Shown here piece after piece: positions 1 through 22,190 of a stretch of 22,190 nucleotides of DNA. Location of the stretch: the NCBI GenBank assembly GCA_020049595.1, contig JAIFKL010000306.1, forward strand, positions 1 to 22,190, given 5' to 3'. The position numbers and the translations under genes were made by a program. The notes beneath the pieces are model-generated. The model was not told the origin of the DNA. It worked only from the letters and a program-made list of their open reading frames with translations, and did no database searches. The stretch comes from Desulfobacteraceae bacterium. GTDB taxonomy: Bacteria > Desulfobacterota > Desulfobacteria > Desulfobacterales > JAIFKL01. Position 1 is the stretch's first letter; the number at the start of each line of letters is the position of its first letter.

Positions 1-641
1 GCATAGACCAGAATTGTGACGGCGTTGACTTGTCATGTATGCTCCCGACAGATACAGATAAAGACTATGACGGCTTCAGCGAATATCAGGGCGACTGTAA
101 CGACAATAACGCTTCAATTCATCCGGGAGCTACGGAAATCTGCGGCGACAGCATAGATCAGGATTGCAGCGGCGCTGACTTGTCGTGTACGCCCTCGACA
201 GGCATGGATAAAGACAACGACGGTTTCACAGCAGAGAAAAGCGACTGCAACGACAATGACGCTTCAATTCATCCGGGGGCGACAGAAATATGCGGCGACG
301 GCACAGATCAGGATTGCGACGGGAAAGATACAGCCTGCGCTCCCCCGCCGGAAACAGACAGCGACAAAGACGGCTATACCATCGGTGACGGCGACTGTAA
401 CGACACGAATGCGGCTGTCCGCCCGGACGCGGAAGAAGAAATCTGCGGGGACCGTGTAGATCAGAACTGCGACGGCTATGACTGCGCCCGGACGCCGACC
501 GACAATGACGGAGACGGCTATTCGGTAAAAGTGAATGACTGCAACGACAGTGACGGGAGCGTTTATCCGGGTGCGGCGGAAATATGCGGCGACGGCATTG
601 ACCAGAACTGTGACGGTAAAGACCTGCCGTGTGGTGAGTAA
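1..641 (+). CDS. Cys-rich secreted repeat protein with MopE-like putative metal-binding motif repeats (5' partial; ORF continues upstream of window)
   Basis: The reading frame is open from nt 3, and the codons upstream of the ATG at 30 continue the same repeat (IDQNCDGVDLSC). Five tandem repeats of ~45 aa follow the pattern D-x-D-G-[FY]-x(5)-DCND-x-[ND]-A-x-[IV]-[HRY]P-[GD]A-x-E-x-CGD-x-x-DQ-[DN]C-x-G-x-D. This matches the putative metal-binding motif family named after Methylococcus MopE and common in Myxococcus. Stop TAA at 639-641. Confidence 0.7.
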   Translation, partial: IDQNCDGVDLSCMLPTDTDKDYDGFSEYQGDCNDNNASIHPGATEICGDSIDQDCSGADLSCTPSTGMDKDNDGFTAEKSDCNDNDASIHPGATEICGDGTDQDCDGKDTACAPPPETDSDKDGYTIGDGDCNDTNAAVRPDAEEEICGDRVDQNCDGYDCARTPTDNDGDGYSVKVNDCNDSDGSVYPGAAEICGDGIDQNCDGKDLPCGE

Positions 642-691
642 TTTACGCTATATGCAACTTTCGGGTAGCGGAAATGTTATTCTGAGCCGTT

Positions 692-714
692 CCTGTCATT
701 CTGAGCGGAGCGAA
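692..714 (+). repeat. Conserved ~20-nt flank motif TGTCATTCTGAGCGGAGCG preceding palindromic repeat array (second, inverted copy at 9061-9083)
   Basis: 19/20 identity with the reverse complement of 9061-9083. An imperfect tandem copy TGTTATTCTGAGCCGTTCC lies at 675-693. TGTCATT at 694-700 is the reverse complement of AATGACA at 714-720, the start of the array spacer. Confidence 0.5.
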
Positions 715-725
715 TAATGACATAA

Positions 726-846
726 AAGCAAAACGGGTTTCAAACCCGTTTTACAATGACAGAAAAGTAGAACGGGTTTCAAACCCGTTTTACAATGACA
801 GAAAAGTAGAACGGGTTTCAAAACGGGTTTCAAACCCGTTTTACGA
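726..846 (+). repeat. Tandem array (about 3.5 copies) of palindromic element GTAGAACGGGTTTCAAACCCGTTTTAC with ~13-nt AATGACAGAAAAG spacers
   Basis: Direct reading: AAACGGGTTT/AAACCCGTTT inverted arms, unit period ~40 nt. The third unit carries an extra half-arm (acgggtttcaaaacgggtttcaaacccg). The minus-strand ORF 696-908 is simply a translation of these repeats (KTGLKPVLLFCHC x3). Confidence 0.9.
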
Positions 847-992
847 AGTGTAGGGCGGGCATGAAATGCCCTTTTTGCAATTATCCCCTCACGAATGCAC
901 ATAACCAATCAAAAAAACACAGATTTCAGCCGCCGGCAGTTTCATGTTTATTTTACTTTTAATTCCCGTTCATTCAGGGTAAAATAAAAAAA

Positions 993-1061
993 TATCCGGC
1001 AGCGGTATAGAAAGAGGTGGCATCTCCCGCTCACCTGCTTCTATACCGCTGCCAAATATCC
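993..1061. promoter_or_regulatory. Long imperfect inverted repeat in the 5' leader of the AsmA-like gene
   Basis: ATATCCGGCAGCGGTATAGAA at 993-1013 pairs with TTCTATACCGCTGCCAAATATCC at 1039-1061. A nested AGGTG/CACCT pair sits inside the 26-nt loop. The element lies ~30 nt upstream of the ATG at 1093. Confidence 0.35.
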
Positions 1062-1092
1062 ATGCTGTTATCCGTGAATCCATTTAACTTCG

Positions 1093-4000
1093 GTGTGTGC
1101 ATCCGTGGCAAAAAATACACCCAAACACCGCATCATCTTGAAATATTTGAGCTTTCAATCTTTCAATTCCCCTTTTGCAAAGGAAGGCAGGAGGAAATTT
1201 CTTCTTGCGGCAATCCTCATTCTCACGGCAGCGGTTCTTTTAGTGCCTGATATTGTGTCAACAAAATGGTTCTGCGGCTTTCTTGAAACTCGGATTTCAA
1301 ATGCCGTGAAGCGACTGGTCAAAATTGAAAACCTGAAATGGCAATGGTCTGAGGGTCTGCTGATTCAGGGTTTTTCCATAGCAGACGATCCGAATTTTTC
1401 ACATCAGCCCATATTGTCCGTAGTCAGCGCAAAACTTCTTATAAACATTGAGATTTTCGGAAATAGGCGTCTCTGTCTCAACTTCATTTGCCGGGGTGCG
1501 GATATTCGTCTGATTCGTGACAGAAAGGGAGAGAGCAATCTGGAAAAATTACTCTCACAGATAATCTCTGCCGAAGACAAACAAAAAGAGAAGTCACAGC
1601 CGCCGTTTTTTCTGCCCCTTGATGTTCAAAGCGATATTCATCTGAATGACTTCTCTTTTCTGGCAGAAGACCGCTTGCGTGAAAAACAGCTTGCTTTAAA
1701 AAATGCCTCCCTGTATCTGGACATGCCTTCGCTTTATTCGGAACCAATAACTCTCACGCTCTCATCGGATGCGGAATTGGACGGGAAGAAATTTCCGCAG
1801 ATTCGTTTAAAAGCCATGAGCAAAAACCTCTTTGACGCCGAAGGCGCATTGAATCTGAACGGCGGCGAGATAAAGGCCGTGCTTCCCGGCCTACAGTTAG
1901 ACATCTGCGGCGATCTGTCTGCTCGTGAGATAAAAAGCGATATAAGCTTGGATTTAGAGCCGTTGAGCGACATTCTCAAGCCTTTTTTACCTCCCCCGAT
2001 GTCTGATAATGAGCTGTCAGGCAAAGTTAAATTTATCGCTGAAACTTCCGGCGATCCCTCGCAGGCTTTTGATTTTGATATGCGTCTTGAGGGCTTTGAT
2101 GTGAACATTTCCGGTGAATTGCTTAAAGGCAAACATCTCGGTCCCCTCAATTTCAGAATTGCCAATAAAGGCGATTTTGACTCAGGCAAAGAGAAATTGT
2201 CTGTTGAAGCCGGAGAGATTCATTTAGATAACAGCCGTCTTATCTGGAGCGGCACGGCATCAGGCATACTTCACGGCTCACCGGATTCTGTTGATATAAA
2301 AATCAATCCCTTAGAGATTAATCTGGAAGAATTTCTGACATCAATGCGTGCTGTTATGCCGCGGCTGATTTCCGGCAGTGAGATAAAAGGCAATTTGAAA
2401 CTTAGGGGAGAAACTCAGGGCAACTTTCGGAAAGCCTTTTCTTTTGATGCGAACTTGGAAGGAGATAAAGTGAGTATTTCCGGTAATCTGCTTAAAGGCA
2501 AACATCTCGGTCCTCTCAATTTCAGAATTTCAGATAAAGGCGATTTTGACTCAGATAAAGGAAAATTGTCTGTCGAAGCAGGAGAGATTCGTATCGGCAA
2601 CAGCCGTTTTGTCTATAACGGCGTGTTAGAGAGCCTGCATGACAGTCCGGCGATCAACTTAAATCTAAGCCGGTTACGATTTGATCTCGGAGAGCTGCTG
2701 AACGCCGCGAGTGATTTTCTGCCTGAGAAATTTCCGCTCAGTTTCAACTCAGGAGACAAGAGACAATCTCCGATTCTGGAAGCGCAGGATGCTGTGTTTT
2801 CGGGTCCCCTGTCCGCGGGCCCGAATCCTGCCGAGATAAATGACTTATCTCTCAATGTTCCCGATTTTCAGTTCAATTCAGACAAAATAAAGCTGTCAGG
2901 TTCGGAAATTAAGCTTATGATTCCTCATGTCAAAACAACTCTCCGAGATTTTTTTCCAGAAGATGCTTATTTAACTGCATCTTTAAACTTAGATTCACTC
3001 AGCATAATGGGAGAAAAAGAAATAGCGGTCAGAGACTTGGAAATTCCCAACCTGAGCTTTAAATCCGAGCAAATCCGAAAATCCGAAACAGCGCTGTTCG
3101 GTATTGTCTCATCTTTTTCGTTGCAAGAATCCCTTGCTGTCGCCGAATTTAATATGCCGTCATTATTCGGTGTTGCAGGTCTCAGACATTCTCTGACCGC
3201 AGAATGCGCTTTGTCAAACACAGATGCTGAAGTCAAGCTGAGAGAGTTAAAAATTTCTGCGCCGGTTTTGGCGATTGAGAAAAAGAAATCTTCAAGCTTG
3301 AAAACAAGTCTTGAACTTGATACACGCATAAACAGCGCAACGCTCCGGCGTCTCTCGCCTTTGAAATTGGATATAAGCGGCGCAAGATCACGAGTCATTG
3401 TCGGCGTTCCCGGTGAGAGCAGAAAACTTGTCTCATTGGAAATTCAGGCAGATGCAAAAGACACCGGCAAAAACCTTCTCAATACCAAAGGAAATCTCTC
3501 GACAAGCCTCGATATGCTCTCGAAAAACTTCGCTTCGCTTTTTATTTCTCATCTAGAAAAATCAGACCTGAAGGGAGATGCGGAATTTGGGTGGAATTTT
3601 TCAGGCAGGCTCCCGAATGATGCGGAAGTAAAGAAACTCAGTACATTTTCAACAACAGATGTTGAGCAAAACCTGAGTTTTCTTGAGCAATTGGATATTT
3701 TTACTCAGATGAAAGCGGTTGAGGCGGATGTGAAGCTCGGAAAGCAAAAGCGAGTGAAGATAAAGTCTCTTTCAACTTCTCCGATGAGATATAGTTTTGA
3801 CAGAAAAACCGGCAACGGAAAGCTGTCCGGCGAAATTTCCGCAGAAGGTATTGAAGAAATTCCTTCGCAGAAGCTTGAAAAGCCGTTGAGCCTTTACTTA
3901 TCATTTTCTGCTAATCATCATTATTTTCAATCGGTTTCGATTTCTCAATCCGCAGAAATAAAACCATCAGACATAAAGGCAAATCTGGATGTCTCTCTCT

Positions 4001-5181
4001 ACGGCATAGATAAAATGCTTCAAAAAGGGCTGGACAGTCCTTTGTCTTTGTGGCATAATAATCTCGGTGGAAAAATCCGTACAGTTGTGAGTGTTCCGAA
4101 CACTGCAAATGTCTCGTCGTTCCTGCCATGGCTTGATATTAAGGGCGGGGCTGACGCCGATGCGGAAGCAGAATCAGTTCCGGGCAAAAGCATCAGCGCA
4201 AAAGCCCGGATCAATGTCTCAGATGCAGATTTTCGGGCGGGAAATGCCTTCACGATGAAGGGTCTGAACGCCGATGTTCGTATCGGGAAGCACTACAAGA
4301 TACTGAAAGAGCAAAATCCGAATGCTGAACAGAAAGCCGGCCCCGAAAAAAAAGTCCGTCCTTTGTCTGCGGAGGTGATGGAGACAAATCCGCAGAAGCC
4401 TTTTACTTCCGGCGTCGGTGCGGTTCAAAGCTTCTTGAACAAAATGCAGAAACAAGTCAATGTGAGTCATACCTTTTCCTTTGCATCTGCCCGCATCGGC
4501 GCAAAACCGCCGCAATTTGAAATCGGTCAGACGGTCACAGACCTTGATCTGAGCCGAGAACTGCCCGGTCTGGATCATTTTCGTATTGACTTGCTGGGGG
4601 GAAGTGTAGTAGGTTCTGTTCTGACATCGGAAAAAAGCGGCGCAGGCTCGGAACCGCTTTATTTCGTGAAACTCCGGCTAAGTTTTTCAGGTCTGGATAT
4701 GGAAAAAATATTTCCCGATATGACTTACAAAGCCGGAGATGCGGAAGTGAGCGGGCAGTTGTCGCTTTCCTTTCCGCTGAGGACTGAACTCAAACCCTTG
4801 CTTCAGGAAACACAGCTTGATATTCAGTTTACGCATATCGGTCATCGGGCTGTTGAACGGATGCTTTATGCGCTCGACCCTTATGAAAGCAATGAGGCAA
4901 TTGTCTCCCAACGCGAACTTTTTCGTAAAGGAATCCCCCGCCGGATTGCTATCGCAGTGAAAGACGGGAATCTTTCACTGAGCGGCGAAATTGAAGCAAA
5001 AGGCATTTTGCTGGAAATCCCGCGTCTGGAAAGGCTCAACATTGCCAATATCTCAGGCATTGACAAACTCGGAGAATATCTCATTCACCTGAAAGCGATT
5101 GCTGAGATATTGAAAATCACCTCTGCAAATGTGTTGAAAATCAAAGAAAACGGAACAATAACAATGGACAGAGATGGATAA
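1093..5181 (+). CDS. Large envelope protein, AsmA-family/TamB-like (N-terminal signal-anchor, AsmA-type N-domain, internal ~122-aa tandem repeats)
   Basis: 1362-aa uninterrupted ORF. The N-terminus has basic residues followed by the hydrophobic stretch FLLAAILILTAAVLLV (signal anchor). After the TM segment the sequence resembles AsmA N-domains (…TRISNAVKRLVKIENLKWQWSEGLLIQGFSIADDPNFS). The rest is long and beta-rich and rich in D/S/G/L. Start is uncertain: an AGGAGG at 1189-1194 is in frame but no start codon follows it at proper spacing; the ATG at 1093 is taken from the track. Confidence 0.5.
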   Translation: MCASVAKNTPKHRIILKYLSFQSFNSPFAKEGRRKFLLAAILILTAAVLLVPDIVSTKWFCGFLETRISNAVKRLVKIENLKWQWSEGLLIQGFSIADDPNFSHQPILSVVSAKLLINIEIFGNRRLCLNFICRGADIRLIRDRKGESNLEKLLSQIISAEDKQKEKSQPPFFLPLDVQSDIHLNDFSFLAEDRLREKQLALKNASLYLDMPSLYSEPITLTLSSDAELDGKKFPQIRLKAMSKNLFDAEGALNLNGGEIKAVLPGLQLDICGDLSAREIKSDISLDLEPLSDILKPFLPPPMSDNELSGKVKFIAETSGDPSQAFDFDMRLEGFDVNISGELLKGKHLGPLNFRIANKGDFDSGKEKLSVEAGEIHLDNSRLIWSGTASGILHGSPDSVDIKINPLEINLEEFLTSMRAVMPRLISGSEIKGNLKLRGETQGNFRKAFSFDANLEGDKVSISGNLLKGKHLGPLNFRISDKGDFDSDKGKLSVEAGEIRIGNSRFVYNGVLESLHDSPAINLNLSRLRFDLGELLNAASDFLPEKFPLSFNSGDKRQSPILEAQDAVFSGPLSAGPNPAEINDLSLNVPDFQFNSDKIKLSGSEIKLMIPHVKTTLRDFFPEDAYLTASLNLDSLSIMGEKEIAVRDLEIPNLSFKSEQIRKSETALFGIVSSFSLQESLAVAEFNMPSLFGVAGLRHSLTAECALSNTDAEVKLRELKISAPVLAIEKKKSSSLKTSLELDTRINSATLRRLSPLKLDISGARSRVIVGVPGESRKLVSLEIQADAKDTGKNLLNTKGNLSTSLDMLSKNFASLFISHLEKSDLKGDAEFGWNFSGRLPNDAEVKKLSTFSTTDVEQNLSFLEQLDIFTQMKAVEADVKLGKQKRVKIKSLSTSPMRYSFDRKTGNGKLSGEISAEGIEEIPSQKLEKPLSLYLSFSANHHYFQSVSISQSAEIKPSDIKANLDVSLYGIDKMLQKGLDSPLSLWHNNLGGKIRTVVSVPNTANVSSFLPWLDIKGGADADAEAESVPGKSISAKARINVSDADFRAGNAFTMKGLNADVRIGKHYKILKEQNPNAEQKAGPEKKVRPLSAEVMETNPQKPFTSGVGAVQSFLNKMQKQVNVSHTFSFASARIGAKPPQFEIGQTVTDLDLSRELPGLDHFRIDLLGGSVVGSVLTSEKSGAGSEPLYFVKLRLSFSGLDMEKIFPDMTYKAGDAEVSGQLSLSFPLRTELKPLLQETQLDIQFTHIGHRAVERMLYALDPYESNEAIVSQRELFRKGIPRRIAIAVKDGNLSLSGEIEAKGILLEIPRLERLNIANISGIDKLGEYLIHLKAIAEILKITSANVLKIKENGTITMDRDG

Positions 5182-5210
5182 CATTATCTCGTTCCCACGC
5201 TCCGGTGAAG

Positions 5211-5269
5211 TAGAGCGGGTTTGAAACCCGCTTTTCTGGAATACGAAACGAGTTGGAAACTCGTTTTAC
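5211..5269 (+). repeat. Two variant copies of the palindromic element with compensatory stem changes (GTAGAGCGGGTTTGAAACCCGCTTTTC; AAACGAGTTGGAAACTCGTTTTAC)
   Basis: Compared with the consensus AACGGGTTT/AAACCCGTT, both arms change together (AGCGGGTTT/AAACCCGCT and AACGAGTT/AACTCGTT), so pairing is kept. Each stem is followed by a T-run. The copies lie between two plus-strand genes and could act as intrinsic terminators of the AsmA-like gene. Confidence 0.8.
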
Positions 5270-5328
5270 GCAGAGCGTTTGAATGAGATAAGAGACGGTC
5301 TTTTACTTATAAATAGGAGATAAAAAAA

Positions 5329-5891
5329 ATGAAAGTATTACTTCTTATCATGCTTATGTTCGTATCAGGCTGCACGCTGGCACAAGTAAAAGTTGAAGTG
5401 GTCAGCGAGCGCACCGCGCTGGAAAATCAGGTTCTCGGAACTTACAATTCCCTTGACAGTGAAATGCTTCTGCTGGCTTCGGTCAGAAGCGTGGATTCTG
5501 AAGGCAGCATTCAGAAGCCCCCGCGTCAAAGTCAGGAGCATAAGGACGCGATGACTGCAATTCAGGTTCAGTCATTTCACGCCGATGATGTTCAGGCATT
5601 TAAGCAATTGAGATGGGTCGGGGAAAATAATGAAGGGTTGCTGACGGCATTCCAGATGAGCAAAGAAAACGCGCCTGAAAATCTGAAAGATTTCGCTGCC
5701 AGATACACATCAGAAGAATTTAATGCCGTGATTTCCCAAGTCAATCAGTCAAGAGAGATCATCATGCTGCGAGTCATTGAGATGAATGAAAACCTGAAGG
5801 AAAGCGACATGCCGGAAATTCGCCGCATCTTCGGAAAGCTCAATGCGGAAAACGCCCTGAACGGCGAAAAGATTCAGTCCGAAAACGGGAC

Positions 5892-5910
<19 letters not shown>
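5329..5910 (+). CDS. Small periplasmic lipoprotein, possibly DUF1318/YdbL-like
   Basis: AGGAGA sits 9 nt upstream of the ATG. Signal peptide with lipobox LMFVSGC. A C-terminal GEKIQSENGTWTIKE motif resembles the conserved C-terminus of YdbL-type DUF1318 proteins. The stop overlaps priA by 19 nt. Confidence 0.45.
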
Positions 5911-8348
<2,438 letters not shown>

Positions 8349-8373
8349 CCTCTCCCACCCCTCCACCTCCCCT

Positions 8374-8434
8374 TTTTTAACCTCACCCCCGGCCCCCTCT
8401 CCGAAGGAGAGGGGGCCGGGGGTGAGGTTAAAAA
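8374..8434. repeat. Perfect 61-bp GC-rich palindrome (29-bp arms, GAA loop), preceded by a 30-nt all-pyrimidine tract (8349-8378)
   Basis: TTTTTAACCTCACCCCCGGCCCCCTCTCC GAA GGAGAGGGGGCCGGGGGTGAGGTTAAAAA lies immediately after the priA stop. A T-run precedes and an A-run follows it on both strands, so it is not a canonical intrinsic terminator in either direction. Confidence 0.85.
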
Positions 8435-8443
8435 CAAAAAAAA

Positions 8444-8472
8444 TTGACAAGCCCTTGATTATGTCACAATAA
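8444..8472 (+). promoter_or_regulatory. Possible sigma70-type promoter for the small ORF (TTGACA-17 nt-CAATAA)
   Basis: Consensus -35 TTGACA at 8444-8449 with a weak -10 candidate at 17-nt spacing. Sequence-only guess. Confidence 0.2.
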
Positions 8473-8532
8473 GATATTATATTTAACTTTAAACACATCA
8501 AACAACCCATCAGTTGAATAAGGAAAATAACA

Positions 8533-8721
8533 ATGATTACTCCTGTAAAAATTATCGGAGCCAATAAACTGCTTTCAGCCATGGGCAAAGCTCTGTTTGT
8601 TTCCAACATCATAAACACTGTCTCTTTTTTCGGTATCGGCAGCCTCATTATATGGCAGGTGTGGAGAGGCACGGAAGGCGTAAAGAAGCTGGGGACAAAA
8701 ATTGATGAATCCAAAAAATAA
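8533..8721 (+). CDS. Hypothetical small protein (62 aa) with one hydrophobic segment
   Basis: AAGGA sits 8 nt upstream of the ATG. The hydrophobic stretch VSFFGIGSLIIWQVW and a Lys-rich C-terminus are present. No family recognised. Confidence 0.4.
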   Translation: MITPVKIIGANKLLSAMGKALFVSNIINTVSFFGIGSLIIWQVWRGTEGVKKLGTKIDESKK

Positions 8722-8728
8722 AGGCTGG

Positions 8729-8811
8729 CTCGGAGTGCAAAAATTATCAGATACCCGTTTTTTGGCTTATGCAAAATAGCCTGATTTTATAAGACGCTTT
8801 TGCACTCCGGA
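8729..8811. terminator. Long-range inverted repeat (CTCGGAGTGCAAAA … TTTTGCACTCCGGAG) between convergent small genes; candidate bidirectional terminator
   Basis: 14-bp arms at 8729-8742 and 8797-8811 enclose a smaller GGCTTAT/ATAGCC stem. A CCCGTTTTTT half-copy of the dispersed repeat is also enclosed. Confidence 0.35.
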
Positions 8812-8817
8812 GTCTGA

Positions 8818-9015
8818 TTATTCCTCAATTTCCTCAATTTCGGCTTTGACAGGCACTTTCTTGTCGGAGGCCAGCAATAAAAATAAACCGATGATGGGGC
8901 CCAGCAGCAGCGAGCCGAAAAAATAGCCCCAAAATCCCATTTTCCTGTTGATCCCCATGAGTCCGATAACCAGACTCGCCACTGCCCATGCTATCGTTAT
9001 GATTGTCGGTGACAT
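8818..9015 (-). CDS. Small two-TM membrane protein, possibly PLDc_N-type (cardiolipin-synthase N-terminal-like) domain
   Basis: 65 aa with two hydrophobic helices. GSLLLGPIIGLFLLLASDKK resembles the P-x-x-G-x-x-x-Y/F-L-L-F-G-R/K motif of PLDc_N small membrane proteins. Acidic C-tail EIEEIEE. Weak SD. Confidence 0.4.
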   Translation of the reverse strand: MSPTIITIAWAVASLVIGLMGINRKMGFWGYFFGSLLLGPIIGLFLLLASDKKVPVKAEIEEIEE

Positions 9016-9060
9016 GGCATTCCCCGCCTTTTTTTAAAAAAAATAATAAAAACTTGGCAA

Positions 9061-9083
9061 CGCTTCGCTCAGAATGACAATCC
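9061..9083 (-). repeat. Inverted copy of flank motif (reverse complement GGATTGTCATTCTGAGCGAAGCG)
   Basis: See feature 692-714. Again adjacent to a palindromic array, but in the opposite orientation. Confidence 0.5.
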
Positions 9084-9113
9084 AGACCCTAAGGGTTTTA
9101 AAAACCCTTAGGG
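9079..9113. repeat. Perfect 35-bp palindrome CAGACCCTAAGGGTTTT-A-AAAACCCTTAGGGTCTG
   Basis: 17-bp arms, read directly. It lies downstream of the channel operon and upstream of the small membrane-protein gene. Confidence 0.85.
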
Positions 9114-9135
9114 TCTGATTTCAAACTACATAAAA

Positions 9136-9323
9136 GTAGAACGGGTTTCAAACCCGTTTTACTGAATGATATAAAAGCAGAACGGGTTTCAAAACCCGTT
9201 TTACTGAATGACATAAAAGTAGAACGGGTTTCAAACCCGTTTTACCGGGATAAAGTAAGCAGAACGGGTTTCAAAACCCGTTTTACTGAATGACAAAAAA
9301 GCAAAACGGGTTTCAAAATCACC
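9136..9323 (+). repeat. Tandem array (4.5 copies, period ~41 nt) of palindromic element G[TC]AGAACGGGTTTCAAA(A)CCCGTTTTAC with TGAATGACATAAAAG-type spacers
   Basis: Copies at 9136, 9177, 9219, 9259 and a half copy at 9301. Alternate copies have a one-A-longer loop (CAAAACCC). The spacers are near-identical to one another, so these are not CRISPR spacers. Confidence 0.9.
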
Positions 9324-9355
9324 TTCTTTTTCACCGCTGCCAAAAATTTAAAGCA

Positions 9356-11602
9356 TCAGATGCGCTGACTGATATGACAGATATATATCTGCAAGGTGCT
9401 GACGCTTAAAATAATTGCAAAATTAATAAATTGTCCTGCACAGATCATCACCTTTTCAATTTTGTCTTTCTCTTTTTTTCTGTGCGAAGCATAACTCAGC
9501 AAAATGATAAAAACAGAAATTCCCGCCAATATAAAGACTGCCAGATGAGCATATTCAAGGGCTGACATATATGCTATCGGCAGGTCTGCAAAAAGCTTGA
9601 GATGAAAAACCGTATTTGCCGTCAATACGGCTGCCATCACAGACAGCGAAATGCCGAGCCGGTCTGCCGGCATAAGATACAGGATGCCGAAAATAATCAT
9701 CACCATGACGATGACCGGAAGAAAAGTTTTGAAGACAAACACAACGCCTTTCCTCTCAATCGGAATTGCCGCAGTAAAGCGGGAATAGCTGATGAGATGA
9801 TGCTTGTCAAAAAACTGGGGATTGCCGAGGGTGGAAACCTTTTCCACCGTATCCTGATAGAAATCCAGTTCGCCGAGCTGCCAGTCATCCGCATCTTTGA
9901 GCTTTGTTTTCTCAAGCATATTCTTTGCCTGCGGAAGCCCGAGCGTATCGGCAACATAAATCAACTGCTCTTTTTTCATTTCAATGTGCCGGAATCTTAT
10001 CTTCAACGTATGGCGGTCAAAAGGATAGGCGTGAAAATCAAAATCATTTTTGAAATCCGCTTTGATACGGTAAGCCCGAAACACAATACCCTTTTCGTCT
10101 GTTCCTTTGATAAAAGGCTGGCCCAGTTCAACCGGACTTACGGCGTTGAGAAATTCGATCTGAGTTTCATCAAAATCGCCTTTATAGCGGAACCAGAGAT
10201 AAAAATCTGCCGTATAACTTGAATGTATAGTATTCAGCTTGCTTATTTCATTCATATAGATTCCGGCATACACCACACGGGTCTGAGTCATCAGTTTTCC
10301 GTCGCTCAGTATGATGTCGCCTTCCAATGCCTTTCTGAACACATCCTCAACCTGCTCCCCTTCGGGAACAGGCTGATACTGAACAAAGTCGGGAAAGAGT
10401 GTCTGTTTTTCATAGAATCCGATGAAGGGCGGCCGGGAGACATTGCCTTTTGCATTAAAATAAATACGCCCGCTGACGCCTCTGATCGCATTTTCATAGT
10501 TGTAAAAACTTTTCAACGCCTCCCTGATTTTCCTCCGGTCGCTGCGTATATGCCCTTTTCCCTGTATGTCAGCTTTCTTGACAGCTTCCACCGCGACGTG
10601 CATCGCATCATAATAGCAGCCGGCTATCCATGAGGGTTCTTCTCTGTATTTTTTGATGAAAGACTGTCTGAAAAAATAGGCTTCTTTATCGGCAACATCT
10701 GTCAGAAGCGGTGATATCGCGAGAATGCCGTCGGAATAATATCCGGGATTCGACTGTTCTTTCGGATATTTTTTCAATGCCTCAATAAAAAAGCCTGTTG
10801 AAAGCGAATCCGGACCGATAGCAGGGTATTTTTTTCCCATGTCTCTTAAAAGCCGAATGGTTTCTGCCGCTTCAGGAAAGTGCATTGCCAGAAAAAGTAT
10901 TCCCGGATCGCCGGCGCTGTCTATTGACTCGGCAATCTTTTTTAAAACCGTATCAGGCTTTTGAGCGGAAGAATCGAATCCCCATTTTCCTTTAATATCA
11001 ATCCCCAGCTTTTTTGCCATTATTTCAAAATATTCGGCAAGAGAAGAGCCGTAACTGTCTTTATCAGATATGATCGTGGCAGATGTTGACTTCAAGGCTT
11101 TGCGAATATAATTTGCGATAAAATTGACTTGCGAAATATTGCCGGGAATAATTCTGAAATACCATTCATTATCAGAAGTAATCGCTTCCGCGCTGGCAGA
11201 CGCGGTCATCGCGCATATTTCATTCTGCTTATATATCTCTCCGGCAGCAATACAGGCACTGCTGTAATCATGTCCGAGTACCAGCAGCGCTTTTTTTGGG
11301 GAAGCAATTTCCGTAGCAACCTTCTTCGCAGTATGTTCATTGCTTTTATCATCAAAAACAAGCAGTTCTATCTTTTTCCCTGCCGGTTCGCCGCCCCTTT
11401 CGCGGAGGTGTTCCAGATACAGTTCCGCCCCTTTTAGCATTGCTTTTCCTCCTGCTTCTTCCGCACCGCTCATGGGACCCGCAAGGGCAATATAGATGAC
11501 TTCTTTTTTTAGCGGCGATAAAGGATGAAAGCGCAGGAAAGCGCCTGCTGCCCCCCCGATCATCAGCAGCAGAAAGATGATAACAATCAGTATTTTTTTC
11601 AT
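9356..11602 (-). CDS. Periplasmic-binding-protein (LivK-like PBP1) domain fused to prokaryotic pentameric ligand-gated ion channel (Pro-loop receptor), paralog A
   Basis: Signal peptide MKKILIVIIFLLLMIGGAAGA. The N-terminal ~400 aa are LivK/ANF-receptor-type PBP1 (IYIALAGPMSGAEEAGG…LLVLGHDYSSAC…). The C-terminal extracellular domain carries the Cys-less Cys-loop signature AYPFDRHTLKI (compare GLIC RYPFDSQTLHI). M1 has the conserved Pro (FKTFLPVIVMV). M2 ends in the LP-x-x-x-Y motif (FADLPIAYMSALEY, compare GLIC TNLPKTPYMTY). M3 and M4 follow a short intracellular loop. The track start at 11608 is TTG; the ATG at 11602 gives a clean signal peptide. Confidence 0.8.
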   Translation of the reverse strand: MKKILIVIIFLLLMIGGAAGAFLRFHPLSPLKKEVIYIALAGPMSGAEEAGGKAMLKGAELYLEHLRERGGEPAGKKIELLVFDDKSNEHTAKKVATEIASPKKALLVLGHDYSSACIAAGEIYKQNEICAMTASASAEAITSDNEWYFRIIPGNISQVNFIANYIRKALKSTSATIISDKDSYGSSLAEYFEIMAKKLGIDIKGKWGFDSSAQKPDTVLKKIAESIDSAGDPGILFLAMHFPEAAETIRLLRDMGKKYPAIGPDSLSTGFFIEALKKYPKEQSNPGYYSDGILAISPLLTDVADKEAYFFRQSFIKKYREEPSWIAGCYYDAMHVAVEAVKKADIQGKGHIRSDRRKIREALKSFYNYENAIRGVSGRIYFNAKGNVSRPPFIGFYEKQTLFPDFVQYQPVPEGEQVEDVFRKALEGDIILSDGKLMTQTRVVYAGIYMNEISKLNTIHSSYTADFYLWFRYKGDFDETQIEFLNAVSPVELGQPFIKGTDEKGIVFRAYRIKADFKNDFDFHAYPFDRHTLKIRFRHIEMKKEQLIYVADTLGLPQAKNMLEKTKLKDADDWQLGELDFYQDTVEKVSTLGNPQFFDKHHLISYSRFTAAIPIERKGVVFVFKTFLPVIVMVMIIFGILYLMPADRLGISLSVMAAVLTANTVFHLKLFADLPIAYMSALEYAHLAVFILAGISVFIILLSYASHRKKEKDKIEKVMICAGQFINFAIILSVSTLQIYICHISQRI

Positions 11603-11617
11603 AAACAAATGCCAGCC

Positions 11618-13855
11618 CTACTTCAGATAACAGGTATAGGCAATTAAAACAGCAATAACTGAAACCGCCGGAGGATAAAGAATCTTTGCCGCACGGCTGA
11701 GATATTTTATCTTGTTCCGAGCGTCTTTTTTCAGCAAATGTCTGACGCAGAGGAAAAAGAACAAAGACATTGCCGCCAATGCGTAAAATGAGAAAAAGGC
11801 ATATTCAATAAATAAAAAATACCCTGCCGAAGAAAAATAGTGATAAATCCTGAGATGATACAGTCCGCATGTCAGCGCCGCCGCTCCCAGCATCATCAGA
11901 CGGATGCCGAAGCGATCATGCGGCAGAAAATAGGTGAAATACAGTATCATAACCGCAATGAAAATCGGGAGAAAATTTTTGAGAATAAAGGCAAAACCGG
12001 TTCTTTCTCCCTGAAAGACCGCATTAAACTGTGAGTAATCAATATCTGTCTCATGGTAATTATCCGGAAATTTTCCGACAACAGTATTTTTCGTCACCGC
12101 GTCCTGATAAAAAAGAATACCGGTGATATTCCAGCTTTCAAGCATTCTTTTGGTCTGGTTTTCGATCTCATTTTTTATGGTTTCAAGCTGAGGCATGCCC
12201 AGTCTGTCAGGAACGAAGACCAGCCTGTTTCTCGGAATCTCTGTATTGCGGAGGCTGATTCTGATGGTCTGCTGTCCGAAGGGATATTTGTGAAAATCAA
12301 AAGCGACTTTGAAAGTCCCCTTTACCCGATAGGCTCTGACAGCGCTGCTGTCTGTTTTTGTTTCCATGATGGGACGGCTCAGGGCAACAGGCTTTACCGC
12401 GTTTGTAAACTCAATCAGACTTTCATCAAACTCTCCTTCAAACCGGAACCAGATATAAAAATCTATGGCGCAGGTTGAATTTTTTATATCGGAATTGCTG
12501 ATTTCATTAATATCAATGCCGGTATAAACAATCCTGAACTTCTCCATTTCTTTTTCATCAACCGTAATAAGGTCCTCTGCATGAGACGATGAAAGCGCGT
12601 GCTGCTCTGCTTCTGTTTCAGATACGAACTGATACTGGTAAAATGCCGGAAGGAACAGGCGTTTTTTATAGACGCCCATGGCCGGCGCCACGCTGACATC
12701 GCCGTGCGTGTCGAAGTACATGTTGCCGCATATCCCCGTGATTCCGGTTTCCGGGGAGTTCATTCTCGCCAATGCTTCTCTGAGCAGTTTCCGGCTTTCC
12801 CGTATGCTTATGACACCCTGAATTTCAGCCCTTTCAACCGCCTCGGCAGCAACCTGCATCGCGTCATAGTATGCGGCAGATACCCATGACGGTTCCTCTT
12901 TATACCTGTCGGCGAATTTTTTTCTGAATAAGTAAGCTTTTTCATTTGAAATATCGAGAATAAAGGGGGACACGGCATAAATATCGTCCGAATGGTATCC
13001 GGGAATGATCTGTTCTCCGGGATATCTTTTAAGATTCTCAAGAAATGTTTCCGCGGCAAGCGCATCCGAACCGACAATCGTATAACTTGTTCCGGGATAT
13101 TTCAATGACGCGACTATTTTTGCCGCTTCGGCACCGTGCATTGCCAGAAAAATCACCCCCGTGTCGTCTGTAGCTCTTAATTCGTCGGCAATCCGCTTTA
13201 CTTCAATGTCCGAATTTTTTTCATCCGTGTCAATTCCCCATTTTCCCTTAACCGTGATGCCCAATATCCCGGCAGATTTTTCAAATGCTTTGACAAGCGA
13301 TAACCCGTAAGAATCTTCGTCAAAAACAATGCTGACTTTATCTTTGTTCAGACTGCGGAAAATATAATTTGCGATAAAGCCGCCTTCAAAACGGTTCGCG
13401 GGGATGGTTCTGAAATACCAGTCATTGCCTGCAGTAATAAGGTCTGCTGTTGCAGAAGCGGTGATAACGGGCATACCTGTTTTTTTATAAACGTCTCCTG
13501 CCACAACAGAGGTTTCACTGGAATAATGACCCAGTACCAGCAGGACATTTTCATTTGCGACAATCTCAGACGCGGCTTTCATTGCCATGCGTTTATCGTC
13601 TCTGTCATCAAAGACAAGCAGTTCTATATTTCTGTCTTTGTGCTGTTTATTCCAGTCATCAGCGCAGAGACGGATCCCCTGAAGCATCCGCTGTCCCTGT
13701 AATTTCGCTTCTCCGCTGACAGGCAGCGCCACAGCAATCATAATCTTTTCTTTTTTGACAAAAGGAGAAAGCTGTGAATACTGGAGAATAAGCAGCACAG
13801 CCAGGGCGATCAGCGCCGATGCCGTTGCAGATATGAGCAGCCGTTTTCTTTTCAT
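11618..13855 (-). CDS. LivK-like PBP1 domain fused to pentameric ligand-gated ion channel, divergent paralog B
   Basis: Signal peptide MKRKRLLISATASALIALAVLLILQ from the ATG at 13855. The same PBP1-plus-channel architecture as A, with KYPFGQQTIRISL Pro-loop motif and M1 Pro (FLPIFIAVMILYF). M2 aligns to A but ends HLRIYHYF in place of HLKLFADLP, so the conserved LP is lost. The 9-nt gap to the downstream gene implies co-transcription. Confidence 0.75.
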   Translation of the reverse strand: MKRKRLLISATASALIALAVLLILQYSQLSPFVKKEKIMIAVALPVSGEAKLQGQRMLQGIRLCADDWNKQHKDRNIELLVFDDRDDKRMAMKAASEIVANENVLLVLGHYSSETSVVAGDVYKKTGMPVITASATADLITAGNDWYFRTIPANRFEGGFIANYIFRSLNKDKVSIVFDEDSYGLSLVKAFEKSAGILGITVKGKWGIDTDEKNSDIEVKRIADELRATDDTGVIFLAMHGAEAAKIVASLKYPGTSYTIVGSDALAAETFLENLKRYPGEQIIPGYHSDDIYAVSPFILDISNEKAYLFRKKFADRYKEEPSWVSAAYYDAMQVAAEAVERAEIQGVISIRESRKLLREALARMNSPETGITGICGNMYFDTHGDVSVAPAMGVYKKRLFLPAFYQYQFVSETEAEQHALSSSHAEDLITVDEKEMEKFRIVYTGIDINEISNSDIKNSTCAIDFYIWFRFEGEFDESLIEFTNAVKPVALSRPIMETKTDSSAVRAYRVKGTFKVAFDFHKYPFGQQTIRISLRNTEIPRNRLVFVPDRLGMPQLETIKNEIENQTKRMLESWNITGILFYQDAVTKNTVVGKFPDNYHETDIDYSQFNAVFQGERTGFAFILKNFLPIFIAVMILYFTYFLPHDRFGIRLMMLGAAALTCGLYHLRIYHYFSSAGYFLFIEYAFFSFYALAAMSLFFFLCVRHLLKKDARNKIKYLSRAAKILYPPAVSVIAVLIAYTCYLK

Positions 13856-13870
13856 TATGATACGCAAAGA

Positions 13871-13934
13871 AATTGAGAATTGAGAATTATTTCTCAATTC
13901 TCAATTCTCAATTTCTAATTACTAATTACTAATC
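13871..13934. repeat. Heptamer-repeat palindrome (AATTGAG x2 / CTCAATT x3) followed by TAATTAC x2, filling the intergenic gap between the lipoprotein and channel B genes
   Basis: AATTGAGAATTGAGAATT at 13871-13888 pairs with AATTCTCAATTCTCAATT. The TAATTAC repeats overlap the stop of the upstream gene (13929-13931). On the minus-strand mRNA the hairpin is followed by UUUCUUUG and then the ATG at 13855. Confidence 0.8.
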
Positions 13935-16661
13935 TTTAAGATACCAGTTTCGGATATGCTGACCCCCGATTGCCATCTGATACCAGCCTTTGACTCTCGG
14001 TTTTACCAGACAGTGCGCCGCCTCAAAATAAAGCGGAAAAATCACCGCCTGCTCTTCGCACAGAATCTGTTCCGCACGTTTGTAAATCTTTTTTCTCTCT
14101 TCGGGATTCGTGGTTTCCAATGCTTTTGTCATCAGATCGGCAAACTCCGCATTATCCCAGCCCGTAAAATTGTCCGGGTTGCGGGGGTTGAACAGTTCAT
14201 TGAGAATATTGTTCGCATCCGGATAATCCACAGACCAGCCGAACCTGCATATATGGTGCGAAGACGTATCCGGCTGATACAGATATTTCACATAATTATC
14301 CCATGTTTCTTCCCTGAGAATGAGATGAATGCTGAGATAATACTCCAACGATGCCTGAACCGCACGGGCAATCTCCGAATGGGTTTTGGAGGCATTGTAA
14401 AGGAGTTCTATCTCGGGAAAACCTTTGCCGTCCGGATAACCGGCTTCTGCCAGCCATTTTTTCGCCTGCAAAGGATCAAAACTGATGCCCACCCCGTTTT
14501 TCGGATCAACGGAACCCAGAATCGGCGGTGGCGTATAAGTCGTTGCCGGTGACTCGCCGCTTTTGGTGACCAGATCAATTAAAAACTGACGGTCAACCGC
14601 GGCGCAGATCGCCTTCCGAACCAGCGGATTGTCCATCGGCGGACGTTTGGTATTAAAGCCGTAGGAATATGTCGCAAACATCGGCGCTCTTGAATATTCT
14701 TTGCCGAGCTGGGGATTTGATTTAATATCATTCAGTTGTGCAAAAGGCAGCCGCAGATAGTTTCCGCCGGTTATGTCTAATTCGCTGTTTTCATACATGA
14801 CCAGACCCACCGCGCTTTCAGGTATGATGTAAAACCGGACTTCAGGGATGGAAACTTTTGACGCTTCGTAGTAATCCGGATTCTTCCTCAATATCATCAG
14901 CATCCCTTTGTCCCAGTACGTGAGTTTGTAAGAACCGTTTGTCTGAATGTTTTCAGGTTCTGTCCAGCGGTCCCCGTATTCTTCAACAGTCTCACGGGGC
15001 AGGGGTCTGTAAATCGCAAGCCCTGCCATTCCCGGAAAATACGCGGCAGGGTGTTCAAGCTCAAATTCCACGGTAAAATCATCGGGCGCATGTACGCCTA
15101 TCTGCGAGACATCCTTAATATTTCCGGCATTGATCTCTTTGGCGTTTTTCAGAATATAGAGCATGGAAACAGAGGGGCATTTGGTTTCCGGTCTGATATT
15201 CCGCTGAACTGCCCAGACAATATCACTCGCCGTAACCGGCTTGCCGCTTGTCCATTTGGCATCCTCGCGCAGTTTGAAGCGGTAGGTCTTTCCGTCATCG
15301 CTGACGGTCCAGCTCTGAGCCAGTTCGGGAACCGCTTCATAAGTTTTCGGATCAAAATCGGTCAGTCCCAGAAATATCTGCTCAACCGCTTCAACAGAGG
15401 AAATGTCCTGTGAAAGTCCCGGATCAACGGTCGTGATAAGCCCTTCCACGGGAAGCCGCAATGTGATTTCTTCCACCACATACAAAGGGCTGATTTCCTC
15501 TTTTGATTCATAATCCAACAGCTCGAATTTCCCGTTGCGAAGCTCTTTGAAAAAAATTTCTTTTCCGGCAATATCGCCGTTCAGCTTGAAAGAATAGGAG
15601 CCGGTAGCCCCTTTCCAGTTTTCTAAGAACCTCAGCGCGGATCCCATGGCAACGGGAACCGCGGAACCGCTCTTTTCAATGCTGTATGCCAGCAGTTGAA
15701 CCGCATCATATCCCTGAGCCGCCCATGTATCCGGCACCACGCCGAATTTTTTCCGAAACTTTTTGACAAAATCCCGTGTGCTTTTTGAAGGCATATCAGG
15801 ATTGAAAACCGAAGGAACGATCACATGCTCCGCGCTTTTCCCCGCCACCGTAAAAAGTTCCGGCGAGTCAAGGCTGTGTCCGCCGATAAAGGGAACGCTG
15901 ATGCCCATGCCTCGCGCCTGCTTGATCAGTTCTCCGGCAAAGGGAAGCAGTCCGCCGATAAAAACCGCATCAAATTTGTAATTTTTGGCAAGTTCCGATG
16001 TGATGCTCCTGAAATCTTTCTGCCATTTGAAATAAGAACGGACAGCGACAATCGTAATTCCCAGCTTGTCGGCTTCTTCGCTGAAAATATCGGCAAGGCG
16101 CTGGCCCGCGGTCTCTCTTTCATAAAAGACCGCCATTTTTCTGAATCCTTTCTGATAAGCCAGCGTTGCCGCCTTTTTTCCGGTTTCATCATCGGAGAGC
16201 ATATTTCTGAATGTATAGGTGCCGCCGTATTGTGTAAAGTTCGGGTCTGTCGCGCCCGTGGAAATAAAAAGAATACCCGTGTTTTCATAGATGATGGACA
16301 CCGGCACCGCAACGCCTGAGTAGCGATGCCCCACTACCGCAACCACATCGGGATGCGCTGCTAATTTCCTTGCAACAACCTGGGCAATATTGAGATATCT
16401 TTTGTCGTCGTAAAACAGGGGATGGATTTTTCTTCCCAGAGGTCCCCCCTGTTCGTTGATTTCCGACACTGCCAGATTGACGCCTTCCGTAAACAGGCTG
16501 GGATCAAAAGAAGAATCCACCACGCCGATACAAATATCCGCTTTTGACTCCCCGGCCCGTTTGGCTCTTTCTTCAGGCGATAGGGTGTCATTGCCGCAGG
16601 AAAAAACAGACAGCAGCGCTATGAGCAGAATAATGTGTTTACCTGTTTGCATCCGGCGCAT
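13929..16661 (-). CDS. Dual substrate-binding lipoprotein: N-terminal LivK-like PBP1 domain fused to C-terminal SBP family 5 (OppA/DppA/NikA-like) domain
   Basis: AGGAAA sits 6 nt upstream of the ATG. Lipobox LLSVFSCGND. Residues ~40-380 are PBP1 (ICIGVVDSS…VAVVGHRYSGVAVPVS…). Residues ~395-910 are SBP_bac_5 (VEQIFLGLTDFDPKTYEAVPELAQSWTVSDDGKTYRFKLREDAKWTSGKPVTASDIVWA…). The start overlaps the upstream SPFH gene's stop by 23 nt. Confidence 0.75.
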   Translation of the reverse strand: MRRMQTGKHIILLIALLSVFSCGNDTLSPEERAKRAGESKADICIGVVDSSFDPSLFTEGVNLAVSEINEQGGPLGRKIHPLFYDDKRYLNIAQVVARKLAAHPDVVAVVGHRYSGVAVPVSIIYENTGILFISTGATDPNFTQYGGTYTFRNMLSDDETGKKAATLAYQKGFRKMAVFYERETAGQRLADIFSEEADKLGITIVAVRSYFKWQKDFRSITSELAKNYKFDAVFIGGLLPFAGELIKQARGMGISVPFIGGHSLDSPELFTVAGKSAEHVIVPSVFNPDMPSKSTRDFVKKFRKKFGVVPDTWAAQGYDAVQLLAYSIEKSGSAVPVAMGSALRFLENWKGATGSYSFKLNGDIAGKEIFFKELRNGKFELLDYESKEEISPLYVVEEITLRLPVEGLITTVDPGLSQDISSVEAVEQIFLGLTDFDPKTYEAVPELAQSWTVSDDGKTYRFKLREDAKWTSGKPVTASDIVWAVQRNIRPETKCPSVSMLYILKNAKEINAGNIKDVSQIGVHAPDDFTVEFELEHPAAYFPGMAGLAIYRPLPRETVEEYGDRWTEPENIQTNGSYKLTYWDKGMLMILRKNPDYYEASKVSIPEVRFYIIPESAVGLVMYENSELDITGGNYLRLPFAQLNDIKSNPQLGKEYSRAPMFATYSYGFNTKRPPMDNPLVRKAICAAVDRQFLIDLVTKSGESPATTYTPPPILGSVDPKNGVGISFDPLQAKKWLAEAGYPDGKGFPEIELLYNASKTHSEIARAVQASLEYYLSIHLILREETWDNYVKYLYQPDTSSHHICRFGWSVDYPDANNILNELFNPRNPDNFTGWDNAEFADLMTKALETTNPEERKKIYKRAEQILCEEQAVIFPLYFEAAHCLVKPRVKGWYQMAIGGQHIRNWYLKD

Positions 16662-17934
16662 TCGTATTTCCTGTCAGTTCGGAGCGGTCTTTTTCAGTGA
16701 CCCTTCCGGTTCTGTCTTTTTCGGTTACCATTCCGGATTTATTTTTGATTTCAGATCGCTCGTCTTTTTGAGCCTGTTCTGTTTCACGGGGAACCGCTTC
16801 CCCGGCGTCACGTATAAATTCATATTTACGAGTTGTTCCGGTTTCACCGCCTGTTTTGCCGGTTTCCGCTGCTCCGCCCGTTTCTGTTTTTTCGGACGCC
16901 TCTGTTTTTCCGGCAGGCTCGGTTGTAATGCCTGTTTCTGTCTTTTCAGATGCTTCTGTTTTTCCGGCAGGCTCGGTTTTTCCGCCTGTTTCCGTGCCGG
17001 GGGCGGCTTTCTCGGATGATTCAGATTTTTCAAGGGCTTGGGTTTTTATCATCGGCTCTTCATTCAGTAAGATACTCCCTATGATCGGCAAGCCTCTTTT
17101 ACCCGCGCCGACAACCACAACTTTTGAATTGTCCGAATTGGCAAGCTGCAATGTTGCCTGAATGCCCATCCACTGCAATATATTTTCCGTAAGCGAGGCG
17201 TTTACAATATTGTTATAATCTTTTAATCCCCCGGCTTCGATACGCTTTCTTTCCGCCTCTCTTTTTTCCTTCTCTATCTTAAACAGATGCGCTTCCGCCA
17301 TGTGTTTCTGTTCGACTTTATAGCGTATGGAATCTGCAACGCTGTCAGGCAGTTCGACTTCTTTGATAATCACATCGTCAACTTTGATAAATCTTCGGGA
17401 AATCTGCTCAATCGCCTCGTTGATTGCCTGGTCTATCAGCCCTGTTTTTGTGGTGTAAATCTCCTCGGCATCCAACTGTCCCACAATCAGACGCAATACA
17501 GATTCGATTTCCGGGATCACAATTTCATTCACATAATCGGGACCCACTTTCTGGTGAAGCACGCCGAGCAGGTTATATTCGGGGTAATAACGGACAGATA
17601 TGGATAACTGAACCTTCAATCCGTTTTTCGTCAGCACATGAAACTTGTGTCCTGCCTGCTGTACCCTCATATTATAAACATAAAGTCTGTCCCAGGGATA
17701 AAGCAGATAAAGCCCCTCGGCAAAGACCTTATCCGTGATTGTTCCGCCGCCGAAGCGCTTGTATAAAACGCCCGCTTCCCCTGACTCAACCGTATAGACA
17801 ATATTGTTAAACAGATAGGCAATAAAGAGCAGTTGAATCAGAATAAGCACTATCAGCACGGAGACATTGCCCTGAAATTTTTCTAAAATGCCGTTATATA
17901 TATCTTTAATTTTATTAAATATTCTTTTAAACAT
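16639..17934 (-). CDS. SPFH/band-7 (stomatin/prohibitin/HflK-C family) membrane protein with coiled-coil and low-complexity repeat tail
   Basis: N-terminal TM (VSVLIVLILIQLLFIAYLF), then an SPFH domain (VESGEAGVLYKRFGGGTITDKVFAEGLYLLYPWDRLYVYNMRVQQAGHKFHVLTKNGLKVQLSISVRYYP…), a coiled-coil (KIEKEKREAERKRIEAGG) and a 17-aa tandem repeat tail (PAGKTEASEKTETG…). The track start is TTG at 17964; the ATG at 17934 is the likely start. Confidence 0.75.
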   Translation of the reverse strand: MFKRIFNKIKDIYNGILEKFQGNVSVLIVLILIQLLFIAYLFNNIVYTVESGEAGVLYKRFGGGTITDKVFAEGLYLLYPWDRLYVYNMRVQQAGHKFHVLTKNGLKVQLSISVRYYPEYNLLGVLHQKVGPDYVNEIVIPEIESVLRLIVGQLDAEEIYTTKTGLIDQAINEAIEQISRRFIKVDDVIIKEVELPDSVADSIRYKVEQKHMAEAHLFKIEKEKREAERKRIEAGGLKDYNNIVNASLTENILQWMGIQATLQLANSDNSKVVVVGAGKRGLPIIGSILLNEEPMIKTQALEKSESSEKAAPGTETGGKTEPAGKTEASEKTETGITTEPAGKTEASEKTETGGAAETGKTGGETGTTRKYEFIRDAGEAVPRETEQAQKDERSEIKNKSGMVTEKDRTGRVTEKDRSELTGNTNAPDANR

Positions 17935-17968
17935 TTCTTCTGATTTCCGGTTTAGCCCACCCAATAGC

Positions 17969-17995
17969 GTAGAACGGGTTTTAAACCCGTTTTAC
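17969..17995 (+). repeat. Single copy of palindromic element, loop variant (GTAGAACGGGTTTTAAACCCGTTTTAC)
   Basis: Direct reading. It lies between the ABC-transporter stop and the SPFH start. Confidence 0.85.
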
Positions 17996-18068
17996 TGCAT
18001 AAATATTTGTTTTGGCGGGCAGCAAGCTGCTCACCCTGCATCTGATTTCCGAATTTGCGGTTTTTAAT

Positions 18069-19703
18069 TTAAACCTGACTGCTGTACTCGACAAATTTGC
18101 CGTATTCCATCTTCAATACCCTGTCTGCAAAATCAAAATATCGGTCGTCATGGCTGACCGCGATAATTGTTTTTCCCTGCGCTCTCAGATCGTTTAATAA
18201 AACTTCATAAAAATATTTTCTGAAAATCGGATCCTGATCCGCGGCCCATTCGTCAAACACGCAAATCGGGCGTTCCTCAAGCAAAGCGGCAATCATTGCA
18301 AGTCGTTTCCGCTGTCCTGTGGAAAGCTTGATATTGGTAAATTCGCCGTCAATGACCTCTGTTTTCTTTTCCAATTCCATCAATTTGATAAGACTTCGGA
18401 TTCTATCGGCATCTGTTTCTCTCAAGCCGTAGAGCCTGTCAAACACATGAAAATCGCTGAAGATAATAGAAAACATCTCCCGATATGACTGATAAGATGT
18501 CTTGTCAATCGTCAAATCATCCACTCGGAGGGTGCCGGCATCGGGATAATACAGTCCGGTTAAAAGCTTGAGCAAAGTTGATTTTCCGCTGCCGTTGCCG
18601 CCGACGATAAAGATGATTTCTCCCTGCCGGGCCCTCATATTGACAGGCCCCACCGTAAATAAAGGCGTTCCGTAAGAATCGGTATAGGAAAAAGAAAGGT
18701 TCTCAAGACGGATTTCGTTAAAGGTTTCTATCTTTCTGACATGAGGCTTTCCCCCGACTTTAAACGGCGCTGCGGCTTTGTCCAATCTTGCTTCCAGTTC
18801 ATAGAGCGTTTCCACTGCCATATTTGCTCTGGAAAAAAGCGGTATCGCACCCACCATCAGATTCACCGGACCGATGATAAACAGAATGGCGGCAGTCAGC
18901 CGGATGACCAATGAAGGATTTGCCGGGTCCAATCTGGGCAGAACAAAAACAATAACAGCGAGTAATGTGTAAAAAAACACTTGGGAGAACATCAGTTCCG
19001 TGACAAATCTGAATCCGGTTTTGACCTTCAATTCCTCGGTTTCATCTGCTATTTTTGTCAGAAATCCGAAAAGATCATCGCTTTTTTTTCTGTTCATTTT
19101 GAGTTCTTTGAAGCCGTCAAGGGTCTGATTCAGCATATCAAAGAAATCGCTTTCTTTTCTTGCGGTCTCACGGATTTCTATGTCAATTTTATCCTGCTGC
19201 AACATATAATTGACGGTCGCCGCGCCGATGGCAATAACGGTGATGAAAAAAGCCAATTTCGATAAGACAGCAATATAGAACATGCAGAAAAACAGTACAA
19301 TGCCGGACTGGGCCGCGTTGATAATCAGCACGGCGGATTCGGAAATAAGATTGGTGTTATAAGTGATCCGAGTATAAATTTCCGCTTTTCCGGTGTTTTC
19401 CAGAAAAATAAGTTCCGAACTTCTGATTTTATCGGCAATCCTTACCCGTATGCGTTTGATGATGGCCTCGGCAAGAGCGGTTGCTCTTTTCAAAGCAAAT
19501 CGTTTTCCGATAATCACAATGGCGAAAGTAATCACAAACAGAAGAAAGAATCTGAAATTCAGGCTGTCGTAAGAAGCAGTGGCAGCCGCAGTGGTGATAA
19601 TGCCCAGCAGAAGTCCCTGCGCGATGCCCGAGACAATTGCCATAAACATCACCGATGTGCCGGAAACGGTTGATTCGTTTTTATATAGTTTCAGCAGATT
19701 CAT
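18069..19703 (-). CDS. ABC transporter, fused permease/ATPase, cyclic-peptide exporter family (SyrD/YojI-like)
   Basis: Six N-terminal TM helices, then an NBD with Walker A GGNGSGKST, ABC signature LSTGQRKRL, Walker B ICVFDEW and H-loop AVSHD. Size and arrangement (TMD-NBD, 544 aa) fit the cyclic-peptide transporter subfamily. Confidence 0.7.
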   Translation of the reverse strand: MNLLKLYKNESTVSGTSVMFMAIVSGIAQGLLLGIITTAAATASYDSLNFRFFLLFVITFAIVIIGKRFALKRATALAEAIIKRIRVRIADKIRSSELIFLENTGKAEIYTRITYNTNLISESAVLIINAAQSGIVLFFCMFYIAVLSKLAFFITVIAIGAATVNYMLQQDKIDIEIRETARKESDFFDMLNQTLDGFKELKMNRKKSDDLFGFLTKIADETEELKVKTGFRFVTELMFSQVFFYTLLAVIVFVLPRLDPANPSLVIRLTAAILFIIGPVNLMVGAIPLFSRANMAVETLYELEARLDKAAAPFKVGGKPHVRKIETFNEIRLENLSFSYTDSYGTPLFTVGPVNMRARQGEIIFIVGGNGSGKSTLLKLLTGLYYPDAGTLRVDDLTIDKTSYQSYREMFSIIFSDFHVFDRLYGLRETDADRIRSLIKLMELEKKTEVIDGEFTNIKLSTGQRKRLAMIAALLEERPICVFDEWAADQDPIFRKYFYEVLLNDLRAQGKTIIAVSHDDRYFDFADRVLKMEYGKFVEYSSQV

Positions 19704-19807
19704 GTAAAGTTTTTCTTATCGCAAGGACTGTCAGCAATCCACTGTCTGAATCAGGATTTTCAGGATTAAAGGATTCACGGGATATTTGTCCGAGTGCTAA
19801 TTATTGT

Positions 19808-19840
19808 AGGGGGCGCGCCGCCGGCGTGTCCCCTACGGTT
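19808..19840. other. GC-rich hairpin GTAGGGG-(GCGCGCCGCCGGCGTGT)-CCCCTAC at the 3' end of the hydrolase gene
   Basis: 7-bp stem with a self-complementary CGCCGGCG core in the loop. On the plus strand it is followed by GGTTTTAC. Possible terminator; weak. Confidence 0.3.
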
Positions 19841-21703
19841 TTACGATACGCGTATCCGAAATCGCTCATCCCAGATATAGGTGATGAATCCCTGACCCGG
19901 ATTGTCAGAAATCTCTTCCGGCTCTGCCGTTCTTTTTTCTCCCGAAGAAAGACCGCCGCCCAGAATCGTGATCGCATCAAAGATCACAATGTCTTTTATC
20001 TGTCCGTCCTCAGACCTTAATGTCCTGTTGGTGCAGGCTGCGATGGGGATACGGGTATTCGGGTCATAAACGATGCCGACGTCATAGCCCAGAAAGTTAC
20101 CGGATGCAATCAGCATGTTGTTCGAGAGATTTTTGTAGAGATTGGGACCGCACTGAGTTGCAGGATTCATCGGGAAATAAAGTTCCGGGTCAACCGTTGT
20201 GTCATTTACAAAATCATAGCCTTTGCCGAAGAGCTTGCCTTCGCCGATGAGTTTGATCCATTTGCACAGATTTTCAGGCGAGGAAATCATACACGCCGAT
20301 GAACTGGCAGCAGAGGGTTCACGAGTCGAAGCATCTTCCAAGCCCTTGTCTTTACTTCCGTACATCGCGCCGGTCACATCATACAGGTCAATGTAGCCGT
20401 GAGCATAATTTCCCTCTGTCGGATTCTGAGTATATGGACCTTCAAGGTTTGATTCTCCTGTTTCAGTAACAATGGTGTCGCTGAGTCCGTATTTCTTGAT
20501 AAAACGGTTCCGTATCTCATCTTCCCATTTATTGCCGGTCACTTCCTTTATGAGCATTCCCAGCAGAACATAATTCGTATTCGAGTAATGCCAGCCCGCT
20601 CCGGGAGGAAAGGTCGGACCTTCTTCAACAGCAAGTTCAATGAGTTCGAGCGGTTCCCATTTGTCCTGACGGAGAAAGAGAAAATCAAAAAACCAGTCAG
20701 AAGGCACTTCATAAAAATTGTACAGCCCGCTGGAATGATTCACCACCTGACGGATATTGATGTTTTCCCCGTTGGGAATCAGTCCGGGGAACCACTGTTC
20801 AACAGAATCGTCCAGCGTGATTTTTCCCTCTTCGACAAGCTGCATGACGGCCATTGCCACAAATGTTTTGGTCAGACTGGCGACCCGGAACCGGGTATTT
20901 GTGGTCATCTGTGTTTTTGTTTCCAAGTTGGAATAACCGCTGGTCAGTTTCCATGTGAAAGCACCGTCCGAATAGGTCACACCGTCCATTACGCCGTTTA
21001 AGCAGTCGTCTCCCTCACAGGGAACTTCAGCAACCAGGGCCACGCCGGGGACCTCGTTTTCGGAAACAGCTTTATCCAAAATGTCCTGCAATTTTGTCCG
21101 AATAAAGTGATTCTGCGCCCTGACTGCTGAAACCATATCCCGCTCTTTGCCCAGCAAATCAGCGATGACAGGCTCTGTTTTCGTCTCAAATTCGCTCGAA
21201 CTTAATGAAAAGTCAACTTCTGTACTGTATTTCTTTGATTTTTCTCTCACGGATTCTGACAGAAGAATGCCGTTATCCGGATTCGCGTCGTCATCCAATG
21301 TCTGCAAAAAGCGCAGAATATTTGTCACCTGCGGGTCTCTGTCGCTTTCCGCTGCGGAAACCAAATCTCTGGGCGTCAGCGTCAGAACAGCCGGAGCAAG
21401 TTCCGCTTTGTTTACATCCAGTGTCAGCACGGTTGTCGCAGACCCGAGTACAATGTTTCCAAGCTTGAAGGTAACATTTTTGCCTTTTTCATAGAAGAAA
21501 GTGCCGTCCGCGTCGGTTACGCCGGTAAGCCCCCCGGAAATATAGCTCAGACCCTGAACCGCACTGTCTATAAAACGTCCTTCTCTTTCGGACACATAGT
21601 CCTCATGTTCGCCGCTGCACCCGAAAGCAGACATCATCACTACCAGCATCGCTGCAAAAAGATAAGGTGTTTTATCAAACACGATATTTCGTTTTTTCCT
21701 CAT
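19841..21703 (-). CDS. Beta-lactamase-fold serine hydrolase (PBP/esterase family) lipoprotein with ~210-aa N-terminal extension of unknown function
   Basis: AAGGAG sits 7 nt upstream of the ATG. Lipobox MSAFGCSG. The S-x-x-K active-site motif FRVASLTKTF and the YSN-type motif HYSNTNY are both present. The C-terminal part is Gly/Asn-rich. Confidence 0.7.
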   Translation of the reverse strand: MRKKRNIVFDKTPYLFAAMLVVMMSAFGCSGEHEDYVSEREGRFIDSAVQGLSYISGGLTGVTDADGTFFYEKGKNVTFKLGNIVLGSATTVLTLDVNKAELAPAVLTLTPRDLVSAAESDRDPQVTNILRFLQTLDDDANPDNGILLSESVREKSKKYSTEVDFSLSSSEFETKTEPVIADLLGKERDMVSAVRAQNHFIRTKLQDILDKAVSENEVPGVALVAEVPCEGDDCLNGVMDGVTYSDGAFTWKLTSGYSNLETKTQMTTNTRFRVASLTKTFVAMAVMQLVEEGKITLDDSVEQWFPGLIPNGENINIRQVVNHSSGLYNFYEVPSDWFFDFLFLRQDKWEPLELIELAVEEGPTFPPGAGWHYSNTNYVLLGMLIKEVTGNKWEDEIRNRFIKKYGLSDTIVTETGESNLEGPYTQNPTEGNYAHGYIDLYDVTGAMYGSKDKGLEDASTREPSAASSSACMISSPENLCKWIKLIGEGKLFGKGYDFVNDTTVDPELYFPMNPATQCGPNLYKNLSNNMLIASGNFLGYDVGIVYDPNTRIPIAACTNRTLRSEDGQIKDIVIFDAITILGGGLSSGEKRTAEPEEISDNPGQGFITYIWDERFRIRVS

Positions 21704-21886
21704 TTCTTTTCTCCTTACTCAGTGCTGTCATTCCGAACACAGTGAGGAATCTTTCAGCCGATCTTATACCGAATTTTATTAAAATAGATTCGACTTGCGG
21801 TGGACTGAAATGACAGATCACACCATACGTTTTGAAAATAACGAAAGCAAAAAAAATCATTTTGTCAAAATTTCATCATCCTACAG

Positions 21887-21993
21887 ACAGAACGGGTTTC
21901 AAACCCGTTTTACTGTTCATTGCTGTAGAACGGGTTTCAAAACCCGTTTTACTGTCCGGTTTGCTGTAGAACGGGTTTCAAACCCGTTTTACT
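21887..21993 (+). repeat. Tandem array (3 copies, period ~40 nt) of the palindromic element
   Basis: Copies at 21887, 21926 and 21967, with TGTTCATTGCT and TGTCCGGTTTGCT spacers. Same plus orientation as all other arrays, although both flanking genes are on the minus strand. Confidence 0.9.
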
Positions 21994-22020
21994 ATTGCAA
22001 AGATTTTGACGCTCCTCATC

Positions 22021-22190
22021 TTAAAAACTTATTTTCACACCCGCGCCGATGGAAGTATCCCTTTTGCGGATTCCCATTATGGATTCAGGCGAATTGTCGT
22101 ATTCCTCCTTGTAACTGAGGGAAGCGAATATATGCTCCATGATCATGATATCCAGTCCCACATTGAACTTCCATCGGTATATGTCGCTGT
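22021..22190 (-). CDS. Outer-membrane beta-barrel protein, C-terminal end only (3' partial in window)
   Basis: The minus-strand frame is open to the window edge. It ends …DIYRWKFNVGLDIMIMEHIFASLSYKEEYDNSPESIMGIRKRDTSIGAGVKISF*, with alternating hydrophobic residues and a C-terminal Phe typical of OMP beta-barrels. Confidence 0.45.
   Translation of the reverse strand, partial: SDIYRWKFNVGLDIMIMEHIFASLSYKEEYDNSPESIMGIRKRDTSIGAGVKISF

Follow-up and report, generated by a model that had tools for sequence, protein, structure and literature searches.

A probable GTAG-tagged REP family with head-to-tail arrays in a presumed relative of Desulfatirhabdium

The window, a stretch of 22,190 nucleotides from a Desulfobacteraceae bacterium (contig JAIFKL010000306.1), carries a palindromic repeat that is best explained, with a probability of roughly 0.7 for the explanation as a whole, as a lineage-specific family of GTAG-tagged repetitive extragenic palindromes (REPs) whose units have been dispersed, presumably by a REP-associated tyrosine transposase (RAYT), and duplicated in tandem, and whose common orientation in the window is due to chance. 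The host is probably a bacterium related to Desulfatirhabdium (Desulfobacterales). Neither a new type of element nor a replication-linked orientation rule emerges from these data. The repeats represent a clearly defined GTAG-tagged REP family from an uncultured lineage of sulfate reducers (Desulfatirhabdiaceae-like), a group in which REP-type repeats have been little described.

The repeat unit and its copies in the window

Across the whole window, the 27-nt near-palindrome GTAGAACGGGTTTcAAACCCGTTTTAC is present in 13 full and 2 partial copies at five intergenic sites. An earlier note on this DNA had claimed a dispersed palindromic family, and this family is real: a pattern search of the window found the core GTAGAACGGGTTTCAAACCCGTTTTAC where it had been reported, with 0 matches expected by chance, and de novo repeat finding returned one family of 14 copies. 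A covariance model, built from the repeat family itself, located the 13 full copies, which are listed here together with the two fragments.

728..754, + strand: array 1, copy 1, GCAAAACGGGTTTCAAACCCGTTTTAC (46.5 bits on +, 44.1 on -)
767..793, + strand: array 1, copy 2, exact consensus (50.1 bits)
806..822, + strand: array 1, truncated copy GTAGAACGGGTTTCAAA, joined to the next copy via a 12-nt slip (period-12 repeat at 810-834)
818..844, + strand: array 1, copy 3, TCAAAACGGG...TTTTAC (35.3 bits on +, 33.2 on -)
5210..5236, + strand: array 2, copy 1, compensated AGCGGG/CCCGCT subfamily, GTAGAGCGGGTTTGAAACCCGCTTTTC (43.5 bits)
5243..5269, + strand: array 2, diverged copy ACGAAACGAGTTGGAAACTCGTTTTAC, stem still formed (22.7 bits, E 5e-4)
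9136..9162, + strand: array 3, copy 1, exact consensus (covariance model)
9177..9204, + strand: array 3, copy 2, GCAG head, loop with one extra A (40.1 bits)
9219..9245, + strand: array 3, copy 3, exact consensus (covariance model)
9259..9286, + strand: array 3, copy 4, GCAG head, loop with one extra A (covariance model)
9302..9318, + strand: array 3, final copy, truncated, GCAAAACGGGTTTCAAA (repeat finding)
17969..17995, + strand: site 4, lone copy with T in the loop, between the end of an ABC transporter gene and the start of a Band-7 gene (48.4 bits)
21887..21913, + strand: array 5, copy 1, ACAG head (covariance model)
21925..21952, + strand: array 5, copy 2, loop with one extra A (covariance model)
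21966..21992, + strand: array 5, copy 3, exact consensus (covariance model)

All five sites lie between called genes, in agreement with the description of the copies as always intergenic. The GTAG end is on the + strand in every copy, and the covariance model scores all 13 full copies higher on + than on -, by a margin of merely ~2 bits for those at 728 and 818. As far as 8348 the genes are encoded on +, and those beginning at 9356 and beyond on -, so the claim that the orientation disregards gene strand stands for the window. Other genes of the window encode PriA and a DUF1318 protein. Two further claims of the earlier note had to be revised. What it described as a plus-strand T-run forms the 3' arm of the 12-bp stem, and when the window was scanned for terminators, arrays 1 and 3 were called on the - strand only. 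The density, which had been considered exceptional, is high only locally, with 5 arrays in 22 kb, whereas in related loci a further array occurs roughly every 26-29 kb.

The repeat unit, of ~27-31 nt, has the form (CT)GTAG-AACGGGTTT-n-AAACCCGTT-TTAC, and a hairpin of 9-12 bp is predicted from either strand. For the 27-nt unit, the predicted fold has a 12-bp stem and a 3-nt loop, with -14.7 kcal/mol on the GTAG strand (z = -5.7) and -10.9 kcal/mol for the hairpin of the complementary strand. As a single-stranded oligonucleotide, the repeat reads CTGTAGAACGGGTTTCAAACCCGTTTTACTG. The GTAG tag can pair with the 3' TTAC (G-C, T-A, A-T and G.T) and, with this partial complementarity, GTAG is found on both strands in 34 copies. 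In 213 oriented copies among the matches listed, the 5' head is asymmetric, with G in 95%, T in 86% (C in 11%) and A in 95%, while the fourth base is G by construction since the orientation was called from that base; in the full set, the fourth position forms a G.T pair in 217 of the 298 copies among the matches listed. The stem positions are near-invariant in the copies of the relatives listed among the matches, and of the 298 listed copies 282 have A-T at pair 6-22 and 14 have G-C, while the pair is broken in only 2. Within the window, the copy at 5210 is a member of the G-C subfamily. A CT dinucleotide directly precedes GTAG in 49% of the singletons and in 31-37% of the array copies, against ~6% by chance, although it could instead be an outer part of the palindrome.

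Dispersal and array growth in related genomes

Related DNA contains at least 298 copies in at least 186 arrays on at least 142 loci (~1.2 Mb). The same 27-mer occurs in the DZCT01 and DYRK01 genome bins, in JFJP01 contigs and in the window, and also in Desulfatirhabdium-labelled genomes and related metagenome contigs. A literature search found no paper on JFJP01, and the contigs matching the ABC and DUF1318 proteins of the window span just the region of the window itself. One 27-mer is exact in at least 91 copies with unrelated flanks, and the presence of an identical 27-mer in unrelated flanks of several genomes points to the dispersal of single units to unrelated intergenic sites. Two other matches do not belong to the family. 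A match from a viral scan is a coincidental hairpin from which the GTAG...TAC flanks are absent, and a Prolixibacteraceae match (L017) shares the stem but is flanked by other sequences, and hence represents a different family.

With regard to the gene context in the relatives, the arrays with called genes on both sides among the matches listed lie between 99 co-directional, 20 convergent and 11 divergent pairs, compared with 680, 67 and 78 background gene pairs, respectively, which amounts to a ~twofold enrichment for convergent spacers among these matches. Only 11 of the 186 arrays among the matches listed are inside called genes, and one intragenic copy lies in frame within an NRPS gene.

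Single-copy sites account for 65% of the sites in the relatives among the matches listed. The remaining arrays hold 2-7 copies with a period of 37-42 nt, and none of the 66 multi-copy arrays listed in related DNA has a mixed orientation, all of them being head-to-tail. The spacers, mostly of 10-15 nt, are 75% identical within arrays versus 41% between arrays, and the flanking DNA is visibly duplicated together with the unit. Arrays extend by local head-to-tail tandem duplication of the unit with a short piece of its flank, and the copies within an array are therefore necessarily co-oriented.

The arrays also differ between closely related strains. A contig that is 99.6-99.9% identical to the window (L156) lacks the entire array 5 (about 21845-22020), the position of which is occupied by 21 unrelated nt, and two pairs of loci, L013 with L068 and L027 with L060, also differ in their orthologous spacers. 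The absence of one whole array from a near-identical contig shows recent turnover, and arrays are gained or lost quickly, with differences even between near-identical strains. Such arrays break metagenome assemblies, as illustrated by contig L157, which terminates inside array 1.

Orientation, rival explanations and the proposed agent of dispersal

The uniform orientation in the window had been attributed in the earlier note to elements that propagate via the single-stranded DNA of one replication strand. According to this explanation, insertion would be IS200/IS605-like and the orientation uniform along each replication arm, as might be suggested by the 13 of 13 full copies that score higher on + across the switch in gene strand, by GTAG and CT, which are features of single-strand transposase substrates, and by the preference of IS608-type elements for the lagging-strand template (PMC3333891, PMC6006769). 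Nevertheless, this explanation seems very unlikely. Since the arrays are head-to-tail and grown by local duplication, the window holds five independent orientation events and not 14, and the probability of five sites alike is ~ 2*(1/2)^5 = 0.06, or ~0.058 at the observed antisense:sense ratio of 60:40. Among the matches listed, neighbouring arrays on one contig of the relatives have the same orientation in 15 pairs and the opposite in 10, and without the pairs closer than 500 nt, 11 are alike and 10 of the 21 opposite at distances of 0.8-10 kb, the pairs having also been checked by eye. For instance, L012 carries three + copies followed, after 778 nt, by two - copies, and L119 has arrays on +, - and + over 6.4 kb. 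A correlation between raw GC skew and orientation (p = 0.007) arises only because skew tracks gene strand (r = 0.88), and correction for gene strand leaves no association (odds ratio 1.05, p = 1). With neighbours that flip about half the time and no link to gene strand or residual skew, the replication-strand idea is unsupported, and since the relatives carry both orientations side by side, the common + orientation of the five window sites looks like chance, without a special cause. The earlier note had reasoned that the co-orientation would be chance if copies were randomly oriented genome-wide and no RAYT-like gene existed; mixed orientation is indeed found in the relatives, while the absence of a RAYT holds for a sample of 1.2 Mb and not genome-wide.

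This sample was searched with two tblastn queries, E. coli RayT and the L147 Y1 protein, together with two HUH...Y motif scans over 1.2 Mb. Neither the window nor the ~1.1-1.2 Mb of sampled repeat-bearing loci of related genomes yielded a RAYT or any other Y1 transposase. The single hit, the L147 protein itself, was rejected as the RAYT of the family, as it belongs to an unrelated organism of 65% GC in which the 'repeat' is a coincidental hairpin inside a gene. L012 provides one inverted pair of arrays among the matches listed, which was discarded as a REPtron because it encloses a small unrelated gene and the region upstream of that gene. The protein families recurring beside arrays are ordinary paralogues (sigma-54 activators, ABC ATPases, AMP-ligases, MCPs, acyl-CoA dehydrogenases and TPR proteins), with no transposases among them.

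The lack of a transposase in these loci would also be expected if the hairpins were RNA or transcription signals selected by the host, such as terminators, attenuators or 3'-end stabilisers, multiplied by local duplication and recombination only. In an intrinsic terminator, a U-run comes after a GC-rich hairpin, both read in the same sense as the gene upstream. The repeats lie mostly after genes with the excess in convergent spacers described above, they form stable hairpins from both strands, the conserved G.T is a legal wobble in the RNA of the GTAG strand only, and arrays 1 and 3 fit the terminator pattern when read on -. However, only array 3 agrees in strand with its upstream gene (-), whereas array 1 is called on the strand opposite to its upstream gene (+) and is followed by a separate GC hairpin with a T-run at 857-871. 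Furthermore, the orientation relative to the upstream gene is mixed in the relatives (32 sense versus 48 antisense among the matches listed), one copy is in frame inside an NRPS gene, termination does not require three to seven tandem copies, and a structural signal has no need to keep 27 bases almost unchanged across hundreds of unrelated sites and several genomes. A host-selected signal as the primary explanation is unlikely. The repeats may have a role at transcript ends: since most units lie 3' of genes and form a hairpin whichever way they point, transcripts probably terminate in these hairpins or gain stability from them.

Two other identities are even harder to reconcile with the arrays. 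CRISPR arrays have unique spacers of ~26-72 nt and cas genes nearby, and the 27-nt palindromic repeats, regularly spaced with a period of 37-42 nt, could suggest degenerate CRISPR-like arrays or small-RNA genes. This is highly improbable, since the spacers are just 10-15 nt long and near-identical within an array, 65% of the sites are single-copy, and the window contains no cas genes or domains. An Rfam search of the window (E <= 1) matched no family on the repeats, CRISPR repeats included; its only hits were false microRNA matches at hairpins elsewhere and, at 21881-21995, a weak match to Leu-leader that scored 25.7 bits where the threshold is 50. DNA-uptake signals are often found as inverted pairs in terminators, which would make the palindrome a pair of the half-site GTAGAACGGGTTT. 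This reading is scarcely credible, as 592 of the 666 half-sites lie within full palindromes, the 74 solo half-sites are consistent with truncated copies, and real uptake signals often occur singly within genes.

The preferred explanation, that of GTAG-tagged REPs, entails two processes. Single units are dispersed to unrelated intergenic sites, and at such a site the unit with a short piece of flank is duplicated head-to-tail into an array of 2-7 copies. By analogy with known GTAG REPs, the agent of dispersal would be a RAYT acting on the folded single strand, an enzyme that uses GTAG as a guide and cuts at a CT dinucleotide. Inverted doublets, such as REPINs and BIMEs, are the usual organisation of REPs and the presumed mobile unit. 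A REP family free of doublets, with lone units as substrate and arrays made by the transposase, or one that persists without a RAYT, is an alternative that seems decidedly improbable. In the former case, the nearly self-complementary unit, with the GTAG guide in the stem and CT at the foot, could be a complete substrate, and the head-to-tail arrays with a period of 37-42 nt could arise by repeated cleavage and strand transfer and not by replication slippage.

Comparison with known REP systems

REP elements occur in many bacteria. The likeness to them drawn in the earlier note holds, as the 5' GTAG tag, the upstream CT, the compensated stem and the typical gene context are all present, in line with the features described for GTAG-tagged REPs (PMC3733652, PMC2817692, PMC8266576). 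There are 24 such families, one of which, GTAG-14, is found in the related Desulfatibacillum alkenivorans (Di Nocera, De Gregorio and Rocco 2013, PMC3733652). As here, these families consist of palindromes of 20-40 nt in which one end carries a conserved GTAG (or GYAG), contain G.T pairs in the stem and include subfamilies with complementary stem changes. Most of their copies likewise lie outside genes, in spacers flanked by unidirectional or convergent genes, a few copies are intragenic and in frame, and their clusters are singletons reiterated in tandem with flanking DNA (PMC3733652). Nonetheless, the tag is an unpaired tail in canonical GTAG REPs, whereas here the 3' TTAC can serve as its pairing partner, the stem has a higher AT content than that of most families listed (PMC3733652), and head-head or tail-tail dimers, unlike in those families, are not seen among the matches listed.

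The REP-RAYT systems, or REPtrons, share with this family a GTAG guide that precedes a short, perfect stem with a small loop (Nunvar 2010, PMC2817692; Ton-Hoang 2012, PMC3333891; Corneloup 2021, PMC8266576), and the closest are those of group 3, with short perfect palindromes, such as in S. maltophilia. In both cases CT adjoins the hairpin, this dinucleotide being the cleavage site of RAYT (PMC8266576). REPtrons are defined by a RAYT gene in the same genome, flanked by two inverted REPs, and none was found among the sampled 1.2 Mb. REPINs are also short, dispersed REP-derived repeats that vary between close strains (Bertels and Rainey 2011, PMC3116915), but they are inverted REP doublets that form one long hairpin (PMC3116915), and inverted copies occur in 0 of the 66 multi-copy arrays listed. 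Similarly, the BIMEs of E. coli are intergenic REP clusters with short linkers in which REP and inverted REP alternate, whereas the units of every cluster described here point the same way. Head-to-tail arrangements of REPs have been called rare (PMC3733652), and the tandem amplification of REP units is an outcome modelled for RAYT by the authors of the REP-RAYT studies (PMC2817692, PMC3333891, PMC8266576). The exclusive head-to-tail organisation of this family is unusual among REPs and could serve as a useful test case for REP multiplication.

Repeats and other features of the window

GTAGAACGGGTTTCAAACCCGTTTTAC, with up to three mismatches, was matched at the places named in the earlier note, with no match expected in shuffled sequence. 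A repeat search grouped 14 copies in the window into one family, and Tandem Repeats Finder reported three arrays there whose periods are 39-42 nt. A covariance model based on 30 variants detected 13 full copies in the window; the + strand gives the better score for every one of them, by only about 2 bits for the copies at 728 and 818. Two extra repeat fragments lie at 806-822 and 9302-9318. The sites (arrays 1-5, in coordinate order) and the genes around them are as follows.

728-844, repeat site 1
5210-5269, repeat site 2
9136-9318, repeat site 3
17969-17995, repeat site 4
21887-21992, repeat site 5
up to 8348, + strand, genes for a MopE-repeat protein, a 1362-aa protein, a DUF1318 protein and PriA
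from 9356, - strand, genes for three periplasmic-binding-protein fusions, a Band-7 protein, an ABC transporter and a beta-lactamase-family protein
end near 22021, DUF481 gene

All five sites are intergenic, and the 13 full copies with their covariance scores bear out, for the window, the claim that the copies share one orientation whatever the strand of the genes; in each the GTAG end is on the + strand. The T-run that the earlier note assigned to the + strand forms the 3' arm of a 12-bp stem. A terminator scan flags arrays 1 and 3 exclusively on the minus strand, where the T-run of their hairpins comes from the complement of the A-rich spacer.

Several other repeats were observed in the window.

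1-641, partial left-edge gene with 150-nt tandem repeats encoding MopE-type putative metal-binding motifs
992-1059, imperfect 28-nt inverted repeat upstream of the 1362-aa gene
8374-8434, perfect inverted repeat of 29 bp (loop of 3 nt) between a T-run and an A-run, just past the stop codon of priA
9081-9118, 17-bp hairpin CCAGACCCTAAGGGTTTT/AAAACCCTTAGGGTCTGA adjoining array 3, flagged on the minus strand by the terminator scan
9319-9347, directly after array 3, partial copy (83% identical) of one arm of the 992-1059 inverted repeat
9356-13897, two neighbouring paralogous genes (products of 750 and 759 aa) with a periplasmic binding domain and a membrane region, then a longer, third fusion that carries an SBP_bac_5 domain
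13871-13933, 7-nt tandem repeats (AATTGAG, then TTCTCAA) covering the beginning of the 11618-13897 gene as well as the spacer between it and the next minus-strand gene
694-722, 9061-9079, 21726-21751, 5190-5207 and 8728-8742/8798-8812, other short modules: GTCATTCTGAGCGGAGCGAATAATGAC-like; CGTTCCCACGCTCCGGTG; CTCGGAGTGCAAAAA paired with TTTTGCACTCCGGAG

The inverted repeat at 8374-8434 looks like a bidirectional terminator, and Rfam returned only spurious microRNA matches for it. DNA segments of the two paralogues are about 70-78% identical at a 2256-nt offset. The short modules recur beside repeat copies in related loci, with gggaac, gaaatttcagct or aatgacataaaa abutting GTAG, so that the intergenic DNA of this lineage appears to be a mosaic made up of several small repeat families.

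Unit and array structure in related DNA

The repeat was found in at least 32 loci in a scan with each species represented by a single genome, 31 of them from bins labelled Desulfatirhabdium butyrativorans (DZCT01, DYRK01; Desulfobacterales, Desulfatirhabdiaceae), and in at least 120 metagenome loci in a symmetric-core scan, mostly from a single series of JFJP01 contigs. In the combined 1.2 Mb of related loci, the window's unique sequence is absent and, among the matches listed, the repeats alone match. In a Prolixibacteraceae contig (L017, 3052-3659), three hairpin copies have the stem of the family (CGGGTTTAAAACCCG) and different flanks (TTGTCCT); they are probably an unrelated local repeat family.

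The unit is nearly its own reverse complement, its asymmetry residing mainly in position 4 (G) versus position 24 (T), as in GTAG...TTAC, and in the loop base. The latter varies (C 52%, G 25%, A 14%, T 7%), without tight linkage to flank asymmetry in the unbiased metagenome set. In 298 copies from all sources, among the matches listed, pair 4-24 is G.T in 217, A-T in 35 and G-C in 34, and pair 6-22 is A-T in 282 and G-C in 14, with just 2 copies unpaired there; since changes at the latter are compensated, stem pairing is kept. The outer GTAG/TTAC positions accept C.A (GCAG in 34 copies) and retain G.T, which points to the sequence, not the pairing, as what is constrained. The 213 oriented copies give the consensus (a/g)CT-GTAGAACGGGTTTcAAACCCGTTTTAC-Tgt, with no conservation beyond those ends, and 91 copies, among the matches listed, are one exact 27-mer in unrelated flanks.

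At least 298 copies form 186 arrays among the matches listed: 120 of one copy, 37 of two, 20 of three, five of four, one of five, two of six and one of seven. None of the 66 multi-copy arrays in this set has mixed orientation, so that clusters are strictly head-to-tail. Spacers within an array have a mean identity of 75%, with 60% of pairs at least 80% identical, against 41% and 0.6% between arrays. The period is most often 37-42 nt, and the flanks of the first and last copies are duplicated along with the unit (73 nt in locus L014, 37-39 nt in L012 and L035). Arrays therefore expand via local tandem duplication of the unit with its flank.

In the related loci, among the matches listed, 99 arrays lie between co-directional, 20 between convergent and 11 between divergent genes, compared with 680, 67 and 78 background intergenic regions of the same loci; convergent spacers are thus enriched about twofold. 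REPs (repetitive extragenic palindromes) show such a co-directional and convergent gene context (PMC3733652). With the seed match excluded, these loci hold about one further array per 26-29 kb among the matches listed, an ordinary density for REP families. The high density described earlier is local, the window's five sites in 22 kb forming a cluster.

Orientation and turnover

One proposed reading of the shared orientation was spread through single-stranded DNA on one replication strand. Copies within an array are co-oriented by construction, so the window provides five independent orientation events, and five of five alike gives p = 2*(1/2)^5 = 0.06 (0.058 with the observed sense/antisense frequencies). 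In the related loci, among the matches listed, neighbouring arrays on one stretch are the same in 15 cases and opposed in 10, or 11 versus 10 once pairs less than 500 nt apart are removed; opposed pairs were confirmed by eye, and the arrays of one locus (L119) read +, -, + within 6.4 kb. Where the flanking genes are co-directional, the repeat is sense to them 32 times and antisense 48 times among the matches listed, which is not significant. GC skew tracks gene strand in related genomes (r = 0.88) and, once this effect is removed, residual skew is unrelated to repeat orientation (odds ratio 1.05, p = 1). These flips and the missing link to residual skew contradict uniform orientation per replication arm in the relatives, and the replication-strand explanation is not supported; the window's own genome contributes five sites only. 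Over the whole window and all related loci, the sense strand has a mean GC skew of +0.07, and skew correlates with gene-strand balance at r = 0.88. As skew follows the coding strand, the change of sign that it shows in the window at about 8 kb reflects the gene-strand switch and is not necessarily a replication landmark.

Two contigs from other assemblies match the region of the window itself, L156 with 99.6-99.9% identity to 7969-22190 and L157 with 99.96% identity to 822-8128. L156 (7839-7857) has 21 unrelated bases in place of the 177 nt that include array 5 (window about 21845-22020), between otherwise near-identical flanks; this loss or gain of a whole three-copy array is a recent indel between strains. 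Orthologous spacers of DZCT01 and JFJP01 differ in the presence, number and arrangement of units. L157 stops within array 1, which means that assemblies break at the repeat. Just past the window's right end, L156 carries a perfect-palindrome copy (GTAGAGCGGGTTTCAAACCCGCTCTAC, 5266-5292) in frame within a 2084-aa NRPS gene, where it encodes VERVSNPLY. The C-terminal part of the Band-7 gene holds a 54-nt tandem repeat (window 16875-16992, 2.2 copies), and overlapping L156 alignment blocks there suggest that its length differs between strains.

Relation to known REP systems

The window has no gene for a Y1/HUH transposase, and none was found near the repeats in the 1.2 Mb of related loci, among the matches listed, by motif scans and tblastn with E. 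coli RayT and the Y1 protein of locus L147. The latter was the sole transposase match among those listed and was rejected, as it belongs to an unrelated 65% GC organism whose hairpin is a coincidental one inside a gene. GTAG acts as a guide for RAYTs (REP-associated tyrosine transposases), which cleave at a CT adjoining the hairpin (PMC8266576), and tandem amplification of REP units by the enzyme has been proposed (PMC3333891). In the present family, the share of copies with CT immediately 5' of GTAG is 49% for singletons and 31-37% within arrays, versus about 6% by chance, an enrichment that fits this picture.

The REP analogy drawn in the earlier note holds: palindrome, GTAG head, compensated subfamilies and gene context match those of GTAG-tagged REPs, and the repeats are a real lineage-specific REP family, a new member of this class by its descriptive definition. 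Features in common (PMC3733652; PMC2817692) are a palindrome of 20-40 nt, the GTAG head, G.T pairs, compensated subfamilies, gene context, rare intragenic copies and tandem-singleton clusters that include flanking DNA. Unlike in REPIN/BIME arrangements, inverted doublets are absent among the matches listed. The present family also differs from GTAG-tagged REPs in that its clusters, among the matches listed, are all head-to-tail, an arrangement called rare in PMC3733652, and in that its GTAG head is able to pair with the 3' end.

Follow-up and report, generated by a model that had tools for sequence, protein, structure and literature searches.

The locus described here raises the question of whether four adjacent genes form one signalling system. 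[quoted passage not shown] The window, i.e. the whole stretch of DNA analysed, comprises 22,190 nucleotides, and the cluster consists of four tightly packed open reading frames at positions 9356-17934, all on the minus strand. The features are as follows.

9082-9118, minus strand: strong terminator-like hairpin with a 17-bp stem (terminator scan and inverted repeat I3), downstream of the channel D gene
9356-11608, minus strand: channel D gene, 750 aa; N-terminal helix, PBP1 (10451-11497), pLGIC beta-sandwich and four transmembrane helices (9356-10297)
11618-13855, minus strand: channel U gene, ATG start, 745 aa (alternative TTG start at 13897); N-terminal signal or anchor, PBP1 (12758-13744), pLGIC extracellular domain and M1-M4 (11618-12562)
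13868-13916, minus strand: perfect 22-bp, A/U-rich hairpin between the lipoprotein and channel U genes
13929-16661, minus strand: lipoprotein gene, 910 aa; signal peptide with lipobox Cys22, PBP1 (aa 58-366; 15564-16490), oligopeptide-type binding domain SBP5 (aa 443-828; 14178-15335)
16639-17934, minus strand: SPFH gene, ATG start, 431 aa (longest reading frame to 17964, an alternative TTG start); N-terminal transmembrane anchor, SPFH domain, coiled coil, low-complexity E/T/G/K-rich tail
18069-19703, minus strand: ABC exporter of the cyclic-peptide-export family (TIGR01194), fused permease and ATPase, upstream of the SPFH gene at a distance of 104-134 nt

The four reading frames were located exactly where a preliminary description of this DNA had placed them. 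The SPFH gene shares 23 nt with the lipoprotein gene (16639-16661). If channel U begins at the ATG at 13855, which is the start in the JGI gene call, 73 nt separate it from the lipoprotein gene; channels U and D lie 9 nt apart. The longer gap had been called structured, and its hairpin has a folding energy of -30.6 kcal/mol (z -7.8), with none of 200 shuffles folding equally well. It is situated in a 46-nt insertion that is missing from the near-identical contig L001, and the same junction carries unrelated structured inserts in L002, L003, L005, L009, L017 and L042.

The genes had been described as a four-gene operon. The four are packed as described, but the cluster probably continues upstream into a recurring cyclic-peptide-type ABC exporter, which scored 343.7 bits with TIGR01194 (cut-off 286.2). 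Orthologues of the exporter adjoin the cassette in L011, L017, L053 and L062 (302-332 bits) and, in many metagenome loci, immediately precede the SPFH gene; overall, the exporter is adjacent in a minority of loci only. In the window, as in its close relatives, the cluster is headed by a lipoprotein with a beta-lactamase/DD-peptidase fold.

Channel subunits and their binding domains

Aligned from end to end, channels U and D share 40% identity. The pLGIC halves were recognized by a family profile, the NCBIfam model LGIC_1, phmmer and Foldseek, but remained below threshold with Pfam, as Neur_chan_LBD and Neur_chan_memb gave no match to either window channel at E <= 0.01. Because the family profile and fold searches return pLGICs, we take this miss to reflect a limited sensitivity of the Pfam models; a few family members have a precomputed PF02932 match. 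The NCBIfam matches of the window channels were weak (LGIC_1, E 8e-6; LIC, 1e-4), and channel D alone matched ELIC and GABA-A chains in phmmer at E 3e-8. Family profiles aligned with GLIC and ELIC at E 1e-17 to 2.5e-20 over the extracellular domain and M1-M4, and they matched GLIC, ELIC and GABA-A chimeras over nearly whole chains (E 1e-14 to 2.5e-20). Family profile A3, with its matches to GLIC/ELIC, includes channel U.

The AF2 models contained about 10 strands followed by four long helices. In the channel D model (pLDDT 90.9, pTM 0.89), the beta-sandwich comprised residues 438-619 and the helices residues 621-749. When the C-terminal part of this model was used in Foldseek, all of the top 50 matches were pLGICs with a probability of 1.00; global TM-scores were only about 0.4 because the monomer model misorients the domains. 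The assignment of the C-terminal halves of both channels to the pLGIC superfamily is thus supported by profile and model comparisons.

Family hallmarks were counted in 99 members. The Pro-loop Pro was present in 97, the Asp/Glu of the motif [YF]P[FL][DE] in 92, the loop-B Trp in 99 and the pre-M1 Arg/Lys in 98, while Arg/Lys at M2 0' and Leu/Val/Ile at 9' occurred in 80 and 70, respectively. M2 has no acidic ring at -1' or -2'. Channel U has a YPFG Pro-loop, Arg at 0' and Leu at 9'; channel D combines a YPFD Pro-loop with Ser at 0' and Thr at 9'. With M2 weakly conserved and lacking an acidic ring, and with these residues in channel D, conduction and selectivity are therefore unreadable from the sequence. 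The U and D paralogues represent two old clades, channel U belonging to the 'upstream' clade, and the order U then D has been retained. In other family members, a fused class-II binding domain follows M4, where it would be periplasmic, and some seemingly lack M4 and bear cytoplasmic cNMP-binding or MscS-type domains.

A PBP1 domain had been proposed at the N-terminus of all three proteins downstream of the SPFH gene. This held: Peripla_BP_6 (Pfam) was found in the lipoprotein (E 3.7e-42), channel U (4e-32) and channel D (6.1e-35), PF13458 reached 112-146 bits in all three (cut-off 31.7), and the PBP1 domain of channel D superposed in Foldseek on the Venus-flytrap fold of closed LivJ/LivK with a target-normalised TM of 0.88-0.91. 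Domains of mGluR and taste receptors were detectable PBP1 relatives (E 5e-7). The three domains had also been called paralogous, and all belong to Peripla_BP_6, but they are not equivalent. The amino-acid pocket of LivJ is formed by Ser79, Thr102, Tyr150 and Glu226. In a mapping based on sequence alignment alone, the putative channel PBP1 pocket showed Ser116 in 92, Thr/Ser139 in 87, Tyr/Phe186 in 99 and Asp267 in 82 of 99 members; mapped in the same way, the lipoprotein PBP1 orthologues lacked the Tyr equivalent in 14 of 14 cases and the acidic residue in 11 of 14. PBP1 proteins that follow an SPFH gene elsewhere scored 107-228 bits against the lipoprotein PBP1 and 30-70 bits against the channel PBP1s. 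To judge from these scores, the lipoprotein PBP1 belongs to a separate subfamily that accompanies the SPFH gene even where no channel is encoded. Some of these SPFH-partner PBP1 proteins bear a peptidoglycan-binding OmpA domain.

Fusion lipoprotein and SPFH protein

The second domain of the lipoprotein matched SBP_bac_5 (PF00496) at E 7.4e-80 (269 bits; cut-off 32.4) and OppA structures at E 4e-72 to 7e-68. Another close solved relative is MppA, which binds murein peptides (E 1.7e-55), and PRK09755 of NCBIfam matched too, with OppA scoring above MppA. The NCBIfam OppA model gave 262, far below its equivalog cut-off of 947. The OppA-type motif RxGWxxDYPDAN is present; of 41 SBP5 partners examined, 30 showed the motif, and 27 of these 30 kept its Asp. 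The domain is 52% identical to a standalone SBP5 lipoprotein adjoining a channel gene in Ca. Thiomargarita, and a lipobox occurred in all partner proteins. The 137 ORFs around 36 SBP5 loci showed no ABC permease or importer ATPase among their 25 commonest Pfam families, and the window contains no OppBCDF-type importer genes; the SBP5 domain is an orphan binding protein. As the PBP1 of the lipoprotein is, by sequence comparison, orthologous to the PBP1s trailing the SPFH gene in metagenome loci and not to the channel PBP1s, the fusion lipoprotein joins two modules that are otherwise separate.

The SPFH protein was correctly recognized as a band-7 protein (PF01145, E 2.8e-24; 86.6 bits, cut-off 23.6), but not as a stomatin-like one. 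Its best solved relatives were PHB2 and PHB1 (E 1.9e-17 to 1e-12), and HflK/HflC models gave 19 bits against cut-offs of 134-159. A stomatin-like identity was rejected, with stomatin at E 4.5e-3 versus 1.9e-17 for PHB2. These matches indicate a prohibitin-type (SPFH4) protein, and the positively charged N-terminus suggests that it probably faces the periplasm. Because it is prohibitin-type, N-terminally anchored and probably periplasm-facing, the analogy with MEC-2 and stomatin drawn earlier is loose. Thirteen cassette SPFH orthologues had a mean identity of 47%, with a variable tail.

Neighbourhood conservation and proposed function

The order SPFH, PBP1-SBP5 lipoprotein, channel, channel was kept in about 13 Desulfobacterales loci whose proteins are 38-47% identical to those of the window, and in about 25 Beggiatoaceae loci the set was reduced to two genes, for an SBP5 lipoprotein and a PBP1-pLGIC. 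The linkage, whose absence from every relative the preliminary description would have read as coincidence, is thus conserved in many distant relatives, and the combination recurs across distant bacteria. Of 69 loci with enough flanking sequence, 36 had an SBP5 gene immediately before the channel gene, in 12 cases fused to PBP1. In L086 the same parts occur in another order, and in both L086 and L060 the SPFH gene stays with the channel in differing gene orders. Channel homologues of Cyanobacteria and Chloroflexi had neither an SPFH nor an SBP5 partner adjoining. A reverse scan from the SPFH protein revealed a second module of cyclic-peptide-type ABC exporter, SPFH protein and PBP1 protein. SPFH-PBP1 modules with no channel are common, as are channel-SBP5 pairs with no SPFH gene, and exporter-SPFH pairs persist without the PBP1 gene. 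As the modules occur separately, the SPFH protein and the channel need not touch.

The analysis established what the domains are and how they fold, which hallmark residues are present, the gene order and its conservation, and that the parts of the fusion are orthologous to members of two separate modules; physical interactions, ligands, conduction, selectivity and physiological output are inferred. As the most likely reading, we consider it somewhat probable that the cluster encodes a periplasmic receptor-channel complex gated by peptides or amino acids, with a tethered binding protein and a prohibitin scaffold. The U and D paralogues would form pentameric channels, either one heteromer or two homomers, each subunit carrying a Venus-flytrap PBP1 on top of the canonical extracellular domain. 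The channel PBP1 is predicted to retain the residues by which LivJ-type proteins grip an amino acid at its alpha-amino and alpha-carboxylate groups. The OppA-type domain of the tethered lipoprotein may capture a peptide-like ligand and act on the periplasmic domains of the channel, by analogy with the docking of dipeptide-binding DppA on the chemoreceptor Tap. The lipoprotein PBP1, its amino-acid pocket apparently lost, could be the adaptor that contacts a prohibitin-type SPFH ring on the periplasmic side; this ring would assemble or confine the complex in the inner membrane. Ligand binding would alter ion flux and thereby the membrane potential, and the exporter, often encoded immediately upstream, may provide the ligand. 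The five-fold symmetry of the channel has no obvious fit to dimerising PBP1 domains, which speaks against such a complex.

The separate occurrence of each module in many loci, the survival of exporter-SPFH pairs where the PBP1 gene is absent, and the known role of prohibitins as scaffolds for membrane proteases would also agree with two independent, adjacent systems and no single complex: an envelope module of exporter, prohibitin and PBP1 beside a sensing module of SBP5 and pLGIC. The SPFH ring would then serve the exporter or membrane-protein quality control, as do prohibitin and HflK/C with FtsH, and not the channel. We regard this as rather unlikely, as at least 13 loci encode the SPFH-partner PBP1 and the channel-partner SBP5 covalently joined in one polypeptide, the SPFH gene overlaps that of the lipoprotein, and L086 and L060 keep SPFH with the channel despite their differing gene orders.

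A sensor of cell-wall turnover, as opposed to one of external peptides or of a secreted signal, in which the OppA/MppA-like domain binds murein peptides and the channel adjusts ion balance or membrane potential during envelope remodelling, is in our view improbable. The MppA and PRK09755 matches, the beta-lactamase/DD-peptidase-fold lipoprotein at the head of the cluster and the OmpA domains of some SPFH-partner PBP1s point in this direction; however, OppA outscores MppA, the beta-lactamase-fold gene is confined to the closest relatives L001-L003, and murein-recycling genes were not enriched in the flanks of the loci. Equally doubtful is that the pLGIC-like halves do not conduct and act as a pentameric platform displaying binding domains or as conformational signallers to other partners. 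Pore-lining M2 positions do vary, charge-selectivity positions are unconserved, and the members apparently without M4 that carry cNMP-binding or MscS-type domains would fit such a role. The strong conservation of Pro-loop, pre-M1 Arg and loop-B Trp is nevertheless hard to explain without gating, and most members are basic at 0' and hydrophobic at 9', like pLGICs in general.

Relation to known systems

The gene combination had been thought uncharacterised. Experimental studies were not found in the searched literature, but a computational study had already predicted pLGICs fused to PBP-I domains, as well as pLGIC operons that include a stand-alone PBP-II protein (Tasneem et al. 2004, PMC549065), and the novelty is lower than implied for this reason. 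That study covered few genomes, e.g. Magnetospirillum and Bradyrhizobium, proposed small-solute sensing and expected homopentamers. The window shares with this prediction the Cys-loop-type channel with a type-I periplasmic binding domain, sometimes beside a binding-protein gene, and adds the SPFH partner, the PBP1-SBP5 fusion lipoprotein, the paired paralogous subunits and the exporter. Experimental tests of these predictions were reported neither in the 2004 study nor in the later literature searched, which contained no experiments on any PBP1-pLGIC family member; the cluster is uncharacterised yet testable.

The channel family resembles GLIC and ELIC in the profile alignment, which spans the extracellular domain and M1-M4 (E 1e-17), in the fold and in the Pro-loop YPFD motif. 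Unlike them, the window channels have an N-terminal sensor domain and dedicated partners, and the acidic -2' residue of GLIC is absent from the family. DeCLIC is the only studied pLGIC with an extra N-terminal domain (PMC9897478, PMC12664993). It is likewise a Desulfobacterota-type pLGIC with an additional periplasmic domain that modulates gating, but this domain consists of two beta-rich, calcium-binding lobes and not of a PBP1 Venus flytrap, and no binding-protein or SPFH partners have been described for it.

In the pairs DppA-Tap and MBP-Tar, a ligand-loaded periplasmic binding protein acts on a membrane receptor and not on a transporter, as is proposed for the window, and DppA is, like the binding partner in the window, a member of the SBP5 family. 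The output of the chemoreceptors is a kinase cascade and not a channel, and their binding proteins also serve ABC importers, whereas the SBP5 of the window is a lipoprotein with no permease nearby.

Prohibitin and HflK/C rings (SPFH4 and SPFH3) enclose client membrane proteins on the periplasmic or intermembrane-space side. The window SPFH protein has the same arrangement of N-terminal anchor, SPFH domain and coiled coil as these cages; their known clients are FtsH-type proteases, whereas its own constant neighbour is a PBP1 protein. A 2009 survey described bacterial prohibitins as unstudied at that time and prohibitins as membrane-protease scaffolds.

Eukaryotic iGluRs and class-C GPCRs likewise have a LivJ-type Venus flytrap fused to a membrane signalling module. 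This module is a tetrameric P-loop channel or a 7-TM domain there and pentameric and of the Cys-loop type in the window, so that the likeness is a resemblance of design and not family membership.

Gene layout and flanks of the block

The minus strand of the window carries six large open reading frames (ORFs), arranged head to tail from 21703 to 9356. In the list, PBP1 denotes a Peripla_BP_6/ANF_receptor-type domain, SBP5 an OppA-like SBP_bac_5 domain, and U and D the upstream and downstream PBP1-pLGIC channel subunits.

Features of the window (forward-strand numbering)
30-641, plus strand: Cys-/Asp-rich repeat protein with units like DxDxDGxxxxxxDCNDxxxxxxPGAxExCGDxxDQxCxG
1093-5181, plus strand: 1362-aa ORF with internal repeats, after the Cys-/Asp-rich repeat protein
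8818-9015, minus strand: small ORF of 65 aa, predicted membrane protein, beyond the terminator and repeat array
9082-9118: terminator-like 17-bp hairpin, 3' of the last channel gene
9356-11608, minus strand: ORF of channel D, 750 aa
11618-13855/13897, minus strand: ORF of channel U, 745/759 aa
13929-16661, minus strand: ORF of the PBP1-SBP5 lipoprotein, 910 aa
16639-17934, minus strand: ORF of the SPFH protein
18069-19703, minus strand: exporter gene
19841-21703, minus strand: 620-aa lipoprotein with a beta-lactamase/DD-peptidase-fold domain (aa 245-576)

The spacings given in the preliminary description were correct: the SPFH and lipoprotein genes overlap by 23 nt, 73 nt precede U if the JGI-called ATG start is assumed, and 9 nt separate U from D. 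The 73-nt gap contains a perfect 22-bp hairpin (z = -7.8). This hairpin at the lipoprotein-U junction (13856-13928) is a 46-nt insertion that is missing in the near-identical contig L001 (7718-7760; L-numbers denote homologous loci or contigs). As it is missing there and its sequence is unconserved in relatives, a conserved regulatory element in the strict sense was rejected. Unrelated, strongly structured inserts, either large palindromes or a GAAACGU tandem array, were seen at the same junction of several distant loci (junction coordinates: L002 7220-7705, L009 7587-7760, L017 7017-7165 and L042 5573-6360), and in still other loci the lipoprotein and channel genes follow each other without a gap. 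This junction is perhaps a hot spot of structured elements, or selection may favour uncoupling the expression of the partner genes from that of the channel genes.

A palindrome of about 20 nt, AACGGGTTT(T)GAAACCCGTT, occurs five times at a spacing of about 41 nt just 3' of channel D (9135-9318). One further copy lies at 21889-21911, upstream of the beta-lactamase-fold gene, so that the six-gene block is bracketed by a REP-like dispersed element. A sigma-70 promoter scan gave no usable operon boundary, and an Rfam search of the window gave no match. L001 and L002 each have a called gene at the position of the 65-aa ORF. The N-terminal 200 or so residues of the beta-lactamase-fold lipoprotein matched no family, and its gene was not counted as a member of the system because only in L001-L003, the closest relatives, does the block begin with it.

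Domain identity and conserved residues

The SPFH protein matched Band_7 in Pfam (E 2.8e-24), which confirmed its SPFH/band-7 identity. It matched PHB2 with an E value of 1.9e-17 and stomatin with only 4.5e-3, and HflK/C models scored far under their cut-offs. The stomatin/MEC-2 analogy and the stomatin-like scaffold proposed in the preliminary description were therefore abandoned, and the protein is classed by sequence as prohibitin-type. Its N-terminus is positively charged and is followed by one transmembrane helix, so the SPFH domain probably faces the periplasm. HflK/C and prohibitin, the latter in the mitochondrial intermembrane space, lie on the same side. Bacterial prohibitins were described as unstudied in a 2009 survey.

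All three downstream proteins begin, as previously proposed, with a PBP1 domain (Pfam Peripla_BP_6/ANF_receptor, E 4e-32 to 4e-42), and the second half of the 910-aa lipoprotein is an SBP_bac_5 domain (E 7e-80). Among solved relatives the latter matched OppA (E 4e-72), MppA (2e-55) and the pheromone receptor PrgZ (8e-41), and it is closely related to true oligopeptide-binding proteins. The OppA-type GWxxDYPD motif is kept. A lipoprotein signal peptide is present on the 910-aa protein and on all its orthologues.

For the PBP1 pockets, the putative LivJ pocket residues were mapped onto the channel PBP1 by sequence alignment. The residues of the predicted amino-acid pocket, numbered in D, are kept in most of the 99 channel family members: Ser116 in 92, Thr/Ser139 in 87, Tyr/Phe186 in all 99 and Asp267 in 82. 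The channel PBP1 thus appears to retain the LivJ-type residues that hold an amino acid by its amino and carboxylate groups. Among orthologues of the lipoprotein PBP1, all 14 have lost the Tyr equivalent and 11 the acidic residue as well. A pocket kept in the one domain and lost in the other would fit a role as ligand sensor for the channel PBP1 and as adaptor for the lipoprotein PBP1.

The C-terminal halves of U and D were not matched by the Pfam Neur_chan models at E ≤ 0.01. Taken at face value, this agrees with one of the refuting conditions named in the preliminary description, but more sensitive profile and fold searches gave positive results, and the proposed pLGIC identity was kept. Channel D alone matched ELIC and GABA-A chains in phmmer (E 3e-8 to 1e-5), and profiles built from homologues matched GLIC, ELIC and GABA-A chimeras along nearly their full length, with a best E value of 2.5e-20. 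The full-length AF2 model of D (pLDDT 90.9, pTM 0.89) begins with a signal or anchor helix, continues with a PBP1 fold and a beta-sandwich, and ends in four long helices. With this model the top 50 Foldseek matches were binding proteins only; with a separate model of the C-terminal half they were pLGICs only. Hallmark residues are kept in the 99 family members at frequencies resembling those reported superfamily-wide: the Pro-loop Pro in 97, the Asp/Glu of [YF]P[FL][DE] in 92, the loop-B Trp in 99, the pre-M1 Arg/Lys in 98, the M2 0' Arg/Lys in 80 and the M2 9' Leu/Val/Ile in 70. An acidic ring at M2 -1' or -2' is absent among the 99 members. Charge selectivity is therefore not readable from the sequence, and an attempted assignment of ion selectivity from M2 was dropped.

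Conservation, variants and hosts

The homologue search returned a large channel family that is mostly annotated as 'ABC transporter substrate-binding protein'. With a profile of the channel half, 1.84 billion library representatives yielded at least 732 clusters (50% identity) at E ≤ 1e-30, and nearly all of the top 150 matches carry an N-terminal extension of 420-450 residues. A scan with one genome per species gave 79 loci. The window domains were mapped by phmmer, with window queries, onto all their ORFs, which run from stop to stop and are distinct from curated gene calls; MAG taxa are named as in the deposited records.

The gene neighbourhood is conserved in relatives. The full order SPFH, PBP1-SBP5, PBP1-pLGIC, PBP1-pLGIC (the cassette) was found in about 13 Desulfobacterales loci, including one at 7.92 Mb of the complete Desulfonema magnum genome, with channels only 38-47% identical to those of the window. 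A reduced pair, in which a standalone SBP5 lipoprotein precedes a PBP1-pLGIC, was found in about 25 loci, mostly in Beggiatoaceae and other Thiotrichales and in two deltaproteobacterial MAGs (L010, L047). In Cyanobacteria and Chloroflexi these partners are missing, and the channel gene stands alone. An SBP5 gene lies immediately 5' of the channel gene, in the same orientation, in 36 of the 69 loci that have 2 kb or more of upstream sequence. The window SBP5 and the standalone partner of Ca. Thiomargarita nelsonii share 52% identity over 509 residues, whereas the channels of Desulfobacterales and Thiomargarita are 38% identical; this greater likeness of SBP5 across phyla suggests horizontal spread. 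Of the 25 Pfam families seen most often in the 137 flanking ORFs, none is an ABC permease. The SBP5 proteins are therefore orphans without a nearby importer, and a classical Opp importer was rejected. In a bootstrap-free neighbour-joining tree the upstream and downstream channel copies formed two clades across at least 10 loci, with L008, L009 and L015 as exceptions, so the pair in the cassette does not consist of recent duplicates. A best-hit test of paralogue orthology was noisy (310 vs 170).

Metagenome contigs were also scanned with an alignment of the cassette SPFH proteins, and domains were mapped as for the channel loci. The nearest SPFH homologues usually do not lie beside channels. 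The gene after them encodes a PBP1 protein, which is standalone or fused to thrombospondin-type repeats or an OmpA domain, and they are often preceded by an orthologue of the ABC exporter of the window, which belongs to the TIGR01194 cyclic-peptide-export family with a score above the cut-off. The PBP1 proteins following SPFH scored 107-228 bits against the lipoprotein PBP1 and 30-70 bits against the channel PBP1, a 3-6-fold difference in each protein of usable length. As the SPFH partners score best against the lipoprotein PBP1, the 910-aa lipoprotein fuses two parts, the PBP1 type that accompanies the prohibitin and the SBP5 type that accompanies the channel. The parts of the cassette occur in a different order in L086, and in L060 as SBP5, channel, SPFH and PBP1.

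The channel-free module of TIGR01194-type exporter, prohibitin-type SPFH protein and PBP1 occurs in L087, L089, L093, L101, L103, L106, L112 and others, and in some loci its PBP1 is fused to thrombospondin-type-3 repeats and an OmpA peptidoglycan-binding domain. A description of this module was not found in the literature.

In long channel forms M4 is followed by about 400 further residues, matched by SBP_bac_1/8 in Pfam. These class-II domains were seen in members of 1150-1220 aa (family proteins P0050 and P0088; L012, L024, L027, L035, L036, L049 and others). They should lie in the periplasm and are another route to attach a second binding protein to the channel. In other longer members the channel-profile match ends before M4 (P0019, P0047, P0058, P0116, L042 9840-13271 and L077 9917-12829), and cNMP-binding and/or MscS beta-domain modules follow at the C-terminus. 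These modules should be cytoplasmic, and such proteins would be pLGIC variants of three helices, equipped with regulatory or second-channel domains inside the cell. Small DUF697-like membrane proteins directly adjoin cassettes in L007 (2964-3467), L031 (5796-6302), L039 (12149-12730) and L053 (12408-12944), and in L060 (1681-4701) one is fused to the channel N-terminus. DUF697 was rejected as part of the window system, as none is present in the window.

The hosts (L003-L081) are mostly filamentous, multicellular or giant bacteria among the best 80 of 141 hits, counted irrespective of kinship: Desulfonema, Beggiatoa relatives, Thiomargarita, Thioploca, Marithrix, Oscillatoriales, Anaerolineae/Caldilinea and Ca. 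Magnetomorum. Many host genomes have 3-5 or more copies.

Proposed mechanism and known systems

In the reading to which we give somewhat more credence than doubt, U and D subunits would form a pentameric channel gated by periplasmic amino-acid-like and peptide ligands, through their own PBP1 domains and the tethered OppA-like partner. This partner would be coupled through its adaptor PBP1 to a periplasm-facing prohibitin ring, and the exporter could be a source of ligand. In this mechanism the domain identities, the conserved residues and the gene linkage are observed; the rest, every protein-protein contact included, is inferred.

The strongest argument for the four genes acting together, beyond mere adjacency, is the bridging fusion. 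The main rival, in which a prohibitin/exporter module and a channel/SBP5 module work separately, is considered unlikely; a murein-peptide sensor and a non-conducting platform are lesser rivals. A self-contained peptide circuit, in which the exporter would deliver a small peptide to the periplasm, the tethered OppA-like lipoprotein would capture it and present it to a prohibitin-ringed heteropentameric PBP1-pLGIC, and ion flux would shift the membrane potential, is more doubtful still than the separate modules. If true, it would be, in filamentous, multicellular or giant hosts, a transmitter-receptor system coordinating cells along the filament. Within this circuit, and more speculatively, the channel PBP1 left over as the fifth could find its partner in the lipoprotein PBP1, so that five-fold and two-fold symmetry would no longer conflict.

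The channel family brings its own clues to ligand and partner, namely a dedicated OppA-type lipoprotein, an amino-acid-type pocket in its own sensor and a prohibitin-type scaffold. These clues make three questions directly testable: the gating of a bacterial Cys-loop-type channel, the coupling of an accessory sensor domain to it and the clients that bacterial prohibitins scaffold.

Fusions of PBP-I domains to pLGICs, and pLGIC operons that also encode a separate class-II binding protein, were predicted in 2004 in a handful of genomes and proposed to be chemoreceptors (PMC549065). The basic kind of system, PBP-I-pLGIC with a binding protein, is not new. The cassette of four parts appears to be new, as do its bridging fusion protein, its old pair of subunits, the link with the exporter and the range of hosts, and a literature search found no paper linking SPFH proteins with ligand-gated channels in bacteria. 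According to a 2016 survey, with which later surveys and reviews concur, a biological or physiological role is known for no prokaryotic pLGIC. The sole studied pLGIC with an extra N-terminal domain is DeCLIC (PMC9897478, PMC12664993), whose domain is not a PBP, whereas that of the window channels is a PBP1. The channel family of the window shows that the design of Venus flytrap, ligand-gated channel and auxiliary subunits exists in bacteria on a Cys-loop channel chassis.

Follow-up and report, generated by a model that had tools for sequence, protein, structure and literature searches.

Two adjacent genes, A and B, in a 22,190-nucleotide stretch of DNA from a Desulfobacteraceae bacterium (contig JAIFKL010000306.1; the whole stretch is called the window here) encode proteins that join a LivJ-like periplasmic binding domain to a pentameric ligand-gated channel (pLGIC) module. 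Judged from the alignments and trees, A and B represent an anciently duplicated, co-oriented and fixed-order pair in Desulfobacterales. The best explanation is that A and B would co-assemble into a heteropentamer with divided subunit roles, a reading to which we give an even chance. The sequence-only reading of this DNA had proposed a modulatory or heteromeric role for B from the loss of the proline in the M2-M3 loop. Such a role appears plausible because B has lost the loop-C motif and carries Gly in place of the Pro-loop Asp, and not because of the missing proline. The features are listed in Table 1.

Table 1. Genes of the channel cluster and elements of gene B, with positions in the window
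Feature	Position	Strand	Remarks
Small membrane protein (65 aa), downstream of A	8818..9015	minus	Conserved
Gene A	9356..11602	minus	Downstream 'p2-type' subunit; YPFD, pre-M1 Arg and LP kept
Gene B	11618..13855	minus	745 aa, upstream 'p1-type' subunit; ORF with ATG start, Pfam, pLGIC fold
B transmembrane domain M1-M4	11621..11998	minus	AF2 helices 182-202, 210-234, 244-270, 274-305
B M2-M3 loop FSSAGYFLF	11810..11836	minus	Ser 11831-11833 at 23'; functionally critical Tyr kept
B M2 pore helix	11837..11911	minus	0' Arg and 9' Leu; register from alignment to GABA-A alpha1 M2
B pLGIC extracellular beta-sandwich	11999..12538	minus	AF2 strands, C-terminal-fragment residues 2-179; profile match to ELIC, GLIC, GABA-A
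B beta9-beta10 hairpin (loop C), TVVGKFPDNYH	12059..12091	minus	Without S-T-L-G-x-P-x-F-F; coordinates computed from fragment residues 150-160
B Pro-loop tip YPFG	12275..12286	minus	Superfamily Asp replaced by Gly
B N-terminal LivJ/LivK-like (HAAT, type I PBP / ANF_receptor) ligand-binding domain	12758..13744	minus	Pfam and PDB matches
910-aa lipoprotein, fusion of type-I PBP and SBP_bac_5 (peptide-binding type)	13929..16661	minus	Pfam; directly upstream of the channel genes
SPFH/Band 7 protein	16639..17964	minus	Pfam 2.8e-24; position kept in L001, L002, L004, L008, L010 and others

Gene B, on the minus strand, starts with the ATG at 13855 and ends with the stop codon TAG at 11618-11620; its product is identical to the database protein P0001. 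A TTG start at 13897, given in the list of open reading frames, falls within an intergenic hairpin and was discarded; the orthologues and P0001 agree with the start at 13855. The protein consists of a signal or anchor sequence, a type-I periplasmic binding (PBP) domain, a pLGIC extracellular domain (ECD) and four transmembrane helices, so that the N-terminal type-I PBP and the pLGIC core that define a PBP-I-fused pLGIC are on one polypeptide. In Pfam, the binding domain matched Peripla_BP_6 (PF13458, 4e-32) and ANF_receptor (PF01094, 7e-25). Among the PDB entries, it matched branched-chain amino-acid binding proteins (E 5.5e-21) and LivJ (2e-15), and also the ligand-binding domains of mGluR (~1e-7).

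The Pfam models Neur_chan_LBD and Neur_chan_memb did not match B and gave only 14.9 bits for A, under the cut-off of 26, because the PBP-fused subfamily is too divergent for these models. The channel half was assigned instead by searching a family profile against PDB and by a fold search. The family profile matched an ELIC/GABA-A chimera (5.5e-19), ELIC (6e-14), DeCLIC (7e-14) and GLIC (~1e-12). As single sequences, A was similar to solved pLGICs at 3.6e-9 and B at just 4.5e-3. The AF2 model of the C-terminal fragment of B (mean pLDDT 86) has a beta-sandwich of ten strands and four helices, and the best 50 Foldseek matches of this model were all pLGIC chains (among them GABA-A, sTeLIC and GLIC chimeras; E ~1e-17, TM 0.65-0.74). 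The C-terminal half of B is thus predicted to fold as a complete pLGIC subunit.

Most of the residues that mark the superfamily are found in B. It retains the Pro of the Pro-loop pattern [F/Y]-P-x-D (YPFG in B), which is 100% conserved across the pLGIC superfamily (PMC4795631 Table 1), the pre-M1 Arg (94%) in QGERTG and the M1 kink Pro (77%) in NFLPIF. B also has the cationic residue at 0' of M2 (79%) and the Leu at 9' (75%). Two residues are missing: the Pro-loop Asp (93%), which forms a salt bridge to the pre-M1 Arg, is Gly in B and Asp in A, and the M2-M3 loop Pro (GLIC P247, 88%) is Ser in B and Pro in A. The sequence-only reading had remarked on an Arg at 0' of B. Its placement was right, since it aligns with the 0' Arg of GABA-A alpha1, but the residue is canonical and the consensus of the family (76 of 116 homologues). 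It is A that is the odd one in the pore, with Ser at 0' and Thr at 9'; A also has a type-specific Asn at 11'.

The description of A and B as adjacent, divergent paralogs stands: they share a strand, are 15 nt apart and are 40% identical; their co-transcription we infer. Each of the six lineages with a B orthologue (the window, L001, L002, L004/L005, L006 and L010) carries both types in the same order, and the sister clade L008/L014 is laid out alike. A metagenome scan for further B-clade orthologues returned three distant relatives only. GTDB yielded 356 loci of the family; across 89 loci and the window there are 26 tandem pairs, 20 of which are old pairs with a fixed order. The complete genome of Desulfonema magnum holds at least three pairs (L012, L027 and L030). 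Of the 52 paired subunits, 42 have their nearest relative at the corresponding position of a different locus, which indicates that A and B are old, distinct subunit types. In neighbour-joining trees, built without bootstrap support, the topology of the A subtree is the same as that of the B subtree. The distance between A and B across pairs ranges from a 4-nt overlap to ~390 nt, thus tight coupling of translation is not a general feature.

The pair is part of a larger cluster that is conserved in Desulfobacterales in the order SPFH protein, PBP1+SBP5 lipoprotein, B, A and small membrane protein. The PBP1+SBP5 lipoprotein gene is conserved upstream of most Desulfobacterales pairs, and also upstream of many single channels in Thiotrichales. 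At the other end, open reading frames 80-92% identical to that of the small membrane protein occupy the same position in L001, L002, L004, L006 and L010.

Selection on B was measured against orthologues instead of between A and B, because synonymous sites are saturated at 40% amino-acid identity; dS is undefined already in comparison with the 52% orthologue. Every domain of B has a dN/dS of 0.2-0.3 against three orthologues (dS 0.4-0.7), with 0.20-0.27 for B overall and 0.23-0.27 for the transmembrane domain. The reading frame of B is intact, and the gene evolves under purifying selection. In the M2-M3 region, dN of B is 3-7 times that of A over the same species pairs.

The two subunit types differ consistently in loop C. 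The motif STLGxPxFF is missing from 20 of 20 upstream (B-type) subunits of old pairs, while 18 of the 20 downstream (A-type) subunits and 23 of 30 well-flanked single-copy channels have its core, S-[ST]-L-G; A itself has the intact motif STLGNPQFF. Conservation of this ligand-site loop is therefore asymmetric between the subunit types, one of the marks of a heteromer in the alpha/non-alpha style. Ancestral residues are retained reciprocally: the B-type has kept the beta1 Asp and a Gln that follows the Pro-loop, the A-type loop C and the 22' Leu.

The second difference is in the Pro-loop. The sequence-only reading held that B shares the Pro-loop of A. The loop is indeed present (KYPFGQQTIRISL), but its conserved Asp is Gly (Gly527 of the 745-aa protein; YPFG in B, YPFD in A). 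In the B clade, this position is Gly in five of six lineages and Ile in the remaining one. Across the family, the Pro-loop Asp is retained in 60 of 60 unpaired channels compared with 34 of 52 paired subunits, and by parsimony it changed independently at least 8 times in paired subunits but never in unpaired channels. Mutation of the Pro-loop Asp to Ala is non-activating in both ELIC and GLIC (PMC4778918). By contrast with the M2-M3 Pro, the Pro-loop Asp has been lost only where a second subunit type exists. Partners that have both lost the acidic residue were seen 0 times against ~1 expected, numbers too few to discriminate. From these comparisons, the stable type-defining differences lie in the loop-C motif, which the B-type has lost, and in the Asp-to-Gly replacement in the Pro-loop of the B clade, and not in the proline.

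That B lacks the M2-M3 proline was confirmed. The M2 end is HLRIYHYFSSAGYF in B and HLKLFADLPIAYM at the same place in A, and the M2-end and Pro-loop strings quoted earlier for B were both found in it. The Ser at 23' of B (Ser675 of the 745-aa protein, codon 11831-11833) faces the Pro of A in four independent alignments: a BLASTP alignment of A and B (40% identity over 729 aa), a MAFFT alignment of 122 homologues, an hmmalign alignment of 112 channel domains, and the family profile against solved pLGICs, in which the family Pro falls on 'SLP' of GABA-A alpha1 and 'NLP' of GLIC. In the AF2 model, this Ser (Ser236 in C-terminal-fragment numbering) stands at the start of the loop that joins M2 to M3; the M2 helix is at 210-234 and this loop at 235-243. 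There is no offset LP in B, as there are zero prolines between M2 and M3. The proline was not replaced by aromatic residues, as had been suggested; the aromatics H-Y-F stand for the preceding A-D-L. At the codon level, the change at 23' is CCG to TCG, with an extra TCT that amounts to a one-codon insertion in the M2-M3 loop relative to the orthologues.

The M2-M3 proline site is evolutionarily labile in the PBP-fused family. Pro at 23' is present in 64 of 115 homologues, and parsimony requires at least 19 changes at this site across 112 family members. Three of the five B orthologues (L006, L010 and L004) have the Pro and two of the five A orthologues do not: those of L002 and L004 have Thr, and in L002 both subunits are without Pro. 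The missing proline of B is a recent, minor CCG-to-TCG substitution common only to B and its closest relative. The GLIC P246A/G and ELIC P254A/G mutants still activate (PMC4778918), so losing the M2-M3 proline does not imply a non-gating subunit. Natural variation in this family agrees with the mutagenesis of GLIC and ELIC that the 'conserved' M2-M3 proline is dispensable.

These results bear directly on the proposal that LP loss uncouples the ECD of B from the pore, which would make B a non-gating modulatory subunit with LP loss as the signature of its class. Besides the absence of the proline from B and the raised dN of its M2-M3 region, the proposal could draw on the lower frequency of 23' Pro in upstream subunits (10 of 26, compared with 21 of 26 downstream and 26 of 30 singles; Fisher p = 0.004 for upstream against downstream, in a test that ignores shared ancestry). 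We rejected this asymmetry as evidence, for it largely reflects a few old events, and the minimum numbers of changes are similar in each group (6, 5 and 8). LP loss as a class signature is already contradicted by the orthologue survey, and together with the active GLIC and ELIC mutants this leaves the proposal improbable. Less probable still is that B is a duplicate in decay, a pseudogene in the making that lacks its own function. Of the seven most conserved superfamily residues, B has lost two; its M2-M3 loop carries an insertion, and the Magnetomorum B orthologue is without M4. Nevertheless, the open reading frame is intact, its AF2 model is confident, and we rejected this reading on the purifying selection in each domain and on the retention of B in six lineages and of ~20 older pairs.

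The more serious alternative is that A and B form two separate homopentamers co-regulated in one operon, with ligands tuned through diverged PBP domains and ECDs, and that the interface of B is another solution to coupling, such as gating through the fused PBP rather than the orthosteric site. To our knowledge, all characterised bacterial pLGICs are homopentamers, and our literature search for heteromeric bacterial pLGICs found nothing relevant, which is not proof of absence. The PBP domains of A and B are just ~40% identical, every domain of B is under purifying selection, and B retains the pre-M1 Arg, Pro-loop Pro, M1 Pro, M2-M3 Tyr, 0' Arg and 9' Leu. Channels that lack the proline also exist without a second copy within 4-10 kb (L042, L060, L072 and L085). 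The conserved pairing could be accounted for just as well by separate homopentamers that bind different ligands as by a heteropentamer. The heteropentamer is further weakened by the variable A-B spacing and by animal accessory subunits, which retain both the Pro-loop Asp and the M2-M3 Pro; complementation of such residues is without precedent. Against separate homopentamers, the Pro-loop Asp is kept in every unpaired channel and lost only in pairs, and homomeric ELIC and GLIC no longer activate once it is mutated (PMC4778918); the loop-C motif, kept by singles, is missing from every old upstream subunit; and the pair was duplicated and has been inherited as a unit in fixed order. We therefore consider two homopentamers possible but rather unlikely.

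In the heteropentamer that we favour, A would supply the principal face of the ligand site and a network of ECD-TMD coupling that is intact. The part of B would be complementary or structural, as that of non-alpha subunits is in nicotinic receptors, and B would also contribute the pore residues of canonical type. Through their fused periplasmic binding domains, the two proteins may deliver or sense an amino-acid-like ligand. A fuller version of this model can be put forward tentatively, and as a whole we find it doubtful: the Desulfobacterales A/B pairs would be the first bacterial obligate heteropentameric pLGICs, with an alpha/non-alpha split that converged independently of animals, an A-type carrying loop C and the coupling salt bridge, a complementary B-type with degenerate coupling residues, and control of both by the fused amino-acid-binding clamshells and the operon-encoded PBP1+SBP5 lipoprotein.

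The fusion of PBP-I and pLGIC has been known from bioinformatics since 2004 (Tasneem, Iyer, Jakobsson, Aravind, Genome Biol 2004/2005, PMC549065), and we found no experimentally characterised member of this architecture in the literature. A and B have the same order of type-I PBP, pLGIC ligand-binding domain and four transmembrane helices as those proteins. From the single copy present in most genomes, Tasneem et al. (PMC549065) predicted homopentamers; unlike their alpha-proteobacterial single genes, the genes here are old, diverged, fixed-order tandem pairs in a larger cluster. B shares the fold, the Pro-loop Pro, the pre-M1 Arg, the M1 Pro and the M2-M3 Tyr with ELIC, GLIC, sTeLIC and DeCLIC. 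Those channels are homopentamers with both the Pro-loop Asp and the M2-M3 Pro, neither of which B has, and the extra N-terminal domain of DeCLIC is not a PBP (PMC12664993). By analogy only, the pair resembles animal heteromers of the nicotinic and GABA-A type, in which there are two paralogous types, one with a conserved loop C (the principal face) and the other with a degenerate one. The bacterial duplication was independent of the animal ones. Like the ionotropic and metabotropic glutamate receptors with their LIVBP-like amino-terminal domains, A and B carry a LivJ-like clamshell on a membrane receptor or channel, but the channel module, a pLGIC, is unrelated to the tetrameric P-loop channel or 7-TM receptor of those proteins.

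Much of the structural modelling of neurotransmitter receptors relies on bacterial pLGICs, their main models. If A and B do co-assemble, the pair would offer a tractable bacterial model of heteromeric assembly, stoichiometry and asymmetric gating, and also of the control that a LIVBP-like clamshell may exert over a pentameric channel.

Both channel genes, A and its upstream neighbour B, encode an N-terminal Peripla_BP_6/ANF_receptor domain (Pfam E-values of 4e-32 for B and 6e-35 for A). In B, the nearest solved relatives of this domain were branched-chain amino-acid binding proteins (5.5e-21) and LivJ (2e-15), with metabotropic glutamate receptor domains as more distant matches. Pfam gave no match above threshold for the C-terminal 306 residues. 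When searched alone against solved structures, A matched ELIC (about 1e-7) and an ELIC/GABA-A chimera (3.6e-9), and B matched pentameric ligand-gated channels (pLGICs) marginally (4.5e-3). A profile of 31 family members matched the chimera (5.5e-19), ELIC (6e-14), DeCLIC (7e-14), sTeLIC (2e-13) and GLIC (about 1e-12) from the Pro-loop to M4. The AlphaFold2 model of the C-terminal half of B (mean pLDDT 86) had a beta-sandwich and four helices, and its best 50 Foldseek matches in the PDB were pLGIC chains without exception (E about 1e-17, TM 0.65-0.74). From the domain, profile and fold matches, A and B are therefore fusions of a type-I periplasmic binding domain (PBP-I) and a pLGIC. Such fusions are already known, having been described bioinformatically in 2004 by Tasneem et al. 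(PMC549065); we found no experimental characterisation of them in the literature.

Some homologues carry extra C-terminal modules beyond the channel, namely a solute-binding domain of the SBP_bac_1 type, a cyclic-nucleotide-binding domain, or an MS_channel plus a cNMP-binding domain (database proteins P0065, P0074, P0095, P0119 (about 1150-1210 aa), P0075 and P0116; loci L019, L025, L031, L047, L057, L061, L081 and L082 in other genomes). The B orthologue of Candidatus Magnetomorum (701 aa; L004 6931-9036, L005 6274-8379) stops soon after M3 and lacks M4, which is probably real because the same gene occurs in two independent assemblies.

Genes A and B lie in a co-oriented run on the minus strand, with 15 nt between the stop of B and the ATG of A.

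Genes of the minus-strand run around A and B
Feature	Position	Strand	Remark
Beta-lactamase-fold lipoprotein	19841-21703	-	
ABC protein	18069-19703	-	
SPFH/Band 7 protein	16639-17964	-	
910-aa lipoprotein	13929-16661	-	type-I periplasmic binding domain + SBP_bac_5 fusion
Gene B	11618-13855	-	ATG start 13855
Gene A	9356-11602	-	
65-aa predicted membrane protein	8818-9015	-	MSPTIITIAWAVASLVIGLMGINRKMGFWGYFFGSLLLGPIIG...

The assumed ATG start of B held, as it reproduces database protein P0001 and the orthologue N-termini; TTG 13897 was rejected, since it sits within an intergenic hairpin. This hairpin (13868-13916), perfect over 22 bp, AT-rich and built of GAGAATT repeats, lies between B and the 910-aa gene and is followed by a U-rich stretch; its RNA fold reaches -30.6 kcal/mol (z = -7.5 relative to shuffled sequences). 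It could be an attenuator, partial terminator or RNA-stability element that sets how much lipoprotein is made relative to the channel subunits. The 910-aa type of gene lies directly upstream of the channel genes in Desulfobacterales pairs and also adjoins numerous single-copy channels, from Thiotrichales among other groups (besides the window, L008, L012-L016, L020, L030, L035, L038, L041-L043, L050, L053, L058, L060, L073, L080, L083 and L085), often with an SPFH/Band 7 gene just ahead; across the channel family, the lipoprotein is a conserved partner module. The 65-aa protein lies about 340 nt downstream of A, and 80-92% identical ORFs likewise follow the A orthologue at the corresponding place in L001, L002, L004/L005, L006 and L010, with weaker copies close to other pairs. 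This small protein may belong to the channel system as an additional component.

The sequence-only reading had noted that B lacks the M2-M3 Leu-Pro motif, and alignments confirmed that M2 ends in HLRIYHYF-SSAGYF in B and HLKLFADLP-IAYM in A. With the 23' position set by profile alignment of the family Pro on 'SLP' of GABA-A alpha1 and 'NLP' of GLIC, B has a Ser (11831-11833, minus strand), not the aromatic residue proposed, and no proline anywhere in its M2-M3 loop. In the AlphaFold2 model this Ser sits at the start of the loop. The Arg at 0' was correctly placed, aligning with the GABA-A 0' Arg, but is not peculiar: Arg is the canonical state (76/116 in the family), and the site is 79% cationic across the superfamily (PMC4795631).

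Loss of the motif is not a mark of B-type subunits. B has orthologues in five lineages (L001, 80% identity; L006, 75%; L010, 70%; L004, 57%; L002, 51%), each with an A orthologue immediately downstream, so that both types do occur together. In the B clade, position 23' is Ser in the window, L001 and L002 and Pro in L006, L010 and L004; in the A clade it is Thr in L004 and L002 and Pro elsewhere. All four Pro/non-Pro combinations were seen, L002 having Pro in neither subunit. A single CCG-to-TCG transition is common to the window and L001, and window B also has a one-codon insertion; the loss in B is a minor, recent substitution. Only 64 of 115 homologues have Pro at 23', and a neighbour-joining tree built from 112 channel domains requires at least 6 state changes among upstream, 5 among downstream and 8 among unpaired subunits. 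Pro-less channels in L042, L060, L072 and L085 have no second copy within 4-10 kb. GLIC P246A/G and ELIC P254A/G retain robust activation, and the Tyr beside this Pro, which B retains, is essential (PMC4778918). The missing Pro is therefore no argument for a non-gating subunit.

B is under purifying selection. Its dN/dS against L001, L006 and L010 (dS 0.4-0.7) was 0.23-0.27 overall (PBP 0.21-0.26, ECD 0.22-0.31, TMD 0.23-0.27, M2-M3 0.17-0.36), similar to A, and a pseudogene was rejected on the constraint in every region. Amino-acid change in M2-M3 was 3-7 times that of A, still constrained. At the 3' end of A (TMD, 9356-9750, minus strand), dS to L001 and L006 was 0.15 and 0.28 versus 0.44-0.54 in the rest of the gene, and the last 35 residues are identical to those of L001, which could reflect recombination between lineages or overlapping nucleotide-level constraint.

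Scanning GTDB with one genome for each species yielded 356 loci, of which we surveyed 80, together with 9 further loci and the window. The sample held 26 tandem pairs, nearly all in Desulfobacterales, and about 30 singles with some 3-10 kb of flank on each side, mostly in Thiotrichales, filamentous cyanobacteria and Chloroflexota. The nearest relative was the same-position subunit of another locus, not its own partner, for 42 of 52 paired subunits, bearing out the view of A and B as divergent types, and the subtree of A is congruent with that of B. Thus, the pair is old and has been inherited and re-duplicated as a unit with its order kept.

The types differ at the beta9-beta10 hairpin, which aligns with ELIC 175-188, residues that we take to be loop C. 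The family motif here is S-T-L-G-x-P-x-F-F; its S-[ST]-L-G core occurs in 18/20 old downstream subunits and 23/30 well-flanked singles, and the motif is deleted or replaced in 20/20 old upstream subunits (TVVGKFPDNYH in B). An Asn at M2 11', common to all old downstream-type subunits, is found in 90% of downstream versus 5% of upstream subunits and 8% of singles. The A clade has Ser for Arg at 0' and Thr at 9', where the hydrophobic-gate Leu is usual, so that with its 11' Asn the canonical-looking A is the one unusual in its pore; B keeps both the Arg and the Leu. The ancestral beta1 Asp and the Gln after the Pro-loop are kept upstream and lost downstream.

The Pro-loop, said to be shared, is so only in part: B reads YPFG, with Asp changed to Gly. 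Across the superfamily this Asp reaches 93% conservation, with the pre-M1 Arg as partner (PMC4795631), and replacing it by Ala gives non-activating mutants of ELIC and of GLIC alike (PMC4778918). The Asp is kept in 60/60 unpaired family members versus only 34/52 paired subunits, with at least 8 independent changes among paired subunits and none among unpaired. The B clade has Gly in five lineages and Ile in L002, which has also lost the pre-M1 Arg.

We infer that otherwise invariant residues loosened only with a partner subunit present, and that the two types retain ancestral features reciprocally. Because of these two patterns, the best explanation is that A and B would co-assemble in one heteropentamer in which A would be the principal or coupling-competent subunit and B the complementary one, a reading to which we give an even chance. 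The main rival, two co-regulated homopentamers with different ligands, sits less easily with the loop-C asymmetry and with Asp loss confined to paired subunits, and seems rather unlikely. A limited literature search found no description of the tandem two-type arrangement, the loop-C asymmetry or the pairing-dependent Asp loss.

Judged by record titles (loci L010-L089), family members are concentrated in bacteria that are large, filamentous or multicellular, including Desulfonema (at least 3 pairs in Desulfonema magnum), Candidatus Magnetomorum, cable bacteria (Electrothrix), Thiomargarita, Thioploca, Beggiatoa, Marithrix, Moorena, Okeania, Trichodesmium, Dapis, Anaerolineae and Caldilinea, a distribution that hints at signalling inside the cells of filaments or from one such cell to another.

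Follow-up and report, generated by a model that had tools for sequence, protein, structure and literature searches.

The window (the whole stretch of DNA analysed, 22,190 nt) encodes on its minus strand a 910-aa lipoprotein (13929..16661) that joins a LivK-like domain (PBP1) to an OppA-like oligopeptide-binding domain (SBP5). We propose, at a probability of roughly one half, that this protein is a membrane-anchored periplasmic co-receptor that captures a ligand and links a secreted peptide-like metabolite to the gating of the channels, and not the binding protein of an importer. Its gene belongs to a conserved operon of the order (peptide-export ABC), SPFH/Band_7, PBP1+SBP5 lipoprotein, and one or two PBP1-headed pLGIC genes, which often lies in or beside an NRPS/PKS cluster. 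Since the fusion gene has no importer genes adjoining it, is flanked by channel and SPFH genes and is often found beside peptide-export and NRPS genes, its product probably detects a secreted peptide on behalf of the channels.

The fusion gene is a single unbroken ORF of 910 codons plus stop. A first-pass annotation had read it as one polypeptide, a lipoprotein with a PBP1 and an SBP5 fold, and had proposed a domain HMM scan as a check; Pfam recovers both domains, Peripla_BP_6 at aa 58-366 (E 3.7e-42; ANF_receptor E 1.6e-22) and SBP_bac_5 at aa 443-828 (E 7.4e-80), and together with the intact ORF and the lipobox cysteine this bears the reading out. The N-terminus, MRRMQTGKHIILLIALLSVFSC, contains a signal peptide with a lipobox, read by eye (aa 1-22, ending in LLSVFSC; 16596..16661), in which Cys22 is kept in 88/90 homologues, position -1 is Ser, Ala or Gly in 88/90 and position +2 is Asp in 35/90, as predicted for a bacterial lipoprotein. 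An AlphaFold2 model built from 90 homologues has two confident domains (mean pLDDT 92, pTM 0.69), joined by a linker (about aa 382-398; 15468..15518) where pLDDT drops to ∼61 across the 381-390 block, with residues 385-387 under 50, the low-confidence stretch spanning about aa 385-395. Conservation is likewise low through the linker until T400, R402 and P404, which lie just past it, and the SBP5 half lacks its own signal peptide. Against the PDB, Foldseek returned half-length matches only (TMq ≤ 0.52), so that no solved protein carries both halves.

The same two-domain architecture is common to about 90-100 homologue clusters from independent assemblies, at query coverage of 93-100% and identity down to 38%, and at least 26 clusters at 50% identity carry it in a library of 1.84 billion proteins. 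The concern, also raised in the first-pass annotation, that a frameshift or an assembly error had joined two neighbouring genes has as its sole hint the split forms, stand-alone SBP5 and stand-alone PBP1, found in other lineages. An artefact would have to recur end to end in about 100 independent clusters, and the continuous ORF, the conserved residues past the linker, the lack of a second signal peptide and the confident two-domain model all speak against it, so that we reject it as virtually impossible.

All further features given below lie on the same strand. Downstream of the fusion follow two paralogous channel genes. The first (11618..13897; 759 aa, likely ATG at 13855) has an N-terminal Peripla_BP_6/ANF_receptor domain in Pfam, together with a Cys-loop-like motif (FDFHKYPFGQQ) and four hydrophobic segments that were read from the sequence, and its C-terminal part is 37% identical to the second paralogue. 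The second (9356..11608; 750 aa, likely ATG at 11602) also starts with a Peripla_BP_6/ANF_receptor domain (Pfam), and its last 314 aa resemble ELIC and GABA-A receptor chains (E 3e-9 to 1e-6) in both the extracellular and the transmembrane parts, with further matches to NCBIfam LGIC_1 (E 8e-6) and to LIC. On these features, the gene next to the fusion is a predicted pLGIC. A cluster of hairpins found in a terminator-like scan, consisting of three copies of AACGGGTTTGAAACCCGTT and a 17-bp stem (9082..9241), sits downstream of the last channel gene and likely marks the end of the operon.

Upstream lies a gene for an SPFH/Band_7 (stomatin/HflK-like) membrane protein (16639..17964; Pfam Band_7, E 2.8e-24), whose stop overlaps the start of the fusion gene by 23 nt, so that the two are predicted to be translationally coupled; the other operon genes are separated by short gaps. 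Before it comes a gene for an ABC half-transporter from the cyclic-peptide-export family (18069..19703; TIGR01194, YojI-like), which is of the exporter type with fused TMD and NBD (343.7 bits against a TIGR01194 cut-off of 286.2; PRK10522, E 1.4e-102) and is the sole ABC gene in the window. Further upstream are a lipoprotein with an S12 (β-lactamase-fold) D-peptidase domain (19841..21703; Pfam Beta-lactamase, E 7e-45), with a lipobox (SAFGC) and an SLTK motif read from its sequence, and the 3′ end of a DUF481 gene cut by the window edge (22021..22190). The best PDB matches of the S12 protein are alkaline D-peptidase (E 2e-42) and the R61 DD-peptidase, followed more weakly by SurE and ClbP. Neither the SPFH/Band_7 coupling nor the peptide-export and NRPS/PKS context had been remarked upon in the first-pass annotation.

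The arrangement recurs in other genomes and metagenomes. Among the 37 fusion loci whose flanks reach far enough, a PBP1-pLGIC is the next same-strand gene downstream in 36, SPFH/Band_7 is directly upstream in all 30 with upstream flank, and importer permease or ATPase genes adjoin the fusion in 0/37; these loci are non-independent samples, many of them from one metagenome (Ga0272440) or from related MAGs, and the linkage to pLGIC and SPFH genes spans several phyla. Among the 14 fusion loci from genomes, a pLGIC was called immediately downstream in 12, and SPFH is directly upstream in 12/12 with flank; at L012 the pLGIC is the next same-strand gene after a gap of 784 nt, and at L006 the fusion is followed by NRPS, with no channel. 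The KSB3 and Desulfarcum loci have the gene order of the window, and four divergent fusions (39-46% identity) also have Band_7 upstream and a PBP1-pLGIC downstream. The same holds for 17 more metagenome loci, where the channel is downstream of the fusion and SPFH upstream in 12/12 with flank. Reciprocally, of the 67 metagenome loci that were anchored on a channel and have 1.8 kb or more of upstream sequence, 59 encode SBP5 directly upstream of the channel (17 fused, 42 alone), and in 8 it is absent from that position. No triple fusion of SBP5 with a PBP1-pLGIC occurs among the best 150 representatives. Given this strongly conserved, bidirectional association, a role with the channels is the best reading, in agreement with what the first-pass annotation had surmised from the position of the gene upstream of two PBP1-headed channels.

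The SBP5 half (about aa 399-910; 13932..15467) matches OppA proteins of the PDB at E 4e-72 to 1e-67, and OppA structures match the model in Foldseek at E 1e-49 with a TMt of 0.8-0.93. In OppA, Asp419 anchors the peptide α-amino group and Arg413 is an accompanying ligand-site residue; they align to D812 and R806 of the fusion, which are kept in 75/90 and 55/90 homologues, respectively, and by fold and by these residues the half is a predicted SBP_bac_5 protein. In a neighbour-joining tree, which carries no support values, it forms one clade with channel-adjacent stand-alone SBP5 proteins. Those (50-55% identity) adjoin a PBP1-pLGIC in 18 of 23 genome loci, where some of the ORFs counted as stand-alone at contig ends may be truncated fusions, and most are lipoproteins; such pairs of SBP5 and PBP1-pLGIC are found in large sulfur bacteria, even where exporter and SPFH are missing, and in other lineages.

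A sister group of this clade, in SAR324 (53% identity), lies inside a canonical Opp operon, complete with genes for permease and ATPase, so that the SBP5 domain could still dock to an Opp permease encoded elsewhere. The fusion would then be an ordinary orphan binding protein of an ABC importer, serving distant Opp or Liv permeases in the uptake of oligopeptides through its SBP5 half and/or branched-chain amino acids through its PBP1 half, with channel adjacency reflecting shared regulation only. Some orphan OppA paralogues are known to work through a shared permease, for example PrgZ, which is itself among the Foldseek matches of the fusion; the similarity to OppA and LivK is strong, the ligand-anchoring residues are kept, and database sources label the homologues ABC transporter substrate-binding proteins. 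However, as the first-pass annotation had expected, no importer adjoins the gene: no OppBCDF-type permease or ATPase gene was found next to it in the window or the 36 other fusion loci, LivHMGF-type neighbours were likewise not found in the fusion loci examined, and the nearby ABC gene is an exporter. The near-obligate linkage to pLGIC and SPFH genes, in both directions and across several phyla, and the placement of the PBP1 half in a peptide-exporter clade, apart from the presumed LivK-type clade, further make an importer role quite improbable.

The PBP1 half (about aa 41-381; 15519..16541) matches 4mlc/4q6b (E 3e-64), LivK (E 4e-33) and LivJ in the PDB. LivK S79 and G100-A101-T102 align to S115 and G136-A137-T138 of the fusion, which are conserved across homologues, and the half is thereby predicted to combine the Peripla_BP_6 fold with the backbone-carboxylate-binding Ser/Ala-Thr motif. 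The equivalent of LivK Y202 is L238, which is variable across the family, and that of Glu226 falls just outside the aligned stretch, with an invariant D265 near it in uncertain register. In the PBP1 tree (neighbour-joining, without support values), this half nests among exporter-linked stand-alone PBP1 proteins, while a second stand-alone group, without exporter or SPFH neighbours, forms a separate clade of putative LivK-type transporter binding proteins. Stand-alone PBP1 orthologues are encoded next to a channel in 0/39 cases; they come after SPFH in 22 of 37 loci, or after an NHLP-bacteriocin exporter, some being preceded by the NHLP bacteriocin ABC1/ABC2/HlyD set. NRPS genes are present in 13 of the stand-alone-PBP1 loci, where Sfp-type PPTase and type II thioesterase genes also occur, and orthologues of the TIGR01194-type ABC recur next to SPFH both there and in fusion loci. 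Loci with no channel do have SPFH, and it is missing from those examined in which a stand-alone SBP5 gene accompanies a channel. As judged from trees and gene neighbourhoods, then, the half evolutionarily tied to the channels is the OppA-like one, and SPFH goes with the PBP1 half and the exporter, not with the channel. With separate histories for its two halves, the fusion links two modules.

Among fusion loci, NRPS or PKS genes are present at L006, L013, L014, L084 and L087, and are thus visible in only 5 of ∼20 well-flanked loci. L013, the closest relative of the window, has the same gene order up to the window end, where the window matches the last 55 aa of the L013 DUF481 protein at 84% identity (tblastn), and is the only locus with the S12 peptidase gene kept at the same position; upstream of its DUF481 gene lies an NRPS with Condensation, AMP-binding and PP-binding domains, and it is from this relative that we infer an NRPS for the window itself. 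This context would also suit a periplasmic accessory of peptide or NRP export, working with the ABC exporter and SPFH as a product chaperone, as a sequestering or immunity factor, or in hand-over to an outer-membrane protein, with the channels a separate and merely co-located function. The orthologues of the PBP1 half directly after peptide exporters (TIGR01194 plus SPFH, or the NHLP bacteriocin set), often with NRPS, thioesterase and PPTase genes and no channel, fit such a role, as do L006, with its NRPS and no channel, and the upstream DUF481 and S12 peptidase genes that the window has in common with L013. We nevertheless hold it to be unlikely, as the SBP5 half and its stand-alone orthologues accompany the channels even when exporter and SPFH are missing, which is the case in large sulfur bacteria, and SBP5 is encoded directly upstream in 59/67 channel loci, a pattern that a role in export alone would leave unexplained.

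PBP1 domains that dimerise are a well-known feature of eukaryotic receptors, and such domains are mentioned in PMC12664993. The first-pass annotation had suggested that the lipoprotein may heterodimerise through its PBP1 domain with the PBP1 heads of the channels, as happens in eukaryotic receptors; the models for this would be class C GPCRs and iGluR amino-terminal domains. The fusion and both channels do all carry Peripla_BP_6/ANF_receptor domains, but the PBP1 half shares no more than 22-25% identity with the channel heads and falls in a different clade, the channel-adjacent partner in many lineages is SBP5 alone, with no PBP1 half, and stand-alone PBP1 orthologues are never found next to channels. 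The comparative data thus lend this pairing no support and we rate it as very improbable, whereas the fusion lipoprotein, the missing importer and the channel linkage of the first-pass annotation stand.

For the ligand-capturing co-receptor that we favour, the following mechanism can be envisaged. A peptide-like secondary metabolite would be made and exported by the TIGR01194-type ABC exporter and, in the window, might be trimmed by the S12 D-peptidase lipoprotein. The OppA-like half would capture it by its free α-amino group, using the conserved equivalent of OppA Asp419, and the LivK-like half may bind it too, its carboxylate-binding Ser/Ala-Thr motif being kept. The liganded lipoprotein would then dock on the PBP1 heads of a possibly heteromeric pLGIC, or hand the ligand to them, and so gate ion flux, with the translationally coupled SPFH protein, whose topology and role we infer, probably scaffolding the assembly. 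Whether the operon as a whole amounts to a self-contained chemical-to-electrical unit, in which an exported and periplasm-processed NRPS/PKS peptide is captured by the lipoprotein and gates a heteromeric Cys-loop-type channel on a stomatin-like scaffold, is more speculative, and we consider it rather doubtful; if true, it would be an autocrine or cell-to-cell “transmitter-receptor” pair and the first natural agonist system for prokaryotic pLGICs. We know of no physiological ligand or role of bacterial pLGICs; ELIC, GLIC and DeCLIC serve as structural models. The operon offers candidate parts in an OppA/LivK-like co-receptor, two channel paralogues that may form heteromers and a stomatin-like partner, and the linked peptide biosynthesis and export system could supply the channel ligand.

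Each half has counterparts of known structure. The C-terminal half shares its fold with OppA, MppA and DppE at 26-31% identity and keeps the Arg413/Asp419 equivalents, but unlike these it sits behind a PBP1 domain, has no adjoining OppBCDF genes in any fusion locus and belongs to a separate, channel-linked clade. The N-terminal half shares with LivJ/LivK and the 4mlc/4q6b “extracellular ligand-binding receptor” the fold and the equivalents of Ser79 and Gly/Ala100-Ala101-Thr102, but differs from LivJ/LivK in that the Tyr202 equivalent is not conserved, LivHMGF neighbours are missing and its clade is encoded after peptide exporters and SPFH; this LivK-like clade, which accompanies exporters and not importers, is now annotated simply as ABC-transporter substrate-binding proteins. 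In animals, SPFH proteins regulate ion channels (MEC-2 with MEC-4/10, stomatin with ASICs, podocin with TRPC6), and here, too, the lipoprotein-plus-channel operon always comes with an SPFH-family gene. The analogy is weak, however, because this gene follows the PBP1 half and the exporter, occurring in channel-less loci and not in those of stand-alone SBP5 with a channel.

[quoted passage not shown] The genes downstream of the fusion are such PBP-I and pLGIC fusions, and the conserved pLGIC neighbourhood that this prediction implies for an accessory binding protein is what the loci display (36/37 and 59/67). In contrast to the systems of that paper, as described in its PBP, operon and neighbourhood passages, the partner here comes from one particular OppA-type (SBP_bac_5) clade, which Desulfobacterales, KSB3 and some other lineages have joined to a second domain of the LivK type, in an operon with an SPFH gene, a peptide-export ABC, NRPS/PKS neighbours and often two channel paralogues; those passages contain neither the fusion nor the SPFH, exporter, NRPS/PKS and paired-channel features. 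Functional parallels are the binding proteins of DppA/Tap, MBP/Tar, LuxP/LuxQ, BasB/BasT and PrgZ (reviewed in PMC8050422), with which the fusion shares the setting of an importer-less SBP beside a membrane receptor gene and the presumed task of presenting a ligand. The Foldseek matches of the fusion include OppA-family proteins for signalling peptides, namely PrgZ, B. subtilis OppA with a Phr peptide, and AapF. Unlike in the SBP-dependent receptors of that review, in which the term “ion channel” does not appear, the SBP here is a two-fold fusion and a lipoprotein, and the receiver would be an ion channel, so that ion channels would join the receivers of binding-protein-dependent signalling.

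The gene at 13929-16661 (minus strand) forms a single open frame of 910 codons, and a Pfam scan of its product finds a Peripla_BP_6 domain in the N-terminal half (residues 58-366, E 3.7e-42) and an SBP_bac_5 domain in the C-terminal half (residues 443-828, E 7.4e-80). Together with a lipobox that closes the N-terminus, and whose Cys22 recurs in 88 of 90 homologues, this bears out the first-pass annotation, which had described one polypeptide, a lipoprotein, with a PBP1 (LivK-like) and an SBP5 (OppA-like) fold. NCBIfam returns OppA-type and LivJ/K-type matches, both under the equivalog cut-offs. The solved structures nearest to the N-half are 4mlc and 4q6b (E 3e-64), and also LivK and LivJ, while those nearest to the C-half are OppA proteins (E 4e-72 to 7e-68); a Foldseek search against the PDB gave half-length matches only and no solved protein spanning both halves. 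An AlphaFold2 model built on the 90 homologues has two well-folded domains (mean pLDDT 92), with an inter-domain linker of low confidence near residues 385-395 and a pTM of 0.69, so that the relative orientation of the domains is not fixed.

An origin of the fusion in a frameshift artefact is ruled out by its conservation: the end-to-end architecture is common to ∼100 protein clusters from independent genomes and metagenomes, down to 38% identity, mostly in Desulfobacterales but also in Ca. Magnetomorum, KSB3, Spirochaetota and Ca. Kentrum, and at least 26 clusters at 50% identity share it in a HMMER scan, run without filters, over 1.84 billion representatives. The best 150 of these representatives yielded only PBP1+SBP5 proteins, SBP5+SBP5 tandems and very long multi-SBP5 proteins, and no triple fusion in which SBP5 or PBP1+SBP5 is joined to a pentameric ligand-gated ion channel with a PBP1 head (PBP1-pLGIC). 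The tandem proteins and the very long ones, the latter with up to four SBP5 domains, include the library entries P0133, P0145, P0207 and P0258 (2,700-3,460 aa) and P0139, P0146, P0153 and P0162.

In the window, the fusion is the fourth of six genes in a minus-strand block (9356-21703). In transcription order, the block opens with a lipoprotein with an S12 D-peptidase domain (19841-21703), followed by an ABC half-transporter assigned by NCBIfam to TIGR01194, 'cyclic peptide export' (18069-19703), and an SPFH (Pfam Band_7) protein (16639-17964) whose stop overlaps the start of the fusion by 23 nt; downstream of the fusion lie two paralogous PBP1-pLGIC genes (11618-13897 and 9356-11608), whose assignment as channels rests on C-terminal matches to chains of ELIC and the GABA-A receptor (E 3e-9 to 1e-6) as well as to NCBIfam LGIC_1, and a hairpin cluster 3' of the second. 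Importer permease or ATPase genes were not found anywhere within the window, in agreement with the earlier claim that none lie nearby. At the upstream edge, 22021-22190 (minus strand) encodes the C-terminal 55 residues of a DUF481 protein, 84% identical to its counterpart in L013, the locus of the closest relative (86% identity), which has the same gene order and, upstream of the DUF481 gene, a nonribosomal peptide synthetase (NRPS) with Condensation, AMP-binding and PP-binding domains.

Several other features of the window were recorded. The S12 protein, a predicted lipoprotein (lipobox SAFGC), has a ∼200-aa domain without assignment and an SLTK motif in its S12 domain, which is nearest to alkaline D-peptidase and the R61 DD-peptidase and matches SurE and ClbP less strongly; a D-amino-acid-containing peptide could be its periplasmic substrate. 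The SPFH protein is 441 aa long, against ∼280-405 aa for homologues at other loci, and its C-terminal ∼130 aa form a low-complexity, Thr/Glu/Lys/Gly-rich repeat tail (GKTEASEKTETG...). REP-like palindromes, AACGGGTTT(T)GAAACCCGTT followed by CT(A/G)CTTTTAT, flank the six-gene block on both sides, with three copies after the last channel gene (9082-9241, minus strand), beside a hairpin with a 17-bp stem, and a fourth upstream of the S12 peptidase gene (21889-21911, plus strand); this last copy lies between the DUF481 and peptidase genes, which are ∼300 nt apart here and overlap in L013. On the strand opposite to the block, upstream of DUF1318 and priA, a 203-aa ORF (30-641, plus strand) carries four MopE-type putative metal-binding motifs (PF11617), and a 1362-aa protein (1093-5181, plus strand) matches nothing in Pfam and, in NCBIfam, GspN alone, below threshold; both appear to have no relation to the fusion. 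The ORF at 8034-8774 has no match in either database.

We surveyed homologous loci (numbered L001 onwards) by calling ORFs and labelling them by BLAST against the window domains. Anchored on the fusion, a PBP1-pLGIC gene lies immediately downstream in 12 of 14 genome loci, and an SPFH gene directly upstream in all 12 with flank; in L012, 784 nt separate the fusion from the channel, which is the next gene on that strand, and in L006 an NRPS, not a channel, follows. The order is the same in contigs from KSB3 and Ca. Desulfarcum, and four very divergent fusions (39-46% identity) also have Band_7 upstream and a PBP1-pLGIC downstream; two of their loci carry flanking PKS, thioesterase, racemase and ABC genes, and two of their channels end in C-terminal cadherin repeats. 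For the reciprocal view, 80 metagenome loci, many of them from a single metagenome, were fetched with the channel alignment as query, and 67 have at least 1.8 kb upstream. SBP5 lies directly upstream of the channel in 59 of these, in 17 as the PBP1+SBP5 fusion and in 42 alone, although some of the latter are ORFs at contig ends and possibly shortened fusions; the remaining 8 have no SBP5 upstream. All 17 metagenome fusions have the channel downstream, and all 12 with upstream flank have SPFH directly before them, so that the position noted in the first-pass annotation, just upstream of PBP1-headed channels, holds across genome, divergent and metagenome loci. At several loci (L086 6485-9708; L136, L150, L151, L161, L165), pairs of ABC half-transporters (∼540 aa each, ∼300 bits to the window ABC) follow the channel gene rather than precede SPFH; the exporter is thus recurrent but positionally flexible in the operon.

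The two halves have separate histories. Stand-alone SBP5 proteins 50-55% identical to the C-half, for the most part lipoproteins, occur in Thiomargarita, Parabeggiatoa, Thioploca, Marithrix, Mariprofundaceae and Endobugula; 18 of their 23 loci place them beside a PBP1-pLGIC gene, and none of the loci examined places them beside SPFH. A neighbour-joining tree groups them with the fused C-halves in a single clade, whose sister is a small SAR324 and deltaproteobacterial SBP5 set that includes members of a canonical Opp operon. Stand-alone PBP1 proteins 30-48% identical to the N-half, on the other hand, lie beside a channel in 0 of 39 loci. In 22 of 37 they come after SPFH, mostly together with an ABC exporter of TIGR01194, and they are often accompanied by NRPSs of 2,000-3,300 aa (13 loci), by a type II thioesterase, by an Sfp-type PPTase and by DUF697. 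An NHLP-bacteriocin export set (TIGR03794/03796/03797) precedes them instead in Anaerolineae and certain other lineages. A tree places the fused N-halves within this exporter-linked clade, apart from a further stand-alone group without SPFH or exporter neighbours, which we take to be LivK-type transporter binding proteins. With SBP5 tied to channels and PBP1 to exporter and SPFH, the fusion is a Rosetta-stone-type join of two modules, an exporter/SPFH-associated PBP1 and a channel-associated OppA-like protein. The fused N-halves are only 22-25% identical to the channels' own PBP1 heads and stand apart from them in the tree, and the split forms, as far as sequences can tell, lend no support to the idea, raised at first reading, that the PBP1 domain heterodimerises with those heads. 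A role of SPFH as channel regulator in the stomatin sense was also considered and downgraded, as SPFH tracks the PBP1 half and the exporter, in channel-less loci too.

Some of these neighbourhoods deserve a record of their own. In L041, L044, L045, L049, L053 and L066, from Anaerolineae and other lineages, a LivK-like PBP1 comes directly after the bacteriocin set (HlyD TIGR03794, ABC1 TIGR03796, ABC2 TIGR03797), as a putative accessory of this RiPP exporter. The SPFH-linked PBP1 proteins of Acidobacteriota, Chlorobiaceae and Desulfuromonadaceae have an N-terminal transmembrane anchor (W.SFE.MGE.RF) instead of a lipobox (L055-L072 and L078; e.g., L068 9824-10996), in clusters with NRPS, DUF697, PPTase and a 436-aa protein without Pfam match. 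In large sulfur bacteria, a TPR and OmpA-domain protein recurs upstream of stand-alone SBP5, beside the SBP5 and PBP1-pLGIC pair (L017, L019, L024, L026, L029, L037, L039).

Ligand-site residues are retained in part. Arg413 and Asp419 of OppA align to R806 and D812 of the fusion, the latter kept in 75 of 90 family members. As Asp419 forms a salt bridge to the peptide α-amino group in OppA, this hints at a ligand whose N-terminus is free. The N-half conserves the equivalents of LivK Ser79 and Gly100-Ala101-Thr102 but not that of Tyr202, within the segment GGLLPFAG; Glu226 falls beyond the aligned stretch.

The partner channels are themselves diverse. Adjacent paralogous pairs as in the window, where the PBP1 heads are 44% and the channel parts 37% identical, are also found in L001, L004, L008-L010, L013-L015, L088-L091, L106 and L142, which suggests heteromeric bacterial pLGICs; earlier work took bacterial pLGICs as homopentamers. 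Some carry extra domains after the last transmembrane segment, namely cadherin repeats (L084 10716-13787, L087 5682-8480) or a cNMP-binding domain (L001 9873-12515), and others are unusually long (∼1188 aa in L103-L105; L012 9876-13274).

In the best-supported reading, to which we give about even odds, a probability of roughly 0.5, the fusion would serve the PBP1-headed channel or channels as a periplasmic co-receptor with a lipid anchor and would not be an importer's binding protein. The synteny and the absence of importer genes favour this part of the original proposal; the delivery of a ligand, which it also included, would be a further step. Judging by the gene context, the ligand would be a peptide-like product of NRPS/PKS enzymes, which the linked ABC transporter would export and the S12 lipoprotein might trim, and the co-receptor would pass its signal to the channels, with the SPFH protein as a putative scaffold. 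That this full chain operates, with a secreted peptide gating the channel, seems unlikely to us. More than a domain curiosity, the fusion points to an operon, widespread and uncharacterised, from which natural agonists and partners of bacterial Cys-loop-type channels could be learned.

Our literature searches found no paper on the PBP1+SBP5 fusion or its operon, nor one describing its link to SPFH or to exporter and NRPS genes, and a term search for 'ion channel' gave no hit in a review from 2021 on binding-protein-dependent signalling (PMC8050422). An earlier study by Tasneem et al. (PMC549065) described bacterial pLGICs fused to PBP-I, as well as operons in which PBP-II-type genes stand alone, and proposed that the two cooperate. 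In fold and ligand-site residues, the fusion resembles the binding proteins of canonical Opp and Liv importers, but it differs from them in its gene context.
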